A stretch of 64,000 nucleotides of DNA. Source: a virus. The stretch is taken from positions 1 through 64,000 of IMG/VR virus record IMGVR_UViG_3300048592_000244, one strand, 5' to 3'. Under the pieces are notes generated by a model. The model ran no database searches, was not told where the DNA came from, and was given only the letters and a program-made list of their open reading frames with translations. Below are positions 1 through 64,000 of this stretch, one piece after another (the stretch's first letter is position 1; each line of letters starts with the position of its first letter). The position numbers were made by a program, and so were the translations under genes.

Positions 1-20
1 GGGAAAAGCGAGACGACCGC

Positions 21-740
21 GTGAACAAGAAGTATTGGGGGATGCTTCATATCGTCGTCGAGTTCGGGAAGGAGCACGCCGTGAACTTCGGCGAGCACAA
101 TCGGTTCATCTCAGCGTTCGGTGGCATCGTCGGCAAGGCCGGGTTCTACGGCCAGCACCACTACACGGTGATGCAGGGACAGCCTGACGCTCGTGTGGTG
201 TTTTCCGCCACCTTCCGTATGGAAGCAGAACGCCCGAAGGAAATTCCCGACAAGGAGTTCATGCTCTCCGCTCTCGGCGGTGAGGAAGTAATGAAGTCCA
301 CCTTCACCCGGTATGCCGAGCTTGCCGAGGAGTACACCAAGATGTACGAGCACGAGGAGGAGGTGAAGCGGCAGGCCAACAACATCGTCCGTCACTTCAC
401 TGAGGAAGCGTGCGCCGAGGCGAAGAAGGTGGTCCGGTACGAGCAGCGCATGGCGGCGTTGCAGGCTGAGTACGTCGCTGAGGTTGAGGCGGTGGTCAAA
501 GCGAACATGAACGACTGGAAGGCGACTCTGGTGAAGGACAATGACGTCATCACCGAAGCGATCAAGCTGGGCATGGAGCATGTACCGGCGCACGCTGTCG
601 GAGCCGCGAAGAAAACAGGCGTGTTCAGGTCCGGCAATACGGACCCGGTGAAGTACGACGTTGCCACCATTGACGAGTGGCTGGAGGAAAAAGGCCATGT
701 CGATCAAGTTGTCAGTGGGAGTCCAACCGTCGAAGGGTAA
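21..740 (+). CDS. hypothetical protein
   Basis: 239-aa ORF with phage-typical codon usage, GTG start. Confidence 0.7.
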   Translation: MNKKYWGMLHIVVEFGKEHAVNFGEHNRFISAFGGIVGKAGFYGQHHYTVMQGQPDARVVFSATFRMEAERPKEIPDKEFMLSALGGEEVMKSTFTRYAELAEEYTKMYEHEEEVKRQANNIVRHFTEEACAEAKKVVRYEQRMAALQAEYVAEVEAVVKANMNDWKATLVKDNDVITEAIKLGMEHVPAHAVGAAKKTGVFRSGNTDPVKYDVATIDEWLEEKGHVDQVVSGSPTVEG

Positions 741-948
741 GACCCAGATCGTCGTGCATTATCCGGTGCTGGAAGTCGAGAGCCCGGAGGAGGCCGAAGC
801 TCTGCTGGCTTTCACATGCAGCAAGAACAGCGACGGTCTGCACATCGCCAACGAAGTAGAACTCGACAGATCGAACGCGCTGCTTGCGTTCCAGCGGCGG
901 CTGGCCGATGCCTACGCCGTGATGAAAAGGAAACCGAGGAGGAAATAG
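697..948 (+). CDS. hypothetical protein
   Basis: ATG at 697 after GGAGG; in frame with ORF 661..948. Confidence 0.6.
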   Translation: MSIKLSVGVQPSKGKTQIVVHYPVLEVESPEEAEALLAFTCSKNSDGLHIANEVELDRSNALLAFQRRLADAYAVMKRKPRRK

Positions 949-950
949 CT

Positions 951-1211
951 ATGACGAAGCGAACCTCGCACTACGAGTCCGAGGAGTACAAGAAGCTGCG
1001 TGAGCATCTTCGAGAGCACGCCACCGGCTACTGCCAGCGTGAGCATACTGGCGTGAGCGAAAGCGGCTACGGCTACCACCTCGAAATCTGGACGAACAAG
1101 CACACCATATACCCGGTGATGTTGACAGCGTGGGAGCAGCCGAGTGGTGAGTGGTACTGTCAACTTTGGGACGGCGGTCCCATTGAATTTCCCACAGAAG
1201 ACGAGGAGTAG
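951..1211 (+). CDS. hypothetical protein
   Basis: ATG at 951 after GGAGGA; abuts neighbours. Confidence 0.65.
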   Translation: MTKRTSHYESEEYKKLREHLREHATGYCQREHTGVSESGYGYHLEIWTNKHTIYPVMLTAWEQPSGEWYCQLWDGGPIEFPTEDEE

Positions 1212-1213
1212 CC

Positions 1214-2164
1214 ATGCCGTTCATCGACTACACAGGTAAGGGCCGCAAGGGGCTGGGGAAAAAGACGCTCTGGCTGATTGAGCAGGCCAACATCATTCTG
1301 GATGAGTACACAGAGCAGGGCTACGTCCTTACGTTGCGGCAGTTGTACTACCAGATGGTCAGCCGCAATATGATCCCTAACTCCGACAAGTCCTATAACA
1401 ACCTCGGCAGTGCAATTTCCACCGGGCGTGAACGTGGTCTGATTGATTGGGACCAGTTGACTGACCGCCTGCGAGAACTGGTGGAGTGGCAGACCTACGA
1501 CAACGTGCCGGAAGCCATCAGCCAACTGGCCGAGAGATTCCGACTGGACAAGTGGCGCAACCAGTCCTACCGACCGGAGGTGTGGGTAGAGAAGGACGCG
1601 CTGAGTGACGTCGTTCGTCGTGCCTGCTGGAAATTGCAGGTGCCCTACCTTGTGTGTCGTGGCTACGGCAGTTCGTCAGCACTGTGGCAGGCAGGCCGCC
1701 GCATGATCGAGCACAGGAAGTCCGACCAGCAACCCTACGTGATCCACCTTGGCGACCATGACCCGTCCGGCCTGCACATGACGGAGGATAATCGCAACCG
1801 CATCAGCTTGTTCGGCCTGCCAGCGATGGTAGGTGACAAGCGAGCCAGACCACAACTCAAGCGTATCGCTCTGAACATGGATCAGATCGAGCAGTACAAC
1901 CCGCCGCCGAACCCGGCCAAGCAGACAGACTCACGCTGGCAAAGCTACGTGGATCAGACCGGGCTCGATGAGTCGTGGGAGCTTGACGCACTGGAGCCAG
2001 CAGTCATTGAGGAACTGATTGAGTATGCCGTGCTGGAAATTCGTGACGATGATGCGTGGGAGGAAATGGTCAAGCTGGAAAATGAAGGCCGTAAACTGTT
2101 GACCACATGCTCCGATGGCTGGGGCGATGTGCGGGAATTTTTGAATGACACGTTTGGTGAATAA
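1214..2164 (+). CDS. Topoisomerase VI subunit A/Spo11-like TOPRIM protein (Mini-A-like)
   Basis: TLRQLYY (winged-helix catalytic Tyr motif), VWVEKDAL (TOPRIM Glu), RGYGS, GDHDPSG (DxD), ELDAL. Confidence 0.8.
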   Translation: MPFIDYTGKGRKGLGKKTLWLIEQANIILDEYTEQGYVLTLRQLYYQMVSRNMIPNSDKSYNNLGSAISTGRERGLIDWDQLTDRLRELVEWQTYDNVPEAISQLAERFRLDKWRNQSYRPEVWVEKDALSDVVRRACWKLQVPYLVCRGYGSSSALWQAGRRMIEHRKSDQQPYVIHLGDHDPSGLHMTEDNRNRISLFGLPAMVGDKRARPQLKRIALNMDQIEQYNPPPNPAKQTDSRWQSYVDQTGLDESWELDALEPAVIEELIEYAVLEIRDDDAWEEMVKLENEGRKLLTTCSDGWGDVREFLNDTFGE

Positions 2165-2175
2165 GGAGTGAACCC

Positions 2176-2898
2176 ATGACCGACAATGTGATAACCAAGA
2201 TCAAGCTCAACAAGCTATACACGCAGAACTGGTGGTACTTGGAGAAAATATTGCCACAGTTCTGTACCAAGCTGCCGCAGGAAAAGAAGGGCGACGTCGC
2301 CAGATTCCGCATCGACAAGCCATTGCCGACGCAGGATGAAATGACGGCGTTGATTGCCAAGTGGTACACCACCAGCGCCGAAGGACTCATCAGTGACGCG
2401 AACAGTGAGATCGAAGACCTGAAAAACGAGGTTGAGGAGTGGAAAGACAACATCGAGGAAAATTTCAGCGGCACGGAGAAGTACAACCAACTGGAGGAAG
2501 CATACGATCAGCTTGAGAACTATAGCGAACTCGAATGGCCGAGTGAAATTGAGGACTTCGAGATAGTCTACATTCCTCCGGTGCCAAAGATGTTCCGTGG
2601 GCGCATCACCCAGAGCCGTGCGTCACGTCTTGAGGAAGCCTGCGACAAGTTGCAGGTGGTTATGGACTGCCTCGAAGACCACAAGACAGAAGTCGTTGAG
2701 AAGTTGCGGAAATTGCTGGAAGACCTTGAGGACGTCGAGCGCACTGATGAGCAGCGCCAGCAGTTCTGTGATGAAAACGGCATCACAGGCGATGAAAGCC
2801 CGGATGATCTTGAGTCGGCTATCGACGACTTCATTGGTGAAATTGAAAACAACAAGTCGGAAGTCGAGGGCGTGGAGTTCCCCGGCATGTTTGGCTAA
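2176..2898 (+). CDS. hypothetical acidic helical protein
   Basis: 240-aa ORF, AAGGAG RBS. Confidence 0.75.
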   Translation: MTDNVITKIKLNKLYTQNWWYLEKILPQFCTKLPQEKKGDVARFRIDKPLPTQDEMTALIAKWYTTSAEGLISDANSEIEDLKNEVEEWKDNIEENFSGTEKYNQLEEAYDQLENYSELEWPSEIEDFEIVYIPPVPKMFRGRITQSRASRLEEACDKLQVVMDCLEDHKTEVVEKLRKLLEDLEDVERTDEQRQQFCDENGITGDESPDDLESAIDDFIGEIENNKSEVEGVEFPGMFG

Positions 2899-2910
2899 CA
2901 GGAGACCGCT

Positions 2911-3249
2911 ATGTTCAATGACGCTTCGCCGTTCCCGTGGCTTGTGGAAGGCAACGTCCTATACCGGATCGACAAGGTGGAAGGGGGTACGGAAAAAAAG
3001 ACGGAAATTGCCAGATTTCGAGTGTTCCAGATTCAAGGCAAAAGTAAGTTGAAGGGTGTCAGCATCGAGGAGGCACACGACAACGCAGCACTGGTCGCCC
3101 ACGCTATGAAGCTCTACATGAAGATGGAGGAATTCCTGACCGATGTCTTCAACGACGCGACGACAGAGGCTGGCGGCAAGTTGGTATCAAAGGAAGCGAA
3201 GAAACTGCGGGACGAATTCTATGCCCATGAGGACGTGTCGCAGGAGTAG
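2911..3249 (+). CDS. hypothetical protein
   Basis: AGGAGACCGCT-ATG start. Confidence 0.7.
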   Translation: MFNDASPFPWLVEGNVLYRIDKVEGGTEKKTEIARFRVFQIQGKSKLKGVSIEEAHDNAALVAHAMKLYMKMEEFLTDVFNDATTEAGGKLVSKEAKKLRDEFYAHEDVSQE

Positions 3250-3289
3250 GTAACATCAACCCATCACTTTTTTGAACAGGAGCTACACA

Positions 3290-4726
3290 ATGACAGAACA
3301 GACGACAATCGAACCGACCCCAGCATTCGAGACCGCTGAGGTCCAACAGGCACTGCGGACAGCACGCACCGTTCGCATGTCCTACGAGCCGGTCCAGAAT
3401 CTCATGGCCGAACTCAAGAACATGCAGGAGCGCAGCCGTGACTTCCTCGTCCCCTTCGACAAGTTGAAGGCGAAGCTGGTGGAAAACACCTTGCTCAAGG
3501 ACGACGGTGTTTACAGCACCTACAAGATGGTGCTGGAACTGAGCGAGGTGCCGGAAATTGGCACCATCGAACTCGGCCTGTACGAGCACGTCATCACTCA
3601 GCTTTGCCAGTTGACGACCATCAACGGCAAGGCGGGCGTGCCGACGCAGTACCTCAAGCGCCTGCTGAGTGATAACACCGACCGTGGTCTCGTGGCCCTC
3701 GGTGCCGTCAACGTGCAGGAATTGTTGAGCCGACGCTATGGCGAGGTTCACACCCGTGGCAAGACCGGCGAGGCGAAGGCGGTGCTGGTCCGCACCTTCA
3801 AGTTCGACGACGGGTTCAAGTGCCGGGCACTGTGCAGTGACCGCTACTTTCCGATCAAGACACTGGAGATGGTGACGATTGCGCTCGGCTTGGCCGGTGG
3901 CGCGATCAAGGTCAACGCTGACGGCGAGACGGCGGTGCAGGGTGCCTTCGTTTTCGACAAGCACGTCAGTGTGCAGAAGTGCAGCGTAGGCTTCACCAAC
4001 CCCAGCTACGCCTTCGACCTGCGCAACCCGGACAAGGGAATCATCCGGGCGGAGAGCATCACCAAGAACGAGGGCGGCAACCCGGTGTTCCACTACCCCG
4101 GTGGCGCGACCTACACCCTCGGCGGGAAATTCAACTACCCGGAGAGCGGGCCGCGCCAGCACCTCGTCTTCCCGGCGTGCCGAATTTCCAACAGCGAGAC
4201 CGGGGGCGGCAGCGCCGTCATCCAGCCGATGCTGTTTGAGGGTGCGTGCCTCAACGGTATGGTCTTCGCCACCGAGATGCGCCGGACACACATCGGCTCC
4301 ATCATGGAGGAAGCCAACGAGTTCGAGTCCAACGAGACCAAGAAGAAGAAAATGGAGACTGTCATCAGCATGATGACCGACGCCATGAAGCAGGTCTTCT
4401 CGATGGAGTCGTTCGAGGACAACTGCAAGAAATTCCTCAAGCTCAAGGACGTCCACCTCAAGTCGAACGTCGTCAAGGAAGTCACCGAGGAATTGCTGTC
4501 GGCGATTCCGGGCGGTGAGGGTCTGCTGGAGGACGTGCTCAAGTCCTACGAGCAGTTCACCTCCGGCATCGACTCGCTGTTCGATGTCCAGCGTGCGTTG
4601 ACCAACGTGGCGCAGGACCAGAACTACGACAAGCAGTCGGCGCTTGAGGAACTCGGCGGGATGCTGGCGTCCGGTGAGAAGAAGGTCGCTGACAAGTACC
4701 TCGTCGCGGCGACTGGCGCTCGCTAA
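3290..4726 (+). CDS. DUF932-like protein
   Basis: ISNSETGGGSAVIQPMLFEGACLNGMV matches the NSExG...CxNG signature; AGGAG RBS before ATG 3290. Confidence 0.6.
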   Translation: MTEQTTIEPTPAFETAEVQQALRTARTVRMSYEPVQNLMAELKNMQERSRDFLVPFDKLKAKLVENTLLKDDGVYSTYKMVLELSEVPEIGTIELGLYEHVITQLCQLTTINGKAGVPTQYLKRLLSDNTDRGLVALGAVNVQELLSRRYGEVHTRGKTGEAKAVLVRTFKFDDGFKCRALCSDRYFPIKTLEMVTIALGLAGGAIKVNADGETAVQGAFVFDKHVSVQKCSVGFTNPSYAFDLRNPDKGIIRAESITKNEGGNPVFHYPGGATYTLGGKFNYPESGPRQHLVFPACRISNSETGGGSAVIQPMLFEGACLNGMVFATEMRRTHIGSIMEEANEFESNETKKKKMETVISMMTDAMKQVFSMESFEDNCKKFLKLKDVHLKSNVVKEVTEELLSAIPGGEGLLEDVLKSYEQFTSGIDSLFDVQRALTNVAQDQNYDKQSALEELGGMLASGEKKVADKYLVAATGAR

Positions 4727-4749
4727 ACACCCTACTGTCGGAAAAGGTT

Positions 4750-4781
4750 GAGGGGCTTCCCTTTGGGCGGCCCCTCTTTTT
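4750..4781 (+). terminator. Rho-independent terminator
   Basis: GAGGGGC...GCCCCTC stem followed by TTTTT. Confidence 0.7.
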
Positions 4782-4799
4782 CCCGCAAGGGGGTGTACC

Positions 4800-5237
4800 G
4801 TGTCGGAAATTATGGTAAACCCCGTGGTCGCAGTGCCGATCTATGGGGTGTGCCCGGAAGGGTACATCAAGCACGAAGGCTACCCGGTCCTTGGCGTCGA
4901 TGGACGTCCGGTGCCGAGCCCGAGAGGATGGAGTGGGATGGTCGATGACCCTGACGGGTCTGTCGGCTTGATCCTGTTCGCCGCCTTCTTACCCGAGAGG
5001 GTGACTGGCGGTGAGATCATTCCTCTCGGTAGAACCTTCGCGGAAAATCTAGGGCAGGCAGCAGCAGTCATCTGCTCTTTTCCTCCGGTGTACCCCAAGA
5101 TCGAACATTTCCGAGCACGACACATGCGGGTCGTATCGGACACAGCAATCAGGGCGGATGTATTTTTCCCGCAGTGGCTGTTGGCAACAATGCTAGGGAG
5201 GAAAAAGGATGGCGGAAGTCACAGCCTATTTCGTTGA
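4800..5237 (+). CDS. hypothetical protein
   Basis: 145-aa ORF, GTG start after AAGGGGG. Confidence 0.6.
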   Translation: MSEIMVNPVVAVPIYGVCPEGYIKHEGYPVLGVDGRPVPSPRGWSGMVDDPDGSVGLILFAAFLPERVTGGEIIPLGRTFAENLGQAAAVICSFPPVYPKIEHFRARHMRVVSDTAIRADVFFPQWLLATMLGRKKDGGSHSLFR

Positions 5238-5601
5238 AGACACATTGCACGCTGAACTCAAGCGGAATATCACGCACGACTTCCGTCTGCCTGATGTTTT
5301 CCGTCAGATTCTCCTAAAGGGAATCGAGGATTTTGACGATGTAGTATTTCCATACTTCGAGAATGAGGAGTTTGTCGCCTACCTCAAAGACCCGAAGTTC
5401 AAGAGCAGAAGGAACGGACACAGTGTCCCCGTGGAATTTCCCACGAAACGCGCATTGAAGAATTTCCAGAAGGCGACAAAGGAGGCAGCAGAGAGAGTAG
5501 AAGAAACCCTGAACCTGTCCGGCATAAGGGTGCATCACATTGTGCGGGCCATCTTCCGTAGCTGGCTCGATAAGAAACTTGAAACAACGCTGGTCAACTA
5601 G
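5209..5601 (+). CDS. hypothetical protein
   Basis: 130-aa ORF, GGAGG RBS. Confidence 0.65.
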   Translation: MAEVTAYFVEDTLHAELKRNITHDFRLPDVFRQILLKGIEDFDDVVFPYFENEEFVAYLKDPKFKSRRNGHSVPVEFPTKRALKNFQKATKEAAERVEETLNLSGIRVHHIVRAIFRSWLDKKLETTLVN

Positions 5602-5616
5602 AGACAGGAGATTGGA

Positions 5617-7293
5617 ATGAACGAGGCCATGCAGGAAACCACGCGAGCAACTCAGGCAGATTTTCACCCAGAGAATCTGCTGACCGGCGCGATGGTTTCA
5701 GGCACGCATCCGGTCAGTGCGCCGGGCGGCCTGCTCAATCGAGTCTGGCACCTGTTCGACCAAGCCCAGAAGGGCGGCATCAGCACAGAACGTGTGCATG
5801 AGATCGTCCGGGGCTTGCCGGAACTGCGCCAACTCGTCGAGCAGTACACCGACCCCAGCACGGGCAAACCGCGTGCAGAGTGTGCCGACCCATCGAACCC
5901 CGGTGTGGTCGCAATGAAAGATGAGACCGCGTGCTTCGGCAGGAAGTGCGGATTCGCGTCCGGCTGCTTCTTGCAGTGCTCACTCGGTCCATCACATCGA
6001 CAGGACGGGACGCCCCTCGGCGTAGAGGGACAGGCCCCGGCCTACAACACAGCAGGACAGCCGCTCGGCAACGAGCAGTACACAGGCGTGCTCAAGGTGG
6101 ACGCCGAGGGGAACGTAATTTCCCCACAGCGCCACCGGGACAACTCGTGCATCACGCTGAGTATGTTCCTGCGTCTGGCGGGGATACCGCCCGCGCCGAC
6201 ACAACAACTGTCGGATGCACTGTGGGACATACTCCCGCAGGCACTGACAGCAGTGGAGCAGGGACTGCAAGCCCAGCCACAGCCGACCCCCGCAGCAGCG
6301 GCCCCGGCACAGGCACCGCCTGCACCACCGTCAGCACCACCGGCACCGCCACAGCCAGCCGCACCACCGCAGGCTGCTCCGCCCCAGCCGCAGGCTGCAC
6401 CACAGCCCCCGCAGGCGGCACCGCAGACTGCACCTCCAGCGCAGACACCGGCCCCGGCGACTCCGCCTGCTGGTCATGGATTGCCGCCGATTTTCCCCGG
6501 CGTCAATCTGAGCTACGACCAGCAGTGCGAATTGCACGCACTGATGTATGCGCTGGAGCACTCGCCGGAAAAGCCGAAGGGCGCACAGGCGATCAAGAAC
6601 ATGGAGAAGCGACACGCAGAAGCGAAGAAAACGCCGAAGGCAATTCTCGCTGCGTGGCGTAAGCCGTGCGAAGATCGCTCGCTGGTCATCGGTAGCGGCA
6701 CCAGTGCCCGGTTGAAGCCGGAGTTCTGGCCGCAGCACATTCCGGTTCCTGCGGGATATTACGAGACCGAAGCGCAGGCGTCGGCCACTCCGCAACCAGC
6801 ACCGCCTGCAAACGTACCGCCCGCTGCCGCGCCAGTGACTCCGGCAGCACCACAGACTGTGGCAGTGAAGCCGCAGGCTCCCGTGAACCCGCCGCAGAAG
6901 GTCGATTCCGACCAGAACGCGCCGGTGGCACCGGGAGGAAATTCACCCGTGGACATCAACACTGTCACACTGGACCCGGAATCAAAGGAGGCCCTCAAGG
7001 CGCACACCGAGGCTATGAACAATCTCGCTGCCGCGCTGCGAGGAGCGACGTTTCAAGGAGCAGGGCAAGACGGAGGAAATTCAGCAGGGACTCAACAAGC
7101 TGGCCAACCTCCTGCTCAAGTTCAGCAAGCTCCCCAACAGCCCGCAGGGCCTCCGCCAGTCTACGCCCAGCAACCTGCCCCAGCCCAGCAGCCCCCAGCC
7201 CCTCCCCCTCCACCAACCACCTTCCGTGACTACGGAAATCCCGTCAACGCCAGCGGTCCCATCGTTGACCCCGGACAGCCAACCATCAGGTAA
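5617..7293 (+). CDS. Pro/Ala/Gln-rich protein with a Cys cluster
   Basis: 558 aa; CFGRKCGFASGCFLQC cluster; long PAQ low-complexity tracts; AGGAGATTGG leader. Confidence 0.8.
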   Translation: MNEAMQETTRATQADFHPENLLTGAMVSGTHPVSAPGGLLNRVWHLFDQAQKGGISTERVHEIVRGLPELRQLVEQYTDPSTGKPRAECADPSNPGVVAMKDETACFGRKCGFASGCFLQCSLGPSHRQDGTPLGVEGQAPAYNTAGQPLGNEQYTGVLKVDAEGNVISPQRHRDNSCITLSMFLRLAGIPPAPTQQLSDALWDILPQALTAVEQGLQAQPQPTPAAAAPAQAPPAPPSAPPAPPQPAAPPQAAPPQPQAAPQPPQAAPQTAPPAQTPAPATPPAGHGLPPIFPGVNLSYDQQCELHALMYALEHSPEKPKGAQAIKNMEKRHAEAKKTPKAILAAWRKPCEDRSLVIGSGTSARLKPEFWPQHIPVPAGYYETEAQASATPQPAPPANVPPAAAPVTPAAPQTVAVKPQAPVNPPQKVDSDQNAPVAPGGNSPVDINTVTLDPESKEALKAHTEAMNNLAAALRGATFQGAGQDGGNSAGTQQAGQPPAQVQQAPQQPAGPPPVYAQQPAPAQQPPAPPPPPTTFRDYGNPVNASGPIVDPGQPTIR

Positions 7294-7357
7294 GAGTGGG
7301 AAAGGGCCTGCCACTCCACCACCTTTGAATTCTCAGGCCGACAAGAAGGGAGCAGCC

Positions 7358-7753
7358 GTGAAGAAGACGGCGAAGAAAAAGCCCGCTGCCAAGAAGAAGG
7401 CGGCTGCCAAGAAAAAGGCACCCGCCAAGAAGAAGGCACCGGCAAAGAAGTCCGCAGCAAAGAAGAAGCCCGCTCCGAAGAAGTCGGCTGCCAAGAAGAA
7501 GACGGCAGCCAAGAAGACGGGCGGGGCGAAGAAGGAAAATCGCCCGCGCAACATCGAGCCGCACAAGCGTTACCCGGACGTCGAGTCCCTGCCCTACAAG
7601 TGGCAGCCGGGCACGAAGAACAAGCCGGGCAGTCGTGGTCGTCCGCCCACCGGCTGGAAGAAGAACAAGGACGGCGAGTACGTGGCACCGAAGGGCTGGC
7701 GGAAAATCGCTGGCAAGTGGCACAAGCCCGTGGAGAAGGCCAAGCGAAAGTAG
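7358..7753 (+). CDS. Histone H1-like (Lys/Ala/Pro-repeat) DNA-binding protein with AT-hook-like RGRP motif
   Basis: KKxAAKK repeats over about 55 aa, then GSRGRPP (RGRP at 7634-7645); GTG start after GAAGGGAG. Confidence 0.8.
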   Translation: MKKTAKKKPAAKKKAAAKKKAPAKKKAPAKKSAAKKKPAPKKSAAKKKTAAKKTGGAKKENRPRNIEPHKRYPDVESLPYKWQPGTKNKPGSRGRPPTGWKKNKDGEYVAPKGWRKIAGKWHKPVEKAKRK

Positions 7754-7762
7754 AGGTGCGCC

Positions 7763-8329
7763 TTGAGCAAGAGGATGTACGACGCGCTCAAGGACATCGA
7801 CGACATGGGTCTCGTCAGGCTGCGTGAGCAGCACAAGCGTGACCCGCTTTGGTGTGACATGAAATTCGGTTCTTGGCTGGAGGTGCATTGTGCCTTCCGT
7901 GAGGAACGCGGTCATGCCAGAGGCTTTCGCAAGGGAGTGAAGGCTGGGTTGGCGCAGGCCGAAGGGTCTGCGCCGCCCGTCTCCATGAGGACGCTGGCGT
8001 TAGTCTGGAGCGTGATAGTCCCGGCCCTCGCGGTCGTGAACGCTCTGCTGCTATTGCTGGCAATCAGGTTGATTGAGCAGGACTTAGTGATGTGGTTCGC
8101 CCTCGTCATGGTGCTCCTGCCTTTCACAGTTGTGTCGCAGGCAACAGGTACAGGCTTCCTGTTCCAACGGCTCTACAACTGGTGTCTCAAACGACCGGAT
8201 GATGAGCAGGTGATTGTCGTAAAGGTTCCGATGGAATCTGCCGATAAGGAAGACGACGAATACAGCCTGTGGGGAACGGAGCAGATCAACGATGCCATCA
8301 ACGAAGGTACAAGTAGCGACAGCGACTGA
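7763..8329 (+). CDS. membrane protein
   Basis: Two hydrophobic segments (LALVWSVIVPALAVVNALLLLLAI; LVMWFALVMVLLPFTVV). Confidence 0.7.
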   Translation: MSKRMYDALKDIDDMGLVRLREQHKRDPLWCDMKFGSWLEVHCAFREERGHARGFRKGVKAGLAQAEGSAPPVSMRTLALVWSVIVPALAVVNALLLLLAIRLIEQDLVMWFALVMVLLPFTVVSQATGTGFLFQRLYNWCLKRPDDEQVIVVKVPMESADKEDDEYSLWGTEQINDAINEGTSSDSD

Positions 8330-11309
8330 TCTCTGGTCCCAGACAGACATCCAAAAGTCGTGTGAGAAATGCGGCTTGGCAGCAAGGTGTGCAAAGGCCG
8401 CCCCCACCATGTTCCCATCGGTGGGGGCGGACGCGCCCCAGATCATGGTGGTGCTCCCGTACCTTGAAGACTACGACGTAGCCTGCCGCAGAATTTCCCT
8501 CGACACACCGGAGAACCGCGCACTGCACCAGATGGGTGTGAACGTCGGCCTACCGGCTGACTGGTTGCAGTCGATGACACGGGTAGCCGTGGCTGTGAAG
8601 TGCCCCGGCAAGTTCACCAACAAGCAGCAGAAAATCTGCCGCGACTTCCTGCTGGCGGAAATTGCCCACTACCGACCGAAGCTGGTCATCACTGTGGGCA
8701 AGCAGGCAACGCAGGCACTACTTGGCCGCGCTGACGGGATACCGGGGCGCGGTCGTGTGTTCAGACTGGATGAGGAAATTGGCCTTGCTGTGAAGTCCAC
8801 GGACGGAGGGTCTGTTTCCCTGACTGGTTTGCAGGAAATTCGGGTCATGCGTATCCAGAGACCGGGTGTGTGTCTGGACGACCCCGGCTTTATGGAGTAC
8901 CTCCACCATGACTTCACCAAGATACCGCGTGTACTCAACGGCACGTTCGCAGAGAAGACCAGCTTCGAGGGCAGGAACTACCACCTGTGCATGGACTTCG
9001 CCTTCGCCAAGCAGGCGCTTGAGTATTTCATGCAGGTTCCGTCACTCAGCTTTGACATCGAGACTGGCCCCGGCCAGTACGGCTTGGAGCCTTACTCAGC
9101 CAAGAGCAAAATCCTTTGCATCGCGTTTGCTGACCGTCAGCGGAACTCGTATTGCATTCCTCTCGATCACAAGGACAGCCCCCTCCGAGAGCATCTACCG
9201 GAGCTTGTACCACTTATCCGCGACGTCTTGACGCGTAAAGAGTGCGAGATCAATGCCCACAACGGGAAGTTCGATACCCGGTGGGTGAAATTGAAGTACG
9301 GCTTCGACACAGCACTGACCGATGACACGATGATTATGCACGGCGTGCTGGACGAGAACAAAGAGCACGCTCTCAAGACACTGGCTGAACTCGACACTGA
9401 CCTTGGCTACTACGACGACGAACTCCTCGAATGCTTCCGTGACGAGAAGGGGAAATTAGTCAGCAAGTTCAAGCGTGACTACGAGGCGCACGTTCCGCTG
9501 GAAACTCTCATGCGGTATTGCTGCGCCGACGCCGACGCCGCTGAGGTGCTCAAGTGGGTATATAAGGAAAGGCTTGAGCAGCAGTACCTCTGGACGTACT
9601 ACCGCGAACACAAGATGCCGGACCTGCTGGAGACGTCGTACACCGAGCAACACGGCATAGCGTTTGACCGGAAACATCGAGATGAAGTAGAAGCAAAAGC
9701 GAAGACCCGGCTGGCGGAAATTTCCACAGCCATCGCTGACGACCCTTGGCTCCATCATTGGCGTGTGCAGCGATCAGCGGAATATGAGGCCGAAGGCCGG
9801 GTCTTCCTTCATCTCGACACCATCTGGTCGAGCTACCAAGCCTACCTGCGCAATGACACCCCGTTATTTTCCATCGCCCATCAGGCTGACTGGCACAACG
9901 GTGCCAGCACCAAGGCGCTGACGGACAACAAAATCCTGCGCAAGATGAAGGGCAAGCTGGAGCCGTACAAGTCGAAGGTCTACACGCTGGAAGGCGACGA
10001 CGGCATCACGCTGAACATGAACTCGTCGAAGCAGTTGCAGACCTTCTTGTACGACTCGCGGTTCCTCAACCTCAAGGTCACGAAGACGACGAAGAAGGGC
10101 GGGGCACCGGCGACCGACAAGAATTTCCTCAAGCTGCACGAGGATAAATTCCCCGTGCTCAAGAACCTGCTGGCGTACAAGTCAGTCATCAAGTGGAAGT
10201 CCACCTACCTCGATCCGTTCGTCTGCGGCGAATACTACGACGAGGAAAAGAACGAGACCCGCATTGGCTACATCAAGGAAGACGGGCTCATTCACCCGGA
10301 GTACCTGCTCACCGGCAATGACAAGGGCATGGACAAGAAGGGTGACGCACGCGGCACCAAGACCGGCAGAAAATCCTGCATCAACCCGAACATCCAGAAT
10401 CAGAAGAAGCGCGGTGAGGGTGCCAAGGACATCTACAAGTATTTCATCTCCCGCTGGCGTGACGACGGCGGTCTGATTCTACAGGCCGACTTCTCGCAGC
10501 TTGAGTTGCGTGTCTTCGCCGCCATCGCCGGTGTCCGGTGGATGATCGAGAAGTACCAGCAGGGCGCTGACTTGCACACCGAGATGGGCATGGAGGCTTT
10601 CCGCAAGTCGCGGGAAGAAGTCTTGGCCAACGGGAAATTGCTGCGTGCTGCTGCGAAGGAATTGTGGTTCGGCCCGATCTACGGTGAAGGCTGGAAGGCG
10701 ATCAAAGAAGTGCTGGAGCAGAAGCACAAGATCAAGATGACAGACGAGGAAGCCAAGGCGCTCATGGATAGCATGTACGCCAAGATGCCTGAGTACCAGC
10801 AGTACAAGGCAGGCTACGAGCAACTCCTCGACAAACACGCTGCTGTGTGGACTCCGTTCGGTCGCCGCCGCTACCTGCCGATGTGGTTCTCCCGCGAGAA
10901 GTGGATGAAGGCACGCGCCGGTCGTCAGGCTGGTAATTTCATCATCCAGTCCACCGGCTCTGACATGACGTCGTGGGCTTGGGTGATCCTGAACAGGTGG
11001 GCACGCGAGAACGGCGTCCAGTCCAAGCTCATCATCAGCGTGCATGACTCGCTGGTCTGGGACGTGTACCCCGGTGAGCGGGAAATCATCGCAGCCGTGA
11101 CCCGGTACGTGATGGAGCATCTGCCGTTCAGCTTCGTTAGGAACTGGCCGGTGCCGATCCTCGCTGACATCGAGTACGGTGACGCCGGTGGTTCGTGGGG
11201 CGATATGGAGGAAATTGAGCGTGGTGTGATCGACCAGCATGAAGGTCAGATCATCACGCTGCCGCAGTACCAGAGTGTTGTCGCAACGTGTGATAGGATG
11301 ATTGCATGA
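8292..11309 (+). CDS. polA: DNA polymerase family A with N-terminal UDG family-4-like domain and 3'-5' exonuclease
   Basis: Exo motifs SFDIETG, HNGKFD, YCCADAD; TGRKSCINPNIQN; motif A QADFSQLELRV, motif B RAAAKELWFGPIYG, motif C VHDS; N-terminal CxxC...VKCP...C...RPKLVITVG UDG4 fold signature. Confidence 0.95.
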   Translation: MPSTKVQVATATDLWSQTDIQKSCEKCGLAARCAKAAPTMFPSVGADAPQIMVVLPYLEDYDVACRRISLDTPENRALHQMGVNVGLPADWLQSMTRVAVAVKCPGKFTNKQQKICRDFLLAEIAHYRPKLVITVGKQATQALLGRADGIPGRGRVFRLDEEIGLAVKSTDGGSVSLTGLQEIRVMRIQRPGVCLDDPGFMEYLHHDFTKIPRVLNGTFAEKTSFEGRNYHLCMDFAFAKQALEYFMQVPSLSFDIETGPGQYGLEPYSAKSKILCIAFADRQRNSYCIPLDHKDSPLREHLPELVPLIRDVLTRKECEINAHNGKFDTRWVKLKYGFDTALTDDTMIMHGVLDENKEHALKTLAELDTDLGYYDDELLECFRDEKGKLVSKFKRDYEAHVPLETLMRYCCADADAAEVLKWVYKERLEQQYLWTYYREHKMPDLLETSYTEQHGIAFDRKHRDEVEAKAKTRLAEISTAIADDPWLHHWRVQRSAEYEAEGRVFLHLDTIWSSYQAYLRNDTPLFSIAHQADWHNGASTKALTDNKILRKMKGKLEPYKSKVYTLEGDDGITLNMNSSKQLQTFLYDSRFLNLKVTKTTKKGGAPATDKNFLKLHEDKFPVLKNLLAYKSVIKWKSTYLDPFVCGEYYDEEKNETRIGYIKEDGLIHPEYLLTGNDKGMDKKGDARGTKTGRKSCINPNIQNQKKRGEGAKDIYKYFISRWRDDGGLILQADFSQLELRVFAAIAGVRWMIEKYQQGADLHTEMGMEAFRKSREEVLANGKLLRAAAKELWFGPIYGEGWKAIKEVLEQKHKIKMTDEEAKALMDSMYAKMPEYQQYKAGYEQLLDKHAAVWTPFGRRRYLPMWFSREKWMKARAGRQAGNFIIQSTGSDMTSWAWVILNRWARENGVQSKLIISVHDSLVWDVYPGEREIIAAVTRYVMEHLPFSFVRNWPVPILADIEYGDAGGSWGDMEEIERGVIDQHEGQIITLPQYQSVVATCDRMIA

Positions 11310-11818
11310 AAGCTGACCTGAATCCTGAGAGGAAGGTGACGGTGCTCGATGTAGAGGAGCACCGTTACATCTTTGATCTCACCAACATCGTGTCGGAAAA
11401 TGTGGTAGGCTCCGAGGCCGCACTGCGTGAAGCATCCCAGATGCTCGCCACTGTGGTCACGCTCAAGCCCATCGTGGATTCCGAGTACGCCAAGACCAGC
11501 GGAAAAACTTACGCCCTATTCTGGGACGAGGGCACGGTCAACATCGTTCCGGGGAAAAAGAAAACGAAGGAGGACTACGCCCACTGGAAACACACGCAGC
11601 CGGAGTATGTTGCGGCGCTCAAGGCCAGAGACTATATTGCCTCGCTGACCGACAAGCTGACGTACAACTACATCCCGCGACTGCGAGACCTAACCGACAG
11701 CACGAAGTCAGCCGAAAGAAATGCAAGGGCGGGTGAGAACGCCCAGCCAGCATTGCCAAGGGTTCCGGTATCGCCGCCTGCCCCGTTCGGGCCGCCGACG
11801 TCACCGGGCGCAAGATAA
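11306..11818 (+). CDS. hypothetical protein (possible replication/recombination mediator)
   Basis: 170-aa ORF overlapping pol stop (ATGA), between pol and SSB; function is positional inference only. Confidence 0.65.
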   Translation: MKADLNPERKVTVLDVEEHRYIFDLTNIVSENVVGSEAALREASQMLATVVTLKPIVDSEYAKTSGKTYALFWDEGTVNIVPGKKKTKEDYAHWKHTQPEYVAALKARDYIASLTDKLTYNYIPRLRDLTDSTKSAERNARAGENAQPALPRVPVSPPAPFGPPTSPGAR

Positions 11819-11830
11819 GGAGATTGGAAA

Positions 11831-13321
11831 ATGTCAGGATACCCGCAGCAAAATGTCCCGGCGTGGTTGCAGGGGCACCAGAAGCAGAGCCAAGACAACG
11901 AGGAAGGTGGCGGCCTCGAAGGCGTGACTCCGCCAGCAATGAAGTTCAAGGAAGGCGACAGTCACTTCCGCCTGATGCCACCGGCAGAAGCTATCCCGGC
12001 TGCGCTCGCCGCTGCCCGCGCCGGGCAGTCAGCCGACTGGTCGGGCGGTGGCATGTCCCCGGTCTGCCGCATGAAGGTGTATTTTCCTTCATGGTCTGAC
12101 GGTGCCTCCAAGGGAATTTCCCTGTTCGGCAACAAGGCTGTGGTAAGCCCGTCCACGGTGTTCCCGAATGAGGCCGGGCCGATCTACGGCAACGACCCGG
12201 CAGCCGAGTGGCTGGAGAAGGAAGGCATCCGTTACATGAAGACGGATGATCTCAAGAAGAACCCGATGCTCGCTGCATTCCGTGAAGCTCTGTCGTACAA
12301 GGACCGCACGGTGTTGCAGCTTGTGAACCTCGGGCTGTCGCAGAATGGTGGACCGATTTACCTCCAGCCCGGACAGGGCAACGTGGAGACGTACTTCGTC
12401 TACGCCAATGACTTCGACAGCAAGTGGACACGCCCGCTGTTCACTGAGGTGATCGAGCGCGGTCGCCATCCGTTCGACCCCGGCTGGTACGGCATCCACT
12501 TCGGTATCTACCGCAAGGGCACCGACCGCAACACGGAGTACAGCAATCTCCGTGGTCTGTTCGGTGCGCCCTACGGTGACGCCGCGCAAAGCTACGGCTA
12601 TGCCATGTGCGTTGATTTCCAGACGGGCCAACCGAACTGGCAGGAAATCGAACGCCTGCTGGCACAGGTCAAGCCGTGGAAGCAGGTCATGCACATCGCC
12701 ACCGTGGAGGAGGTGAAGGAAAATCTCGAACGAGTGATCGCCACGATCCACGAGAAGTTCGCCCCCGCGCAGTCGTCAGTGCCGCAGATGCCGGGAGGAA
12801 ATTACGCGGCCCCTCCGTCGTCCGGGTTGCCGCCATCATCCCCGGCGATGCCCGGTGGAGGACCGGCTGTACCTCCGCCTCCGGGCGGCGTGCAGTATCC
12901 TCCGCAGGCGGGTGCCCCACAGGGTCCGCCGCAGGCACCGCCCAGCGCACCACCGGCACCACCGGCACCACCGGCTCCGCCAGCAGGACCGCCGTCCGGG
13001 CCGCCACAGGGTCAGCCGTCTGGTCCTCCAGCGCCCGGTGGCTACGCCCCGCCAGCAGGACCACCGCAGCAACCGCAATATCCGCAGCAGGCACCACCGG
13101 CAGGTCCGCCGCAGTACGGACAGCCGCCGCAGTATCCGGGCTCGACGGTGCCGAACACGCCGCCGAACACTCCGCCGCTGTCAGCGCCACCGCAGGGTAT
13201 GAACCCGGCAGGCGTGCAGGGAGCAGCACAGGGGGCGGCACCACCGGCTCCGCCTGCACCACCGGCTCCGCCGTCTCAGCCGGGCGGTCCTCCTGTTCCG
13301 CCTCCGCCCCCGACGCGTTGA
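11831..13321 (+). CDS. gp32-like single-stranded DNA-binding protein with long Pro-rich tail
   Basis: KFKEGDSHFRLMPP and FDPGWYGIHFGIYRKGTDRNTEY resemble gp32-like SSB motifs; located next to pol. Confidence 0.65.
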   Translation: MSGYPQQNVPAWLQGHQKQSQDNEEGGGLEGVTPPAMKFKEGDSHFRLMPPAEAIPAALAAARAGQSADWSGGGMSPVCRMKVYFPSWSDGASKGISLFGNKAVVSPSTVFPNEAGPIYGNDPAAEWLEKEGIRYMKTDDLKKNPMLAAFREALSYKDRTVLQLVNLGLSQNGGPIYLQPGQGNVETYFVYANDFDSKWTRPLFTEVIERGRHPFDPGWYGIHFGIYRKGTDRNTEYSNLRGLFGAPYGDAAQSYGYAMCVDFQTGQPNWQEIERLLAQVKPWKQVMHIATVEEVKENLERVIATIHEKFAPAQSSVPQMPGGNYAAPPSSGLPPSSPAMPGGGPAVPPPPGGVQYPPQAGAPQGPPQAPPSAPPAPPAPPAPPAGPPSGPPQGQPSGPPAPGGYAPPAGPPQQPQYPQQAPPAGPPQYGQPPQYPGSTVPNTPPNTPPLSAPPQGMNPAGVQGAAQGAAPPAPPAPPAPPSQPGGPPVPPPPPTR

Positions 13322-13392
13322 GCATCGGGTGATGGACTTGTATCGTGGGTGCGGTCTGATAAAGGCCGCACCCTTTGCGGAGCAGCGGGAAA

Positions 13393-14034
13393 ATGACAGA
13401 CGCCGTGGTTAGAAACTGGTCCGACTTGAACGATGATGAAAAAGCCATCATCAAGCTGCTGTACGTCAATGGCGTCCATTCGCTTGCTCAGGTAGCTCGC
13501 ATCTGGAACCTGAACTACAACGGGCTGAACCAGATATGCTACAAGAAGGGATGGACGAAGGAAAAAGAGCAGTGTGAAACTTCGGTCCAGCAGAACTGGC
13601 TGGCGCATACGAAGTTCATGCAGCGCGTAACCCAGATGATGGAAATTATTCATCAGGGCTACGAAGACCTGATGATGCGCCACCAGCTTGCTGACTCGTT
13701 CGATCAATTTCCTTTCGAGACCTACTTCACCTTCTTGGAGACGTACTCCAAGCTGGTGACTTCGCTCGGCGGCGTGAAGCCTGTGTCGCAGGATACGCAC
13801 CTGTACTTGCAGCAGAACAACTTGCAGCAGAACAACCTGAACATGGGCAACCAGAACGACGTGCTCGACAGTCCGGCTGTAGCCAGCATCACCAACAAGG
13901 ACGCCAAGGTGATGTTGAGGAAGGTGATCGAGAACATTGTGCTGCACACCAAGCCGCCACAGCCGCAGGAGATTCCGGCACAGATTGTGGCACCGGAAAA
14001 TGAGCCTGACCCAGCGCGAGGGAAATTCAGATGA
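13393..14034 (+). CDS. HTH protein, possible terminase small subunit
   Basis: IKLLYVNGVHSLAQVARIWNLNYNGLNQICYKKGW resembles the N-terminal HTH of TerS proteins; helical middle and QNN-rich segment. Confidence 0.45.
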   Translation: MTDAVVRNWSDLNDDEKAIIKLLYVNGVHSLAQVARIWNLNYNGLNQICYKKGWTKEKEQCETSVQQNWLAHTKFMQRVTQMMEIIHQGYEDLMMRHQLADSFDQFPFETYFTFLETYSKLVTSLGGVKPVSQDTHLYLQQNNLQQNNLNMGNQNDVLDSPAVASITNKDAKVMLRKVIENIVLHTKPPQPQEIPAQIVAPENEPDPARGKFR

Positions 14035-14393
14035 AGGTGACAATCGAAGTGCTTGGTGACACGCAGGAAAACGATCTTGCCGTGCTTGAGGAACTCGTCA
14101 GTTTCAGGGGTTTTGACGACATCCTGCCCGGCGATGGATTCGTGCTGGAGGAGAAGGAAGGGCAGCCGCCGCGCATCGCCTATCTGAATCGACGTCTGTT
14201 TCGACCAAGCCCGAAATTTCACAAGCTCATCTTTGAGGTGGGCGAGCCACAGAGACCGACCGTCAAGCTGGACCCGCAGGCATTGCGGGCTGAGTTGCAG
14301 GAATTCGTGATCCGCAAGAGCGCAGCATTCGCTCGACCGGAGATCGCCGCGAAGGAATTGACCGACTTCTTTACTAAATTCATTGGGAGATAG
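14031..14393 (+). CDS. hypothetical protein
   Basis: ATGA overlap with upstream gene. Confidence 0.65.
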   Translation: MKVTIEVLGDTQENDLAVLEELVSFRGFDDILPGDGFVLEEKEGQPPRIAYLNRRLFRPSPKFHKLIFEVGEPQRPTVKLDPQALRAELQEFVIRKSAAFARPEIAAKELTDFFTKFIGR

Positions 14394-14394
14394 C

Positions 14395-15282
14395 GTGCCG
14401 TTCAACATGCGCTTAGAGGAAATTGCGCCGAGCAAGACCGACGCGTTCCCCGACCACGAGTTCAAACACAAGTTCGTGATCGTAGACGACAACGAAAAAC
14501 CGACAGGGCAGGAGTGGATCGCCGGGCAGGCGTTCGACTGGCAGAAGGAGTTGCTACCGGCCAAGCCGGACAGTGATTGGTTCGCCTTCATCAAGGACAT
14601 CAACTCCCTGATCGACGATGCCAAGCATTTCCGCGAGAACGAAATTCCCCGCCTCCAGAAGAAGGAGGAGGCGCTGGCGAAGAAGGTAGAAGACTTGAGC
14701 TTCCACCTTGAGGTTCGCAAGAAGGAATTGGGCACGGCGCTCAACCGGAATACCCGCAACCGCTCGGCCTACTACACGCTGCGTGACTACGAGGCGCGGT
14801 TCAACCTGCTGCATGGGCTGGCGCAACTCACACAGGTGCAGTCCCAGATCATCGACCTGATAACCGCCTGCATTATCCGCCGCGTACAGGCTCGGATGCG
14901 CTGGCTGGTGCCATTGTTCTGCAAGGTCGGAATGCGCAAGCCTGACGGACCCATCGAGAAGCTGAACGAGATGGTGGATGAGGAGCCGTACTTCGAGATG
15001 TACGTCTGGCACCCGTTCACTGACGACCTCGGCAACATCATGGAGGACTACCTCGACATTGACGCCATGCGTGACTACCCGCTGATTCTCCAGCAGGTGA
15101 TGGACCCGGTGAAGTACCGGACGCTCGTGAAGGAAAAGCAGAAGCAGGCACAGCAGGCCGCCGAGCGCAAGGCGCGTGGAGACGACGGCAAGGTCATCAT
15201 CGCCAGCGAACAGGACGAGCGTAACATCGCCGACTTCCACAAGAAATTCGGAGACCAGCTTGGCGGATTGGGAAAGAAATGA
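14395..15282 (+). CDS. hypothetical coiled-coil protein
   Basis: GTG start after GGGAG; in frame with ORF 14383..15282. Confidence 0.7.
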   Translation: MPFNMRLEEIAPSKTDAFPDHEFKHKFVIVDDNEKPTGQEWIAGQAFDWQKELLPAKPDSDWFAFIKDINSLIDDAKHFRENEIPRLQKKEEALAKKVEDLSFHLEVRKKELGTALNRNTRNRSAYYTLRDYEARFNLLHGLAQLTQVQSQIIDLITACIIRRVQARMRWLVPLFCKVGMRKPDGPIEKLNEMVDEEPYFEMYVWHPFTDDLGNIMEDYLDIDAMRDYPLILQQVMDPVKYRTLVKEKQKQAQQAAERKARGDDGKVIIASEQDERNIADFHKKFGDQLGGLGKK

Positions 15283-15463
15283 TGACGACACGTACACCTT
15301 CTATGGGTACGGGCGTGTCATTCAAGACAAGCAGTTGCAGGGGATGCTGGCCGACCTTGTGGCCGGTGTGCCTATCAAGCAGGTAGCAAAAGAACGACGT
15401 CTACCGCCGAAGGCAGTGAAGGAAATCTGGGATTTCTTTTACGAGAAGATGATGGATGAGTGA
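15260..15463 (+). CDS. small HTH-like protein
   Basis: TTG start after GGAGACCAGC; GVPIKQVAKERRLPPKAVKEI is HTH-like. Confidence 0.5.
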   Translation: MADWERNDDDTYTFYGYGRVIQDKQLQGMLADLVAGVPIKQVAKERRLPPKAVKEIWDFFYEKMMDE

Positions 15464-16223
15464 ACGCTACCCACGTCTGAGGATGTCAGTGTTGATCGAG
15501 GACCGCGTGACAGGACGAGCGGTCCTCCGGTCTATTCACCTGACCCCGCAGCAACTCGACGCCTACAAGGCGAACGTGTTTGTCGCTGCGGCCCGGACGT
15601 TGACAGCGAGTTTGATAACGCAGGAGGAATTTCTGTCCTTCTTGGAGAAGGCTGACCCCCTGTGGAAGAATATCCTGCTGGAAGTACCAGTGGGTAAACG
15701 TGGTGTGTCCGCGACCGGCGACATGCTGGCATACCGCTACTGTGACAAGGAGGTTGGAATGTTCAATGAAGTGTTTCACCGCCAGTGCTTGACCAAGTTC
15801 GGCGGAGACCCGGAGCATCATCTCCGTTCTCCGTACTTCTTGGTGGAAATTCCCATCAACCACTACAACGAGAAGCAGGGTGAGCTTCTGGTGGTGGCGA
15901 CGGGCGACCCCGAGAACATCGACAAGCTGGTGATCCATCAGACGATCAGCGGCGTGGTCAACCACGACACGATGATGGCGCTGTCAGAGGCCATTCTCAC
16001 CGGCAAGTTGGCGCTGCCGGGCGAAGGTCAGATTTACGGCAAGTACACGCTCGACTGGCTCAAGAGTCAGGGCTGGGTGTCCTCGAAGGACAAGGCGCTG
16101 ACGCTGCGGGAAAAAGCACGAGCCGATGCCCGTATGCTGATCGAGGAGGAGCGCAAGCGCAAAGACGCGCTCAAGCCCAAGGTGCCGACGAACGTGGCGT
16201 CCACCGCAGCCGGGGCTCGGTAA
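15456..16223 (+). CDS. hypothetical protein
   Basis: 255-aa ORF, coupled to neighbours. Confidence 0.7.
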   Translation: MSERYPRLRMSVLIEDRVTGRAVLRSIHLTPQQLDAYKANVFVAAARTLTASLITQEEFLSFLEKADPLWKNILLEVPVGKRGVSATGDMLAYRYCDKEVGMFNEVFHRQCLTKFGGDPEHHLRSPYFLVEIPINHYNEKQGELLVVATGDPENIDKLVIHQTISGVVNHDTMMALSEAILTGKLALPGEGQIYGKYTLDWLKSQGWVSSKDKALTLREKARADARMLIEEERKRKDALKPKVPTNVASTAAGAR

Positions 16224-16723
16224 TGGGTCTCGCCGCACGCTACCTGTCTACGCTGCCTGTGACGGTCGTAGTCGAGGTGAAGTACAACCACATGCTGCCG
16301 CTGTGGTATTTCTGCATGGTCAAGTTCGGGACGAAATTCCGCGAGACTGTCATTGCCATCAGGCAGGGCTTGGTGTCGTTGAAGATTCATCCTGACCGGC
16401 CAGCATCACCGGCGTCGGCACACCTCGTGCGTGAGGAAAAGAAGCTAGGGCGCAAAGACTGGATCGGTCACATGACCAACCCGGACACGATGGTGTTCTG
16501 TCGTGTGATTGCGGAGCACTTCACGCTGGAGTCGCTGGATGAAATCCGGTGCCCGTACCTCAGTGTACGGGGCGACACGTACCGACGTCCTATCGGTGGT
16601 GGCTTGCTCACCAGTGCCCAGCACGCTAGTCTGCCGGACCTGTACCAAAGCGTGTTCGACAACATGGAAGTGCCGGTCCTGATATTTTCCGACGCAGCAG
16701 CGGAGTGGTTTGATGCCGCTTGA
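16223..16723 (+). CDS. hypothetical protein
   Basis: TAATG coupling with upstream gene. Confidence 0.65.
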   Translation: MGLAARYLSTLPVTVVVEVKYNHMLPLWYFCMVKFGTKFRETVIAIRQGLVSLKIHPDRPASPASAHLVREEKKLGRKDWIGHMTNPDTMVFCRVIAEHFTLESLDEIRCPYLSVRGDTYRRPIGGGLLTSAQHASLPDLYQSVFDNMEVPVLIFSDAAAEWFDAA

Positions 16724-17297
16724 ATACATCTGGTTTTGGCAGCCACGAGCAGACAACCCTCACTGCCGCTACGGCGAGCCGGGAGGGTTGGTGGTTGGCA
16801 AGATCATCAGTGCGGCCACCAAGACAGACATCAACATCGAAGTCACGCACAGCGTCCATCCTCGATTTCCTGTCGGGTCGAAGTGCAGACGCTGCCGTAT
16901 GAAAACCAGAGACATCATCATGGTTGATGGTGTACCGACCGACCGACAGACAAAGAAGGAAATCATGCCGAGCGAACCCGCAGGAAAAGAAGTGGCGTCT
17001 GAGGGAAATGAAGACGCCAGTTTCAACCCGAACAAGTATTCCGTCTACAAGACCCGCGACCTCGACAACCAGACCGCTGATGAAGTCCGCAACGCCTTCG
17101 TCCTGCTGCCGGAAAAAGACCCCGCTGCGCTACAGGCGTTGCGCTCATACGCCGCACTGTGCAAGTCGCCCAGCTACCAGAAGGAATTGGTGGAGTGGAT
17201 CAAGCGCATCGAGCGTGAAATCGTCCCACAGTGGCAAAAGGGAGAGCACCTCGGTAGCATGGGCCGCATCAACGCAGGCATCGACAAACTCGTCTAG
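16713..17297 (+). CDS. hypothetical phage protein
   Basis: GGAG RBS; C-terminal FVLLPEKDPAALQALRSYA motif typical of small phage proteins. Confidence 0.65.
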   Translation: MPLEYIWFWQPRADNPHCRYGEPGGLVVGKIISAATKTDINIEVTHSVHPRFPVGSKCRRCRMKTRDIIMVDGVPTDRQTKKEIMPSEPAGKEVASEGNEDASFNPNKYSVYKTRDLDNQTADEVRNAFVLLPEKDPAALQALRSYAALCKSPSYQKELVEWIKRIEREIVPQWQKGEHLGSMGRINAGIDKLV

Positions 17298-17303
17298 GAA
17301 GAA

Positions 17304-17906
17304 ATGGCCAGTACGCGGCAACCGAGTTGCAAGTTGTTGGCGATGCAGGCCGACAAGCTATTCCCTGCGGAGGAGCAACCGCTGCCGGAATGCGTGCTGT
17401 GCCACCTCGCTCGATCTGACGGAAATTTATTCTACTGCGGCATGGTCGAGCGGATGAAGGGCCGGTACATCAACCGCCCGTCGCTGACCGACCGCGAAGT
17501 GAAGCTACACCGTGGTGTGATTGTAGACGGCAACGCCATACCCGCTGGCACCGTGCTCAAGATCGTGGGCGGCAAAGCCTCTGATCGAGTCTGGTGCCGG
17601 AGACTGATGGGCAGGGCCACGCCGAAGCCATTCCTTGTAGCTAAGGACGCTCTCGACTTCGGTGAGGAGATCATCGTCGTAGACTTTGAGGGCAAGCTGG
17701 AACAGGTGTTTGTCCACGCTCTCCAGATCGGTAGTCTGCTGTTCCCGCTCAGGGGGCATGGCAATGAGATCGCCGTGGTCATGCAGATTGCCGGGGAATG
17801 GGTTGCTGGCAACGAGGCCGCCAGCTATATAGGAGGGGCGGTTACGAAGCTCCGGCTGCCTGTGTGGCTGGCGCGTGAAAAGGGCCTCTACCCCGTTCGT
17901 AGATAA
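17304..17906 (+). CDS. hypothetical protein
   Basis: 200-aa ORF, AGGAAG RBS. Confidence 0.6.
   Translation: MASTRQPSCKLLAMQADKLFPAEEQPLPECVLCHLARSDGNLFYCGMVERMKGRYINRPSLTDREVKLHRGVIVDGNAIPAGTVLKIVGGKASDRVWCRRLMGRATPKPFLVAKDALDFGEEIIVVDFEGKLEQVFVHALQIGSLLFPLRGHGNEIAVVMQIAGEWVAGNEAASYIGGAVTKLRLPVWLAREKGLYPVRR
17898..17905 (+). promoter_or_regulatory. CGTAGATA box, candidate phage late promoter (first of at least 9 copies)
   Basis: (C/T)GTAGATA also at 18698, 21712, 23471, 37260, 39970, 44652, 44910, 50985, all + strand at gene boundaries. Confidence 0.6.
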
Positions 17907-17943
17907 AGCGTAACCGGAAACCAAACGCAGGGAGGAAATAACC

Positions 17944-18246
17944 GTGCCTGACATCAACATCGACGAGAACGCCAGCAAGGCGACCAAAGAGAACGGCATC
18001 CCGAACACCAACGAGGCGCTGACCAACGACGACGACCAGCACGAGGCCGCTGTGAAGCAGAGCGCCGTGAAGATGCTGGAGAACAAGTTGAAAGGCGAGA
18101 AGCCGGACTGGCCGGATGATAAGGTCAAGACCATTGCCCTCGCGGCTTTCAACCGCGCCATCAAGAAGGACGGCGGCAAGGCCAGCAACGAAGGCAACGC
18201 CGAAGAACGCCCGCCCCAGACCAAGCCGGGCATGGGCGGCGAGTAG
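17944..18246 (+). CDS. small hypothetical protein, probable paralog of 37296..37646
   Basis: GGAGG RBS, GTG start; shared motifs with the 37296 protein. Confidence 0.75.
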   Translation: MPDINIDENASKATKENGIPNTNEALTNDDDQHEAAVKQSAVKMLENKLKGEKPDWPDDKVKTIALAAFNRAIKKDGGKASNEGNAEERPPQTKPGMGGE

Positions 18247-18270
18247 TAGCAAAACAACCTCTGCGTTACT

Positions 18271-18302
18271 CAGGTCGTGCCTTGTTGGGCACGACCTGTT
18301 TT
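18271..18302 (+). terminator. Rho-independent terminator
   Basis: CAGGTCGTGCC/GGCACGACCTG stem plus TTTT. Confidence 0.75.
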
Positions 18303-18333
18303 CGTATTCTGCGGAAATTCAGGAGAGACCGAC

Positions 18334-18702
18334 ATGGCACAGAAGCAGTATCTGACGATGGATGTGAGGCCGACCGAATTTCCGCCTCTGCCACACAACT
18401 ACAAGAAGGTCAAGGAGCCGCTGCGTGATCTCGTCCACGTACAGCTTGACCGGGCACCGGATGTCGTGGCCACGCCGCACGGGGACATCATGCTGCGTGG
18501 CAGCTACAAGGCTGAATGCGCTGTCTGTCAGGCGCTGGTGTTGGCCATCGGCCCCAAGGCTCAGGGCGACATCGAAGTAGGTCAGACGGTGCTGATCGCA
18601 CAGCACGCTGGCAGCGACAATCAGGGCAGTGTTCGTACAGACGGCACCATGCTCATTCAACGCCAGCATGTGCTGGCCGTGGTTGAGCAGGACGATTCGT
18701 AG
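18334..18702 (+). CDS. groES: GroES/Cpn10-like co-chaperonin
   Basis: EPLRDLVHVQ...TPHGDIML...VLAIGP...IEVGQTVLIAQHAG...DGTMLIQRQHVLAVVE follows the GroES pattern. Confidence 0.75.
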   Translation: MAQKQYLTMDVRPTEFPPLPHNYKKVKEPLRDLVHVQLDRAPDVVATPHGDIMLRGSYKAECAVCQALVLAIGPKAQGDIEVGQTVLIAQHAGSDNQGSVRTDGTMLIQRQHVLAVVEQDDS

Positions 18703-18721
18703 ATAGAGCAGGAGACCAACT

Positions 18722-19060
18722 ATGCCTCAGCCAAAATACGTCTACGTCATTGATAAGATCGGTGTGAACATCGACCTCGGTGCCGTCCCGCAGGATTACT
18801 ATTTCCGAGCCCTCTCCATCGACGGTGGATTCTGGGCATTCGGTAACGGCATCAATGCAGCGGCAGGAGATTTTGCCCCGGCGTTCGTAGCCCTTGGTGC
18901 GCAGAAATTGCGTGGCACTGGCGAGCGCACCGGCGACCCCGGTGACGAGCGCATCGAAAAGGTCACGTCGGTAGCAGGTGACATTCTCGGCCTGCGCCTT
19001 CCAGCGGACTACTACCGAGACACGGTGTGTATCGAAATCTGGGCCGACAAGCCGTGGTAG
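18722..19060 (+). CDS. hypothetical protein (possibly virion-associated)
   Basis: AGGAG RBS; preceded by CGTAGATA box. Confidence 0.7.
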   Translation: MPQPKYVYVIDKIGVNIDLGAVPQDYYFRALSIDGGFWAFGNGINAAAGDFAPAFVALGAQKLRGTGERTGDPGDERIEKVTSVAGDILGLRLPADYYRDTVCIEIWADKPW

Positions 19061-19320
19061 ATGACGACTTCACACTGCCCGAGAATGATGGCCTGAACGT
19101 CAACCGCCTTGTGCGTCGTGACGTTCAGGTCGGCGTCAATCCAGATACCTTGCTCGCCACAGTGGTCAACGACTACAAGCTGGCTTACGGCCTTACCGGC
19201 GAAGATGCGCTGGAGGCCGCCGTGGTGAAGAAATTTCGCAGGGAAGGCAACGCGTCTGGCGAGTGGGTTGTCTACTACCGGATCACCGGCACGCTGGCCG
19301 TAGTGCCACCTTCAAGCTAA
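19054..19320 (+). CDS. hypothetical protein
   Basis: ORF 19027..19320; GTG at 19054 overlaps the upstream stop region. Confidence 0.55.
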   Translation: MVDDDFTLPENDGLNVNRLVRRDVQVGVNPDTLLATVVNDYKLAYGLTGEDALEAAVVKKFRREGNASGEWVVYYRITGTLAVVPPSS

Positions 19321-19363
19321 AAAACCCTTCAAGTTCAGGCTCTCCATTGTCGATAATAAGGCG

Positions 19364-19693
19364 ATGAGAGAGCCTGTCTTCATTGAGTGCAAGGGTTGCT
19401 GGAAATTGGCTGTGTTGGGCTTTTCTAATCGTGAGGGCAAGGAAGTCGTCACGGACAAGGAAGGCAACGTCAAGGCCATCGTCCAGAAGCCGCTGCCAGC
19501 CCACGATACAGAGGTGTGCTCTGTGTGTGGCGCGGAGTATGAATTTCCGCCATTGGATGAACGCCGACCAGATGAAGACGAGGAGTTCGTCTTCGTGTCG
19601 TACAGGTATGGACCGCCAAGCTGGCCGGAGAACGCTGAGGAAAATCTATGCTTACATCAGAAGAACTACAGGGAATCATCCAGTCGTTGGTAG
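19364..19693 (+). CDS. zinc-ribbon protein
   Basis: CKGC...CSVC. Confidence 0.6.
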   Translation: MREPVFIECKGCWKLAVLGFSNREGKEVVTDKEGNVKAIVQKPLPAHDTEVCSVCGAEYEFPPLDERRPDEDEEFVFVSYRYGPPSWPENAEENLCLHQKNYRESSSRW

Positions 19694-20082
19694 ATGACTG
19701 GAGGAAAAGTTACCCGACCCCCGCGTTTTTTCTTTATTGGCTGGACAAGCTGCACACAGAACGTGGCGGTGGAGTCGGTCTATGCGGGAAATTCATGCTC
19801 GCCGTGTTGCCGTCGCCGGAATGGGAGCAGTGGTTTGTAGCGACTGCCATGTTCATCGCTCGCAACGCATGGGGCGACCCGGCGTGCAACGAGGAGATGC
19901 AGAAGCTCCACTATGAGTTGGCTCGTGAGGAGACGACCATCGCAAACCAGTGGATGCACGAACGAGATCATCGGCTGCTGGCATTGATGAAGCAATACTG
20001 GTTCCCGAACTGGAACCCGCCAGCAGGGCAGGCTCATTATTTCCCCACGAAGGGGATTTCACCAACAGCAGGGGTTAGATAA
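19648..20082 (+). CDS. hypothetical protein
   Basis: GAGG RBS, 144 aa. Confidence 0.65.
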   Translation: MLTSEELQGIIQSLVDDWRKSYPTPAFFLYWLDKLHTERGGGVGLCGKFMLAVLPSPEWEQWFVATAMFIARNAWGDPACNEEMQKLHYELAREETTIANQWMHERDHRLLALMKQYWFPNWNPPAGQAHYFPTKGISPTAGVR

Positions 20083-20093
20083 AAGGGGACGAC

Positions 20094-20357
20094 ATGCAGA
20101 ACATCATCGACAGCTATGACGTAGACAAGGCTTCCGACGCCTTCATGGATCATCTGTACGCCAAGGGGGAGCCGGGCTCGTTTTTCAAGGACGCTGATGG
20201 CAAGCGGTGGAAGTACCTTGCCAAAACCACTGAGGACATCACAGGCAATGATGTCTATGTCGCATCGCACGGGGACTTCGGTATCGTGATGACACTGCAC
20301 GATCTCGGCAACGGCAAGGTCCGTGCGGAAACTGAACTCAAACGCCGCGAAGACTAA
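20094..20357 (+). CDS. hypothetical protein
   Basis: AAGGGGACGAC-ATG start. Confidence 0.7.
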   Translation: MQNIIDSYDVDKASDAFMDHLYAKGEPGSFFKDADGKRWKYLAKTTEDITGNDVYVASHGDFGIVMTLHDLGNGKVRAETELKRRED

Positions 20358-20374
20358 ACAGGAGAACAGAAGTT

Positions 20375-20824
20375 ATGACCGACGCACCGAAGACCGTCAT
20401 CCAGCATGACGGCGACGAACTTGCCAAGGCCGCTGCTGCTGAAAAAGAGCGGCAGGCAAAAATGGGCCACGGCGACGATGGCAACCTGATGATTCTTGAG
20501 ATGGATCAGAACAGCGGAGCCCAGACACTGATCTCGGCACCGAACCTGTCCATCCCCATCAAGAACCCGGACGACACGCAGGCTACCGACCCGGAGACAG
20601 GCGAGCCACTGTATCAGTGGCAGGCGTTGATCTTCCCGCATCGTGCGCAGGCTGAGGAGTGGGTGAAGGAGAGGGGTGAAAAAGGATTTTCCTACCTCAT
20701 CCTGCAAGCTGTCCACGCCATGCAGGGCGACCGCAGCACGGAAGAACTACTGGCGCAGGCGGAGTCCGATGCAGAAGCCATGCAGGAAGCTGTCCGCCAA
20801 GATCAGGAGGACAGACAGGCATGA
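20375..20824 (+). CDS. hypothetical protein
   Basis: AGGAG RBS, 149 aa. Confidence 0.7.
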   Translation: MTDAPKTVIQHDGDELAKAAAAEKERQAKMGHGDDGNLMILEMDQNSGAQTLISAPNLSIPIKNPDDTQATDPETGEPLYQWQALIFPHRAQAEEWVKERGEKGFSYLILQAVHAMQGDRSTEELLAQAESDAEAMQEAVRQDQEDRQA

Positions 20825-21204
20825 TTTACGCGCCGAGCGAGGGGCAGACGCCAGAAGAATTTCTGGCAGAGCTTGCCAAGCATCCTGATTTCGAGGGGAA
20901 ATTCACCACTCACCCTCTGCTCATAGAAGCAGCGGCCACGGTGAGTGGTGCCCGCGAGAAGGAGTACGGCGACAAGTTCGACAACTTCCAAGACATCAGT
21001 GAATTTTGGACGACCTATCTACGGCTCAAGCTCAGGCCGGGGGCGAAGATCGACAGACTCGACGTCGCTTTGATGCAGGACTTGACCAAGACAGCCCGGA
21101 TGATGAAGACACCTGCTCACCCGGATTCCCGCAAGGACAAGGTGGGGTACGTCATCTGTTTTGATGACATCATCAAACGCATGATTGAGGAAAACCTGTT
21201 ATGA
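20821..21204 (+). CDS. DUF6378-like phage protein
   Basis: EAAATVSGAREKEYG...NFQDISEFWTTYL...DVALMQDLTKTARM...HPDSRKDKVGY. Confidence 0.75.
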   Translation: MIYAPSEGQTPEEFLAELAKHPDFEGKFTTHPLLIEAAATVSGAREKEYGDKFDNFQDISEFWTTYLRLKLRPGAKIDRLDVALMQDLTKTARMMKTPAHPDSRKDKVGYVICFDDIIKRMIEENLL

Positions 21205-21359
21205 CCGACGAATCCAAGGAAGCCAGAACCCTGAGCAGGAAATTCACTAACGCTGCCATCAGCCTGATGCTGCTGTGGGTCGGCACCTTCTTCTGTGGCG
21301 TGGCCGTCATCGTCCTCATCCGGGCATGGATGTGGATATGGCAGAACACGGAGCTTTAG
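21201..21359 (+). CDS. small membrane protein (52 aa, not in ORF track)
   Basis: MTDESKEARTLSRKFTNAAISLMLLWVGTFFCGVAVIVLIRAWMWIWQNTEL; fills the gap exactly, GAGG RBS. Confidence 0.65.
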   Translation: MTDESKEARTLSRKFTNAAISLMLLWVGTFFCGVAVIVLIRAWMWIWQNTEL

Positions 21360-21716
21360 ATGGCCGAGGAAAAAGGCCCGATGCCACAGGAGAACGAGTA
21401 CGCTACGTTGGAGTGCCTGATTCGCAGCGCCGTCAGCCGTAGCCACGATTCAGTGGACTATGTAATGGTGGCGCTGGCTTCGTTCAGGGGAGCAGAAAAG
21501 TACAGCTTCGAGCAGGCCCTGAAATGCGCTGAAACCCTGTACCTTGAGTCCTACACGGCATGGACTGCCGAGAAGAACGACAAAGCTACCTACAGGGAAC
21601 TCCACGAGAAGGCCAAGGCTATCAGGGATAAGCTGCTGGAGGTGAAAAAGCTGCTAGACGAGCTTGAATGTGAGGGGGATAGGCTCCTACAATTCGTTCA
21701 CGCCCTTCGGACGTAG
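21360..21716 (+). CDS. hypothetical protein
   Basis: GGAG RBS, 118 aa. Confidence 0.65.
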   Translation: MAEEKGPMPQENEYATLECLIRSAVSRSHDSVDYVMVALASFRGAEKYSFEQALKCAETLYLESYTAWTAEKNDKATYRELHEKAKAIRDKLLEVKKLLDELECEGDRLLQFVHALRT

Positions 21717-21755
21717 ATAAACCAGAACAGGATTTTTTTCTAAGGAGAACACACG

Positions 21756-22439
21756 ATGTCGCTACCCGCAATCGCCGCGCTCATGCGTGCATCCTCGTAC
21801 CCGAACGTAGCCAACGCGGGTGCGCGGTTTTTCGAGGGCCTCACCGCCCTGTTGGCATCCGGCGCGAATGACGCGCTGGACACTGAACTCAAAGCCGTGC
21901 TGGACGAATCCGGGGCGCAGGTGTTCCCCAACGGGACAGCCACCACAGAAGCCGCCGCGCAGGAAATCTTCGAGGAGCGTCCGCAGTTCCTTGAGGAGTT
22001 CGGCACCATCGTCACTCGCTACCTGAGCGACGGCGCTGCTGGCGGCTCAGGCACCAGCGAACTTCGCGTTCGCCTGACGGCCAAAGACCTGCGTGACGCC
22101 GGTGCCACCACGTCGCTCACCGTGGCTCTCGGCAACCAGCTTGCCAAGGCCCGTGCGACTCGCGCCTACGTCCTCAACCTCGGCATCGCACTCACCGGGT
22201 TGGTGTCGCTGGTAGCGAAGGTCGGCCACATCGGCAACGACGACAGCCTGCTGGTGGACGCCACGGTGTTCGCGGCCAACGCCGCCAACGAGACCGCGCC
22301 GGTCACGCCGGTCACGAGTTACATAGCGGACACCATTCTGGAAGCCATCTTCACAGCCGGTGCGAACTTCGACCTGCTGGATGCTGGCATCCTCGACGAC
22401 ACCGAAGTGCTGGAAATTGTCGTCGAAATGACGAACTAA
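21756..22439 (+). CDS. putative virion decoration protein, paralog family member 1
   Basis: Shared N-terminal SxYPxV...LDTxLKA...PxG...FExRPQ domain; Ala/Thr/Val-rich C-domain; CGTAGATA upstream. Confidence 0.7.
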   Translation: MSLPAIAALMRASSYPNVANAGARFFEGLTALLASGANDALDTELKAVLDESGAQVFPNGTATTEAAAQEIFEERPQFLEEFGTIVTRYLSDGAAGGSGTSELRVRLTAKDLRDAGATTSLTVALGNQLAKARATRAYVLNLGIALTGLVSLVAKVGHIGNDDSLLVDATVFAANAANETAPVTPVTSYIADTILEAIFTAGANFDLLDAGILDDTEVLEIVVEMTN

Positions 22440-22465
22440 GTCTTTCGACTGAGAGTGAGTGAAAA

Positions 22466-22491
22466 TGGGGCGGCGAATTTCCGCCGCCCCA
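22466..22491 (+). terminator. GC-rich stem-loop (possible terminator or processing site)
   Basis: TGGGGCGGCG/CGCCGCCCCA with AATTTC loop; no clear U-tract. Confidence 0.5.
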
Positions 22492-22512
22492 CTTCGATAA
22501 GGGAGAGCATCA

Positions 22513-23142
22513 ATGTCATTCGCCCAGAGCCCATACCCGGAAGTTGTCAATCTTGGCCTGCGGATTGAGCGCATCCGCACTCAGCTTCTGTTGGCCGGTT
22601 GGGACATGACGACGTTGGACACATCCCTCAAGGCTCTGCGCGACGACAATGGTGGCGTGCCTCTGCCGAACGGGGCAACTGAGACGGCCTCTGTGATGAG
22701 GGCCGTATTCGAGCTTCGCCCGCAGATCATGCGACAGGCGCACAGCCTGTATGAGCGCGAATACAAGAAGCTGGCACCGACTCAGCCAGCCGCTCCACCA
22801 CAGACGGCGACGTTCGAGTTCACGGCGGACTTGTTTTTCTTCGACCACGGCTTCCAGAATGGTGCCCAGAATATCCCGGTGCGTGTATTGACCGACGACT
22901 TGCAACCGCTGGCCGTGGAAACCGAGATAGACGCAATAGATGTTGGTACAGGCACATGCCCGACACCGGGGGGTTACACGTTCGCCTCGCCGCAGACTTT
23001 GATATTTCCAGCCGGTGTAGCACACAACAGTACGCAAAACGCAGTCATCGAAATTGTGGCATTCGGTAGTACAGGTACAGTTGATCTGCAACTTGACAAT
23101 GGGGACACGACCACGGTGGACATCCAAGCCGGGGCGAACTAA
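22513..23142 (+). CDS. putative virion decoration protein, paralog member 2, with Calx-beta/Ig-like C-domain
   Basis: Shared N-domain, PTQPAAPP linker, beta-rich C-domain with QTLIFPAG...QNAVIEIV. Confidence 0.7.
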   Translation: MSFAQSPYPEVVNLGLRIERIRTQLLLAGWDMTTLDTSLKALRDDNGGVPLPNGATETASVMRAVFELRPQIMRQAHSLYEREYKKLAPTQPAAPPQTATFEFTADLFFFDHGFQNGAQNIPVRVLTDDLQPLAVETEIDAIDVGTGTCPTPGGYTFASPQTLIFPAGVAHNSTQNAVIEIVAFGSTGTVDLQLDNGDTTTVDIQAGAN

Positions 23143-23178
23143 ACAGGAAATTAGCGCAATCACGCGCAGGAGGAAAAT

Positions 23179-23457
23179 ATGGCGATCATCGACAGTCCTT
23201 ACCCGCGTGTGGCAGACGTCGGCCCACGCATCCTTGAGATCAGAACGCAGTTGAACATCGGGCCGTGGAATACCGGGCCGCTGGACACTGCGCTCAAGGC
23301 CCTGACCGACGACAACGGAAATCAAGTTCTGCCGGACGGTCACACGACCAGCGAGGATGCTTTCCAGCAGGCATTCGAGACTCGCCCGCAGGTGATGGAA
23401 GATTGCCTTCGCCTGTACGAGAACGAGTTCAAGCAGTTCGCAGTCACCGTTCCGTAA
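23179..23457 (+). CDS. paralog member 3 (N-domain only)
   Basis: DSPYPRV...LDTALKALTDDNG...PDG...FETRPQ. Confidence 0.75.
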   Translation: MAIIDSPYPRVADVGPRILEIRTQLNIGPWNTGPLDTALKALTDDNGNQVLPDGHTTSEDAFQQAFETRPQVMEDCLRLYENEFKQFAVTVP

Positions 23458-23477
23458 ACAGCCCTCAAGTTGTAGAT

Positions 23478-23514
23478 ACAGCCTGCCGATGTACTGGCAG
23501 GCTGTTTTTTTTTT
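23478..23514 (+). terminator. Rho-independent terminator
   Basis: ACAGCCTGCC/GGCAGGCTGT stem and a long T-tract. Confidence 0.85.
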
Positions 23515-23526
23515 CAGGAGACCGAC

Positions 23527-24168
23527 ATGAGAAGTATGGAGTCAATGCTGTTGGAATTTCACCGCTCTTTTGGTGCGACGACCAACGTAGTGCCCACGGT
23601 GCCGAGTAAGAAGGACCGTGGCATGAGGCACTCTATTGTGACCGAGGAATTGCTGGAGACAGAGGAGGCATTGACCGAGGAGAAATTCGATGAATTCGTA
23701 GACGGTCTGATCGACTCCCTCTACGTCCTTGTCGGCACCAACGTCACCTACGGGCTGGAGACAGTCGAGCCCATCTACCGGCTGCCGTCACGAGCGCCGT
23801 CCTTCCCCGATAAGTCAGGCAAGCACCTGATCGCCGGTATGCTCGACGGCATGAGGCGTGTGGCTGGCATCAGCCTTGGTCACGAAGAAGGCACAATGAA
23901 GCCTGAGTGGTTGCCCTCAGTGCAGTTGTGCATGAACAAGCTGATCTCTGACTGCCTGAGCATTCTCTACCTGTGCGGCGTGGACACGATGCACGTCTTT
24001 GCTGAGGTGCATCTGGCCAACATGCGGAAATTGGGACCAGACGGATTGCCTATCAAACGTGACGACGGTAAGGTGATGAAGCCCGAGGGTTGGCAGCCGC
24101 CCGACATCCAGCGTGTGCTGGACGAGCAGACCCGCAGGTTCGACTACCCGCTGCCCGGTGTAGGCTAG
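23527..24168 (+). CDS. MazG-like/PRA-PH family nucleotide pyrophosphohydrolase
   Basis: EFHRSFG, EELLE, DGLIDSLYV, FAEVHLANMRK...RDDGKVMKPEGWQPPDI. Confidence 0.8.
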   Translation: MRSMESMLLEFHRSFGATTNVVPTVPSKKDRGMRHSIVTEELLETEEALTEEKFDEFVDGLIDSLYVLVGTNVTYGLETVEPIYRLPSRAPSFPDKSGKHLIAGMLDGMRRVAGISLGHEEGTMKPEWLPSVQLCMNKLISDCLSILYLCGVDTMHVFAEVHLANMRKLGPDGLPIKRDDGKVMKPEGWQPPDIQRVLDEQTRRFDYPLPGVG

Positions 24169-24180
24169 GGAGAGACCGAC

Positions 24181-24648
24181 ATGCAGAGCAAGTTCGACAT
24201 CATCGCCGATCTGGGGAATTTCCGTTTCAGTGTCCAGTGCTTGAAGTGCGGACACGACTTCACCCACAGGTCGGGGCAGGAAAATTCCTTCACCATCAGC
24301 GAGGGCAAGACGACGCCTGTCTGCCCGATCTGTGGTGCCAAGGACGACGGCGCTGCTGACGACAAGCAGGAGGTGTTGTCGAACACAGAAGCTCTGGCAG
24401 CATTCGGCATCACGCTGGTGGAAAACATCGAGCCCAACCAAGAGCCGTGGAAGGTCTACGACAGCAAGATGCGTGAGTCGATGTCACGCAGGCAGGACGA
24501 GTGCATCGCTGAGGGCAAGCGATGGATCGAGCAGGACATCAGCAGCAATGACTACGACGGCACTCTGAACGAAAAGCAGATCGCCGCCATCAAGTACCTT
24601 TTCCCGGTGAAGGGTCCAGAGCTTCTGGCCTTCTGCCGGGCTAAATAG
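24181..24648 (+). CDS. zinc-ribbon protein
   Basis: CLKC...CPIC. Confidence 0.7.
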   Translation: MQSKFDIIADLGNFRFSVQCLKCGHDFTHRSGQENSFTISEGKTTPVCPICGAKDDGAADDKQEVLSNTEALAAFGITLVENIEPNQEPWKVYDSKMRESMSRRQDECIAEGKRWIEQDISSNDYDGTLNEKQIAAIKYLFPVKGPELLAFCRAK

Positions 24649-24660
24649 CAGGAGACTGAC

Positions 24661-25011
24661 ATGCCGAAATCCCGTGGGGCCATGATCGCCAAGCTGGACG
24701 ATGTAGAGTGTCTCTACAAGATCGTCATGGCCAGCAAGGTTACGTTCGCCTTCAAGCACGGCACGCTGGTGATCTACCGGGTAGACCCGAACGATCTGGA
24801 GTTCATCATCCGGTACAGGCTGGGTGAAAATAACTTCGAGACCGGGATCACCAACATCAAGATGCTGGAGGGCGATCTGATCGAGTGCAATAACAAGGTG
24901 TATCAGGTCAACAAGATCGTTCGCTGCACGAAGGAAAAGCTGGTGTTCGCAGAGGCCACGTTGTTCTCCGACCGGCTTGAACCGCCGCCATTCAGGGTAG
25001 TAGCTGCATGA
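24661..25011 (+). CDS. hypothetical protein
   Basis: AGGAGACTGAC-ATG start. Confidence 0.7.
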   Translation: MPKSRGAMIAKLDDVECLYKIVMASKVTFAFKHGTLVIYRVDPNDLEFIIRYRLGENNFETGITNIKMLEGDLIECNNKVYQVNKIVRCTKEKLVFAEATLFSDRLEPPPFRVVAA

Positions 25012-25283
25012 TAATGGTGGACATGCTGATGCACCACGGCTGGGAGATGAGAGGCAGGACAGTGATGTCCTGCCATCTTATATGCGACGGCGACCTGAAC
25101 GAACTACACGCCTTCGCAACCAGCATCGGAATGAAGCGGCGTTGGTTTCAGCCGCATGGGGCAGTCCCGCACTACGACCTTGTGGAGTCCAAACGTGAAC
25201 AGGCAGTCGCTGCTGGAGCCATCGAACTCGACCGACGTCAGATCGTTGAATGGATCAGGCGCTGGAGGTGGTGGCGTGGCTAG
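25008..25283 (+). CDS. DUF4031 family protein
   Basis: CHLICD...ELHAFATSIGMKRRWFQ...HYDL...KR..AVAAGA. Confidence 0.8.
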   Translation: MIMVDMLMHHGWEMRGRTVMSCHLICDGDLNELHAFATSIGMKRRWFQPHGAVPHYDLVESKREQAVAAGAIELDRRQIVEWIRRWRWWRG

Positions 25284-25518
25284 GCACCACCTTGCCAAGC
25301 TGACGCCGGAGATTGTGTGGGAAATCCGCGACATCTACAAGATGAACACGCACGACGGGAAAATCAACCAAGGGCTGATGCAGGACTGGCTGGCCCGGAA
25401 ATTCAATCTGCCTGTTGGCACCATCAGGAAGATCATTCACAACACTACTTGGAAGCGCCCTTACGTCGGCATGACGTGGGCTGAGTGGGAAAAGGAAAAT
25501 GGCAGGTCCAGTACATGA
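25276..25518 (+). CDS. small HTH DNA-binding protein
   Basis: AKLTPEIVWEIR...LARKFNLPVGTIRKIIHNTTW; GGAGG before GTG. Confidence 0.65.
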   Translation: MARHHLAKLTPEIVWEIRDIYKMNTHDGKINQGLMQDWLARKFNLPVGTIRKIIHNTTWKRPYVGMTWAEWEKENGRSST

Positions 25519-26047
25519 TTGGCTCTGCCTCCGCGCTTACCACTGGCTCCTGACCTCCGGTGGCTGCCGGTGGGCTCTGCGTGAGACAGGCGAGTCACGC
25601 TATGGAGAGCGCCCTGACGCGCTGGGCTGGCAGACTAACCAGCGGTCCATCCTGATCGAATGCAAGGCTACCAGAGCGGATTTCCACGGCGACAAGAAGA
25701 AGCCTTTCCGTGATCCTGACAAGCCGGGCTTGGGTCTTGGGCAAGACCGCTACTACATGGCCCCACCGGGCGTGCTGACAGCAGACCTGATACCGGAGGC
25801 ATGGGGCTTCATGGAGTGTCACCAGTACAAGATCGTCGTGGTGAAAGAGCCCGTGAAGTACGTGCCCAACAAGGCCGTGTTGTTCAACGAGGTGAAATTG
25901 CTGTTCAACCTGTTTGCCGACACCAGCGGGATTCCCTTCGGCCACAACTACGAGCACAACGACTACGTGGGTCGGATAAACCGGATGCTGGGTGAGGAAA
26001 AGCCTTGGGAGAGGAAATCACGACCGAGGAAGCCGAAATTCCGCTAG
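25499..26047 (+). CDS. PD-(D/E)XK nuclease-like protein (MmcB-like)
   Basis: ERPDALG...ILIECKATRADF..DKKKPFR...GQDRYYMAP. Confidence 0.7.
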   Translation: MAGPVHDWLCLRAYHWLLTSGGCRWALRETGESRYGERPDALGWQTNQRSILIECKATRADFHGDKKKPFRDPDKPGLGLGQDRYYMAPPGVLTADLIPEAWGFMECHQYKIVVVKEPVKYVPNKAVLFNEVKLLFNLFADTSGIPFGHNYEHNDYVGRINRMLGEEKPWERKSRPRKPKFR

Positions 26048-26153
26048 GTCTTGACACGTCAAAAATTTCTGATTTTCAGTGTTTTCCCGCTACCATCTGG
26101 TGCGGGATTTTCGTTGAATGGTGTCAGAAGGTTCTGAGGAAAGGAGGACGCAC

Positions 26154-26330
26154 ATGACTGACAACACGGTTGCAGAGGAAAAGTTGACGGAAAACTTGCT
26201 CATGCTGGAGTCCGACGACTTGCAGGCGGTGGAAGACCGCGCCGCATTCCTCACGGAAATCGGCTGGAAGGAAAGCTCACGCACCTTCAACGCCGGTAAA
26301 GTCCGCGCCATGCTTGAGAAGGCTGCGTAG
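26154..26330 (+). CDS. small hypothetical protein
   Basis: AAGGAGG RBS before ATG 26154. Confidence 0.65.
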   Translation: MTDNTVAEEKLTENLLMLESDDLQAVEDRAAFLTEIGWKESSRTFNAGKVRAMLEKAA

Positions 26331-26356
26331 GACAGGGCGACAATTTCATTGAAAAA

Positions 26357-26390
26357 AAGGCCGCCTTGGGCTAAAGGCGGCCTTCGCTTT
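26357..26390 (+). terminator. stem-loop terminator (possibly bidirectional)
   Basis: AAGGCCGCCTT/AAGGCGGCCTT with upstream A-tract. Confidence 0.65.
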
Positions 26391-26432
26391 TGCCGATAAG
26401 CACACTGCTCGTTTTACTACAAGGGGACCGAC

Positions 26433-28316
26433 ATGAAGGTAAAGCTAAACTCTGATTTCTGCCGCGCATTGATCGAGGCCAAGATCAAGCACAAGGCGTT
26501 CTCCGACAGGGAGAACTACCACAGCTACGTGACCATCGACCCACTGGAGGTCAAGGACAAGGACCGTGAGATTTTCCTCAAGGTGCTGTCGTCTGACAAG
26601 TTCCAGAAGGGACAGGGCTCGACTGAGTTCAAGACCATGCTCCGGTTGGTCAGCGCCGTCTACGAGGTGGAGCAGGTCGGCCACGCTGGCGTGAAGCTGA
26701 ACAACCTCGAAAAGCTGGCACCGGCGATCACCAACAAGATGAACGACACGCCGCGCCGGTGGGTATTCACTAAGGACGATGAGTACGAGCAGTTGGTGCC
26801 GTACTTCTTCACCTCAGCCGTTTACCATCCTCCCCGCAAGCATCGTGGGTTTTATAGCTCTGCCTACGTGACGGTGAATTTCGTAGCCACCTCACGCGGG
26901 CACAAGGTAGAGCACACCATGCGCTTCTACCGCTCGCACCTTGCCGGGCACCCCACGCTGGATGAATTGTTCGCGGAGGAAAATGTTTTCTTCGCCACGC
27001 AACAGCATCTTGATGATTTCCAGAAGCAACTGGACAACTACAAGGATTGGGCTCCGCACGCTGGCAAGCAATTCATGGCTGGTGGCATTGGTATCACTGC
27101 CGAAGACACTGACATGGAAGACGACGATGACCACAACCGTCGCTGGTATCGTCGCTGGTACGGGCGTCGTAGTGACGATCAGGTGCAGATGGTCGTGGAC
27201 GGCATGGAAGCCAAGGTGGTGATGGACGACGCCATCGAGCAGGGCGAGGACAACAACACCGTCGCCTACGCTCTCAGCCAAGACGAGAACGCTGAGGAAT
27301 ATCAGGACGATGAGGACGATTGGGAGGAGTGGGAAGACCCCGAAGACCCGGAGGACGAAACTCCTAAGCAGCGTGCGAAGCGTCTGGCTGCCGAGCAGAA
27401 GTCGAGGGAACTCGAACTCAGTGACGCGCCGACAGAGAAGGAAAAGCTGGTCGTCCGCAAGCTGCCTACTCACCCGGTTGTGCGTGTGTTCAACCTGCGC
27501 ACACACAGCTTCGTCACGATCCATGTGGCTGACCTGACGCTCTACCCCTACGACAAGACGATGGGTGAAAAGCTGGTGCTGCCGCCTGACCACAAGCAGT
27601 TGATCGACGCGCTGACCGACAGTGCCATCACCCGCTACGAGGACATCATTTCCGGCAAGGCCAGCGGCGTGATAATCCTCTGCTCAGGTACGCCGGGCAC
27701 GGGCAAGACGCTGACGGCTGAGGTGTACTCGGAAATTGCAGAGCGTCCGCTGTACTCCGTCCAGTGCAGCCAGCTTGGCACCGACGTAGAGGAGCTTGAG
27801 AAGAAGCTCAGTGTGGTGCTCAAGCGTGCTGTGCGGTGGAACGCCATCCTGCTGATCGACGAGGCTGACGTCTACATCCATGAGCGCGGTAGCGACATGG
27901 AACAGAACGCGGTCGTGGGCGTGTTCCTGATGGCGCTGGAATACTATCAGGGCATTCTGTTTATGACCACGAACCGGGGAAATTACGTGGACGACGCGAT
28001 CATTTCCCGCATGACGGCGCACATCAAGTACGAGGTGCCGACAGACGAGTCACGCAACCGCATCTGGCACATCCTCTCTAAGCAGTTCGAGGTGGAGATG
28101 TCAGAGCAGATGGTGAAGAAGGCTGTTGAGCAGTTCCCCAAGGTCAGCGGGCGCACGATCAGGCAGATGCTCAAGCTGGCGAAGTTCATGGCGGAAAAGT
28201 CCAGCGGTGGGCGTGTGACTCTGGAGGCTCTGCGTCATGCCGCCAAGTTCCACAACTTCACCGAAGACGAGGAAATGAATTCCGAAACTATCGAAGACGT
28301 GTTGGCGCACCGCTAA
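26433..28316 (+). CDS. AAA+ ATPase
   Basis: Walker A GTPGTGKT, Walker B LLIDEAD, LEYYQGILFMTTNR sensor-1 region. Confidence 0.9.
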   Translation: MKVKLNSDFCRALIEAKIKHKAFSDRENYHSYVTIDPLEVKDKDREIFLKVLSSDKFQKGQGSTEFKTMLRLVSAVYEVEQVGHAGVKLNNLEKLAPAITNKMNDTPRRWVFTKDDEYEQLVPYFFTSAVYHPPRKHRGFYSSAYVTVNFVATSRGHKVEHTMRFYRSHLAGHPTLDELFAEENVFFATQQHLDDFQKQLDNYKDWAPHAGKQFMAGGIGITAEDTDMEDDDDHNRRWYRRWYGRRSDDQVQMVVDGMEAKVVMDDAIEQGEDNNTVAYALSQDENAEEYQDDEDDWEEWEDPEDPEDETPKQRAKRLAAEQKSRELELSDAPTEKEKLVVRKLPTHPVVRVFNLRTHSFVTIHVADLTLYPYDKTMGEKLVLPPDHKQLIDALTDSAITRYEDIISGKASGVIILCSGTPGTGKTLTAEVYSEIAERPLYSVQCSQLGTDVEELEKKLSVVLKRAVRWNAILLIDEADVYIHERGSDMEQNAVVGVFLMALEYYQGILFMTTNRGNYVDDAIISRMTAHIKYEVPTDESRNRIWHILSKQFEVEMSEQMVKKAVEQFPKVSGRTIRQMLKLAKFMAEKSSGGRVTLEALRHAAKFHNFTEDEEMNSETIEDVLAHR

Positions 28317-28325
28317 GGAGAGGAA

Positions 28326-29099
28326 ATGTTTAGATTGCATTATTCTGGGGTGCTTACTTCCGTTGATGAAAAGATCGAGGCTCGCCAGAGGCTGGTCTCC
28401 TTCCTGCGTGAGTTTGACATTCCGTTCGTTGAGGGCCTCCGCGAGTTCACTGAGTGTTACATCGAAGTGGCGGATTACTACAGGCCGGTCATCGAGATTT
28501 ACAATGAGCATCGGATGCTGATTTCCTCGCAGGAGGAAAAGTTCAAGGCTGTGGTGAAGACCACACTCAAAGGCATCACCAAGATACCTCCTTCGGCACC
28601 ACCGCCAGTGGGTCTACCAGCAAAGCCGAAATTCCACGACAAGCAGCTTGTCCGCATCCTGCCGGAATTTCAGGGACGTGGCAAAGTGCATCCGTTCGGC
28701 GACCGCATCTGGTACGTCCAGTACAGCGAGGATCGTGGTGGCCGCTATGACTACCACTGCAAGCTGGCGGCAGAGCACAACAGCGACATACCCGTTGCTG
28801 AACTCACACGCAAAGCTGCATGGTGCATGGAGAGCGAGTTGTACGAGGCGCTGTTTGATGGGGAGCGCATCGACGGGCAGAAGTACGGCCCAGAGATGAA
28901 AAAGGTGGAGAGCACCAACGTGGACTCCATCGGCTACACCCACACCACACAGACGCTGCGCGTGAAATTCACCAACGGCGATGTCTACGACTACGAACAA
29001 GTACCGCCTGATATTGCTGAGGGTCTCCAGACTGCCCGGAGTCCCGGTGGCTTCCTAGCCGCACACATCAAGGGCAGCTTCAAGTACAAGAAACTCTAA
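28326..29099 (+). CDS. KTSC domain-containing protein
   Basis: C-terminal VESTNVDSIGY...LRVKFTNGDVYDYEQVP...SPGGFLAAHIKG. Confidence 0.8.
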   Translation: MFRLHYSGVLTSVDEKIEARQRLVSFLREFDIPFVEGLREFTECYIEVADYYRPVIEIYNEHRMLISSQEEKFKAVVKTTLKGITKIPPSAPPPVGLPAKPKFHDKQLVRILPEFQGRGKVHPFGDRIWYVQYSEDRGGRYDYHCKLAAEHNSDIPVAELTRKAAWCMESELYEALFDGERIDGQKYGPEMKKVESTNVDSIGYTHTTQTLRVKFTNGDVYDYEQVPPDIAEGLQTARSPGGFLAAHIKGSFKYKKL

Positions 29100-29109
29100 G
29101 GACCGACGC

Positions 29110-29964
29110 ATGAAAATCTGGAAAGAACCACGCTGTACGCTGCTGACCAAGACGGAGATACATCAGCCCGGCTTCAAACGATTCTTGTCTCTGCATGATA
29201 CCACCATGCCCGAGGAGTCGTTTGCTGCTCGTGACGGTGATCTGGTGCCGGAAATTGCCGGTCGTCTGTGCTACATGAGCTTCGGTGACAAGGCAGGGCG
29301 CAAGGGGCCTGAGTACCTCAAGCACATCCTCAGCGTAGGCCACGGCTCTGTGCTGGAGCACGTCAACATGGGCGTGATCCTTGAGGGAATTTCACGCAGC
29401 CTCAGCCATGAACTGGTACGCCACAGGGCGGGCTGCGCCTACAGCCAGTTGAGCCAGCGGTACGTGGACACCGACGACATGGGATTGGTCATTCACCCAG
29501 CCTGCGTCGGCAATGCTGTGATGGAGAAGATGGCCGAGGAGAGTTTCCGCGTTGCGCTGGTTGACTACGAGAGCGTGGTGGAAATTCTGATGGAGGAGTA
29601 CCTCAAGAACATGGGCTCCATCGCCTACGACCAAGGCCACAGCAAAGCTGCGATCTCCGTGATGGACGAGAAGGAACTCAAGTCCATCACACGCACAACT
29701 CGCAGGAAAATGGCACGCGAGGCAGCAAGGGAATGGCTGCCCAACATGACCGAGACCAAGATTGTCACGACGATGAACGTCCGGGCATGGCGTCACTTCT
29801 TCAACATGCGTGGAGCCCCGGCTGCTGACCGGCAGATCAGGCGCTGCGCTGTGCTGATTTTCAGCGTGATCCAGCCGCAGGCACCGTGGTGCTTCCAAGA
29901 CATCCACCGAGAGGACACGGAGGACGGCATTGGCTGCCTCGTGAGTGAAAACCCGAAGGTGTAG
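29110..29964 (+). CDS. thyX: FAD-dependent thymidylate synthase
   Basis: GHGSVLEH and HELVRHR...SQLSQRY motifs. Confidence 0.95.
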   Translation: MKIWKEPRCTLLTKTEIHQPGFKRFLSLHDTTMPEESFAARDGDLVPEIAGRLCYMSFGDKAGRKGPEYLKHILSVGHGSVLEHVNMGVILEGISRSLSHELVRHRAGCAYSQLSQRYVDTDDMGLVIHPACVGNAVMEKMAEESFRVALVDYESVVEILMEEYLKNMGSIAYDQGHSKAAISVMDEKELKSITRTTRRKMAREAAREWLPNMTETKIVTTMNVRAWRHFFNMRGAPAADRQIRRCAVLIFSVIQPQAPWCFQDIHREDTEDGIGCLVSENPKV

Positions 29965-29966
29965 TC

Positions 29967-30155
29967 ATGGACCTGCATACACTGGTGCTCAAGACGCGTG
30001 AGGAGTGCGACAAAGCCAAGGGGCACCTGATCGGTTTGCGTCGTGGGACGCCAGTGTATGTGGACACTAAGGACAGGTTGCAGCGGCTGGTGAATATCAC
30101 GGACACGCTTTTGAAAAAGCTAGGTGATAAAGACCCTACGGAAGATGAACAGTAA
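29967..30155 (+). CDS. hypothetical protein
   Basis: 62-aa ORF packed after thyX. Confidence 0.55.
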   Translation: MDLHTLVLKTREECDKAKGHLIGLRRGTPVYVDTKDRLQRLVNITDTLLKKLGDKDPTEDEQ

Positions 30156-30588
30156 GTACGATACCCCGCAGGAAAAAGGTGCAGCACGCGCAGCCATAGA
30201 AGGCAGGCGCAGGAGGCAGCGTTTCGTTGACCGGGTAGAACTGAAAGCCTACAGGCGTGTATTCAAGGAGAAGGGAATTCTGATGACCACAGTGATTGAG
30301 GAAATTGCAGCAGAGCGTCAGCGTCAGCGTGACGAGGAGGGCTGGACAGACGAGCATGATGACAAGCACGACGACGGCTCGATGGCTTTGGCAGCAGCGT
30401 GCTACTCGGTTCATGCAGTCTACGGCGCGAACAGTGCGATGAGCCAAACCATCTTCACGCGTCTTTGGCGCTGGTCTACGCTGTGGTGGAAGCCCAAGAG
30501 CCGACGCCGCGATCTGGTCAGGGCAGCCGCGCTCATCGTTGCAGAAATTGAGCGCCTTGACCGTGCTGAGGCGAGAGCCAAAGCCTAA
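30145..30588 (+). CDS. conserved phage protein (ERxRQ...HDDxH...WWKP family); true start may be 30283
   Basis: AERQRQRDEEGWTDEHDDKH...LAAACY...WWKPKSRRRDLVRAAALIVAEIERLDR. Confidence 0.7.
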   Translation: MNSKYDTPQEKGAARAAIEGRRRRQRFVDRVELKAYRRVFKEKGILMTTVIEEIAAERQRQRDEEGWTDEHDDKHDDGSMALAAACYSVHAVYGANSAMSQTIFTRLWRWSTLWWKPKSRRRDLVRAAALIVAEIERLDRAEARAKA

Positions 30589-30620
30589 CTGATTATCAAC
30601 CCATCACACAGGAGACCGAC

Positions 30621-30842
30621 ATGCCGTTCAAAGTAGGACAGAAGGTGAAATTCCTTTTCCGCACGTACAGCAAGGCGGAAAAGCACGATGAGTACACCAA
30701 GACTCGTGTGCAAGGCACAGGCAGGGTCGTCGAGTTCAAGGACGAAGGCGAGAAGGAGTTCCTCGTGGTAGACACCGGGGCGAGCTACTTCGACCTGCCG
30801 ATCAACGCGGACAAAGACTGCTACATCCAGCCACTGGACTAA
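30621..30842 (+). CDS. hypothetical protein
   Basis: AGGAGACCGAC-ATG start. Confidence 0.7.
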   Translation: MPFKVGQKVKFLFRTYSKAEKHDEYTKTRVQGTGRVVEFKDEGEKEFLVVDTGASYFDLPINADKDCYIQPLD

Positions 30843-30844
30843 CC

Positions 30845-31174
30845 ATGAGCAACGAGATCGTAGGGATCAGCGCGAGCATTCCATCAGAGCCGGGGGATAA
30901 TTACTCCGGCCTTGGCCGCGTGGAAAATCCAGCGTGGAGCCGACACGAGGGCAAGTTCGTCATAGACGAATCTCCGTTGGCTGGTCTCTACGATCTCCCC
31001 GGTGCTATCAAGCAACTGGAGGAGACAGAGCCTGCTGTGCGGAAATACGTCATGCAGGAGTATGCCAAGTGGAAAATGGAGCGGGACTGCTGGCAGCCGC
31101 TGAATGAACTGGCAGCCTTCCTGCGCGTCAGCATTGCCAAGAACCAGTTCTACGTTGACCTGTGGAGATACTAA
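30845..31174 (+). CDS. hypothetical protein
   Basis: 109 aa, tightly packed. Confidence 0.6.
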   Translation: MSNEIVGISASIPSEPGDNYSGLGRVENPAWSRHEGKFVIDESPLAGLYDLPGAIKQLEETEPAVRKYVMQEYAKWKMERDCWQPLNELAAFLRVSIAKNQFYVDLWRY

Positions 31175-31519
31175 ATGAGAGTTCAATGCCCCGACTGTGG
31201 GAAAATGTACGACGACGAATTCCGCTGGACGATCTGTCCACACCACTCTCTCGATTGGGGCGTAAAAGGGCCTCCAGTGGCCTCACCGTACCTTCCCCCG
31301 AAGCCAGAGGAAGCAGAGCAGGAATTCCTGAGTGACGAGGTGGCACAGGGCTACCATCCGGTGACAGGAGAACTGGTGGGCAAGCCCTACAGGATTTCCC
31401 TCTGCTGGTACTGGAGGAATTTCTGGGTCGGCGTGCGCTACAGCGGCAACCGCCACGCCATCTACATCAACATGATCCCATGCCTCAGCCTGCGGATTGA
31501 ATTGAGGAAAAAGCCATGA
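31175..31519 (+). CDS. hypothetical protein with CxxC
   Basis: CPDC...ICPH; GGAG RBS. Confidence 0.6.
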   Translation: MRVQCPDCGKMYDDEFRWTICPHHSLDWGVKGPPVASPYLPPKPEEAEQEFLSDEVAQGYHPVTGELVGKPYRISLCWYWRNFWVGVRYSGNRHAIYINMIPCLSLRIELRKKP

Positions 31520-31800
31520 ACCCACTCATCGAGAAGCTGTATGGTCTGCGGCAGGGTGCCAGCGGTGGCAGCCGGGAGAAGTTCATCGCGGCCAAGGACG
31601 TGCTCAAGGCGTTCGCTGACTACGCAGAGAAGGAGAGATTCCCCACAGCACCCAGAGGCGTGATTCACGTAGATCGGTTCATGGACATCGAGATCATTTC
31701 CCACAAGGACATGCCGGATGGGGAAATGATCTTGGTGCCCTACGATGCCAACGAGGACATCGCGGTGAAAATGTATCTGGCCAGCAAGAAAAAGGACTGA
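31516..31800 (+). CDS. hypothetical protein
   Basis: ATGA overlap, GAGG RBS. Confidence 0.6.
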   Translation: MNPLIEKLYGLRQGASGGSREKFIAAKDVLKAFADYAEKERFPTAPRGVIHVDRFMDIEIISHKDMPDGEMILVPYDANEDIAVKMYLASKKKD

Positions 31801-31803
31801 GCC

Positions 31804-32094
31804 ATGCGGAAATACGAGAGAGTACCCCTGATCGTCTTGGCGCAGAAATTCACGCCACCAGCCGAGCTAGGCAAGGACCACGCGTTCATCAAGCAGAACA
31901 AGAAGCAGGGCTGGTGGATCACCCAGCACCACAGCTACTGCCCCACCACAGATGAGTACAGGGGCACGTACTACAAGCTGATGCACGAGAGCGTGATCGC
32001 AGACATCAAGCCGGGCGACTACATCGTGGTCATCAGGGGCAGAGTGACAGCGATGTCGCCAGAGGAATTCAAGAGGGATTTTGCACTCGTTTGA
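31804..32094 (+). CDS. hypothetical phage protein
   Basis: KPGDYIV...SPEEF motif typical of small phage proteins. Confidence 0.6.
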   Translation: MRKYERVPLIVLAQKFTPPAELGKDHAFIKQNKKQGWWITQHHSYCPTTDEYRGTYYKLMHESVIADIKPGDYIVVIRGRVTAMSPEEFKRDFALV

Positions 32095-32105
32095 GGAAAT
32101 AGCCA

Positions 32106-32645
32106 ATGCAGGAAAACTGGAGAGCCATCCCCGGCTACAACGGGCGCTATGAGGCGTCAGACCAAGGCAACATCCGCTCCCTGCCGTGGGAATTCACGCG
32201 GGTCATTCGTGGGCGTCTACAGACCTTCAAGAGCAAGTTGAAGCTGATGAAATTGCGCAAGGCCAAGGACGGCTACCTCCAAGTCGATCTGGTGATGCCA
32301 GAGGGCAACAAGACCACCATACAGGTACACCGGCTCATATTGATGACGTTTGTGGGACCACCGGAAGAAGGACAGCACGCGTGCCATTACCCTGACCCGG
32401 ACAAGACCAACAACAAGCCGGAAAATCTGTGCTGGGCGTCCCGGCAGGAAAATGAGGCGCACAAGCTGGAGCATGGTACACACCAGCGCGGGGAGAATTC
32501 CCCCACAGCCAAACTGACTGACGATGACATCAGGGCCATCCGTGCCAGCGATGAAACAGGGACCGTGCTGGCCAAGAGATACCATGTGTCAGACAGCCTG
32601 ATCTCGAAAATCCGCAGGGGCCTGAAATGGGCTCATGTGAAATAG
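32106..32645 (+). CDS. NUMOD4-HNH homing endonuclease
   Basis: ENWRAIPGYNGRYEASDQGNIRS (NUMOD4); VHRLILMTFVG...HACH...NNKPENLCW (HNH); C-terminal HTH. Confidence 0.9.
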   Translation: MQENWRAIPGYNGRYEASDQGNIRSLPWEFTRVIRGRLQTFKSKLKLMKLRKAKDGYLQVDLVMPEGNKTTIQVHRLILMTFVGPPEEGQHACHYPDPDKTNNKPENLCWASRQENEAHKLEHGTHQRGENSPTAKLTDDDIRAIRASDETGTVLAKRYHVSDSLISKIRRGLKWAHVK

Positions 32646-32663
32646 GAAAAGGAGGAGACCGAC

Positions 32664-33248
32664 ATGAAGTACAAGACAGCCCTATGCCCACAGTGCTCGA
32701 CTGCGCTGGAAAAAGTGAAGAACCCAGCGGGCAGCTACATGAACAACGAGCAGTTCGACGCTGTGAAAGCAGGCGACTGGTTCTGCAAGCTCTGCCGCAG
32801 CAACGGCAGGAATAAGATCAACAAGGTCTGCTACTGGTGGGACAAGGAGGTGGACTACGCCATCAACGAGGGCGTCTACGTGCTCGTCAAAGTCAGCGGC
32901 GGCATCCGGGTAGCTCAGGTGACGGCAGAGGACACACAGAAGCCCGACTCAGCCTGCGTGCTATTTCCGGGCGGCCACTGCAATGTGCTGCACAACACTG
33001 AGATGGAAATTCTGGAGACCACTGAGAAAATCGACGATGCCCTTCACTATCTGTTCGGGTGCGTGGAAAAAGACGTGCAGAGATCGGAAAAGGTTTTCGG
33101 TTTGCTCAAGGGCATCTGCCGGGAAATCAGGGAGCGTGATCTCGTGGCACCGGATTTCTTCCGTGACCATGACAGGCGTCCGACTACAGACGAGGAGATG
33201 GCCGAGAATATCCTCAAGTACATGAAGCGGTTCGCGCCTGTGAAATAG
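32664..33248 (+). CDS. hypothetical protein with CxxC pairs
   Basis: CPQC...CKLC; GGAGACCGAC-ATG start. Confidence 0.7.
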   Translation: MKYKTALCPQCSTALEKVKNPAGSYMNNEQFDAVKAGDWFCKLCRSNGRNKINKVCYWWDKEVDYAINEGVYVLVKVSGGIRVAQVTAEDTQKPDSACVLFPGGHCNVLHNTEMEILETTEKIDDALHYLFGCVEKDVQRSEKVFGLLKGICREIRERDLVAPDFFRDHDRRPTTDEEMAENILKYMKRFAPVK

Positions 33249-33317
33249 ACGAGCGACAGGAATGAACGGGTCTGAGCAACCCGCCTGCACCCGCAGATAG
33301 TTCCTGTGGCTCCCCCG

Positions 33318-33353
33318 ACCGGCCCCGTTTGGTTCGTCCCCTGCGGGGCCGGT
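33318..33353. repeat. inverted repeat upstream of terL
   Basis: ACCGGCCCCG...CGGGGCCGGT, 10-bp stem, 16-nt loop. Confidence 0.6.
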
Positions 33354-33431
33354 TCTATTCTCTTGACAAGGACTGAGCCAGCAACGACGATAATCCACGA
33401 GCGAACCCTTGACCGACAGTGAAACAATGCC

Positions 33432-35390
33432 GTGCCAGCCACTCTGGAGCTACCAGAAGCAGTCACGTTAGAATCTATCGCTGAGAGCGACCTCGGCGTA
33501 GACCTTGCTGTATTCGAGGAGAACGCTGCCAAGTTCGGGCAGGAGAGCTTCACGTTCTTCTGCTGGTACTACATGCGGCACCACCTCACCGACGAACTCG
33601 CTGAGTACCATCTCAAGGTCATGCGGTCGTTAGAAGGATTGATGCCGGGCAGGCACCTTGAGCTTCTCCTGCCTCGTGAGCACGGGAAATCCACGCTGGT
33701 TTCTCTCTGCTTCCTGATGTGGAATATCGTCTACAGGAAAAAGCGGCACATCCTCCTCGTGTCGTCCACCTCAGAGAACGCGCAGAAATTCCTTGGCAAG
33801 ATCAATCAGGAATTGCGCAGCAACGAACTTATCCGCAGGGACTTCGGTGACCTAACCGGCTCAGAGAACGTGGGCCGCAAGGAAGTGTGGAAAGCCTCGA
33901 AGCTCAAGACGGCAAACCAAGTGCTCGTCCTTGCTGTGGGTACAAACGGATCAGTACGTGGTGCCAACGAATCGCTGCCGGAAAATCTACAGCTTGATTT
34001 TGTGGAGTACGACCGGCATGGCCGTCCTCGCTACAAGAAGCTGAAATCATTCCGTCCTGATCTGGTTCTGCTGGACGACGTGATCGAGGACAAGTGGGTT
34101 CTCACCAAGCACGTGCGTGACCAGACGTGGAACTGGTTCTGGAAATCTCTCTACAACACGATGGACCGCGACAGGGGAAATTGCGTCGTGGTCGGTACGA
34201 CTCTGCATGACGACGATCTGGTGAGCAGGCTTTTCCGCGACCCCGTGCAGACGATGGCGTGGAAGAAAATCAAGATGCCTGCGTGCGAGGGCTTCGATCA
34301 GACCACGCTCAACCCCATCAACTGTTTGTGGCCTGCGGCGTGGCAAGCACCAGACTTGAACAAGCCAGTCAACCGCAAGGGCGAACTCATTCCGCTGGAT
34401 GAGTTGGACAACTGGCCGCTGGATGATGTGTTCTACCTCAGCAAGCTCTACTGGAAACGAATCGAAATCGGTGAGCGTGCGTTTGCGCAGGAATTCTTGC
34501 TTGACCCGTTGAGCGACAGCTTCCAGTTCTTCAAGCGTCAGTGGTTCAGGTATTTCATCATGCAGGAGAGCTATTTCACCGCAGAGGCGGAACTGGCTCT
34601 CACACGTCTGGGCCACGAGATTGAAGTATTGCCTGACGACCTGATCGTAGTGACAGCCATCGACCCGGCTGGCACGAGACAGGAACAGGTGAAGGAAGGG
34701 GCTGATCCTGATTACACCTGTATCTGCACTGTGGGATATTCACCACGTCATCGCCGGTTCTACATTCTCGACATCTGTCGTGAGCGAATTTCAGCACTAC
34801 GTCAGCAGGAAGTGCTGATGGAGCAGTACAGGAAATTCAGCAGTGAGTTCGCAGCTACTGGCACAGACGGTAGCTCAGACACAGCCAAGTTCAATTTCAC
34901 GCACATGGGCATCTTGGTGGAGAGCGTGGCATACCAGAAGGCGCTGGCTACCATGCTGGATGAAATTGCTCCGGCTCTGGGCATGTACCCTCGCATCGTG
35001 GAAGTCAAACGCGGGCGCAGGGACAAGACCACACGAGCCACAGGCGTGTCTCCTCTGTTCGAGCGCAGAACAGTTGTGTGGCCTGAGCAGTTTGATCTAA
35101 AGTTGAAGAAGCGAGATGTCGAAGAAGCAATGGACGAGCTTGATCGTTTCCCACAGGGCGACCACGATGACTGTGTGGACGCAGTGGTAGACGCTCTGGC
35201 TTTCCTGAACAGAATGAGCCTGAGTCTGAACCGGGGGCTCAATGCGTTGAACGTCATGCGGGCGATGGTGAAATCCTCGCCGGAAATGTACGCCTTCGTG
35301 AGCAAGCGTGAGGATGAGGGCATGGACTTCCAAGACGCCAGTGCCAAGTGGGCGCAGTACAACAGAGAGCACGCTGGGATGACCGCATGA
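33432..35390 (+). CDS. terL: terminase large subunit
   Basis: PREHGKST Walker A, RPDLVLLDD Walker B, VVGT motif III, AIDPA and FPQGDHDDCVDA nuclease motifs. Confidence 0.95.
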   Translation: MPATLELPEAVTLESIAESDLGVDLAVFEENAAKFGQESFTFFCWYYMRHHLTDELAEYHLKVMRSLEGLMPGRHLELLLPREHGKSTLVSLCFLMWNIVYRKKRHILLVSSTSENAQKFLGKINQELRSNELIRRDFGDLTGSENVGRKEVWKASKLKTANQVLVLAVGTNGSVRGANESLPENLQLDFVEYDRHGRPRYKKLKSFRPDLVLLDDVIEDKWVLTKHVRDQTWNWFWKSLYNTMDRDRGNCVVVGTTLHDDDLVSRLFRDPVQTMAWKKIKMPACEGFDQTTLNPINCLWPAAWQAPDLNKPVNRKGELIPLDELDNWPLDDVFYLSKLYWKRIEIGERAFAQEFLLDPLSDSFQFFKRQWFRYFIMQESYFTAEAELALTRLGHEIEVLPDDLIVVTAIDPAGTRQEQVKEGADPDYTCICTVGYSPRHRRFYILDICRERISALRQQEVLMEQYRKFSSEFAATGTDGSSDTAKFNFTHMGILVESVAYQKALATMLDEIAPALGMYPRIVEVKRGRRDKTTRATGVSPLFERRTVVWPEQFDLKLKKRDVEEAMDELDRFPQGDHDDCVDAVVDALAFLNRMSLSLNRGLNALNVMRAMVKSSPEMYAFVSKREDEGMDFQDASAKWAQYNREHAGMTA

Positions 35391-35578
35391 TGAAGGACAG
35401 GATCAACAAGGCCAGCCAGTACACTGAACGCAACGCGCAGGAGAAGTACATCTTCGAGCAGGCCAAGCTCTACATGGTGGCGGTGGCTAAGTACGACAAG
35501 ACAGCTACGATGACCGACATCGTGCAGGAAATTAGAGATGCCCTGAGCAGAACTTGGGGCTGGTTAGGAAAAGAATGA
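35387..35578 (+). CDS. hypothetical protein
   Basis: ATGA overlap with terL stop. Confidence 0.55.
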   Translation: MMKDRINKASQYTERNAQEKYIFEQAKLYMVAVAKYDKTATMTDIVQEIRDALSRTWGWLGKE

Positions 35579-35787
35579 AAATCCTCCAGTGTAAGCATTG
35601 TGGTGACTGGCAGGTTGAGCACAACGGCACCGTCTACTACAAGCCCTACACAGGCGATTGGACCGTAGGTGCGCCGGTGTGCTTGATTCTCGGCAGGTAC
35701 GGCTCGCATGAGTTGAGTGAATGCAATGCGTCCGATGAGCCGTGGCCTCTGGTGATAAAGCAGTTGAAGAAATTTCTGGAGAAGTAA
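35575..35787 (+). CDS. hypothetical protein with CxxC
   Basis: ATGA overlap; CKHC. Confidence 0.55.
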   Translation: MKILQCKHCGDWQVEHNGTVYYKPYTGDWTVGAPVCLILGRYGSHELSECNASDEPWPLVIKQLKKFLEK

Positions 35788-35788
35788 A

Positions 35789-36133
35789 ATGACGATGGCA
35801 CTGAAACCGTGGATCGGCGTAGACCTTGACGGCACGCTGGCCAAGTACGAAGGCTGGCAGGGGATCGACCACATTGGTGACCCGATCCAGCCAATGCTTG
35901 AGCGTGTGAAAGGCTGGCTTGCTGATGGCATCAAGGTGAAGATATTCACCGCACGCGCTAGTGAGCCGGATGCTGAGGCCCTCAAGGCAGTAATTTCCTA
36001 CATCGAAGACTGGTGTGAGGAGCACGTTGGACAGAAGCTCGAAGTCACCTGCAAGAAGGACTTCGCCATGACCGATCTCTATGACGACCGCTGTCACCGG
36101 GTAGAGGCGAACACGGGACGGGTACTGGCATGA
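35789..36133 (+). CDS. HAD-superfamily phosphatase-like phage protein
   Basis: IGVDLDGTLA, KIFTAR, LYDDR. Confidence 0.8.
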   Translation: MTMALKPWIGVDLDGTLAKYEGWQGIDHIGDPIQPMLERVKGWLADGIKVKIFTARASEPDAEALKAVISYIEDWCEEHVGQKLEVTCKKDFAMTDLYDDRCHRVEANTGRVLA

Positions 36134-36306
36134 CCAGAGACGAACGCATGTCGCTGCTCCTCACCTGCGTGGATTTCTACGCCACCAACAAACAGGGTGA
36201 CTACGGTAGACGAGCGAACGCCGTGCTGGCTAAGATAGCTGACGATGAACGTCAGGAAGGCATGAAAAAGGAACGAGAGAAGGAAAAGGAACGAGGTACA
36301 GAATGA
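36130..36306 (+). CDS. small hypothetical protein (58 aa, not in ORF track)
   Basis: MTRDERMSLLLTCVDFY...; ATGA overlaps at both ends. Confidence 0.55.
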   Translation: MTRDERMSLLLTCVDFYATNKQGDYGRRANAVLAKIADDERQEGMKKEREKEKERGTE

Positions 36307-36746
36307 AGTACGTGATGATTTTCCTGATTGCTCTGCTGGCGTGTGCGTGTGACGCCCAGATCGTCGTGAACGGCAACCCTCCTGATGGCTCGGCGGGGAA
36401 AAGCTATAGCACGACGTTCACAGCCAGCGGCGGCACGGCACCGTACACCTACTTCGTCACCAACCCGCCTGACTTCCTCAGCATGGACACGAACACCGGC
36501 GTGCTGAGTGGGACGCTTCAAGCGCCGGTCATAGGTGACATCTACACGTTCACCGTCACGGCCTTTGACGCCACAATGGCTCATGGTCAGTCGAATTTCA
36601 CCATCACCGTGAGTACGTCCAGTGGTGGAAAATCTGGTAGCGACAACGGCGGCTGCACGGCAGCGCGTGGAACTGGACTGCGTTGGCTGCTGGTAGCAGC
36701 ACTCGGTCTTCTTCTCGTCCGCCAACGGAAGAAGACATGCGGGTAG
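36303..36746 (+). CDS. secreted putative Ig-domain protein with MYXO-CTERM-like C-terminal sorting signal
   Basis: Signal peptide MKYVMIFLIALLACAC; Ig domain PDGSAGKSYSTTFTASGGTAPYTY...TGVLSGT...YTFTVTA; SGGKSGSDNGGC + TM helix + RQRKK. Confidence 0.8.
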   Translation: MKYVMIFLIALLACACDAQIVVNGNPPDGSAGKSYSTTFTASGGTAPYTYFVTNPPDFLSMDTNTGVLSGTLQAPVIGDIYTFTVTAFDATMAHGQSNFTITVSTSSGGKSGSDNGGCTAARGTGLRWLLVAALGLLLVRQRKKTCG

Positions 36747-37084
36747 AATGTACCGATCCGAACTGCTACGGCTTCAAGCGCCCTGTTCTCCCTCTAGGCC
36801 GGGACAGGGCGCTTCACATTCTACGCTGCCATGACGGCGATCAGATCATGCAGGTGGTGGACATCGACCCTGACGGCAGTGTGGGTGAAGCCTGCATTGC
36901 CCGGATGCTGAAATTGATGGATGATCTGGAAGCGATGGGCGGGAAGATGTACTACACCTCAGCCAAGTACCGCAGAGTATTTTCTGCAATGCAGTCCGAG
37001 TGCGAGCATGACATCCAGCAGTTGAGCATCGCTGCCAAGGAGAAAGCATGTGGAAATTCATCCGAGTCTGCTGGGGCCGAATAA
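36737..37084 (+). CDS. hypothetical protein
   Basis: ATG 36737 in frame with ORF 36683. Confidence 0.55.
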   Translation: MRVECTDPNCYGFKRPVLPLGRDRALHILRCHDGDQIMQVVDIDPDGSVGEACIARMLKLMDDLEAMGGKMYYTSAKYRRVFSAMQSECEHDIQQLSIAAKEKACGNSSESAGAE

Positions 37085-37257
37085 TCCTCTGGCTGGGGGA
37101 CTGCCCCTACTGCTACAGCAAACCCGCTCACAAGCATTCCTGCCCTGTGTGTTTGGGTGAAAAGGTGGGTGACAAGCACGCGTACCGCGACTATAACTGG
37201 AAGACACGGCTCTGGAGGAGGTTCAGAGCACACATTGACAGCGATTACGGACGCTAA
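37048..37257 (+). CDS. small Cys-rich protein
   Basis: CPYC...CPVC; AAGGAG RBS. Confidence 0.6.
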   Translation: MWKFIRVCWGRIILWLGDCPYCYSKPAHKHSCPVCLGEKVGDKHAYRDYNWKTRLWRRFRAHIDSDYGR

Positions 37258-37295
37258 TCCGTAGATACCACAGAACCTTTCAAGGAGTGAACGTC

Positions 37296-37646
37296 ATGGC
37301 AGGAATGCAACCACAGGCAGCGCCCGCTGCGGCTCCCGCTGCGGCCCCAATGGGCGGTGGCATGGGACCGACCGGCCCGATGCCCGGCGCACAGGCCAAG
37401 CAGCAGATCGAGGAGAACGCGAACATCGCCATTCAGGGCGGTATCGCAGCAGCGGAAGCAGCCAAGGCTGCCCCTGACGTTCCCCCGGAAGCTGCGGCCA
37501 AGATCGAAGAAGGCGTGATGATGATAAACGAGGGCAAGCAGGAAGCCCTCGCACCAGCCGCGCCCACAGACGCTGGCAGCAAGCCCGGCAACCCCGTAGA
37601 GGGCACCGGCGCTCAGGCCAGCGGCACCAAGGAAGGCGGCGAGTAG
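37296..37646 (+). CDS. Ala/Pro/Gly-rich small protein, probable paralog of 17944..18246
   Basis: AAGGAG RBS; CGTAGATA upstream; ends GGE. Confidence 0.75.
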   Translation: MAGMQPQAAPAAAPAAAPMGGGMGPTGPMPGAQAKQQIEENANIAIQGGIAAAEAAKAAPDVPPEAAAKIEEGVMMINEGKQEALAPAAPTDAGSKPGNPVEGTGAQASGTKEGGE

Positions 37647-37680
37647 CCACAAGACACGCAGCCCATCCAGAAGTAAAGTG

Positions 37681-37712
37681 ACGGCAGGCGGGAATATCCT
37701 GCCTGCCGTTTT
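37681..37712 (+). terminator. Rho-independent terminator
   Basis: ACGGCAGGC/GCCTGCCGT plus T-tract. Confidence 0.7.
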
Positions 37713-37727
37713 CCGTAGGAGAGCCCA

Positions 37728-39959
37728 ATGCCCGGCATCAACCCAACAGGCATCGCCTTCGCTCAGGAACTCCGTGTGGCGTTCCAGTACAGCCGCTTCA
37801 TTGATGAGTTGAGCAAGAGCATCGCCAGCGACGGGACGTACCAGTCCAGCAACAACACCTTCCGTGATCCCACGTACATCGTGAAGGACAAGGAGGGCAA
37901 CATCAAACGGTACTGGCGCTCACCGCAGGATGCAGCCCGACAGGCGAAGTACGAGAAGTACATGCGGATATTGCTGGAGGGCTTGGACTTCCTCAAGCCT
38001 CAGTGGTATCAGGCACGCCAGTACACGGACACCTCGCATCAGGCTGTCTACCAAGGCTACAATTTCCTCACCCTCATCAGTGAGGCATTCGCTGACCTGA
38101 CGTGCGGTGGTGGTGTCGAGATCAAGACCGGCATCGAGTCCATCGACAAGCTGCTGACTGAGCAGCTTCGCTTCGAGGACAAAATCTACGAATGGATTTT
38201 CGAGGCCAGCGTGTTCGAGTTCGTGGGCGTGCAGGTCGTCACCCACGACGATTCCGGTGTGCTGGAAATTCAGCGCGTTCTGCCTCACTTCCTCTATCCG
38301 ATGTTCCCGAAGAACAAGGAGAACGAGCCCGTCTGCATCAGCAAGAAGGTGTGGATGCAGAAGGAGGACATCTCCGAGTGGCAGCAGATCAGGCCGGAGA
38401 ACACCAGCGACAAGATCGACCTCAACGGTGTGAAATTCGATGGCTTCGTGTTCGAGGAGCGTCACTTCAAGGGCATGGTAGAGAACTACCTGTGGGCTGT
38501 GCATGGCAATCAGATCGTCACACGCGTAGACCTGAAATTCTACGACCCGAACCTCGACGCTGTGTCCCTCACTGGCCTGCCTGACTTCGCAATCAAGCTG
38601 ATCCCCAACAAGGTGATGGTGGGGAAATTCATCAGCGATTGGGACAACATCATCGACATCAACCTGAACTTCAATGACCGCGCAAGCCGTGCAGGCGACC
38701 TGTTGAACCAGTACGCCGAGCCTCAGCTTGTCATCAACGACAGTCAGGCGACCTACGACCCGGCTACGGGCAAGGTCCATTACCGGCGTCCTCGTGGTGG
38801 CGTGATAATGATGCGCCCGCAGGACAGGCACCAGCCGAATTTCATGCAGCCGGGTGTGGACACAGCAGGCACGGAGAACAACCTCAAGTTCCTGCTCGAC
38901 ATGCTGTCCACTCACTCACAGGCTGCTGCTGTGCTGCTGAACCCAGAGGCACAGGGCAACATCGAGAGCGGTGTGGCCTACAAGCTGAAATTGACGCCCA
39001 CGCTCAAGAAGATCGCACGCAGGAAGACTCAGCAGGAAATTGCCGTGAAGGGCCTGATCCTGAACATCCTCGCGGCCATCAACTTCTACCACGACAAGGA
39101 ACTCATCACCCGTGAGTTGGAGGAGCGCGTCAACTCGTCAGACGACATGACCATGCGTACCCGCTGTGAGGATGCACTGGCCAAGATCAATCAGGGCTCG
39201 GTACTGATCTCGCTGGAGTCGTTCGACGACTATTTCTCCAAGCTGGATGTGTTCAACGACAACCCCTACGGCATTTTCATCAGCGACCCTGCACAGGCGA
39301 CCACCGGCGACCAGTTGCAGTACCTCGCTGACGGAGACCTGCTGACGGCCATCGAGAACAAGCGCACTGAGGTGATGGAATATCTCCGGCTGGATGACAT
39401 CCAAGTCGAGATGACTCCTTCCATGCCGCAGGATATTGCGCAGGCTCTTGAGCGCCTTGGTGGCCAGAAGTCCATGAGCCTGAAACGCTACCTCATGGAA
39501 TTCGACGGCTTCACTGAGGAGCAAGCCGAGGAGGAAATTCAGCGCATCATGGACGAGGACCGTGAGGTGATGGCTCAGGGCATCAGCGATTCATCCGTCA
39601 TGCTCAACCCGCGTGGTGGGTTGCAGCAGGCCATCCTCGACTTCGGTCAGACCGATCACCAGCATGAAGTGTTGCTGGACGCAGAGGGCAACGGAATTTC
39701 CGAGCGTGCTCCTGATGGCCACAACCACCGGGTACTCAACGGGCAGGCGCTCATGGAAATGGGCCACACTCACCCTGTGGTTTTCCAGCAGGAGCAGAAC
39801 ACACAGCCTGAGCCGATGATGGCCGGGGCTGGCATGGCACCAAGCAATCAGAACGTCGGAGCCGCAGGAATGAGCCCCGGCGCACCCAGCCAGACTAACC
39901 TACAGAGCACAGCGATAGCTGCTGGCACGACTCCTCAACCCGTTGGTGGGTTCAGGTAG
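37728..39959 (+). CDS. portal protein (SPP1-like) with His-rich and low-complexity C-terminal extension
   Basis: 743 aa downstream of terL; ESGVAYKLKL portal motif; EEAEEEIQRI-type C-terminal helix. Confidence 0.85.
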   Translation: MPGINPTGIAFAQELRVAFQYSRFIDELSKSIASDGTYQSSNNTFRDPTYIVKDKEGNIKRYWRSPQDAARQAKYEKYMRILLEGLDFLKPQWYQARQYTDTSHQAVYQGYNFLTLISEAFADLTCGGGVEIKTGIESIDKLLTEQLRFEDKIYEWIFEASVFEFVGVQVVTHDDSGVLEIQRVLPHFLYPMFPKNKENEPVCISKKVWMQKEDISEWQQIRPENTSDKIDLNGVKFDGFVFEERHFKGMVENYLWAVHGNQIVTRVDLKFYDPNLDAVSLTGLPDFAIKLIPNKVMVGKFISDWDNIIDINLNFNDRASRAGDLLNQYAEPQLVINDSQATYDPATGKVHYRRPRGGVIMMRPQDRHQPNFMQPGVDTAGTENNLKFLLDMLSTHSQAAAVLLNPEAQGNIESGVAYKLKLTPTLKKIARRKTQQEIAVKGLILNILAAINFYHDKELITRELEERVNSSDDMTMRTRCEDALAKINQGSVLISLESFDDYFSKLDVFNDNPYGIFISDPAQATTGDQLQYLADGDLLTAIENKRTEVMEYLRLDDIQVEMTPSMPQDIAQALERLGGQKSMSLKRYLMEFDGFTEEQAEEEIQRIMDEDREVMAQGISDSSVMLNPRGGLQQAILDFGQTDHQHEVLLDAEGNGISERAPDGHNHRVLNGQALMEMGHTHPVVFQQEQNTQPEPMMAGAGMAPSNQNVGAAGMSPGAPSQTNLQSTAIAAGTTPQPVGGFR

Positions 39960-40005
39960 GGTGTCAACTCGTAGATACAGCAGGAACGCACACGGAGAGT
40001 AGAAC

Positions 40006-41484
40006 ATGGCCTTTGACCTGACACTTGCACGCGGTGGATTCGGCGAGCCCTGCGACAGCCCTGTGGCTGACTACCGCCAGTTTTACCAGATGTACGTGTC
40101 CGTGGATGCACGGTCCAACCCGGCTACGCAGACGAACTGGTTGAATGCGCTGGGTGCTATCTTCGGCACCACCATCGACACCTACGCACACTGGTCGAAG
40201 ATGGACAAGCACGCTCGTCGGCGTGTGCTGGAATACGCTCGCTGCCAGATCGAGGTGAACGTGTGGTCGTTCATGGCCCTCGGTCCTCGCCCGCCTGAGC
40301 AGTTCCTGATCGACTCACACCAGAGCGGGAATTTCCTGCGCAAGCCTCAGCGTGAGGTGGACGCCATCATCATGCGCTCCGAGTTCAACCACATCACTGA
40401 GCGCGGGGATGACCCGGCGCTGGCTGCCATCGCACTCACAGCCCTTGGCCTGCCCAGCACTCCGCTGGCGCTATTCAAGGATTGGGATGCGACCACGGCT
40501 CGTGCTGTGCTGAGTTTCCTGCGCATCTACGGCTCGGCCTACGAGAGCATCGTCAACGCCGACGACAACGAACTGGATTATCAGGACGTTGCCACGGGCG
40601 CACGCTTCTCCGCAGCCAGCCGCCATGACGCGACCTTCATGGACTTCATGGAATTTCACTCATGGCTGGCAGAGGCGACCTTCTGGCACGTCTCGCCCAC
40701 CGACCTGTTTGACGAGATCACGCAGACGGAAGTCGGCGTGGATGCGCTGGACGCCACGCAGGCAGAGGCGCTGGAATTGTTCAGCCTGCTTCGCGGCGTA
40801 GGTCAGGTTGCTGGCAAGCAGCGTCACATGGACATGCCCAAGGCGATTTACTTCGCCCAGCTTTCCGCCTACGGCTACCTGCCGTCGATGGACGTCCTGC
40901 TGTTCGGCCTGACGGAAAACATCGCTCTGCGCGATCTGGACGGCAACGTCATCGCCGGTCGCGTCTACATGCGAGCGCAGGCACCGATCAACGGCTCACA
41001 CCCGCAGCGCGACACATGGGTGAACACCGGCGCACAGGTCTTCGAGATGGTGGTCGAGGTGCCTGCCGGGCAGACGCCGGATCACATCGAAGCTGTGGTG
41101 GACGTGCTCCAGCCGAGCGCAGGCACACGCTGGTTCAATTTCAGCGGGCCAGCCGCCGTGGACGCCGACACATTCACCATGACGCCTGTGGTGGACGTTG
41201 CAGGAAAAACCCGCTGGACAATCGACGCCACCAAGGCAGCGAAGTGGGCCGCTGGTGAAAACATCATCGGTGAGTTCGTGCTCGCGCAGGGACCGCACCT
41301 CAAGATGTCTCCTGCCAACGGCATCCCCGTGGAGAACGTCAGCCTGCTGGTAGAGGACGGCGCGTCCGACGAATCCGCTCTCTACAGCGTGGTGCCGAGC
41401 CGCGTGCTGACCGGGCTGGAAATGCCGCCCACACGCACGCCTGTCTTCGCGCAGCGAGCGTCAGGTACACTCGACAACCTGTAG
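40006..41484 (+). CDS. putative virion structural protein
   Basis: 492 aa after portal, CGTAGATA upstream, beta-rich C-terminal third. Confidence 0.65.
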   Translation: MAFDLTLARGGFGEPCDSPVADYRQFYQMYVSVDARSNPATQTNWLNALGAIFGTTIDTYAHWSKMDKHARRRVLEYARCQIEVNVWSFMALGPRPPEQFLIDSHQSGNFLRKPQREVDAIIMRSEFNHITERGDDPALAAIALTALGLPSTPLALFKDWDATTARAVLSFLRIYGSAYESIVNADDNELDYQDVATGARFSAASRHDATFMDFMEFHSWLAEATFWHVSPTDLFDEITQTEVGVDALDATQAEALELFSLLRGVGQVAGKQRHMDMPKAIYFAQLSAYGYLPSMDVLLFGLTENIALRDLDGNVIAGRVYMRAQAPINGSHPQRDTWVNTGAQVFEMVVEVPAGQTPDHIEAVVDVLQPSAGTRWFNFSGPAAVDADTFTMTPVVDVAGKTRWTIDATKAAKWAAGENIIGEFVLAQGPHLKMSPANGIPVENVSLLVEDGASDESALYSVVPSRVLTGLEMPPTRTPVFAQRASGTLDNL

Positions 41485-41499
41485 CCGGGTAGCTTGAGA

Positions 41500-41519
41500 C
41501 CGGGGGCTTCGGCCCCCGG
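41500..41519 (+). terminator. stem-loop with TTCG tetraloop
   Basis: CCGGGGGC TTCG GCCCCCGG. Confidence 0.65.
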
Positions 41520-41539
41520 AGTTGTACTGAGGGAAATTC

Positions 41540-41692
41540 ATGCCGCTGCAATCTGGTAAATCCAAAGAGGCCATCAAGAACAACATCAGGAAACTGATGC
41601 ACGAGGGCTACCCGCAGAAGCAAGCGATAGCCATAGCTTTCAGCAACGCGGGGTTATCCCGCAAGAAGGACGGCAAGAAGAAGAAGGACTGA
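41540..41692 (+). CDS. small basic conserved phage protein (50 aa, not in ORF track)
   Basis: MPLQSGKSKEAIKNNIRKLMHEGYPQKQAIAIAFS..., matching the widespread MPLxxGKS...QAxAIA phage family. Confidence 0.8.
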   Translation: MPLQSGKSKEAIKNNIRKLMHEGYPQKQAIAIAFSNAGLSRKKDGKKKKD

Positions 41693-41693
41693 C

Positions 41694-42014
41694 ATGCTCT
41701 ACATCTTGATGATCCTACTTGAGACAGAAGCCTACTCCGGCCCGTGGGGTGAACTCACCGTGGGCGGTATTCTCATGGCTGGTCTGGTCGTGGTGTGGCG
41801 GGTGAACACCAAGATGGCCGAGCAGAATGAGAAGCTCCATGTCCGCATTGCGGAAATTCAGGAGGAGCGAGCCAAGGCTGCTGTGGTAGAAACCAAAGCC
41901 ATAACTGAGGCGCTCAATGCCAGCACCGAGGCCATGAAGTCTATGACCTCTGCTGTGAAGAATAACAACGCCCTGTTGGAAAGGCTCATCAATGCGCAAA
42001 ACAACGCTGCTTGA
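41694..42014 (+). CDS. membrane protein with coiled coil (holin-like)
   Basis: TM LTVGGILMAGLVVVW followed by coiled coil. Confidence 0.6.
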   Translation: MLYILMILLETEAYSGPWGELTVGGILMAGLVVVWRVNTKMAEQNEKLHVRIAEIQEERAKAAVVETKAITEALNASTEAMKSMTSAVKNNNALLERLINAQNNAA

Positions 42015-42228
42015 CCGGGTAGTGAAGTTTGTGACGGGCCGGACACCCGGACTGGCCAAGGAAAATGAGGCAACGTGCAAACGCTCCTCTGACCAGATTG
42101 ACGCGTCCGGCAAGGAACGATATAGCGCCAGCGTGAATTTCCGCAAGGCGCAGCACGAGTTGAAGGACGAGATCGACAAGAACGTGACGTTGAACGAGAG
42201 CGTGTTCATCAAGCCGCAGAAGGCGTAG
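41992..42228 (+). CDS. hypothetical protein
   Basis: 78 aa, overlaps upstream gene. Confidence 0.5.
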   Translation: MRKTTLLDRVVKFVTGRTPGLAKENEATCKRSSDQIDASGKERYSASVNFRKAQHELKDEIDKNVTLNESVFIKPQKA

Positions 42229-42231
42229 TAC

Positions 42232-42690
42232 ATGGCCATGACGCCACAGGAGAGGAAGGAAGCTGCGCGGATCGAAGATGATCTGCGCAGTATGGCGTTG
42301 AGGATCAACGAGACCAAGCAGAAGATCGACGTAGCAGAGCAGGAAATTCGTGACTTGCAGAAGGCGATGAAGCCGAAGCAGGTGGCAGTACGACGCAGGC
42401 GGTTACAGGTGCTGTACGAGCGCCTGTCTGAAAAGAGCGTTACGAAGGCATCGACATCAGCGGCTCTTTCGGCAGCAGGCATGTCGAGTGTGGCATCAGA
42501 AATTGACGCGCTTGAGCGAGAGGTAGAATTGCTTGAGCGCATGAACACTAAGGAAATTCCCGGCAAGGTGCAGACCAAGCGAGCGCAGATACGTCTGGAA
42601 AAGCAGGTGCTGGAGCGGCTCTACTCGAAGATCAGGGAAAAGAGCAAACGCCTAGACCGGATCAAGCTGAAATTAGGAACAGAGGACTAA
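42232..42690 (+). CDS. basic coiled-coil protein
   Basis: Heptad-rich, K/R/E-rich. Confidence 0.7.
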   Translation: MAMTPQERKEAARIEDDLRSMALRINETKQKIDVAEQEIRDLQKAMKPKQVAVRRRRLQVLYERLSEKSVTKASTSAALSAAGMSSVASEIDALEREVELLERMNTKEIPGKVQTKRAQIRLEKQVLERLYSKIREKSKRLDRIKLKLGTED

Positions 42691-42692
42691 CC

Positions 42693-43127
42693 ATGAGCGC
42701 AGCATCTGAACTACGCGACGTACAGCGCAAACGCAGCGGGCTCAAGAAGCTGATCGCCGGGCACGTCCGTCTGGATAACCAAGGTCAGGCTGCTGAACTG
42801 GAGAAGGAATTCAACAAGCTCACCAATAAGATGCGTGAGCTTGAGCAGCAACTGCTTGAGGAGGAGCGCGAGGCAAAGGAGACAGCAGCACGCGTTGCCA
42901 AGGAAGCGGAAAAGAAAAAGAAGGACAAGAAGGCAGCCAACAATGAGTACGAGCGCCTGATGTCCAACGTCAAGGATGTCGAGGGCGCACTGTCTGACGT
43001 CCGCAAGGCCCTCTCCCGTGAGAAGGACGACAAGAAGAAGTCCAAGCTCTATCAGGAAGAAGGCAAGCTCAAGAAGCTGTGGTCCCGGCTGGTCATGGAG
43101 GCCAAGCACGCGAGGGACGGGAAATAA
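42693..43127 (+). CDS. basic coiled-coil protein
   Basis: Heptad-rich, GAGG RBS. Confidence 0.7.
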   Translation: MSAASELRDVQRKRSGLKKLIAGHVRLDNQGQAAELEKEFNKLTNKMRELEQQLLEEEREAKETAARVAKEAEKKKKDKKAANNEYERLMSNVKDVEGALSDVRKALSREKDDKKKSKLYQEEGKLKKLWSRLVMEAKHARDGK

Positions 43128-43199
43128 TTCCTCGACACCTTTCAGCCTAAAGCTACCATCTCCGTGTTGCCCTGACGGCTCAGGGGGAAATTACCGGAG

Positions 43200-43523
43200 A
43201 TGAAGATGAAACGCACCACACTGTTCCTGCTCCTCGTGTTCACAGCCTGCCTCGCGGTGGGCTGCTCGAACATTCAGGTCCAGCAGGACGTTGCCGAGCA
43301 GAACGAAGTCAACGTCAACCAAGCGGCGGAAGACGTCGTGACGATGGCCGACCTGCTCGACCGCGCTGCCAAGGGCGACGAAACTTGGAAGGAGGAATGG
43401 GACGATCCGAACACGACCGACCCGGACCTCAAGGGAGCTATTCGCGGCTCCATCACGGCGAACATCGCTGGATGGAAAAAGACCGCGAAGGAAATTGTGG
43501 AGATCGCCAAACTCAGTGAGTAG
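43200..43523 (+). CDS. lipoprotein (start may be 43206)
   Basis: MKRTTLFLLLVFTACLAVGC lipobox. Confidence 0.75.
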   Translation: MKMKRTTLFLLLVFTACLAVGCSNIQVQQDVAEQNEVNVNQAAEDVVTMADLLDRAAKGDETWKEEWDDPNTTDPDLKGAIRGSITANIAGWKKTAKEIVEIAKLSE

Positions 43524-43561
43524 CTGAGTAGCGACCACAGCGATTCTGAGGGAGAACCCAG

Positions 43562-44572
43562 ATGCCAGAGGACACGCCCAATGCAGAACAGCCAGAAGTC
43601 GCCGGAGCAGGAGGTGCGGGAGACGGTGAAGGAAGTCCGCCGCATCCAACAGAGCAGCCTGCCGGAGAGCAGCCTGCGCCTGACGCCGGAACAGGAAGCC
43701 CTGATTCGGGAGCAGATGGAGCAACCGACTCCGCAGCACCAGCCGGGGAGAGTGAACCCGGAGGCGTTGCCGGAGGAGGAACAGGAGGCGAGAGCCAGCC
43801 TGAACCGACGCCAGCGGAAGGCAGCGGACAAGAAGTTCCTGAAATCGCGGGGAGTGAAGAAACCCCGACTGCGGAAACTCCTGCGCCGGAATCCGCCCCG
43901 GTAGTTCCGCCGCCTCCACCGGCGACACCGCCCGTAGCAGCAGTGCCGACCGTGCCGATGGCGTCTGACGATCCGCGTAAGATGACCATGTTGGGTGCCG
44001 GACCCACGACACCTGATACACCACCGACCGAGGCACCATCCGACCCTACCACGCCGCCATCGTCCGACGTGCAGCCAGCGGTGGGGCTGCCTACCGAGAA
44101 CGAGAGCGACGAGAGCGATTCCGATGGTTTGAGTGACGAGGAAAAAAGCATCGGAGAAGAACTCACCGAACTCGGTGGCGAGGCGCTGGACAAGGCGAAG
44201 GAAATTGGGCGTGCCACGCTCAAGTCCGCGCTGAACGAGTCACGCGATTTCATCAAGACCGTGCTGAACAACAAGGACATGACCGAGGCGGAGAAGCACG
44301 AAGTCGCCCGGCTGTATCGCGCTGCCGAGAAGCACGCCCTGATGGGCAAGGTGGCCACAGCACACGCGATGGGCAAGCGTCTCGACAACTTCGTCAAGAG
44401 CAGCAGCAAGGTGCTCAAGAGCCAGAAGGCGCGGGCCTCACAGAATTATCTGACGGGCCTGCTCAAGCTCGCAACCGGCGCTGTGAGCACGTTCTTCGGT
44501 GCATTCGGCACCCCGCTGGTGGACAAGCTCACCGATATTGGCTTGAAAGCCACGGACGAGTTTTTACAGTAA
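43562..44572 (+). CDS. acidic Pro-rich protein with helical C-domain
   Basis: About 190-aa P/E/G/A-rich N-region, helical C-terminus with amphipathic segment. Confidence 0.75.
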   Translation: MPEDTPNAEQPEVAGAGGAGDGEGSPPHPTEQPAGEQPAPDAGTGSPDSGADGATDSAAPAGESEPGGVAGGGTGGESQPEPTPAEGSGQEVPEIAGSEETPTAETPAPESAPVVPPPPPATPPVAAVPTVPMASDDPRKMTMLGAGPTTPDTPPTEAPSDPTTPPSSDVQPAVGLPTENESDESDSDGLSDEEKSIGEELTELGGEALDKAKEIGRATLKSALNESRDFIKTVLNNKDMTEAEKHEVARLYRAAEKHALMGKVATAHAMGKRLDNFVKSSSKVLKSQKARASQNYLTGLLKLATGAVSTFFGAFGTPLVDKLTDIGLKATDEFLQ

Positions 44573-44623
44573 GGGCACGGACAGGAAAGTGATGGGTTCG
44601 CTCCCTGCTTCCTCATGGCTAAG

Positions 44624-44650
44624 GACGGCTGCTCTCGGGCAGCCGTCTTT
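44624..44650 (+). terminator. Rho-independent terminator
   Basis: GACGGCTGC/GCAGCCGTC plus TTT. Confidence 0.65.
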
Positions 44651-44676
44651 GCGTAGATAAGCCAAGGAGGCTTTAC

Positions 44677-44931
44677 ATGGACAAGCTCATCGAATTGGTT
44701 CCTGAGCGCCTGCGCTCACGCAAGCTGGCACTGACGTCGGTGCTGATGTACGTGCTCTCGCAACTACAGTCGTTCGGCATCGAGATTCCTGCGGAGACGC
44801 AGGCGTACTTGATCGCCGGTGCCGGTGGGCTCTACGTCACCGTGCAGGGTGTGCAGGACACGATTGAGAAGGCCATCAAGGCGTGGAAGGGCACGCCGAC
44901 CGAGCCAATCGTAGATACACCGGAAGGGTAG
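44677..44931 (+). CDS. putative holin
   Basis: RLRSRKL followed by two hydrophobic segments (SRK-type small phage holins); AAGGAGG RBS. Confidence 0.55.
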   Translation: MDKLIELVPERLRSRKLALTSVLMYVLSQLQSFGIEIPAETQAYLIAGAGGLYVTVQGVQDTIEKAIKAWKGTPTEPIVDTPEG

Positions 44932-44960
44932 CCACGGCACTGCACTTCCAATCTCCTGAT

Positions 44961-44998
44961 GACCCCGTTGGGAGTCGGTCCCCAGCGGGGTCTTCTTC
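44961..44998 (+). terminator. stem-loop/terminator
   Basis: GACCCCGTTGGG/CCCAGCGGGGTC plus TTCTTC. Confidence 0.55.
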
Positions 44999-45012
44999 TG
45001 TCTAGGGAGCAG

Positions 45013-45549
45013 ATGATGAAACGACTGGCACTGTTGCTCCTGCTGTTCCTCGCGGGATGCACGATACCTCTTTACGAGTCAAGAGACCGCGTGGGCATTG
45101 ACTTGTGGGGCTCGCCCACCGTCACTGAGGACAGCTACGAATTCCAGATGAAATTCGACTCGCCTACTGATGATCCTTACCTCATCCAGTGGATCGACGT
45201 AGGTCCGTACCACGGGGTGGAAGCATTCCGTGTGGTCGAGCCCTACAAGAGTCAGGTGGACACGCACTCAGTCAGCGAGACCAATTTCCAGCACAGGCGC
45301 ATCACCATCGCGCCGGGTGACATCGAAGGCGCTGATGAGACCTTCTGGGGGTTCTCCATGCTGCCCTCGCAGTGGCCTGACAACTTCAACGCGACCTACC
45401 GAGCCAACCACAACATTCAGGGCAGGGTCGTCTACCGCAAGCCTGAGCATGAGACTGTCTACTACCTGCACTTCGAGAACGGCGTCCTGACGTGGTGGAT
45501 AGAAGGCCACGAGGATGAAAAGCGGGAGTGGCGGGCAGAGGGAAAGTAG
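45013..45549 (+). CDS. lipoprotein
   Basis: MMKRLALLLLLFLAGC lipobox; GGGAG RBS. Confidence 0.75.
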   Translation: MMKRLALLLLLFLAGCTIPLYESRDRVGIDLWGSPTVTEDSYEFQMKFDSPTDDPYLIQWIDVGPYHGVEAFRVVEPYKSQVDTHSVSETNFQHRRITIAPGDIEGADETFWGFSMLPSQWPDNFNATYRANHNIQGRVVYRKPEHETVYYLHFENGVLTWWIEGHEDEKREWRAEGK

Positions 45550-45563
45550 GCTAATCTTTCCGC

Positions 45564-46883
45564 ATGGCACGCACGACAAGCACATCATTCAGCATCAACG
45601 ACGCAGGCACGTTCTTTGCCAACAAGTCGCTGCTGCTCGATCTCCAGAAGTTCCAGCAGGAGGTTGAGGAAGACCCCAACAAGTACAACCGGGGCGTACT
45701 GCTTGGATTCCAGACACAGTTCGACATCTATGGCACCGGGGAGTTCGACCGGATGTACGCGGCGATGGTGCAGCGGGACTTCGGTGACACGCTGGACGGC
45801 AGGCAGGAAAGAATGCTGGCAGCCATGCTGGACCGCCATAAGGGCCTCTGGACGCAGGCGATCACGAAAGCCTTTTCTGTGGCCGCCAACAGCGTAGAAG
45901 GCAGGACACAGTTCGGTCAGCCGACCATCCTCCAGCGCATTGTCAATTTCTTCACTCAAGAAGACCGACAGCAATCATCGCTGGGCTTCTTCGTGGATGA
46001 GCATGATCGTGTGTTCAGCACACGGAAGCTGGCTACTGCCGCAGCCGAGGAAACGACGATCACGGTGAAAATGTCCGCACTGGATTGGGTGCTCGACGCC
46101 AAGGTGATGATAATTGAGGTGCCGGGCGAGCCGGACAAGTACGTCACTCCGCGTCAGTTGATTCGGCTGGTGGACACAGGCCAGTACCCAGAGAACGACG
46201 TGCAGAATCACGTGAACAGAACTGCACGCGCCAACTTGAATTTCCCCATTATCATCAGCAAGTGGGGGACTGTAGACGCGACTGTTGTGGATGGAATTCA
46301 CCGCATACTCAAAGCCCACCTTCTCGGACGGCGTACCATCAAGGCGCAGGTCTTGCGCGGGGGCGTACCGGAGTCTGCTACAGCAGTGCGATTCAAGATA
46401 CCCACCGAGGCACAGATGAAGCCGCAGCTACTCGGTGTTGCTCGCGCAGCCACACAGGGGAGCAGTAAACGTATCTTCAAACAGCGGTTGGCACCCTTCG
46501 TCCAGATGCTTTACAAGACGATGGGCATGAATTTCCGCAGGGACTTCGAGATCATGGTGGCCCGGTTTGCTGTCAGCCAGAAGGGCGGCGAACAGCTATT
46601 CCTCATCAACAGCCACGTCTCGCAGGTTAGCAGCAAGACATGCAGATTATGCGCAGGGAGGGTTTTCACCCGTGAATCTCTACGCTATGCTGCGCAGGAG
46701 TTGTCACCGAATCTTTTCCACCCGAACTGTGTTCACTACGTCGTCAGGTCTTTTCAGGAAACGACCGAGACCTACGACGGCAAGCAGGGCGCGGTTGTCA
46801 CGATGCAGGAGATCGGCAGGTGGATTTCATCCGGCAGGACGAAGAAGGCAAAGCGTCAGGCCCCGGTAAGCATAAACGTCTAA
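45564..46883 (+). CDS. MuF/minor head morphogenesis protein with internal ParB/Srx-like domain
   Basis: CRLCAG...FHPNCVH MuF signature; FPIII...VVDGIHRILKAHLLGRRTIKA ParB-N-like motif; upstream of scaffold. Confidence 0.7.
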   Translation: MARTTSTSFSINDAGTFFANKSLLLDLQKFQQEVEEDPNKYNRGVLLGFQTQFDIYGTGEFDRMYAAMVQRDFGDTLDGRQERMLAAMLDRHKGLWTQAITKAFSVAANSVEGRTQFGQPTILQRIVNFFTQEDRQQSSLGFFVDEHDRVFSTRKLATAAAEETTITVKMSALDWVLDAKVMIIEVPGEPDKYVTPRQLIRLVDTGQYPENDVQNHVNRTARANLNFPIIISKWGTVDATVVDGIHRILKAHLLGRRTIKAQVLRGGVPESATAVRFKIPTEAQMKPQLLGVARAATQGSSKRIFKQRLAPFVQMLYKTMGMNFRRDFEIMVARFAVSQKGGEQLFLINSHVSQVSSKTCRLCAGRVFTRESLRYAAQELSPNLFHPNCVHYVVRSFQETTETYDGKQGAVVTMQEIGRWISSGRTKKAKRQAPVSINV

Positions 46884-46895
46884 GGAGATTGGATC

Positions 46896-48053
46896 ATGGC
46901 AGGAGCAGCGCAACAGCCGCAAGGCCAGCCGGTGGCGACCGACCCCACCAAGGCACAGGACGGCCAGATTTTCAAAGGTGGTGATGTCAAGGGCGAGGGC
47001 TACGACGACTTCGACAAAGCCCGCGAGGGCATGAACCAGAAGCTGCGTCAGAAGCAGGAAGCAGACGCCGCTGCTGAACAGGCCAAGATCGCGGAGGGCC
47101 AGACAAAGGCCAAGATCGAGGGCAAGGCCGCAGCCATCGTCGAAGGCATCGACATCAACGCCATCGCTGATGAGGTGGATGCTGATTTCAAGATGGCGGA
47201 AAAGATTCGCGCCTTCCGCAAGCTGTCGCCGGAAAATGAGCAGAAGCTCGCGGCCATTTCCAAAAGTGTCCAGCAGCGCCGACAGGAGCGCATTGACAAG
47301 TTGCTCAACGACCCTGATATGAACAGCGATCTTGACAATGCGCTGGACGCCGCTGGTGCCCAACCGCCGACGCAGCCGCAGAAGCCTGCTGGTCAGCAGG
47401 AGCCTGCCGGGCAACAGGCACCGGCAGAAGGTACGCCACAGGCACAGCCCGGCCAGCAGCCCCCGGTACAGCAGCCCGATCAGCAACTGGACATCAACCA
47501 GTTGTTGGACAGCAAGTTGGCCGGTGTGCGCAAGGAACTGGAAGACAAGATCAAGAAGACGAACAACGAGCTTGAGCAGGAGCGCATCCGCCGCCAAGAA
47601 GCTGAAAACAAGATGAAGGAAATGAAGCAGGCGGAAGAAAATCGTGTCCAGCAGGAAGTACGCACGAATTTCAACAGCAATGCTGGCAAGCTGGGTATCC
47701 CCGAAGACCTGCTTGACGTAGCCTTTGGCAAGGCACGCGACATTGTGAACGCCAACCAGCGCCAGATGTCGTGGGACGACATTTTCGCTGCCATGAAGAC
47801 GCAATTCCCGTCGCTTTTTCGCGGCAAGCAGGCCACGGCCCCAGCCGAGGGCGGTGGAAACGCTGGCGCAGACGCTGGCGAGGCGGCGAAGAAAGTCACT
47901 GTGAAGGCCGGAACCGGCACCGGCGCAGGTGGAGCAGGCCCCAAAAATCCGCCCCCGGCAGCAGGCGGAAAGAAGGAGCATGATTCCTTCGACGAAGCCA
48001 AGAAAGCCCTGAGCAAGCGGGCGGAGCAGATGGCAGCAGGTGGTGGGGGATAA
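46896..48053 (+). CDS. capsid scaffolding protein
   Basis: Coiled-coil, Q/A/P-rich, directly upstream of capsid; FPSLF and G-rich C-terminus. Confidence 0.8.
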   Translation: MAGAAQQPQGQPVATDPTKAQDGQIFKGGDVKGEGYDDFDKAREGMNQKLRQKQEADAAAEQAKIAEGQTKAKIEGKAAAIVEGIDINAIADEVDADFKMAEKIRAFRKLSPENEQKLAAISKSVQQRRQERIDKLLNDPDMNSDLDNALDAAGAQPPTQPQKPAGQQEPAGQQAPAEGTPQAQPGQQPPVQQPDQQLDINQLLDSKLAGVRKELEDKIKKTNNELEQERIRRQEAENKMKEMKQAEENRVQQEVRTNFNSNAGKLGIPEDLLDVAFGKARDIVNANQRQMSWDDIFAAMKTQFPSLFRGKQATAPAEGGGNAGADAGEAAKKVTVKAGTGTGAGGAGPKNPPPAAGGKKEHDSFDEAKKALSKRAEQMAAGGGG

Positions 48054-48081
48054 TTTCGGCCTGACACCCATCGAATAAATT

Positions 48082-48128
48082 CCAGCGGTATTTCTCCCAC
48101 AGGGGTTGAAATACCGCTGGTTTCTTTT
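48082..48128 (+). terminator. 13-bp stem-loop with T-tract between scaffold and capsid
   Basis: CCAGCGGTATTTC/GAAATACCGCTGG followed by TTTCTTTT. Confidence 0.65.
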
Positions 48129-48196
48129 CCATGCTCAGGGGGCACCGCAGTAACCCCGCTCTGTGCGGGAAATTGTTTTCGGACTAGGAGTAACAC

Positions 48197-49198
48197 ATGC
48201 CCGGCGTAGCAGGCTTCAATTTCGCTGACGCCGCCGTCATGGTGAAAGAGGAGTTCGAGTCCACGTTCTACCGGACTTTCGTCCGCAACAACGTGTTCAT
48301 GGAACTGCTCAACCCCACTCGTGAGGAGTACGTCGAAAAGGACATCCGCTGGAAGCTCTACTACAGCGGAAACCCTGCGGCGGGCTCGTACAGCGAGGAC
48401 GGCGACATTGGCATCAACCGCACCGACCTTGGTGAGCGTTTCACCACGGCCCAGCTTGACTGGAAGCTGAACGGTGTGCCGATCAAAGTGAGCGGTCTGG
48501 CGCAGGCCATCACCCAGAGCCCCAAGGCGATCATCGACGCCGTGGGGGAAAACACCGAGCAGGCCCTCAAGCAGTTGCAGGCGAACATGAACCTGCAACT
48601 CCTGAGCGACGGCGCTGGCAACCTGAACGGCGTCAACCCGGCCCTCAACGCCGGTCTTGACATCACCGGAATTCAGGCGGCCATCGACGACGGTGGTGAC
48701 GTAGCGATCTACGGTGGCATCGACCGCACCGTGGACGTCTACTGGCAGAGCTTCGTGCTCCGCAATCCACTGGCCCCCGGCACCCCGCGCCCGCTGACCG
48801 AAGCACTGATGCACCAAGTGATGAACGAGCTTCGTCAGGTGCGTCAGGGCCGCGTCACGCACATCCTGTGCAGCCCGAACGTCTTCACGCAGTACGGTCT
48901 CCTGCTTCAAGGCGACCGTCGCTACCCGCTTACGGGCGGTGGCGCGAACCGCTATGTCGGCGGTTTCGAGGCGTTGAAGTTCGACGACGTTGCACTGGTG
49001 AGCGTTCCTCTCTACGAGGAAGGCCGCATGGACTTCGTGGACATGGACCTGTTGAAGTACAAGATTCTCTTGGACTTCACCATTTCCCCGCGTGACGCAG
49101 GCATCCGCGATGCCAACGTCATGCACGCGAAGACCTACAGCCAGTTCCAGTGCAAGAACAGCTTCGTCATGGGAAGCATCCGCGACCTGATCGTCTAG
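48197..49198 (+). CDS. major capsid protein (HK97 fold)
   Basis: 333 aa after scaffold; LLSDGAGN...ITGIQAAI...YGGIDRT...YW pattern; strongly biased codons; terminator follows. Confidence 0.9.
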   Translation: MPGVAGFNFADAAVMVKEEFESTFYRTFVRNNVFMELLNPTREEYVEKDIRWKLYYSGNPAAGSYSEDGDIGINRTDLGERFTTAQLDWKLNGVPIKVSGLAQAITQSPKAIIDAVGENTEQALKQLQANMNLQLLSDGAGNLNGVNPALNAGLDITGIQAAIDDGGDVAIYGGIDRTVDVYWQSFVLRNPLAPGTPRPLTEALMHQVMNELRQVRQGRVTHILCSPNVFTQYGLLLQGDRRYPLTGGGANRYVGGFEALKFDDVALVSVPLYEEGRMDFVDMDLLKYKILLDFTISPRDAGIRDANVMHAKTYSQFQCKNSFVMGSIRDLIV

Positions 49199-49230
49199 TA
49201 GAGCAGGCGGTCTGACAAGCTAGGAAAAGA

Positions 49231-49262
49231 GGGCCGTCCTTCGGGGCGGCCCTTGCATTATT
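49231..49262 (+). terminator. Rho-independent terminator after capsid gene
   Basis: GGGCCGTCC TTCG GGGCGGCCC then T-rich tail. Confidence 0.75.
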
Positions 49263-49317
49263 TATGATGCAAACCACAATGAGGGCCTTGGTTTGAATTT
49301 CTCACAGGAGATGGAAA

Positions 49318-50538
49318 ATGTCAGGACCGACGTCTGGACTCCCTGCTGGTTATCCTGCACCGCCCGCTGCGCCGACAGGGCTGGTTCCGCAGGGACAAGC
49401 AGGACCGTATCAGTACGGGAGAAATCGTGGCCAGAACCGGCCCGACATGAACCCGCTCAACAGCCGACCGGCGATGCTGGTGAAAAACAGCGCCCGCAAA
49501 CGCCTAAACGAGTACCTTCGGGACCAAGGGCTCCAGCCCTTCGCAGAGCACGAGGAAATTCCCGGCCTGTTTATCCTGATCGAACTCATGCACATGACCG
49601 TGGAGCCACTGCGCACAGACGCCAACCGCGCCTTCCGCGACATGCCCGTCAAGCTGTCCACCAGCCAGACTGTCCGCACAGTCTGGCGTCGTCTTCCCTA
49701 CGAGGCCGTGCCCTACGAGGCCCGCACATTCCCGCTGCACGTCGCCCGGATGATGCTCCAGCAGATCGAGAATTACAGCTACACGATCTACCCGGAACTC
49801 GTTCAGCAGGGCAACTTGCAGGTCTGGCAGGCGCGTCCACTGATGCAGGGTGAAGGCGTGCAGATCGCGCCGGTGCGCTGGCGTGCGCCGACCCAGCAGG
49901 AATTGAACGCCATGAACGCGATGGCGAATCGCCTCAGCCAGTCAGACGGCATTGCCAGTCGTCGTCCGGGCGGAGGTGGTGGCCTGATGGTGTCGCTCAA
50001 CCCTGAGAAGGACAGACGGGTGATGGACGCCACGCAGACAGCAGAGGCGAAGGGAAATCCCGATGTCCACACATTCCAGCAGCCACAGGCACCGCAAGGA
50101 GCCCCGGCACCGACGCCGGAATATCCGCAGCCGCAGTCAGCACCACCGTCCGCTCCACCGGCGTCGAGCCAGCAGTACGCCCAGACACCACAGGGACAGC
50201 AGGTGCAGCAGGGCCTGCCTCCGCAGCCAGCGCCGCAGATGCAGGTTGACCCGCAGGCGTCACCGCAGCAGGCAGGGCAGAGCACCAGCATGAAGTCCGA
50301 TCTGCATGAGCCTGTGAACGCGACCAACGAGATACCTGAGACAGTCCGCCGCAACACCGCTGCCAGCAATGAAGCGACAGCGGAGGAAAATCAGGAAGCT
50401 CTGGCGGCGGGCCACCGGGAAATCCCCGAGGATGCACCGCCACCGGCGACCAGCAAGGCGCACGTTCCACCGCCGCCAACGACACAGGCGCAAAACCCCG
50501 GCAACGTACCACCTCCGCCTCCGCCACCGACTCGCTAG
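49318..50538 (+). CDS. Pro/Gln-rich protein
   Basis: 406 aa; folded-looking core plus long PQ tail ending VPPPPPPPTR. Confidence 0.75.
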   Translation: MSGPTSGLPAGYPAPPAAPTGLVPQGQAGPYQYGRNRGQNRPDMNPLNSRPAMLVKNSARKRLNEYLRDQGLQPFAEHEEIPGLFILIELMHMTVEPLRTDANRAFRDMPVKLSTSQTVRTVWRRLPYEAVPYEARTFPLHVARMMLQQIENYSYTIYPELVQQGNLQVWQARPLMQGEGVQIAPVRWRAPTQQELNAMNAMANRLSQSDGIASRRPGGGGGLMVSLNPEKDRRVMDATQTAEAKGNPDVHTFQQPQAPQGAPAPTPEYPQPQSAPPSAPPASSQQYAQTPQGQQVQQGLPPQPAPQMQVDPQASPQQAGQSTSMKSDLHEPVNATNEIPETVRRNTAASNEATAEENQEALAAGHREIPEDAPPPATSKAHVPPPPTTQAQNPGNVPPPPPPPTR

Positions 50539-50545
50539 AAAAGAC

Positions 50546-50577
50546 ACCGGCCAGCTTCGCGCTGGCCGGTTCTCTTT
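50546..50577 (+). terminator. Rho-independent terminator
   Basis: ACCGGCCAGC/GCTGGCCGGT plus TCTCTTT. Confidence 0.7.
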
Positions 50578-50590
50578 GTAGGATGCACGC

Positions 50591-50989
50591 ATGGGTGACG
50601 GCAGCATTTCCATCAACGTGACGAAGAAATTTCCTCTCAGGGCGCTGAGGAAGGGGTTCGCTGCTGCCACTGAGTACGCTCTCAAGCGAGTGGCCGACCG
50701 GCTGTTGTCAGACTCACGTCAGTTCGTCCCTGTGCTCACCGGCGCGTTGAAGGACAGCGGCTTCGTGGAAGTGATGCCCACGGTCGATCAGGCGTTCGCT
50801 ATGGTGAAGGTGATCTACCCACTGGACTACGCTGAGACACAGCACGAGGATGAGTACCGGCACCCATCCCTTGGATTCAGGGGCGCAGCCAAGTACCTAC
50901 AGAAACCACTAGACCTCTACACTGACTTTTACTTTGAGCTTTTCGCCTTTGAATTCGATGAGTACGTTGAAAGGAACGGCCTCTCGTAG
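50591..50989 (+). CDS. HK97 gp10-like neck/tail-completion protein
   Basis: VPVLTGALKDSG...YAETQHE...AKYLQKPL. Confidence 0.75.
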   Translation: MGDGSISINVTKKFPLRALRKGFAAATEYALKRVADRLLSDSRQFVPVLTGALKDSGFVEVMPTVDQAFAMVKVIYPLDYAETQHEDEYRHPSLGFRGAAKYLQKPLDLYTDFYFELFAFEFDEYVERNGLS

Positions 50990-51008
50990 ATAAGGGAAGG
51001 AGACGACC

Positions 51009-51695
51009 ATGCCTGACAAGGTTCTTGAGCACATCTGCTTCGGGGGCACCATTGAAGGTGGCCCGTTTGACCAACACCGACTCCGCGTGAGCGCCAATCG
51101 TGAGGGCCGCAAGTACGTCCCCAGCGTCACTGTCATGGGGCCTGACGGAATGTATCTACCGGCGAATCCGCTGGAAATTCCATCAGCGATCCTGCGCACC
51201 AGCAAGGAGAGCCCGGCTGCCGCGCTGGACGTAGCATTCAAGGCGCTCTACTTCTACCTGAACAACGAAGTCGCTGCTGCCCGCCTCAGTGAAGTGCAGG
51301 AGGAGTCCAAGCACTGGATTTACCTCGACGAGATGGGCAAGCGCGATTACACGGCCATGCCTGACTACGACACCGAGGAGTACAAAACCTTCCAAGAGGA
51401 GGAATTCAACTACACGCCGCCCAACAGCGAAGCCGTGGTTGAAGCAGGGCTGATGACCATTGGCTCCAGCGCCAGCGTTGAGTCTGACGACGGTGTTGAC
51501 GGCGATGCCGCTGATGTCGGCGGCCAGAGCAAAGGCACGGGGGAGGGAGGTGTTGGTGCTGCCCCCGGCTCCGAGTCGTCTGTAGATGGCAACATGGCCG
51601 CAGACGAGGGCCTCCAGAATTTCCTCAAGAGCAATTCCGGCCTCAACCCGGAACTGTCCAGCACGCAGGGAGTAGGCACCGGCGAGAAGGGCTAA
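51009..51695 (+). CDS. hypothetical protein with acidic Gly-rich tail
   Basis: AAGGAG RBS, CGTAGATA upstream. Confidence 0.7.
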   Translation: MPDKVLEHICFGGTIEGGPFDQHRLRVSANREGRKYVPSVTVMGPDGMYLPANPLEIPSAILRTSKESPAAALDVAFKALYFYLNNEVAAARLSEVQEESKHWIYLDEMGKRDYTAMPDYDTEEYKTFQEEEFNYTPPNSEAVVEAGLMTIGSSASVESDDGVDGDAADVGGQSKGTGEGGVGAAPGSESSVDGNMAADEGLQNFLKSNSGLNPELSSTQGVGTGEKG

Positions 51696-51698
51696 ACC

Positions 51699-52517
51699 AT
51701 GCCAGAGACAGTCACGTTCGAGGACAAGGTGATCGACCCGACCACGCTACTCGGCGTGCCGGTGACTGCGTTGACGCTGGAGATCAGGAACCGCAACAAG
51801 GCCCTGCAAGAAACACTGGTCTTTCCTGCGGGAATTTCCGAGATCATCGGTGCCGGTCCTGACTACAGCTACAAGGTCACGGACTTCGACATCAGCGATC
51901 AGGAGAAATTCCCCGGCACGTTCATCTGCGTGCGGTGGTTCGCCACTACAGCAGCCGGTGTCGTGCGCCCGTGGGATCAGGTCGTGTCCATCACCGGCGC
52001 GGCGTCACCCACGATCCCTGCCAACCGTGAGCCCTACATCGACATCACCGAGGCGGAGGAATTTTTCCAGACCCGACTCGACTACGTGGATTGGGACCGC
52101 TTCGACGCCATCACTCAGTTGCGGGCACTCGTCTCCGCCAGCGACTGTCTTGACGGTGAGCGGTACAAGGGTCTGAAAATCCGTTTCTTCGAGACGGACA
52201 CCACGCGCCAGTGGCCCCGCACGATGCCGTTTGAGGAAGCGATGGCCAGCTTCTTCCTTGGCATCGACCGCATCCCCACGCGCATCCGCTGGGCGACTGC
52301 TGTGCAGGCTTTGTACCTGCTCAAGCAGATCGAGCGCGGGCACGATTGGGAGGCACGCCGCGACATGCAGTTGAAGGGCCTGACCGGCATCACCCGTGGC
52401 GATAACAGTGAGCAGTGGTCACTGGAGTTCGCCACGCGCCGGTCGATCTGCGAGGAAGCCTACGAACTGATCCATCCGTTCTTGGCTCAGAGCATCGACA
52501 GCATGAACGCGTATTAG
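51699..52517 (+). CDS. head-tail adaptor (DnaT-like domain family) with N-terminal extra domain
   Basis: YIDITEAEEFF...RALVSASDCLD...YKG...QWPR...IPTRIRWA..VQAL. Confidence 0.7.
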   Translation: MPETVTFEDKVIDPTTLLGVPVTALTLEIRNRNKALQETLVFPAGISEIIGAGPDYSYKVTDFDISDQEKFPGTFICVRWFATTAAGVVRPWDQVVSITGAASPTIPANREPYIDITEAEEFFQTRLDYVDWDRFDAITQLRALVSASDCLDGERYKGLKIRFFETDTTRQWPRTMPFEEAMASFFLGIDRIPTRIRWATAVQALYLLKQIERGHDWEARRDMQLKGLTGITRGDNSEQWSLEFATRRSICEEAYELIHPFLAQSIDSMNAY

Positions 52518-52525
52518 GAGCAGGC

Positions 52526-53320
52526 GTGGGCATCGAGAGCAAACTACAGGGGTTCGAGCGTGACGCGGAACGCGGCGAGAAGCTGCGTGAGGAAATTGGC
52601 AAGAAGCTCGGCCTCCTCAACCGCGATCTCATGCGGGACATCTCCGAGATGGTCCGTGTGATGTTCCGCTCTGACAAGGAGTTTGAGCGTGCCCTGAAAC
52701 AGCGCCTTGATGCAGCCGCTACCAGCAAGAAGGAATTCATCCTCACGCAGAGCGGTCAGAAGTTCAAGGTCAGCGACATCGACCCCAAGCGCGTGATCGC
52801 CCAGCGCGAACTCACCGGCTTCGAGGAGGAAAAGCTCAAGAAAATCAAAGAGACCATCGGTGAGGTAGAGACCGCTGCCAAGGCCGCCATCGGTGCCGTG
52901 CGTCGGGAGCGTGTGCTGCTGAACGAGTTCTCCAAGGACGCCCGGTCTATCGCCAGCGATCTGCGCCGGGAACTCCGCGACAGTGACGACAAGAGCAAGC
53001 TCGAAAGCCAGATCAACGATTTCGAGAGTAAGGCCGGAAGAATTTCCTCCGCTGAGTCCGATCTGGAAGGAATGCAGCGTGAGGCGCTCAAGGTGATGCA
53101 GACGGCCAAGTCAGCACAGTCTGTGATCTCCGGTGTGAGCAGCCGGACAGACCTTGAGGAAATTCTTGTGGGCGCAGCAGGTGGCTTTGGCATCACAGCC
53201 GCCGTGGCCGCGCTAGTGGGATCAATGGGCGCTGCCGGTATTCTGGCGATGCCTGCTCTGATAGCATTCGCCCTGTCACGTATCGTGAAGCTGGTGAAAG
53301 ACGTGGCAGGGGACGACTGA
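52526..53320 (+). CDS. coiled-coil protein with C-terminal hydrophobic helices
   Basis: GTG after AGGAG; C-terminal ILVGAAGGFGITAAVAALVGSMGAAGILAMPALIAFAL. Confidence 0.7.
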   Translation: MGIESKLQGFERDAERGEKLREEIGKKLGLLNRDLMRDISEMVRVMFRSDKEFERALKQRLDAAATSKKEFILTQSGQKFKVSDIDPKRVIAQRELTGFEEEKLKKIKETIGEVETAAKAAIGAVRRERVLLNEFSKDARSIASDLRRELRDSDDKSKLESQINDFESKAGRISSAESDLEGMQREALKVMQTAKSAQSVISGVSSRTDLEEILVGAAGGFGITAAVAALVGSMGAAGILAMPALIAFALSRIVKLVKDVAGDD

Positions 53321-53712
53321 TGTTCTACTATCCGCACATGATTGTCGCGCTCATCAAGCGAGACGCACGCCCCAAGTCCATCTACGAGGGGCTGTGTGAA
53401 AACGACTTCATCAAGTGCCGCATCCCGTGCTCGTGGGACACCAAGCGCCAGTGGATCGGCCCGAGGGAAAAGCGCGTCGAGATCGAGGGCACGCTTTCGG
53501 TCAAGCTGAACAAGACGACAGAGCGGTACATCGCTGTCGTAGGAAATGCTGTGATTCTGCGGCACATCCCCAGCGTTATCTGGGTGATCGAGCAGGTGAA
53601 CCACAATGACGGCGTGTTCATCAGCGACGGCACATTCGACCTGTTGTTGAGCCGCCACGGGGTTGAAGTACCGCCCACAGGCGATCTGCGGAAATACTTG
53701 GACGAGTTCTAA
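53320..53712 (+). CDS. hypothetical protein (neck region)
   Basis: TGATG coupling; position in head-tail joining block. Confidence 0.6.
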   Translation: MFYYPHMIVALIKRDARPKSIYEGLCENDFIKCRIPCSWDTKRQWIGPREKRVEIEGTLSVKLNKTTERYIAVVGNAVILRHIPSVIWVIEQVNHNDGVFISDGTFDLLLSRHGVEVPPTGDLRKYLDEF

Positions 53713-54410
53713 TGCCTGACTTTGACGACCTGTTCGTAGTGATCGAGGAAGGCGAGGACACCATTGAGGTGCGCCAGCGTGCCCCGGTCCAAGGCATGGA
53801 CCCGGCTGCCATCACACGCCACAGGGTCTACCCAAGGAAATTCCGCATCAGGGCTACCATCGCTCAGGCGCTGGCCGTCTACATGGAATCCATCCAATTT
53901 CCAGTGGACATTCCGCTGGCACCGGGTGTCGCCGCAGCCCTCCCTGCTGGCTCGATCCCGATACCCTCAACGGAAATTCACGACTTCATCCCAGCAAAAA
54001 TGTTTGAAAATCTGTTCTGGGGCTTGACTTCGGATGACCTTTTCCAAGACCGTAAGTACGAGGGCAGTTTGGTAGGGTTCCTGTCGGATGCAGGATCGTT
54101 CAACCTGAGAGGGAGGCAAGGTGCCAACCAACAGGTCACGACAGTCGAAGTCGTAGTTGAGTCTTCGCCTGCCCGGACAGCCCTCGATACGGCTATGCGC
54201 TTGTGGTCGATGTTCTTGGAGCCGATTGGTTTCACAGTAGAGTCCGAGTTGCTGGATACACAAACTGGTCAACGGCTGAAAGTCCGACAGCCAGACCTCG
54301 CGGTGCAGCGAGTGGAACCAGCAAACGAACCACGGATACTCGAACGTGTGGGAGCAGGACGCGTCAAGGCAGCTTTCAGGCTCATAGTCAAGTACACACG
54401 GTTTATTTAG
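53712..54410 (+). CDS. putative tail terminator/completion protein
   Basis: Directly upstream of tail tube; positional inference. Confidence 0.5.
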   Translation: MPDFDDLFVVIEEGEDTIEVRQRAPVQGMDPAAITRHRVYPRKFRIRATIAQALAVYMESIQFPVDIPLAPGVAAALPAGSIPIPSTEIHDFIPAKMFENLFWGLTSDDLFQDRKYEGSLVGFLSDAGSFNLRGRQGANQQVTTVEVVVESSPARTALDTAMRLWSMFLEPIGFTVESELLDTQTGQRLKVRQPDLAVQRVEPANEPRILERVGAGRVKAAFRLIVKYTRFI

Positions 54411-54419
54411 GGAGCACTC

Positions 54420-55655
54420 ATGCCACAGATCGGTCGTTCGGTGGTGAGCCCTTTCAACCCGCAGAACCTCGTGCTGCCGTCACGAATTTCTGTGTGGTTC
54501 GCGCCTTTCGACGCGCAGGGCCGCCAGTCCGACTACTTCGAGCTTGGCGATGTCTCGGACATTGAAATCAACATCGCTGAAACCTTTGCTGAAAAGAAGT
54601 CAGCGCGACAGGGCACCTTCCAGACCATCAAGCGCCTCATCAACGACCTCGTTGGCGAGATCACGATGAACCTCTCGGAAGTCGTCGGTCGCAACCTCGA
54701 ACTTCTTTTCCGCCCAGCCCAAGTCCTCCTCCGCGACGGCGTAGCAAACGCTCTCAGTGTGTGGCACGAGAGCACTCGTCCTCGCCTGACCGGAACCACA
54801 CCGTCCGACGTAGCACCCGGCATCGCGCAGGAGCGCGTTGACGGCGGCGCGTTGAACGAGCAGGACTTGACCATCCTGAGCGTCACGAACCTCGCGGGCA
54901 ACGTCCAGTACATTTCCGGCACGGACTACACGTTCGTGCAGGCAGTGACTGGCGTGTTCGACTCGGCCACGCTGACGTTCGCCACGTTCACCACGGCAGT
55001 CGGTGACGAAATCATCCTCACCGAAGACGACGGCACCATCACGACTCTGACGGCAGGTACGGAGTTCGAGGATGGCGCAACCGCAGGTTCAGTAGGTGCT
55101 CTGGCGGCGGGAGTGGCGGAAGCCATCAACGCTTACAGCAGCAGCTACCACGCCACGGCGGCTGCTGGCGTCGTCACGATCAACCACAACAGCCTCAGTG
55201 CGGCGGCCCCGGCTGCCATCACTGTGACTGGCGCGGCCCTGATCGTGGACGTCGGTGCAGGCCCGTTTGCCTTCGCTGGCTTCGTCGCCACGGTCCCGGC
55301 CACCATCGCACGCATCAGCACCGGAGCCATTCCGAACGGTGCCGAAGTGAAGGTGACGTTCACCTTCGAGCGTGCAGCGGTCGAGTACCAGTTGCAGTCG
55401 GGGCAGGTCTTGGAGGGAGCGATGAAGCTCCAGATTCTCTCCACGTCCGGCCCGCAGGGGTTCTACGAGTTCTACCGCGTGAACCTCGAAATCGGCGGCA
55501 ACATCACCGTCAACCCGCAGGAATTTATGATGGCCCCTCTCAAGGCCACCATTCTGACGGGCGGCGACGGACGCCGAGGCCGCTTCGTGCAGGCGTGCAA
55601 CTTCGCTGACTTCTTCGTGCAGTCCAGCGTCACGACCTGCTCGGCAGTTGCGTAA
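54420..55655 (+). CDS. major tail tube protein with inserted beta-rich domain
   Basis: YFELGDVSDIEINI...GEITMNLSE..NLEL tail-tube N-region; Thr/Ala-rich insert; upstream of chaperone and TMP. Confidence 0.8.
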   Translation: MPQIGRSVVSPFNPQNLVLPSRISVWFAPFDAQGRQSDYFELGDVSDIEINIAETFAEKKSARQGTFQTIKRLINDLVGEITMNLSEVVGRNLELLFRPAQVLLRDGVANALSVWHESTRPRLTGTTPSDVAPGIAQERVDGGALNEQDLTILSVTNLAGNVQYISGTDYTFVQAVTGVFDSATLTFATFTTAVGDEIILTEDDGTITTLTAGTEFEDGATAGSVGALAAGVAEAINAYSSSYHATAAAGVVTINHNSLSAAAPAAITVTGAALIVDVGAGPFAFAGFVATVPATIARISTGAIPNGAEVKVTFTFERAAVEYQLQSGQVLEGAMKLQILSTSGPQGFYEFYRVNLEIGGNITVNPQEFMMAPLKATILTGGDGRRGRFVQACNFADFFVQSSVTTCSAVA

Positions 55656-55693
55656 GCAGCAGCCTTGCAGTAAAAATCCGACATGGATAGACT

Positions 55694-55729
55694 CAGCCCC
55701 GGTGCTCCTAGCCGGGGCTGTTTCTTTTT
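55694..55729 (+). terminator. Rho-independent terminator
   Basis: CAGCCCCGG/CCGGGGCTG plus TTTCTTTTT. Confidence 0.75.
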
Positions 55730-55744
55730 CAGCAGGAGGAAATT

Positions 55745-56278
55745 ATGGCACGCAAGATCGACACTGCCGAGACGCGGGAAATCACCCTACGAGGTGGCAC
55801 CGTGCTCGTCGTGCAGGAGTTCGCGTCCTTTGGCTTCATGCAGGCCGTGGGCTCGATCAGGAAAATCGTCACCAGAATCCGTGAGTCCGGTGACTTGGAG
55901 GCCATGTTCCGTGGCCTCTGGGACGCGGCCCCAGATGAGGGCGGCGACCGCAAGGTGAACATCAACCAGCTTGTGGAATTGCTGGAGATGGTCATGGGGG
56001 CAATGGGCGATGACCCGGACCCGCTGTTCAAGATCATCGAACTCAGTGTGCGCGACGGCGACAAGAAATTCACCGCTGATGACGCGCACAACCTCATGGT
56101 TGAAGACGTCGTGGGCATCCTCAAGGCCATCTACGAGTTGAATTTCACCAAACTAAAAAAGGCTCTGACCAAGGCGGGGTTGGTCAAGGAGACCAGCGAC
56201 GAAAATCCCTCGCCGAGTCCCTCGACCAGCTTGCCGACGACGCCGAGCGAGCCCTCGACGACGCCCGCAGCGAGCTAG
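55745..56278 (+). CDS. tail assembly chaperone (gpG-like)
   Basis: Between tail tube and TMP; contains slippery site. Confidence 0.8.
   Translation: MARKIDTAETREITLRGGTVLVVQEFASFGFMQAVGSIRKIVTRIRESGDLEAMFRGLWDAAPDEGGDRKVNINQLVELLEMVMGAMGDDPDPLFKIIELSVRDGDKKFTADDAHNLMVEDVVGILKAIYELNFTKLKKALTKAGLVKETSDENPSPSPSTSLPTTPSEPSTTPAAS
56155..56161 (+). promoter_or_regulatory. -1 programmed ribosomal frameshift site A AAA AAG
   Basis: In-frame cta aaa aag; the -1 frame is open to 56868. Confidence 0.8.
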
Positions 56279-56868
56279 ATGCACGACGTGCAGAGCACCA
56301 GCTAATCGCTGCGGGTTTCGACCCGGAGTTCATTCGCTGGGGCTGCACGATCAAGGACTTCAAGGCGTACCTGCTGTCCGTGATGAAGGACCGGATGGAG
56401 CGGCAGCGGGAACAGAGCATGGCGCTTTCGCTGGCGGTGGCTTCCTTGTTCGACCCGAAGGTAGGCAAGGAAGCCTCCACAGCAATCCAGAAGGCCATCG
56501 AAGCTCTTGAAGACCAGCAAGAGGGGCTGTACGGATTACAGGAATTCGCCAGAACAGGAGAACGACCAGTCCGGCAGACCAAGCAGGAACGTCGGGCGCA
56601 GGAAAATCAGAAGGACGAGTCGGGGCTCACCAAGAAGCAGGTGGACACTTGGAAGGACGCAGGGAAAATCGACCTGCTGATGGCTAAGATGACCGGCAGG
56701 CCCACAGGGGCGCTCTGGTCGGGTGTCACTGACGGCAACCTCCAGATGAATGCTGACGGCCTGAATTCTATGGTCGAAGGCGTTACAGGAGCCCAGATCG
56801 TAAGTAAGATGCAGAACATCCACCAACGGATGAGAAGCAGCGTTAGGGCCGGACCACGGAAAAAGTAA
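56155..56868 (+). CDS. tail assembly chaperone frameshift extension (gpGT-like)
   Basis: -1 frame reads KKGSDQGG...AYLLSVMKDRMER and joins ORF 56380..56868. Confidence 0.75.
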   Translation, partial: KKGSDQGGVGQGDQRRKSLAESLDQLADDAERALDDARSELDARRAEHQLIAAGFDPEFIRWGCTIKDFKAYLLSVMKDRMERQREQSMALSLAVASLFDPKVGKEASTAIQKAIEALEDQQEGLYGLQEFARTGERPVRQTKQERRAQENQKDESGLTKKQVDTWKDAGKIDLLMAKMTGRPTGALWSGVTDGNLQMNADGLNSMVEGVTGAQIVSKMQNIHQRMRSSVRAGPRKK

Positions 56869-59800
56869 ATGGCGCTGTCAGTCGGTGAAGTAGCAGTCGA
56901 TTTCGTCGCTAACCTCGACGACCTTTTCAAGAGCTTGGAGAAGCTCGGGGAAAAGTTGGACGAGGCTCTCAGCGGCAAGCAGGAGATCAAGGTCTCCTTC
57001 GATGAGCGCATTATTGCTCAGATCGACAAGATGGCCGATGGGGTTGAAAAGATTTCCAACCTCACTGAGCGCGTCCGCACCGTGGCAGAAGGCGTCTTCG
57101 ATTCACTGGACGGTCGCATTGGCAACACCAGTGAGCAGATCGAGAAGTCATTCGGTGGCGCGGTCAAGAACATCGAAGGCCAGACAGACGACTTCATCAC
57201 CACGTTCATCAACAAAGTCACCAAGGGGGTCTCGCGCCTGAGCCCCTTGGTGCTTGGACAGTTGTTCGGTGCCACGCTGCTGATCGAGCGGCTTGTCGCC
57301 GGTGGGTTCAAGCTCACATCCATCCTGCCGAAATTCCTTGTGTCTGGCACCGGCGCTGTCGGGATCATGCAGGGACTTGTGCAGGCAGTGAAGACATTGA
57401 ATTTCCCGTTCCTGCTCGGCTTCCTTGTGGATGTGTCGCAGTCCCTGCTGTCGGTGACGACAGTGGTGGCGTTGTTGACTACAGGGCTCCGTGGATTGAC
57501 AGGTCTGGCTTTGCGCTTCCTTGGCAAACGCCCAGAATCGCAGGTGCAGAAATTCGTCGTCCTGCTGGAAACTCTGAACGCCGGTCTGACGGACATGCTG
57601 GCCAAGACGCGCATCTTCATTGAGCGCATGTTCTTCATCACGTCCGGCCTGACGTCCATCGCAGGCTTGCTCACGATTCTCGGCACAGGCGTTACCGGCC
57701 TGACAGCCGTGGTCAGCCCGTTCCTCGCTGCGGTCTTCGTCGGAATTTCCGGCATCAGGCTGGCCGCTGCTCGTGTGTCGGACATGCTGCTGCGCTTCCG
57801 TGCCTCAGCCGGTGACGGTCGTGCCCAGACCACTTTGTTCCTGCGTGCGCTTCGTAGCCTGTTCCCGATCCTTGACGCCATCGCTCGCAACGCCAAGCCG
57901 ATTGCGAAGATGATAAACGAGTTCGCAAAGGGCGGGTTCGCCAAGCGCATGAAGCAGGTGATCGGTGAATTCCAGAAGGCACTGAGCGGAATTTCCCGCA
58001 TCGAAGACGCCATCAACCGTCTTGCTGCCACGATGGAGAAGACGTCGAAGCAGGTGATGAAGCAGATGGGCCAGTTCATCAGCAAGGCTGATGAGTTGTT
58101 CAAGAAAATTGGGCGTCAGGGTGCCCGTGATGCTCTCGCATCAATCGAGCGCGTCCGTTCGTCGGCCACCAGTGCGACGAAGGAAGTCCAGCAGAGCGTG
58201 GCCCAGATCGCGCCCGCAGCCGACAAGGCAGAGAAATCTGCAACGAGGCTGGGGGCGCGTCTCGTTGAGATGGGCAAGCGGACTCTCGGACTGATCGGAC
58301 GCACTGGTGTTGCTGGCACCGGGTCGCTGCTCGGCCTCATGTTGTTCGGCACGTCCGGTAATATCGCACCGTTCCTCGCTCCTCTCGCACAATTCCGTGA
58401 CCGGCTGCTTGGTGGATTTTCCGAAGTCAGCAAGGGCGCACGTCAGGTAGGCGACACAGTAGCTGAATCGTTCGGCTCTGGCGCGGCAGTAGAAGCTGCG
58501 ACAGGCTTCCTTGACGCAATGTTCTCCACGCTGGGCGGGCTGCTCGACGTCGGCGTTGAACTCAGCAAGAAATTCTGGGGCGTCTTCGTTGACCCCGCGA
58601 CACTAACCAGCGCATTCGCTTTTGCCGGTCAGACGGTCGCAGGATTGGCCCCGCTTCTAGCGACAGGGGCTGGTGCTGTCCTCACGCCCTTGGTGTTGCG
58701 CGGCGTAAAGAACCTGACTGTCGCCAGCGCCGGTGTGATTCGTGACGCTGCCTCGGGCGTCTGGCCGGTCGTCCGTAAGAGTCTTGTCGAGCCGGTGAAG
58801 GATTTCCTCCTTTTCCTGCCACGGCAGACCAAACGCTTCGCTACGCAGACCGTACCTGATATGGTCAACCGTCTCACTGCTCGTGTCTTCAAGGGCACGG
58901 TTGCTGTGGGAGAGCGCGTCAAGCAGTTCTTCGGCCTCGCTGAACTCACCGAAGAACAGGCGAATGAAAAAGCGATAGCGGCCATCCAAGAGCGCACCGC
59001 AGGGATGCGTGAGCAGCGTTCCGCTCTCAAGGAGCAACTCAACCTGCTCCAGCGCAGTAAGGACTTCGGTGAGGATGAAGTTGCCCGGCGTGCCAAGCTC
59101 AAGCAGGTCGAAGATCAGCTAACCACGGCACGGTCCAAGGCGGCGGAGCTTGAACGCAAACTCAAGGGCGATCTGACGGTTGACCCGGAAGGCGCGAAGA
59201 AAAAGCTCGCTGCTACACGTGAGGAAATAAAGCGACTGGCGCAGGAAGCCAGCACGCTCGACGCGCCGTTTACCGAAGTGCAACAGCGCATCATTGAGGC
59301 GGAGACACAACTTCGTTCTCTGACCGATGCGCTGTCCAAAGAACTGTCGCAGGAAGCCATCGAGAAGCTGACTGCGGACATCAAGGCGAACAGCAGGCCG
59401 ATCCGCTCTGCCATTGCCAACGTCGGCATTGACGCAGGAAAATCATTCGCCTCCGGCATGAAGGCTGCAACATCGTTGGTCCGCGCTGTACTGGTGTCTC
59501 CATTCTCGTCTGCGGCCACCAAGCGCAACATTCAGGCAGCGGCCAGTAACTTGTCCAAGTCGTTCCGGTCGGCATTTTCCGCAGCCTTCCGCATCGGTGG
59601 TGGCATCCTCGGCCTGATCCCCGGCCTCAAGGGAATTGGTGAGCGGCTCAAGGCACGCGCTGGCACCACAGCCGGGCTCACTGCTGGTACGCCGGAAGAA
59701 GAAGCTGCCAAGCGCAAAGCGGCGGCTGACGTCAAGGCTGCCAAGGCACAGGACGAACTCACGCAGGTGCTGCGTGCGGAAAAGGTCGTAGCCGAAGCGG

Positions 59801-62800
59801 CTATCAGACAGAAGGAACTTGAGAAGGCTGCCAGCGAACTCCAGATCAACAACCAGATGCTCATGTCTGGTCAACTGGAGAAGACCGAAAACGTCATGCG
59901 GGAAATGACCGGCTCGTTCCTCGGGCTGGCGAATCTCGCCGGGCGGCTAGAGGAGACAACAAACGAAACTGCCACCAGTGCTCGTCTGTTGTCTAAAAAT
60001 CTGCGGGCCGCTGATTTCCAGCCAGCGATTGATCTTGCCCGGCAGATCGACCAGTCGATGCCGTCGTTGCAGGACATGCGCTCACAATTCGAGCGGCTGG
60101 CCGATGCGGTTGGTATGGATGTAAAGACGCGGGAAGCGGCCCGCGCTCAACTGGATGCTGCCGAAGACAAGATCACTTCTGTATTGGGTGAGCGTGCAGA
60201 AGCCCTCGTCAAACTTACCGGCTCCGACAGCTTGCAGATTGAAGCTGCCCAGAAGGAATTGAAGGCGCTTGAAGCCAAGGCTGCCTCTGACTTGGGCACG
60301 GTGCAGGATCAGGAAGCTGTCGTCGCACAGCGCGTCAAAGTAGCCAAGATGGTACAGGCTGCTGAGACCAAGCTGATTCAGGAATTGAAAGACGCGGAAG
60401 AAGCAGTGAACGTCAACTCGGCGGCATTCGCCAAGTGGACGAAGGAAATTGATAAGCAGCAAGCGATCATCGACACGTCCGGTAAGTCTTCCAAGGCTGG
60501 TAAGGAGGCGCAGGAAAAACTTACGCGGGCGATGGAAAACCGCCAGAAGGTGGCGGCCACGGCAGAAAATGAACTCACCAAGCGTGTAGACGAAGTGCAG
60601 CAGGTGATGCTGGCTTCGCGGGCAGCGTTGAACAAGCTGCCGAATGCGGTGAAGGATTTTGCGGCCACGTTCAACCGGATCACTAATGTTGAGGGCGTGC
60701 AGACGCTGGCATCATTGGCTGCTCAGGAAGCCGCTGGTGAAGAACTACGTATCTTCACAGATCAGTATGCGAACTCTCTCAAGGAGCAGGCTGCGGAAAT
60801 TGAATTGCAGCAGCAGGTGCTCAAGGAAGAAGAAGCTGCTGCCCGCGCTCTGTTGAAGGAAAAGCGTTCGTCCGCTGTGATCCAGAAGGAATTGGACGCT
60901 GCGCTCAAGCTGTCCACCATCCGCGAGGAACAACTTGCTGTGGCTGCCAAGGGCGCACAGCTTGCGATGGAAGACATCAAGGTCGCCGAGGAAGAAACAG
61001 CGGACGCGGCCACAAAGCATGAAAAAGCACTCCAGCAGGGAACATCAGCCACGAAGGAAATGTCCACGCAGGCGCTGCGAGTCGCCGGTGCGCTGGAGAA
61101 GGCCAAGCTCGCCATTGACGAGGGCGGCCAGTCCATGAAGGAACTGGCTGTCGCCGCTGATGAAACTGCGACAGGTACTGGTACAGCGAAGCCACCACGT
61201 TCAGGCGCACGCATTGGCCAAGGACAGACTGGTCAGCTTGCCGATCTGGCCGCTGTGCTGCTTTCCGGGGCGACAGCAAAAGACATCGAAAAGGCACCAC
61301 TCACGCCGATCCGCGAGCGCATGAAGAATGCACCGGAAGTTCAGGCGATCCAAGCCTTGGTTGGAACTGAGGACGCTCTTGAGCGCGTGCTGGCCATCCT
61401 CAATCAGATCACGCAGCAGCCTGTTCAGCGCCTCAAGAAATTGAGCGACGGGTTCTCGAACTTGCTGACGTTGCTCAAGCGGTTGGAGGCGAGCCCCGAG
61501 CGGTTGGAGAAGTTCACCCAGCAGTTCTCTGGTGAGGTGATCGGCGATATGTCGCGCATGGTCGGCCTGATGGACAAGATGGTCGCCAATGTGAAAAAGC
61601 TCAAGGTGCCCGGTGGTGCGGGAGCCCGTGGGCAGTTGAAGGGTTTCGAGTCTTTTGCTTTGCGCACACAAGCGCAGCTTATGCAAAAGGCTATGGAAGG
61701 CGCTATTGATTGGTCTACGGTAATTGAACGCTGGATGGCAGCACTCCGAGCGGAATTTCCGAATGTCAAGATAGACTTGAGCGCGGGGCAGCAAGTATTA
61801 GCGACCGAACTTGAACTTGCTGCTAGAAATGCTCTCAAGCAGGTCATGGGGCGTCTGTCTGCTCGTGGTAATCAGGGCGAAAAACTGGTTGCCATGATTT
61901 TCGACGGTGCTCGTGCTGCAAAATCCAAAGCAGGCAAAGCTGGCGAAGAAGTAGCTGATGAATTCGCCGCCAATTTCCCGCAGTCGATGCCAAGGCGTGG
62001 TCCTCTGCGTGAAATGCTGACCAAGCTGCCGATGCTCGGCCAGATGATCGGGCAGCGTATGCTTGCTGGCATTGGTGTGCTCAAGGAGCTTACCAGCCAG
62101 TTCATGCGTCAGGGCTTCGAGGGGTTCCTGCCCGCTGCATTCAACATGGGTGCGAGCGTAGCTGAGAAGTTCTTTGGTGGCCTCGGCAGTGGGCTCAACA
62201 AGATTGGTGACGCGCTCCGCAAGATTCCGGTCATCGGCATCCTTGGTGAAATTCCTCTCAAGGTAGCAGGCTTCATCGCTAAGGGTCTCGGCGTCATCAC
62301 CGCAGGCATCGCCAAGATGGCGGCGCAGGTCAGCGGTGCTGTCACCAACCTCGTCAAAGAGACGAGCACGAAATTGTTGAAGCTCGGTCTGGACGCTACC
62401 CGGCTGCGTCTCGATCCGAATAACCTCCAACGCTTCAATGAGGCGATGGGGATTCTCGGTGGGTCTGCATCTGATGCGGAGGCCGGGCTTCAACAGCTTA
62501 CCCAGAGCATTGAGCAAGTGGCGCGTGGTTCCGCACCGGAACTGGAAGCGGCCTTTGCCGATGCTGGCCTGTCGATGCAGGACTTGAGCAAGCTCGGTTC
62601 TGACGAGATTTTCCTGCGCATCGCCAAGGCAGCCAACGAAGCAACCGGGGATATTCGCAAGCAGAGCGATCTCCTGCGCCTGATCGGTGCGGATTTCAGC
62701 AGCCTGCGTGGCGTGGTGCTCTCAGGTAGCGAAGCCATTGCTGACGCCTTCACCCGCGCCAACAAGAACCCGCCGATCAGCCAGAAGACGCTGGAGCTTG

Positions 62801-64000
62801 CCTCCAAGTTCACCGGCGTGATGTCGCAGATCGAACAGACCATCGAGCGCATCAAGATCATCGTGTTCGAGGAACTCGCGCCGGTACTCAACGACGCGCT
62901 GGAGACGTTCGGCAAGGACAGCCGCACGCAGATCGACTTCATTCTGGAGAACGTCCGCACAGCCGTCCGCATCGTCATCAACACGATCATGCTCGTGGCG
63001 GATTTCATCAACAAGCGGTACATCCAAGCAGGCAACGGCGCGGAGCAGTTGTTCGCGGACATTGTGGTGGCCGGACGCATCGCATGGAATGCTATCGGCG
63101 ATCTGCTCGGCATTGCGATGGAGCATGGCGTGCGTCTGGCTGGCGCTGTCCTCGATGCAGCGTGGAATTCACTTGAAGGAAAAAGCAAGAGCAAGCTGTT
63201 TGGGGTGTTAGTTTGGTTTGGTGGTTTGCTAGGAAAAGCAGGCGCGTCCATCATTGCTTTGGTAGGTGCTACTTTTGAAAGTGCTCTTGTCGTAGGCGGA
63301 AATTGGGTCGATGAAGTCAAGATCATTGCCTTGAAATTAGGGGCATGGCTGTTGGAGCAGTCCGAAGGGCTCATCAATAAAATCGGCGGTGGTGTCTTCG
63401 ACGTCATCAATGCAGTTCGTGCGTTCTTCGGCGAAGAAGCCCTCGATATACCGGGGCTAGATAAGTTGGTTCAGGGGCGTCTTGCGATAGAGAAGTCCAT
63501 CGCCTCTATCGCGGCTGAAAACGCGAAGGAAAATAAAAAGTCCCTATCGTTTGCAGAGCAGTTCTCCAAGATTTTTGGAGACATTAGTAAGAAGGTAGAC
63601 GAGGGCGGCGCGTCTTTACAAAAGATGTTCGATACTTCGCTCGCTACAGACGAAGTAAACGCGTTTCTTGAAAGCATCGAAGGAGCAAGCGATGAAGCAG
63701 AACGTCTTAGTGGCGTAATCGACCGCCTGAATAAAGATGGCACGCTAGATTTCGCCCTCTCCGGTGAGGAAAGTGTTGAACGTCTGCGCAGTGTGCTTGT
63801 TGATTTTGCTGAACGGGGCATCATCCCACCGGGTGCTGTTTCGGAAGGCACAGAACGTCTGCGTAAAGAAGCCATCAAGGCGCTGGGCGACGTCGCCGAC
63901 GAAACTGGTCAGGCACTCAAGACGGCGTTCGAGGTTGGCTTTGACAAGCTGGCAGATGAATTTCCCGAAGTCGTCGAACTGCTCAAGCAGATCGGCATTG
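56869..64000 (+). CDS. tape measure protein (partial, >2370 aa, runs off window)
   Basis: MALSVGEVAVDFVANLDDLFK start; Ala/Leu-rich helical sequence with hydrophobic and coiled-coil blocks; absent from ORF track because no stop occurs in the window. Confidence 0.9.
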   Translation, partial: MALSVGEVAVDFVANLDDLFKSLEKLGEKLDEALSGKQEIKVSFDERIIAQIDKMADGVEKISNLTERVRTVAEGVFDSLDGRIGNTSEQIEKSFGGAVKNIEGQTDDFITTFINKVTKGVSRLSPLVLGQLFGATLLIERLVAGGFKLTSILPKFLVSGTGAVGIMQGLVQAVKTLNFPFLLGFLVDVSQSLLSVTTVVALLTTGLRGLTGLALRFLGKRPESQVQKFVVLLETLNAGLTDMLAKTRIFIERMFFITSGLTSIAGLLTILGTGVTGLTAVVSPFLAAVFVGISGIRLAAARVSDMLLRFRASAGDGRAQTTLFLRALRSLFPILDAIARNAKPIAKMINEFAKGGFAKRMKQVIGEFQKALSGISRIEDAINRLAATMEKTSKQVMKQMGQFISKADELFKKIGRQGARDALASIERVRSSATSATKEVQQSVAQIAPAADKAEKSATRLGARLVEMGKRTLGLIGRTGVAGTGSLLGLMLFGTSGNIAPFLAPLAQFRDRLLGGFSEVSKGARQVGDTVAESFGSGAAVEAATGFLDAMFSTLGGLLDVGVELSKKFWGVFVDPATLTSAFAFAGQTVAGLAPLLATGAGAVLTPLVLRGVKNLTVASAGVIRDAASGVWPVVRKSLVEPVKDFLLFLPRQTKRFATQTVPDMVNRLTARVFKGTVAVGERVKQFFGLAELTEEQANEKAIAAIQERTAGMREQRSALKEQLNLLQRSKDFGEDEVARRAKLKQVEDQLTTARSKAAELERKLKGDLTVDPEGAKKKLAATREEIKRLAQEASTLDAPFTEVQQRIIEAETQLRSLTDALSKELSQEAIEKLTADIKANSRPIRSAIANVGIDAGKSFASGMKAATSLVRAVLVSPFSSAATKRNIQAAASNLSKSFRSAFSAAFRIGGGILGLIPGLKGIGERLKARAGTTAGLTAGTPEEEAAKRKAAADVKAAKAQDELTQVLRAEKVVAEAAIRQKELEKAASELQINNQMLMSGQLEKTENVMREMTGSFLGLANLAGRLEETTNETATSARLLSKNLRAADFQPAIDLARQIDQSMPSLQDMRSQFERLADAVGMDVKTREAARAQLDAAEDKITSVLGERAEALVKLTGSDSLQIEAAQKELKALEAKAASDLGTVQDQEAVVAQRVKVAKMVQAAETKLIQELKDAEEAVNVNSAAFAKWTKEIDKQQAIIDTSGKSSKAGKEAQEKLTRAMENRQKVAATAENELTKRVDEVQQVMLASRAALNKLPNAVKDFAATFNRITNVEGVQTLASLAAQEAAGEELRIFTDQYANSLKEQAAEIELQQQVLKEEEAAARALLKEKRSSAVIQKELDAALKLSTIREEQLAVAAKGAQLAMEDIKVAEEETADAATKHEKALQQGTSATKEMSTQALRVAGALEKAKLAIDEGGQSMKELAVAADETATGTGTAKPPRSGARIGQGQTGQLADLAAVLLSGATAKDIEKAPLTPIRERMKNAPEVQAIQALVGTEDALERVLAILNQITQQPVQRLKKLSDGFSNLLTLLKRLEASPERLEKFTQQFSGEVIGDMSRMVGLMDKMVANVKKLKVPGGAGARGQLKGFESFALRTQAQLMQKAMEGAIDWSTVIERWMAALRAEFPNVKIDLSAGQQVLATELELAARNALKQVMGRLSARGNQGEKLVAMIFDGARAAKSKAGKAGEEVADEFAANFPQSMPRRGPLREMLTKLPMLGQMIGQRMLAGIGVLKELTSQFMRQGFEGFLPAAFNMGASVAEKFFGGLGSGLNKIGDALRKIPVIGILGEIPLKVAGFIAKGLGVITAGIAKMAAQVSGAVTNLVKETSTKLLKLGLDATRLRLDPNNLQRFNEAMGILGGSASDAEAGLQQLTQSIEQVARGSAPELEAAFADAGLSMQDLSKLGSDEIFLRIAKAANEATGDIRKQSDLLRLIGADFSSLRGVVLSGSEAIADAFTRANKNPPISQKTLELASKFTGVMSQIEQTIERIKIIVFEELAPVLNDALETFGKDSRTQIDFILENVRTAVRIVINTIMLVADFINKRYIQAGNGAEQLFADIVVAGRIAWNAIGDLLGIAMEHGVRLAGAVLDAAWNSLEGKSKSKLFGVLVWFGGLLGKAGASIIALVGATFESALVVGGNWVDEVKIIALKLGAWLLEQSEGLINKIGGGVFDVINAVRAFFGEEALDIPGLDKLVQGRLAIEKSIASIAAENAKENKKSLSFAEQFSKIFGDISKKVDEGGASLQKMFDTSLATDEVNAFLESIEGASDEAERLSGVIDRLNKDGTLDFALSGEESVERLRSVLVDFAERGIIPPGAVSEGTERLRKEAIKALGDVADETGQALKTAFEVGFDKLADEFPEVVELLKQIGI

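What the first reader, a model, noticed from the sequence alone, without database searches (positions are those of the whole stretch)
1..64000. Genome-wide, frame-independent enrichment of a GAAATT/AATTTC (often GGAAATT) motif
Seen: by eye about 30 copies of GAAATT or its reverse complement in the first 10.2 kb (e.g. 240, 1414, 1630, 2036, 2709, 3004, 3554, 4126, 5435, 8658, 8775, 8835, and GGAAATTTCC near 9716). It continues to the end of the window, with variants GGAAAAT and GGAATT. A rough base-composition expectation at about 59% GC is only around 2 per 10 kb. It occurs in both orientations and in different frames (GAA ATT, AAA TTG, AAT TTC, GGA ATT TCC), using AAA/TTG/ATT/AAT codons the phage otherwise disfavours. 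Inference: selection acts on the DNA, creating a dispersed binding or structural signal (narrow minor groove A/T tract) inside coding sequence. It could be a mark read by a phage protein for compaction, protection or packaging, or a host-derived signature.
Basis: partly seen in the sequence, partly recalled or inferred. Interest (0 to 1): 0.85.

Follow-up and report, generated by a model that had tools for sequence, protein, structure and literature searches.

The report
Dispersed GGA+AT-tract word in phage
A 106-kb phage genome carries the short DNA word GGA followed by four A/T bases about every 235 bases, in every reading frame, on both strands and between genes, so it is a signal in the DNA itself, most plausibly a docking site for the phage's own AT-hook protein, though binding is untested.

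Summary
GAAATT/AATTTC occurs 166 times in the window (about 15 expected from composition) and 267 times in the 106,113-bp genome.

It beats every null I ran:
- synonymous-codon shuffle: 78
- dinucleotide-preserving shuffle: 102
- the same shuffle also barred from making the genome's absent words: 125 +/- 7 (z = 21)
- a dicodon Markov expectation: still 1.7-2.1x

The real unit is GG plus exactly five A/T bases, starting with A (GGAWWWW). There are 453 copies against 171 expected.
- It is enriched in all three frames, in both orientations and in non-coding DNA.
- Every A/T spelling is enriched. Spellings without a TpA step are enriched most.
- A/T runs of five without a GG flank are not enriched.
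- Copies avoid lying within 50 bp of each other.
- There is no 10-11 bp periodicity.

Two distant relatives and 151 sampled Planctomycetota genomes lack the enrichment.

This site class matches the published preference of RGR-type AT-hook binders. The phage encodes an H1-like protein with a conserved RGRPP core (7358-7753). Reading by that protein is my best explanation at about 0.4. It is inferred, not shown.

The genome also lacks 48 of the 64 six-base palindromes, yet modelling that purge does not explain the word.

Earlier notes of this scan report hyperabundant words in other phages.

The parts
1..64000 (.). Field of dispersed GGAWWWW sites: 172 on the + strand and 96 on the - strand in the window. 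These include 105 GAAATT and 61 AATTTC. There are 13-22 sites per 4 kb almost everywhere.
   Evidence: The window count is 268 against 101.7 +/- 6.2 under the dinucleotide plus forbidden-word null.
239..247 (+). Example site GGAAATTCC, with a GG flank on both strands.
   Evidence: GG-W5-CC runs are 3.8x enriched.
9716..9725 (.). GGAAATTTCC: two overlapping sites, one on each strand, inside the DNA polymerase gene.
7358..7753 (+). Gene for a 131-aa protein with N-terminal KKxAAKK (histone H1-like) repeats and a conserved C-terminal domain. It is the candidate reader of the sites. The start is taken at GTG 7358 because the close homologue P0027 begins MKKTAKKK.
   Evidence: (weak Hc2 histone-like match).
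7631..7648 (+). Codons for SRGRPP, the AT-hook-type core. In the 19-sequence family alignment P-G, G-R-P-P and the following G are invariant; the Arg before GRPP is the majority residue and is Pro in P0033.
48197..49198 (+). The most conserved structural gene (74-76% identical to the two distant relatives; probably the major capsid protein). It holds no GGAWWWW site, so the word yields where protein and codon constraint is strongest.

Best explanation
GGA followed by four A/T bases (an A/T run of exactly five, bounded by G/C) is a selected, dispersed feature of the double-stranded DNA. About 450 copies are written into silent codon positions and into spacers.

The most likely way it works is as a set of minor-groove docking sites for an RGR-type AT-hook protein. 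The best candidate is the phage's own H1-like/AT-hook protein, gp7358-7753. That protein would then coat, organise or mark phage DNA preferentially over the host's G+C-rich DNA.

Shown: DNA-level enrichment, the anatomy of the site, short-range spacing, and the presence of a conserved RGRPP domain.

Inferred: that this protein, or any protein, binds the sites, and what binding achieves.
For: 1. The pressure is on DNA. There is 1.7- to 18-fold excess in all three frames and both orientations. Sense and antisense excess are similar. The excess is the same in non-coding DNA, with a flat control word. It survives the synonymous, dinucleotide, forbidden-word and dicodon nulls.

2. The anatomy fits minor-groove or shape readout.
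- All A/T spellings after GGA are enriched 2-3.3x.
- Spellings without TpA are enriched 2.73x, those with TpA 1.57x.
- The optimum is sharp. GG-flanked runs of five are 2.6x, of six 1.9x and of four 1.1x. Runs of five with no GG on either flank are 1.06x.
- Versions interrupted by G or C are depleted (GGAAGTT 0.27).

3. Duan et al. 2021 (PMC8476142) report that RGR-type binders (Lsr2, HMGA1) prefer AATT and A-tracts, do best on 5-6 contiguous A/T flanked by G/C, dislike TpA, and are hindered by A-tracts of 7-8. That is the same class.

4. The phage encodes a protein with H1-like repeats and a GRPP core (RGRPP in most members) in a domain family of 22 detectable members. The close phage-type homologues keep both parts.

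5. No homologue of that protein was found by tblastn in the two distant relatives. Neither has an RGRP in a called gene's frame with K-rich repeats, and both lack the enrichment: 8 and 11 GGAAATT against 157.

6. Sites repel each other. There are 9 neighbour gaps of 8-25 bp against 27 expected, and 31 gaps of 8-50 bp against 60 (P < 0.0005). Counts per 1 kb are under-dispersed (variance/mean 0.66). That is expected for sites each occupied by a bulky ligand or selected for coverage.
Against: - No binding data exist.
- The requirement for GGA on the 5' side is not explained by what is known of AT-hooks.
- The correlation with the protein rests on one contrast (this genome against relative G002). 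G001 is only 82% complete and lacks the region.
- Planctomycetota genomes that carry the domain, fused to another N-terminal part, show no enrichment.
- The repulsion of sites could also come from selection against clusters of rare codons.
- When only coding sites are compared with a random choice among the 2,206 synonymously possible sites, under-dispersion at 250 bp-1 kb bins is only marginal (P 0.05-0.09) and absent at 2-4 kb bins (P 0.66, 0.44).
Confidence: 0.4

Rival explanations
1. Mutation or repair drive. A context-dependent polymerase error or a short-patch repair activity converts near-cognate sequences into GG+W5, with no function for the word. This is the kind of mechanism proposed for the highly iterated palindromes of cyanobacteria.
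For: - The effect is strand-symmetric and genome-wide, and present in coding and non-coding DNA alike.
- The gene under strongest constraint lacks the word, as expected of a weak pressure.
- Dipeptides that can spell the word are only slightly raised over the relatives (EI 1.35 vs 1.19/1.13; FP 1.12 vs 0.76/0.78).
- The phage has its own polymerase and recombination/repair genes.
Against: - A sharp optimum at five A/T with a GGA flank, equal enrichment of all A/T spellings, and repulsion of neighbouring sites are not what a simple mutational bias gives.
- One-substitution neighbours are not depleted as a set (971 vs 864).
- No enzyme with such a specificity is known to me.
Confidence: 0.2
2. 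By-product of word avoidance. The genome bans so many words (48 six-base palindromes, TTAA, CCWGG, CAAAT, TpA-rich words) that the remaining 'safe' A/T-containing spellings pile up.
For: - CAAAT/ATTTG is absent, which forces G before AAAT and C after ATTT.
- Adding the 78 absent words to the null raises the expected GAAATT count from 102 to 125.
- Other avoided words not in my list exist (AGAAAG 3 vs 40; CCACCC 2 vs 56; several interrupted palindromes).
Against: - With all absent words of 4-6 bases forbidden and dinucleotides kept, the word is still 2.1x (GAAATT) to 3.3x (GGAAATT) over expectation, z 21-32.
- Relatives that purge 12 and 22 palindromes, one of them also TTAA, show no such enrichment.
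- A Planctomycetota genome sample with 30 palindromes absent has no GG-specific peak.
Confidence: 0.15
3. A host factor or host signature. The word is common in the true host's chromosome, or it is a site for a host nucleoid protein that the phage exploits.
For: - The phage shares TpA (0.47), TTAA (about 0) and CTAG depletion with Planctomycetota loci, so some of its word usage is host-like.
- Some Planctomycetota reach about 100-120 GGAAATTC per Mb, which may be a few-fold above composition.
Against: - The maximum in 151 sampled genomes is about 120 per Mb, against 754 per Mb in the phage.
- In the five genomes sampled in detail, CGAWWWW is enriched about as much as or more than GGAWWWW, and there is no isolated peak at five A/T like the phage's; two have their maximum at five, but barely above four and six.
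- The host is not identified, so this is a sample, not a test of the host.
Confidence: 0.15
4. A recombination or replication signal read on single strands: a Chi-like word for the host's RecBCD/AddAB, or a recognition word for the phage primase.
For: - Density is one per few hundred bases on both strands, and spacing is fairly even.
- The phage has a Toprim primase and a T4-like recombination set.
Against: - Both orientations are enriched equally relative to their nulls, with no polarity along the genome.
- The A/T positions are degenerate, unlike base-specific single-strand words.
- Seven positions is long for a primase site.
Confidence: 0.07

Closest known systems
Binding sites of RGR-type AT-hook and AT-hook-like proteins (HMGA1 on AAATT of the PRDII element; Lsr2), as summarised in PMC8476142
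   Same: 5-6 contiguous A/T bounded by G/C; AATT and A-tract spellings best; TpA disfavoured; longer tracts not better. A protein with an RGRP core is encoded in the same genome.
   Different: Here the sites number about 450 and sit inside genes of a phage. A GGA 5' flank is required. No binding has been measured. Lsr2-type binders silence foreign DNA, whereas here the phage enriches the sites.
Genome-wide over-represented oligomers: Chi, FtsK KOPS, uptake sequences (USS/DUS), HIP1 of cyanobacteria
   Same: A short word far above expectation, held in silent codon positions and spacers across a whole genome.
   Different: This word is not polar (unlike Chi and KOPS), not a palindrome (unlike HIP1), degenerate at four positions, and found in a phage but not in the sampled candidate host phylum.
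Hyperabundant words noted earlier in this scan in other phages (AGTACT in a jumbo coliphage that purged other palindromes; RCAGGACTC; ATATT; GTTTAAAC; CGCG)
   Same: A phage-specific, frame-independent excess of one short word. In the AGTACT case it also sits beside a purge of palindromes.
   Different: The word is different and degenerate, of the minor-groove type. Here there is a named candidate reader. Those notes are unchecked AI reports on unrelated genomes.
Phased A-tracts (intrinsic DNA curvature)
   Same: A-tract sequences of the AnTm type without TpA.
   Different: There is no 10-11 bp periodicity. Tracts are hundreds of bases apart.

Membership tests
AT-hook (RGR) minor-groove site class | Run of 4-6 contiguous A/T bounded by G/C | tested here: met
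   Only five A/T (2.6x) and six (1.9x) are enriched next to GG. Four is 1.1x. Overall, runs of 3-4 are depleted and runs of 6 or more are as expected.
AT-hook (RGR) minor-groove site class | A/T identity largely interchangeable; AATT/A-tract preferred; TpA disfavoured | tested here: met
   All spellings after GGA are 2-3.3x. TpA-free spellings are 2.73x and TpA-containing ones 1.57x. The published preference is in PMC8476142.
AT-hook (RGR) minor-groove site class | A protein with an RGR(P) core available to read it | tested here: met
   SRGRPP at window 7631-7648. In the 19-sequence family alignment G39 R40 P41 P42 (GRPP) and G44 are invariant; the preceding Arg is the majority residue, Pro in P0033.
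AT-hook (RGR) minor-groove site class | Measured binding of that protein to the sites | not testable with these tools
   Needs EMSA, DAP-seq or ChIP-seq.
Chi-like or KOPS-like polar words | Strong strand polarity relative to replication or DNA ends | tested here: not met
   For GGAAAWW, sense is 4.4x and antisense 4.1x over null. There is no positional switch of orientation beyond gene strand.
Chi-like or KOPS-like polar words | Base-specific word | tested here: not met
   Four positions accept A or T with similar enrichment.
Highly iterated palindromes (HIP1-like) | The over-represented word is a palindrome | tested here: not met
   GGAAATT is asymmetric. GGAATTCC is 2 vs 2.2. GGAAATTCC is 22 vs 5.9 (3.8x), no more than two half-effects would give.
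Highly iterated palindromes (HIP1-like) | Cognate DNA methyltransferase in the genome | tested here: inconclusive
   No methyltransferase turned up among about 60 proteins scanned with Pfam, PHROGs and NCBIfam. Many small proteins were not scanned.
By-product of restriction-site avoidance | The excess disappears when avoided words are forbidden in the null | tested here: not met
   GAAATT 267 vs 125 +/- 7; GGAAATT 157 vs 47.5.
Host genomic signature | Equal density in the host chromosome | tested here: inconclusive
   Not found in 151 sampled Planctomycetota (maximum about 120 per Mb against 754 per Mb). The host is unknown.
Phased A-tract curvature | 10-11 bp periodicity | tested here: not met
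   Relative spectral power is 0.88-1.00 at periods of 9.5-12 bp.

The most novel reading that the evidence does not exclude
The phage writes about 450 GGA+W4 minor-groove sites into its genome as a self-mark. Its own H1-like/AT-hook protein reads them to build a phage-specific chromatin that organises or shields the DNA. This would happen in a host lineage armed with so many restriction systems that the phage has also purged three quarters of all six-base palindromes.
Probability: 0.3. Interest if true: 0.85.

Novelty: new variant of a known kind. Interest (0 to 1): 0.62.

Why it matters
Genome-wide functional words such as Chi, KOPS, uptake sequences and HIP1 are known mainly from cellular chromosomes. 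For phages there are few described cases.

Here the word has a clear physical character (a narrow-minor-groove tract of fixed length with a GG flank). A candidate reader is encoded in the same genome. That makes a direct experiment possible: one small protein and a handful of oligonucleotides.

If the protein reads the sites, this would be a phage that marks its own DNA by sequence rather than by chemical modification.

The accompanying purge of 48 of 64 six-base palindromes is among the most extreme cases of restriction-site avoidance I know of. It shows how much silent-site freedom this genome spends on DNA-level constraints.

Tried and rejected
- Dispersed repeat. Aligning all 267 GAAATT sites shows no information outside positions -1 to +6. 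These are independent short words.
- 10-11 bp or longer periodicity: none.
- Palindrome GGAAWTTCC as the unit. The full 9-mer is no more enriched than the half-site effect predicts.
- By-product of avoidance, codon usage, dinucleotides or dicodons: rejected by the nulls.
- General clustering of A/T. A4T2 and A5T are depleted (AAAATT 14 vs 35). A/T runs of five with no GG on either flank are flat.
- Shine-Dalgarno confusion. The ribosome-binding site is AGGAG at -11 to -7 and is not this word.
- Close relatives' DNA. Positional conservation could therefore not be tested.
- Other phages carrying the AT-hook domain: none in IMG/VR.
- CRISPR-spacer-like matches of 20 kb of the phage to 401 Planctomycetota genomes gave only chance-level or low-complexity hits.
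- The AlphaFold model of the domain (pLDDT 77) had no match among solved folds. The ESM Atlas look-up was uninformative.
Full report
**What the window is**

The window is the first 64 kb of a single 106,113-bp virus record with 57.7% G+C.

It encodes a family-A-type DNA polymerase (8292-11309), a large terminase (33432-35390), a portal (37728-39959), a major tail protein with an Ig-like domain (54420-55655) and a tape-measure-sized ORF that runs off the window.

Outside the window lie a sigma-region-2 protein, SbcCD-like and RecA/UvsX-like proteins, a DnaB-like helicase and a Toprim primase. ThyX and a MazG-like protein are in the window.

Nothing similar is in the GenBank phage collection. 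Most proteins have no Pfam family.

**The observation**

GAAATT plus AATTTC number 166 in the window against about 15 from base composition, and 267 in the genome. They are the top hexamers of the genome by any measure.

**Is it more than codon usage?**

I called 136 genes with a codon model and ran amino-acid-preserving shuffles. Genome-wide, the 267 observed copies compare with:
- 78 +/- 7 for a synonymous shuffle
- 102 +/- 7 for a shuffle that also keeps every dinucleotide
- 125 +/- 7 when the shuffle may not create any of the 78 words of 4-6 bases that the genome lacks (z = 21)

The chains were mixed and obeyed the constraint.

GGAAATT is 157 against 47.5 (z = 32). Codon pairs show the cooperativity directly: GAA-ATT 67 against 16.8, AAT-TTC 47 against 13.9, AAA-TTC 49 against 17.2.

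Because all frames of the 7-mer span three codons, I computed a dicodon Markov expectation. The word still stands at 1.7-2.1x in each frame and each orientation.

Under the strictest shuffle, all six frame-by-orientation classes are enriched 1.7- to 18-fold.

In non-coding DNA, where no codon argument applies, GGAWWWW is 27 against 7.5 in segments of at most 400 bp, and GGAAATT is 9 against 0.8. The control CGAWWWW is 6 against 6.4.

The pressure is therefore on the DNA.

**What the unit is**

A scan of all degenerate 8-mers puts GGAWWWW(S) at the top, at 453 against 171.
- A/T runs of exactly five are in excess (590 against 414). Runs of three and four are depleted. Runs of six or more are as expected.
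- The excess belongs to runs with GG on the 5' side: 395 against 152. Runs of five without GG on either side are flat at 208 against 196. Runs with GG on both sides are 3.8x.
- After GGA, every A/T spelling is raised: AATT 3.3x, AAAT 2.9x, ATTT 2.4x, AAAA 2.5x, TATT 3.3x, AATA 2.5x. TpA-free spellings together are 2.73x and TpA-containing ones 1.57x. GGT-initiated runs are mostly not raised (0.46-1.4x; GGTAATT is 2.2x).
- Versions broken by a G or C are depleted (GGAAGTT 0.27, GGAACTT 0.59). So are CGAAA (0.57) and AAAATT (0.40).
- Flanks beyond these positions carry no information.
- The near-palindrome GGAAWTTCC noted by other first readers of this genome is real (22 against 5.9). It is no more than two half-sites.

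**Distribution**

Sites are spread over the whole genome at 13-22 per 4 kb, apart from 7 at 44-48 kb and 10 in the final, partial 2.1-kb window. There is no polarity beyond gene strand and no 10-11 bp periodicity.

Counts per kb are under-dispersed, with variance/mean 0.66 against 1.08 in the null.

Of 2,206 positions where the word could be spelt synonymously, 386 (17.5%) carry it. Compared with random choices among those positions, neighbours 8-25 bp apart are three times too rare (9 against 27), and neighbours 8-50 bp apart twice too rare (31 against 60; P < 0.0005). Under-dispersion at 250 bp-1 kb bins is then only marginal (P 0.05-0.09) and absent at 2-4 kb bins (P 0.66, 0.44).

The most conserved structural gene (48197-49198) has none, and the major tail gene has one. 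Dipeptides that can spell the word are slightly commoner than in the relatives' proteomes.

**The other constraint on this genome**

Of the 64 six-base palindromes, 48 are absent from all 106 kb (expected 10-60 copies each). Only GACGTC, TGGCCA, GAATTC, TGCGCA, ACGCGT and AAATTT are at ordinary levels.

The avoidance is exact. For example, NCCGGN has zero copies in each of the four palindromic contexts and 24-110 in the others.

Also absent:
- short or degenerate words: TTAA (one copy), CCWGG, CAAAT/ATTTG, RGATCY, CTGAAG, GAAGAG, GAGCTG, ACTGGG
- interrupted palindromes: CCCNGGG, CCGNCGG, GGGNCCC, GCTNAGC, TCCNGGA, GACN3GTC, GATN4ATC, CCTN5AGG, CCAN6TGG

AGAAAG (3 against 40) and CCACCC (2 against 56) are nearly gone.

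This is why the forbidden-word null was needed. It explains only a small part of the enrichment (expected count 102 rising to 125).

**Relatives and host**

The portal has relatives at 75-87% identity on 106-107 kb contigs.

Two distant relatives were fetched whole. Their portals are 47% and 43% identical, and 33 and 42 of the 136 proteins are shared.
- They lack 12 and 22 six-base palindromes. One lacks CCWGG and the other TTAA. The lineage as a whole evades restriction by site loss, each member with its own list.
- They hold 8 and 11 GGAAATT against 157 here, and GGAWWWW is not above CGAWWWW in either.

The word is therefore specific to this sub-lineage and does not simply follow from palindrome purging.

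Cellular homologues of the AT-hook domain lie in two Planctomycetota MAGs. Those loci share the phage's TpA (0.45), TTAA (about 0) and CTAG depletion. A surface protein of the phage has weak matches to MYXO-CTERM tails, which points elsewhere.

I take Planctomycetota as a tentative host phylum only. In 151 sampled genomes of that phylum, GGAAATTC reaches at most about 120 per Mb against 754 per Mb in the phage. In five sampled in detail, GGAWWWW is not favoured over CGAWWWW and five A/T is not an isolated peak as in the phage (two have their maximum at five, barely above four and six). One of them lacks 30 palindromes in 43 kb.

**The candidate reader**

The gene at 7358-7753 encodes KKxAAKK repeats followed by a 76-aa domain that contains SRGRPP.

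A search of 1.84 billion representatives found 22 relatives of the domain. Invariant residues include H14, P18, V20 of a PHPxxPDV block, W27, P-G, G-R-P-P and the following G; the Arg before GRPP is the majority residue (Pro in P0033). The two closest relatives (86% and 75% identical) keep the lysine-rich repeats.

The two distant relatives have lysine-rich ORFs, but no detectable homologue and no RGRP in such a protein.

The model of the domain is a small beta structure (pLDDT 77) with no match among solved folds.

Duan et al. 2021 (PMC8476142) summarise binding data for RGR-type AT-hook(-like) proteins. These prefer AATT and A-tracts, do best on 5-6 contiguous A/T flanked by G/C, dislike TpA, and are hindered by tracts of 7-8. 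The enriched class here matches that description point by point, except for the GGA flank.

**Verdict**

The enrichment is real. It acts at the DNA level, it is specific to this phage sub-lineage as far as could be sampled, and it is not a by-product of codon usage or of the palindrome purge.

The best-supported mechanism is a dispersed set of minor-groove sites read by an RGR-type protein, probably the phage's own (confidence about 0.4). Binding and purpose are inferred.

The rivals remain open: a mutation or repair drive (0.2), a residual avoidance effect (0.15), a host factor or signature (0.15), and a single-strand recombination or priming word (0.07).

Earlier notes of this scan describe hyperabundant words in other, unrelated phages. 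This is one more case of that kind, with an unusually well-defined physical character.

Noticed in passing
window 1-64000 and the whole genome (G000:C1:1-106113): 48 of the 64 six-base palindromes have no copy in 106 kb (50 are absent from the window). Also absent are TTAA (one copy in the genome), CCWGG, CAAAT/ATTTG, RGATCY, CTGAAG, GAAGAG, GAGCTG and ACTGGG. Only GACGTC, TGGCCA, GAATTC, TGCGCA, ACGCGT and AAATTT are at ordinary levels. This is an extreme case of restriction-site avoidance. No methyltransferase was found among the proteins scanned.
   Followed up: partly
whole genome; in the window AGAAAG/CTTTCT at 37041, 47890, 48001 and CCACCC/GGGTGG at 45215, 46718: Near-absent non-palindromic words (AGAAAG 3 vs 40; CCACCC 2 vs 56). 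Absent interrupted palindromes: CCCNGGG, CCGNCGG, GGGNCCC, GCTNAGC, TCCNGGA, GACN3GTC, GATN4ATC, CCTN5AGG, CCAN6TGG. These are possible footprints of further restriction specificities, some of which I cannot match to a known enzyme.
   Followed up: no
G001 (IMGVR_UViG_3300017992_000021) and G002 (IMGVR_UViG_3300017991_000075), loci L007-L015: Distant relatives of the phage each purge a different list of sites. G001 lacks 12 palindromes plus CCWGG. G002 lacks 22 palindromes plus TTAA. Avoidance is a lineage habit with member-specific targets.
   Followed up: partly
L019, L020, L021-L040 (Planctomycetota genomes G003, G004, G007, G013, G043, G148): Several Planctomycetota genomes show very low TTAA and CTAG and TpA near 0.45. 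One (G043) lacks 30 six-base palindromes in 43 kb and nearly all CCWGG and CTAG. This fits a phylum rich in restriction systems.
   Followed up: no
L019:10001-10912 and proteins P0030-P0046: The RGRPP domain also occurs at the C-terminal side of proteins of about 300 aa in Planctomycetota. Their N-terminal parts look, by eye, like ribbon-helix-helix DNA binders. No Pfam family covers any part. This is an undescribed DNA-binding domain family.
   Followed up: partly
window 36303-36746: A small secreted protein with a He_PIG-like Ig motif and a C-terminal GGC / hydrophobic helix / RQRKK tail. It has only weak NCBIfam matches to MYXO-CTERM-anchored families (E about 0.004). Short DNA matches to several Planctomycetota genomes fall in the Ig motif.
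   Followed up: partly
genome 78447-92146 (L016, L017): A T4-like replication and recombination block: a protein with sigma region 2 only, an SbcC-like ATPase with an SbcD-like phosphoesterase, a RecA/UvsX-like protein, an SF2 helicase, a DnaB-like helicase and a Toprim primase.
   Followed up: partly
window 41540-41692: A 50-aa ORF conserved in both distant relatives. It ends in a Lys-rich tail whose DNA gives spurious short matches to many genomes.
   Followed up: no

What the first reader, a model, noticed from the sequence alone, without database searches (positions are those of the whole stretch)
7358..7753. Phage histone H1-like protein with an AT-hook-like motif: candidate reader of the GAAATT marks
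Seen: about 55 aa of KKxAAKK repeats followed by a Trp/Lys-rich domain containing GSRGRPP, two genes upstream of the polymerase. Known: H1-like K/A/P repeats condense DNA, and AT-hooks (core RGRP) bind the minor groove of AATT-type tracts. Inference: together with the genome-wide GAAATT enrichment this could be an undescribed phage chromatin system in which the phage marks its GC-rich genome with AT islands and coats them for compaction, self/non-self discrimination or shielding from host defences.
Basis: partly seen in the sequence, partly recalled or inferred. Interest (0 to 1): 0.78.

Follow-up and report, generated by a model that had tools for sequence, protein, structure and literature searches.

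The report
Phage AT-hook-like DNA anchor protein
A small, extremely basic protein of an uncultured Planctomycetota phage joins a histone-H1-like lysine/alanine tail to a new folded mini-domain with an invariant AT-hook-like GRPP loop, and it is the best candidate to bind the G-AAATT-C words that this phage has written about 270 times into its genome, though that link is not shown.

Summary
ORF 7358-7753 (+) encodes 131 aa: a 57-aa K/A/P tail (K 46%, A 32%, P 9%), then a 74-aa Trp/Lys-rich core with GSRGRPP. It lies two genes upstream of the family-A polymerase.

New findings:
- The core is an unannotated ~50-65-aa module, with no hit in Pfam, PHROGs, PDB sequences or PDB folds. PGxxGRPP and one Trp are invariant in 21 homologues. 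AlphaFold models it as folded (pLDDT 83).
- In more distant homologues (long metagenomic proteins, genomic context unknown) the K/A linker plus core form the C-terminus of the protein that the window encodes just upstream (5617-7293). The target is therefore a detached DNA-anchor module.
- The module otherwise occurs only in a few Planctomycetota genomes, in a ~3-kb phage-derived cassette. This names the host phylum.
- The GAAATT enrichment is real: 267 copies, against about 73-80 under codon-preserving nulls. It is phage-specific, because host-like genomes show none.
- G-AAATT-C is the classic AT-hook site: HMGA1 hooks were solved on GGGAAATTCCTC.

Verdict: DNA binding through an AT-hook-like minor-groove loop is likely. 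A dedicated "reader of marks" role is plausible but untested. The cross-phage correlation could not be run because contigs of relatives were unreachable. This is a new variant of a known kind (phage-encoded AT-tract-binding nucleoid-type proteins).

The parts
7358..7753 (+). Target gene, 131 aa (GTG start; stop TAG 7751-7753)
   Evidence: Homologues P0001-P0006 are 63-85% identical over the full length and 69-88% over the core.
7346..7352 (+). Shine-Dalgarno-like AAGGGAG, 5 nt before GTG 7358
   Evidence: Read. Relatives P0001 and P0002 start at the equivalent MKK position.
7226..7357 (+). In-frame open extension upstream of the start. It overlaps the end of the upstream gene in the +1 frame and holds an alternative TTG start at 7325.
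   Evidence: A 19-residue stretch of this extension is shared with P0027, and P0003 and P0004 begin in the equivalent region.
7358..7528 (+). Lys/Ala/Pro low-complexity tail (57 aa; K 46%, A 32%, P 9%), compositionally like the histone H1 C-terminal domain
   Evidence: Its length and position (N- or C-terminal) vary among homologues. pLDDT is about 50.
7529..7750 (+). Conserved Trp/Lys-rich core module (74 aa), predicted folded
   Evidence: 20 hits in the full HMMER search. Invariant W82, P90, G91, G94, R95, P96, P97. AF2 pLDDT 82.8, pTM 0.64. No Pfam, PDB or fold match.
7628..7648 (+). GSRGRPP, the AT-hook-like loop
   Evidence: Read. GRPP is invariant in 21 sequences; the first R is replaced by P in P0009 and P0017 and by K in P0015.
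5617..7293 (+). Upstream gene 'gpX' (558 aa): an N-terminal domain with a 4-Cys motif, Pro/Ala linkers and helical middle domains. In the more distant homologues its C-terminus carries the K/A linker plus the core.
   Evidence: A2: 33-37% identity over the full length to P0011, P0018, P0019 and P0022, all of which end in the core. Chromosomal copies are 74-83% identical.
7763..8329 (+). 188-aa membrane-type ORF between the target and the polymerase. The same order is seen in relative L001.
8292..11309 (+). Family-A DNA polymerase with 3'-5' exonuclease and an N-terminal UDG-like stretch (context: replication module)
1..64000 (.). 166 GAAATT/AATTTC words, often GGAAATTC, spread evenly through coding DNA in all frames. 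These are the proposed binding sites.

Best explanation
The gene encodes a DNA-anchoring protein of the phage's replication module. Part one is a disordered polycationic Lys/Ala/Pro tail that should hold DNA electrostatically, as the histone H1 C-terminal domain does. Part two is a small folded domain, new to the databases, that presents an invariant P-G-x-x-G-R-P-P loop (RGRPP in most members). I infer that this loop enters the narrow minor groove of short A/T tracts, as the RGRP hooks of HMGA and the RGR loops of Lsr2 and H-NS-type proteins do.

The protein is the split-off C-terminal module of the upstream protein gpX. In more distant homologues the two form one polypeptide, so its likely job is to tether gpX or itself to DNA. 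In this phage, 37% of all A/T runs of 5 bp or more contain AAATT, almost always as G-AAATT-C, and host-like genomes have 10-50 times fewer per base. The protein would therefore concentrate on phage DNA.

Shown: the anatomy, the conservation, the fusion and fission, the reality and phage-specificity of the motif, and the host phylum. Inferred: DNA binding, minor-groove mode, site preference and biological role.
For: - Composition and charge.
- GRPP and a Trp are invariant in 21 homologues that are otherwise 35-88% identical.
- The core is modelled with confidence as a compact unit, while the tail is not.
- The K/A tails change length and change ends among relatives, as expected for a non-specific polycation.
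- Fusion to gpX homologues through a K/A linker.
- The position downstream of gpX always holds a core-bearing protein, including in chromosomal cassettes.
- The gene lies in the polymerase module and outside the YGTAGATA-box region.
- It is the only RGRP protein in the phage, and no HU/IHF was found.
- GAAATT 267 against 73-80 under nulls, and GGAAATTC 80 against 10-11.
- Host-like genomes are not enriched.
- HMGA1 hooks were solved on GGGAAATTCCTC, and RGR-type Lsr2 prefers A-tracts with AATT, 5-6 W flanked by G/C, without TpA (PMC8476142).
- Host Lsr2 relocates to phage replication zones, and phages encode Lsr2-like proteins (PMC10066036).
Against: - There is no experimental or structural evidence of DNA binding.
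- The Pfam scans reported no AT-hook family even at E <= 10.
- The motif sits in a predicted folded domain whose fold matches nothing solved, so the loop geometry is unknown.
- The first Arg of RGR is replaced by Pro in two homologues and by Lys in a third.
- With net charge +42 the protein may bind any DNA or RNA without preference.
- The same module occurs in 330-aa chromosomal proteins of genomes with no GAAATT enrichment, so it does not need the motif.
- The GG...CC flanks and near-palindromy of the enriched word suggest a dimeric major-groove reader at least as much as a hook.
- The start codon is uncertain, and independent translation is not proven.
Confidence: 0.55

Rival explanations
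1. Dedicated phage chromatin. GAAATT words are marks selected so that this protein coats phage DNA specifically, for compaction, self/non-self discrimination or protection.
For: The motif is positively selected, evenly spread, frame-independent and phage-specific. It equals the canonical AT-hook site. This is the sole RGRP protein, and no HU or methylase was found. Phage-derived cassettes that carry the module keep a phage-like motif density, 1.5-2 per kb, in two of the three compared with the phage (G003, G001).
Against: No binding data exist. One hook reads about 5 bp and cannot explain selection on the GG/CC flanks. The module also works in genomes without the motif. The genome already escapes restriction by lacking 48 of 64 palindromic hexamers. 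The co-occurrence test across phages could not be run.
Confidence: 0.2
2. A non-specific polycation. It would condense or neutralise DNA (host nucleoid shut-off, replication-compartment crowding or a packaging aid) without sequence preference, and the GAAATT words would serve another factor.
For: Net charge +42 and 32% Lys. The tail is labile. The palindromic flanks of the motif point to another, dimeric reader.
Against: Strict invariance of GRPP, Trp and the folded core across 35-88% identity is not needed for a mere polycation. The gene is not in the late, box-bearing region.
Confidence: 0.2
3. Not an independent protein. The ORF would be expressed mainly as the C-terminus of gpX by a +1 ribosomal frameshift in the 7226-7293 overlap, recreating the fused form seen in relatives.
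For: The target frame is +1 relative to gpX and open from before 7100. The upstream extension is conserved in P0027. Fused homologues exist.
Against: A good SD plus GTG lies at 7358, and gene callers start P0001 and P0002 at the same place. No recognisable +1 slippery site was seen. Pro-rich GC-rich DNA keeps alternative frames open by chance. A stand-alone gpX followed by a separate core gene exists in G003.
Confidence: 0.12
4. A site-specific regulator or silencer-type protein acting at a few AT-rich promoters of phage or host. The chromosomal 330-aa homologues, with an extra N-terminal domain and an acidic tail, suggest this.
For: The layout 'N-terminal domain, basic linker, AT-hook-like C-domain' of the 330-aa proteins recalls the H-NS and Lsr2 layout (PMC8476142, PMC10066036).
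Against: The phage protein has no oligomerisation domain. The N-domain of the 330-aa proteins has no Pfam match, and my ribbon-helix-helix reading of it is unverified.
Confidence: 0.1
5. An RNA-binding or non-nucleic-acid role, for example an extended-AT-hook-like RNA binder or a choline/cell-wall-binding-like GW hairpin repeat.
For: The top fold and Pfam rows, all insignificant, are choline-binding repeats (E 1.9). GRP hooks with distant basic patches can bind RNA (own knowledge).
Against: All these matches are far below threshold. There is no signal peptide. The protein has extreme basic charge and sits in a replication-module context.
Confidence: 0.05

Closest known systems
Eukaryotic HMGA AT-hooks (RGRP) and the Myxococcus CarD C-terminal HMGA-like / histone-H1-like domains
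   Same: An RGRP core in a Lys-rich setting. The solved HMGA1 site GGGAAATTCCTC equals the phage's enriched word (PMC8476142, PMC7145567). In CarD orthologues an RGRP-hook region and a K/A/P H1-like region are functionally equivalent DNA anchors attached to a protein-interaction domain (PMC4374960 and its ref. 5). Here both kinds of element occur in one module attached, or formerly attached, to gpX.
   Different: There is one hook, not three or four. It is embedded in a conserved, predicted folded Trp-rich mini-domain rather than in a disordered chain. There is no acidic tail. No AT_hook family match was reported. No homology to CarD or HMGA was detected.
AT-hook-like DNA-binding domains of xenogeneic silencers (Lsr2, H-NS/Bv3F), including phage-encoded Lsr2-like proteins
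   Same: A small folded domain presents an R/Q-G-R loop to the minor groove of AT-rich DNA. Lsr2 prefers AATT A-tracts of 5-6 bp flanked by G/C in GC-rich genomes. Phages encode their own copies, and host Lsr2 marks phage replication zones.
   Different: No sequence or fold similarity was found to the Lsr2 or H-NS families in the Pfam and PDB searches. The phage protein has no oligomerisation domain, and a polycationic tail takes its place. The taxon differs (Planctomycetota and their phage).
Bacterial histone-H1-like K/A/P proteins (Chlamydia Hc1/Hc2, Pseudomonas AlgP, Bordetella BpH)
   Same: Lys/Ala/Pro repeat composition and expected non-specific DNA condensation (own knowledge).
   Different: The similarity is compositional only. 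No family match was found. Here the repeat is an appendage of a conserved domain and is not itself conserved.
SPO1 TF1 (a phage-encoded HU-type protein that prefers the phage's own hmU DNA)
   Same: The concept is shared: an abundant phage DNA-binding protein that recognises a feature distinguishing phage DNA from host DNA (own knowledge). The window's polymerase is most like those of SPO1-like and CP-51-like phages, at 27% identity.
   Different: TF1 has an HU fold and reads a modified base.

Membership tests
Histone H1 / linker histone (PF00538) | Winged-helix globular domain | tested here: not met
   No Pfam match at E <= 0.1 or <= 10. AF2 shows no helical globular domain.
Histone H1 / linker histone (PF00538) | Lys/Ala/Pro-rich disordered C-terminal-domain-like tail | tested here: met
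   K 46%, A 32%, P 9% over 57 aa with no acidic residue. Low pLDDT. This shows composition only, not homology.
AT-hook (PF02178 / SMART AT_hook) | G-R-P core, usually R-G-R-P, flanked by basic residues | tested here: met
   The context is KPGSRGRPPTGWKK. GRPP is invariant in 21 homologues.
AT-hook (PF02178 / SMART AT_hook) | Match to the family profile | tested here: inconclusive
   No AT_hook row at E <= 10. The profile is very short, and HMMER filters drop weak matches.
AT-hook (PF02178 / SMART AT_hook) | Disordered peptide that orders only on DNA | tested here: not met
   The motif lies in a module modelled as compact, with pLDDT 82-87 around it. This is a prediction only.
AT-hook (PF02178 / SMART AT_hook) | Binds the minor groove of A/T tracts | not testable with these tools
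   Needs EMSA or NMR, and netropsin competition.
H-NS / Lsr2 / MvaT / Rok xenogeneic silencers | Homology to one of the known DNA-binding domains | tested here: not met
   No Pfam family, no PDB sequence hit and no fold match.
H-NS / Lsr2 / MvaT / Rok xenogeneic silencers | N-terminal oligomerisation domain plus linker plus C-terminal AT-binding domain | tested here: not met
   The phage protein has only a low-complexity tail. The 330-aa chromosomal homologues do have an N-terminal domain, of unknown fold.
Choline-binding / cell-wall-binding repeat (PF01473) | Profile match over the gathering score, several tandem repeats | tested here: not met
   E 1.9 and 9.5 bits against a cut-off of 20.5, over a single 10-residue stretch. 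Foldseek rows have E > 2.
New family: 'GRPP-Trp module' of Planctomycetota phages and cassettes | PHP...W-x-P-G-x-x-G-R-P-P-x-G ... G-x-W-H-x-P signature, about 50 aa | tested here: met
   20 hits with E <= 1e-3 among 1.84 billion representatives. Alignments A1, A3 and A4. A genome pattern scan hit only four Planctomycetota MAGs.

The most novel reading that the evidence does not exclude
A sequence-encoded phage chromatin. The phage has positively selected about 270 G-AAATT-C words (one per 400 bp, absent from the host background). A dedicated AT-hook-like mini-domain reads them, alone or as the C-terminal anchor of the large linker-rich protein gpX. The result is a phage-specific nucleoprotein or replication zone that distinguishes self from host DNA without any base modification.
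Probability: 0.2. Interest if true: 0.85.

Novelty: new variant of a known kind. Interest (0 to 1): 0.6.

Why it matters
Phage-encoded nucleoid-type proteins are known (TF1, Lsr2-like, H-NS-like), but none is known for Planctomycetota phages. None is paired with a positively selected, genome-wide binding word.

Here a concrete protein, a concrete 6-9-bp word and a concrete mutant (GRPP) make the idea of sequence-encoded self-marking of a viral genome directly testable in vitro, without cultivating the host.

Three further results stand on their own:
- The work defines an unannotated DNA-anchor module.
- It shows the module's fusion and fission with a conserved phage protein.
- It assigns the phage to a narrow Planctomycetota clade.

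Tried and rejected
- **Family and structure searches.** Pfam and PHROGs on the target gave nothing. tblastn against GenBank phages gave no match. PDB sequence search found none. The ESM Atlas gave no usable hit for the core and only sub-threshold leads for gpX. Foldseek and VIA-align on both models found no significant fold.
- **Scans for relatives.** IMG/VR scans with the family alignment, the polymerase, the gpX alignment and a degenerate DNA pattern found no close relatives. The single metagenome scan returned one 1-kb contig.
- **Codon artefact, rejected.** The motif occurs in all frames and both orientations, and it exceeds the synonymous shuffles.
- **By-product of restriction-site and TpA avoidance, rejected.** The constrained shuffle still gives about 80 against 267.
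- **Host genomic signature, rejected**.
- **An error of mine.** I at first took loci L014 and L020 (contig starts) for the cassette regions. They are not, and their counts are not used.

Full report
**1. The observation**

The + strand ORF ending at 7753 is real. From GTG 7358, preceded by AAGGGAG at 7346-7352, it gives 131 aa.
- Residues 1-57 are a Lys/Ala/Pro repeat (K 26, A 18, P 5, no acidic residue).
- Residues 58-131 are Trp/Lys-rich (W 4, K 16, R 7) and contain GSRGRPP, encoded at 7628-7648.
- Net charge is +42. This is the most basic of the 131 predicted proteins of the phage and the only one with RGRP in a basic context.

The start is not settled. The frame is open from before 7100 and overlaps the end of the upstream gene in the +1 frame. 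An in-frame TTG lies at 7325. A close relative's ORF (P0027) carries a conserved upstream extension.

**2. The genome**

The window is the first 64 kb of a 106,113-bp linear virus record. It has 57.7% GC and a CheckV completeness of 87%. It has no close relative among GenBank phages or in IMG/VR.

**3. What the protein is**

No Pfam or PHROGs family matches. Searching the 74-aa core against 5.8 billion proteins found only six close homologues of 113-140 aa.
- In these, the core is 69-88% identical.
- The Lys/Ala tail changes length and sits at the N-terminus in some and the C-terminus in others. The tail is therefore a labile polycationic appendage, and the core is the conserved unit.

A full HMMER pass over 1.84 billion representatives found 20 hits. 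Reading them gives a module of about 50 aa.
- It begins P-H-P and runs through W-x-P-G-x-x-G-R-P-P-x-G.
- It ends in two Gly/Trp hairpin-like segments and W-H-x-P.
- W82, P90, G91, G94, R95, P96 and P97 are invariant in 21 sequences.
- The first Arg of RGR is Pro in two sequences and Lys in one.

With this 21-row alignment, AlphaFold models the core as a compact unit of short strands (mean pLDDT 82.8, pTM 0.64). The tail stays at pLDDT about 50. Neither Foldseek nor VIA-align finds a solved fold that resembles it.

**4. Fusion and fission**

Four of the distant hits (585-680 aa) and two fragments align over their whole length, at 33-37% identity, with the protein encoded just upstream in the window (5617-7293, here 'gpX', 558 aa). 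gpX has an N-terminal domain with a 4-Cys motif, Pro/Ala linkers and helical middle domains.
- These distant hits end in a Lys/Ala linker followed by the core.
- In this phage and its closest relatives the module is a separate ORF.
- In one Planctomycetota genome, gpX is stand-alone and is followed by a 339-aa core-bearing protein.

The target is thus the detached C-terminal DNA-anchor module of gpX. A +1 frameshift that would recreate the fusion cannot be excluded. The SD-GTG start at 7358, where the called ORFs of P0001 and P0002 also begin, argues for independent initiation.

**5. Host**

A degenerate DNA pattern for the module hit four records among 185,579 species genomes. All four are Planctomycetota MAGs.
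- There the module lies in 330-aa proteins with an unannotated N-terminal domain, a basic linker, the core, and an acidic/Pro-rich tail.
- In three of the four MAGs (G001-G003) these sit in a ~3-kb cassette that also holds homologues of window genes 20094-20357, 5209-5601 and gpX. The gpX copies are 74-83% identical.
- No phage polymerase is present, so these are phage-derived fragments and not prophages.
- Only 4 of 301 sampled Planctomycetota genomes carry the 330-aa protein.

The host is therefore very probably a narrow Planctomycetota clade, not Myxococcota as another note suggested.

**6. The motif**

| Word | Observed | Null or expectation |
|---|---|---|
| GAAATT, window | 166 | 19.8 +/- 4.5 (dinucleotide shuffles) |
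| GAAATT, genome | 267 | 72.8 +/- 6.8 (synonymous-codon shuffle) |
| GAAATT, genome | 267 | about 80 (179 avoided words and TpA count also preserved) |
| GGAAATTC, genome | 80 | 10-11 under both shuffles |

- The word is evenly spread and occurs in all three frames and both orientations.
- The flanks favour G before and C after, giving GGAAATTC.
- Of 745 A/T runs of 5 bp or more, 276 contain AAATT.
- Host-like genomes are not enriched. They have 42-62 GGAAATTC per 3.9-4.7 Mb, against 80 in 0.106 Mb of phage. Their 100-kb samples hold 12 and 16 GAAATT, where 11 and 10 are expected.
- The phage-derived cassettes in G003 and G001 keep a phage-like density.

The enrichment is therefore positively selected and specific to this phage lineage.

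**7. Does the protein read the motif?**

This is not shown. The case is circumstantial but coherent.
- HMGA1 AT-hooks were solved on GGGAAATTCCTC, binding the AATT minor groove. The RGR loop of Lsr2 prefers A-tracts containing AATT, 5-6 A/T pairs flanked by G/C, without TpA (PMC8476142, PMC7145567). That describes G-AAATT-C exactly.
- The phage record has no HU/IHF and no N6/N4 or C5 methylase detectable with PF00216, PF01555 or PF00145.
- The gene sits in the replication module, outside the region that carries YGTAGATA boxes.
- Host Lsr2 is needed to set up phage replication zones in mycobacteria, and many mycobacteriophages encode Lsr2-like proteins (PMC10066036).

Against the link:
- One hook spans about 5 bp and does not explain the selected GG/CC flanks.
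- The module also exists in genomes without the motif.
- A +42 polycation may bind anything.

**8. Comparison and verdict**

The protein works most like an HMGA, CarD or Lsr2-type minor-groove anchor joined to an H1-like polycation (PMC4374960). It is not a member of the linker-histone, H-NS, Lsr2 or choline-binding families, and it meets only the sequence criterion of an AT-hook.

I file it as a new variant of a known kind: a new DNA-anchor module family of Planctomycetota phages.

| Claim | My probability |
|---|---|
| DNA binding | about 0.75 |
| A/T-tract minor-groove preference | about 0.5 |
| Dedicated reader of GAAATT marks | about 0.2-0.3 |

Noticed in passing
whole window and genome (G000:C1:1-106113): Extreme word avoidance. 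48 of 64 palindromic hexamers are absent. TTAA occurs once per strand (about 212 expected per strand), CCWGG 0 times (311 expected) and the asymmetric CAAAT/ATTTG 0 times (122 expected). ACTGGG is also absent. GAATTC, GACGTC and TGGCCA are not avoided. Host-like genomes do not avoid CCWGG or CAAAT. This points to pressure from many restriction systems and to an unmodified genome.
   Followed up: partly
window 5617-7293 (+): gpX is a 558-aa conserved protein with no family. It has an N-terminal domain with a C-x4-C-x5-C-x3-C motif, long Pro/Ala linkers and helical middle domains. In more distant homologues (long metagenomic proteins) it is fused to the K/A linker and GRPP module. Planctomycetota chromosomes hold copies 74-83% identical. 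Its function is unknown.
   Followed up: partly
L005 about 700-4027; L007 370-2516; L008 852-2671 (Planctomycetota MAGs): A ~3-kb phage-derived cassette: an 87-aa protein, a homologue of window 5209-5601, gpX (full-length or truncated in the Pro-rich linker) and a 330-aa core-bearing protein. In two genomes it lies next to a response-regulator/Ser-Thr kinase gene. G153 has two copies of the 330-aa gene.
   Followed up: partly
window 8292-11309 (+): A family-A polymerase with a 3'-5' exonuclease and an N-terminal UDG-superfamily-like stretch (PF03167, E 2e-4, below cut-off). The best phage matches are only 27% identical (CP-51, SPO1-like, PMBT14-like).
   Followed up: no
window 17898-50992: YGTAGATA occurs 10 times against 0.4 expected, 9 of them on the + strand, and all beyond 17.9 kb. 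None lies in the replication module.
   Followed up: partly
window 1214-2164 (+): A strong match to phrog_6247 'DNA topoisomerase' (E 2e-98) with no Pfam hit.
   Followed up: no
genome-wide: A second enriched word family, GGAAAAT / GAAAATC (79 and 69 copies against 7.5 expected), differs from GGAAATTC at one position. Two copies lie inside the target gene itself (7535, 7702).
   Followed up: no
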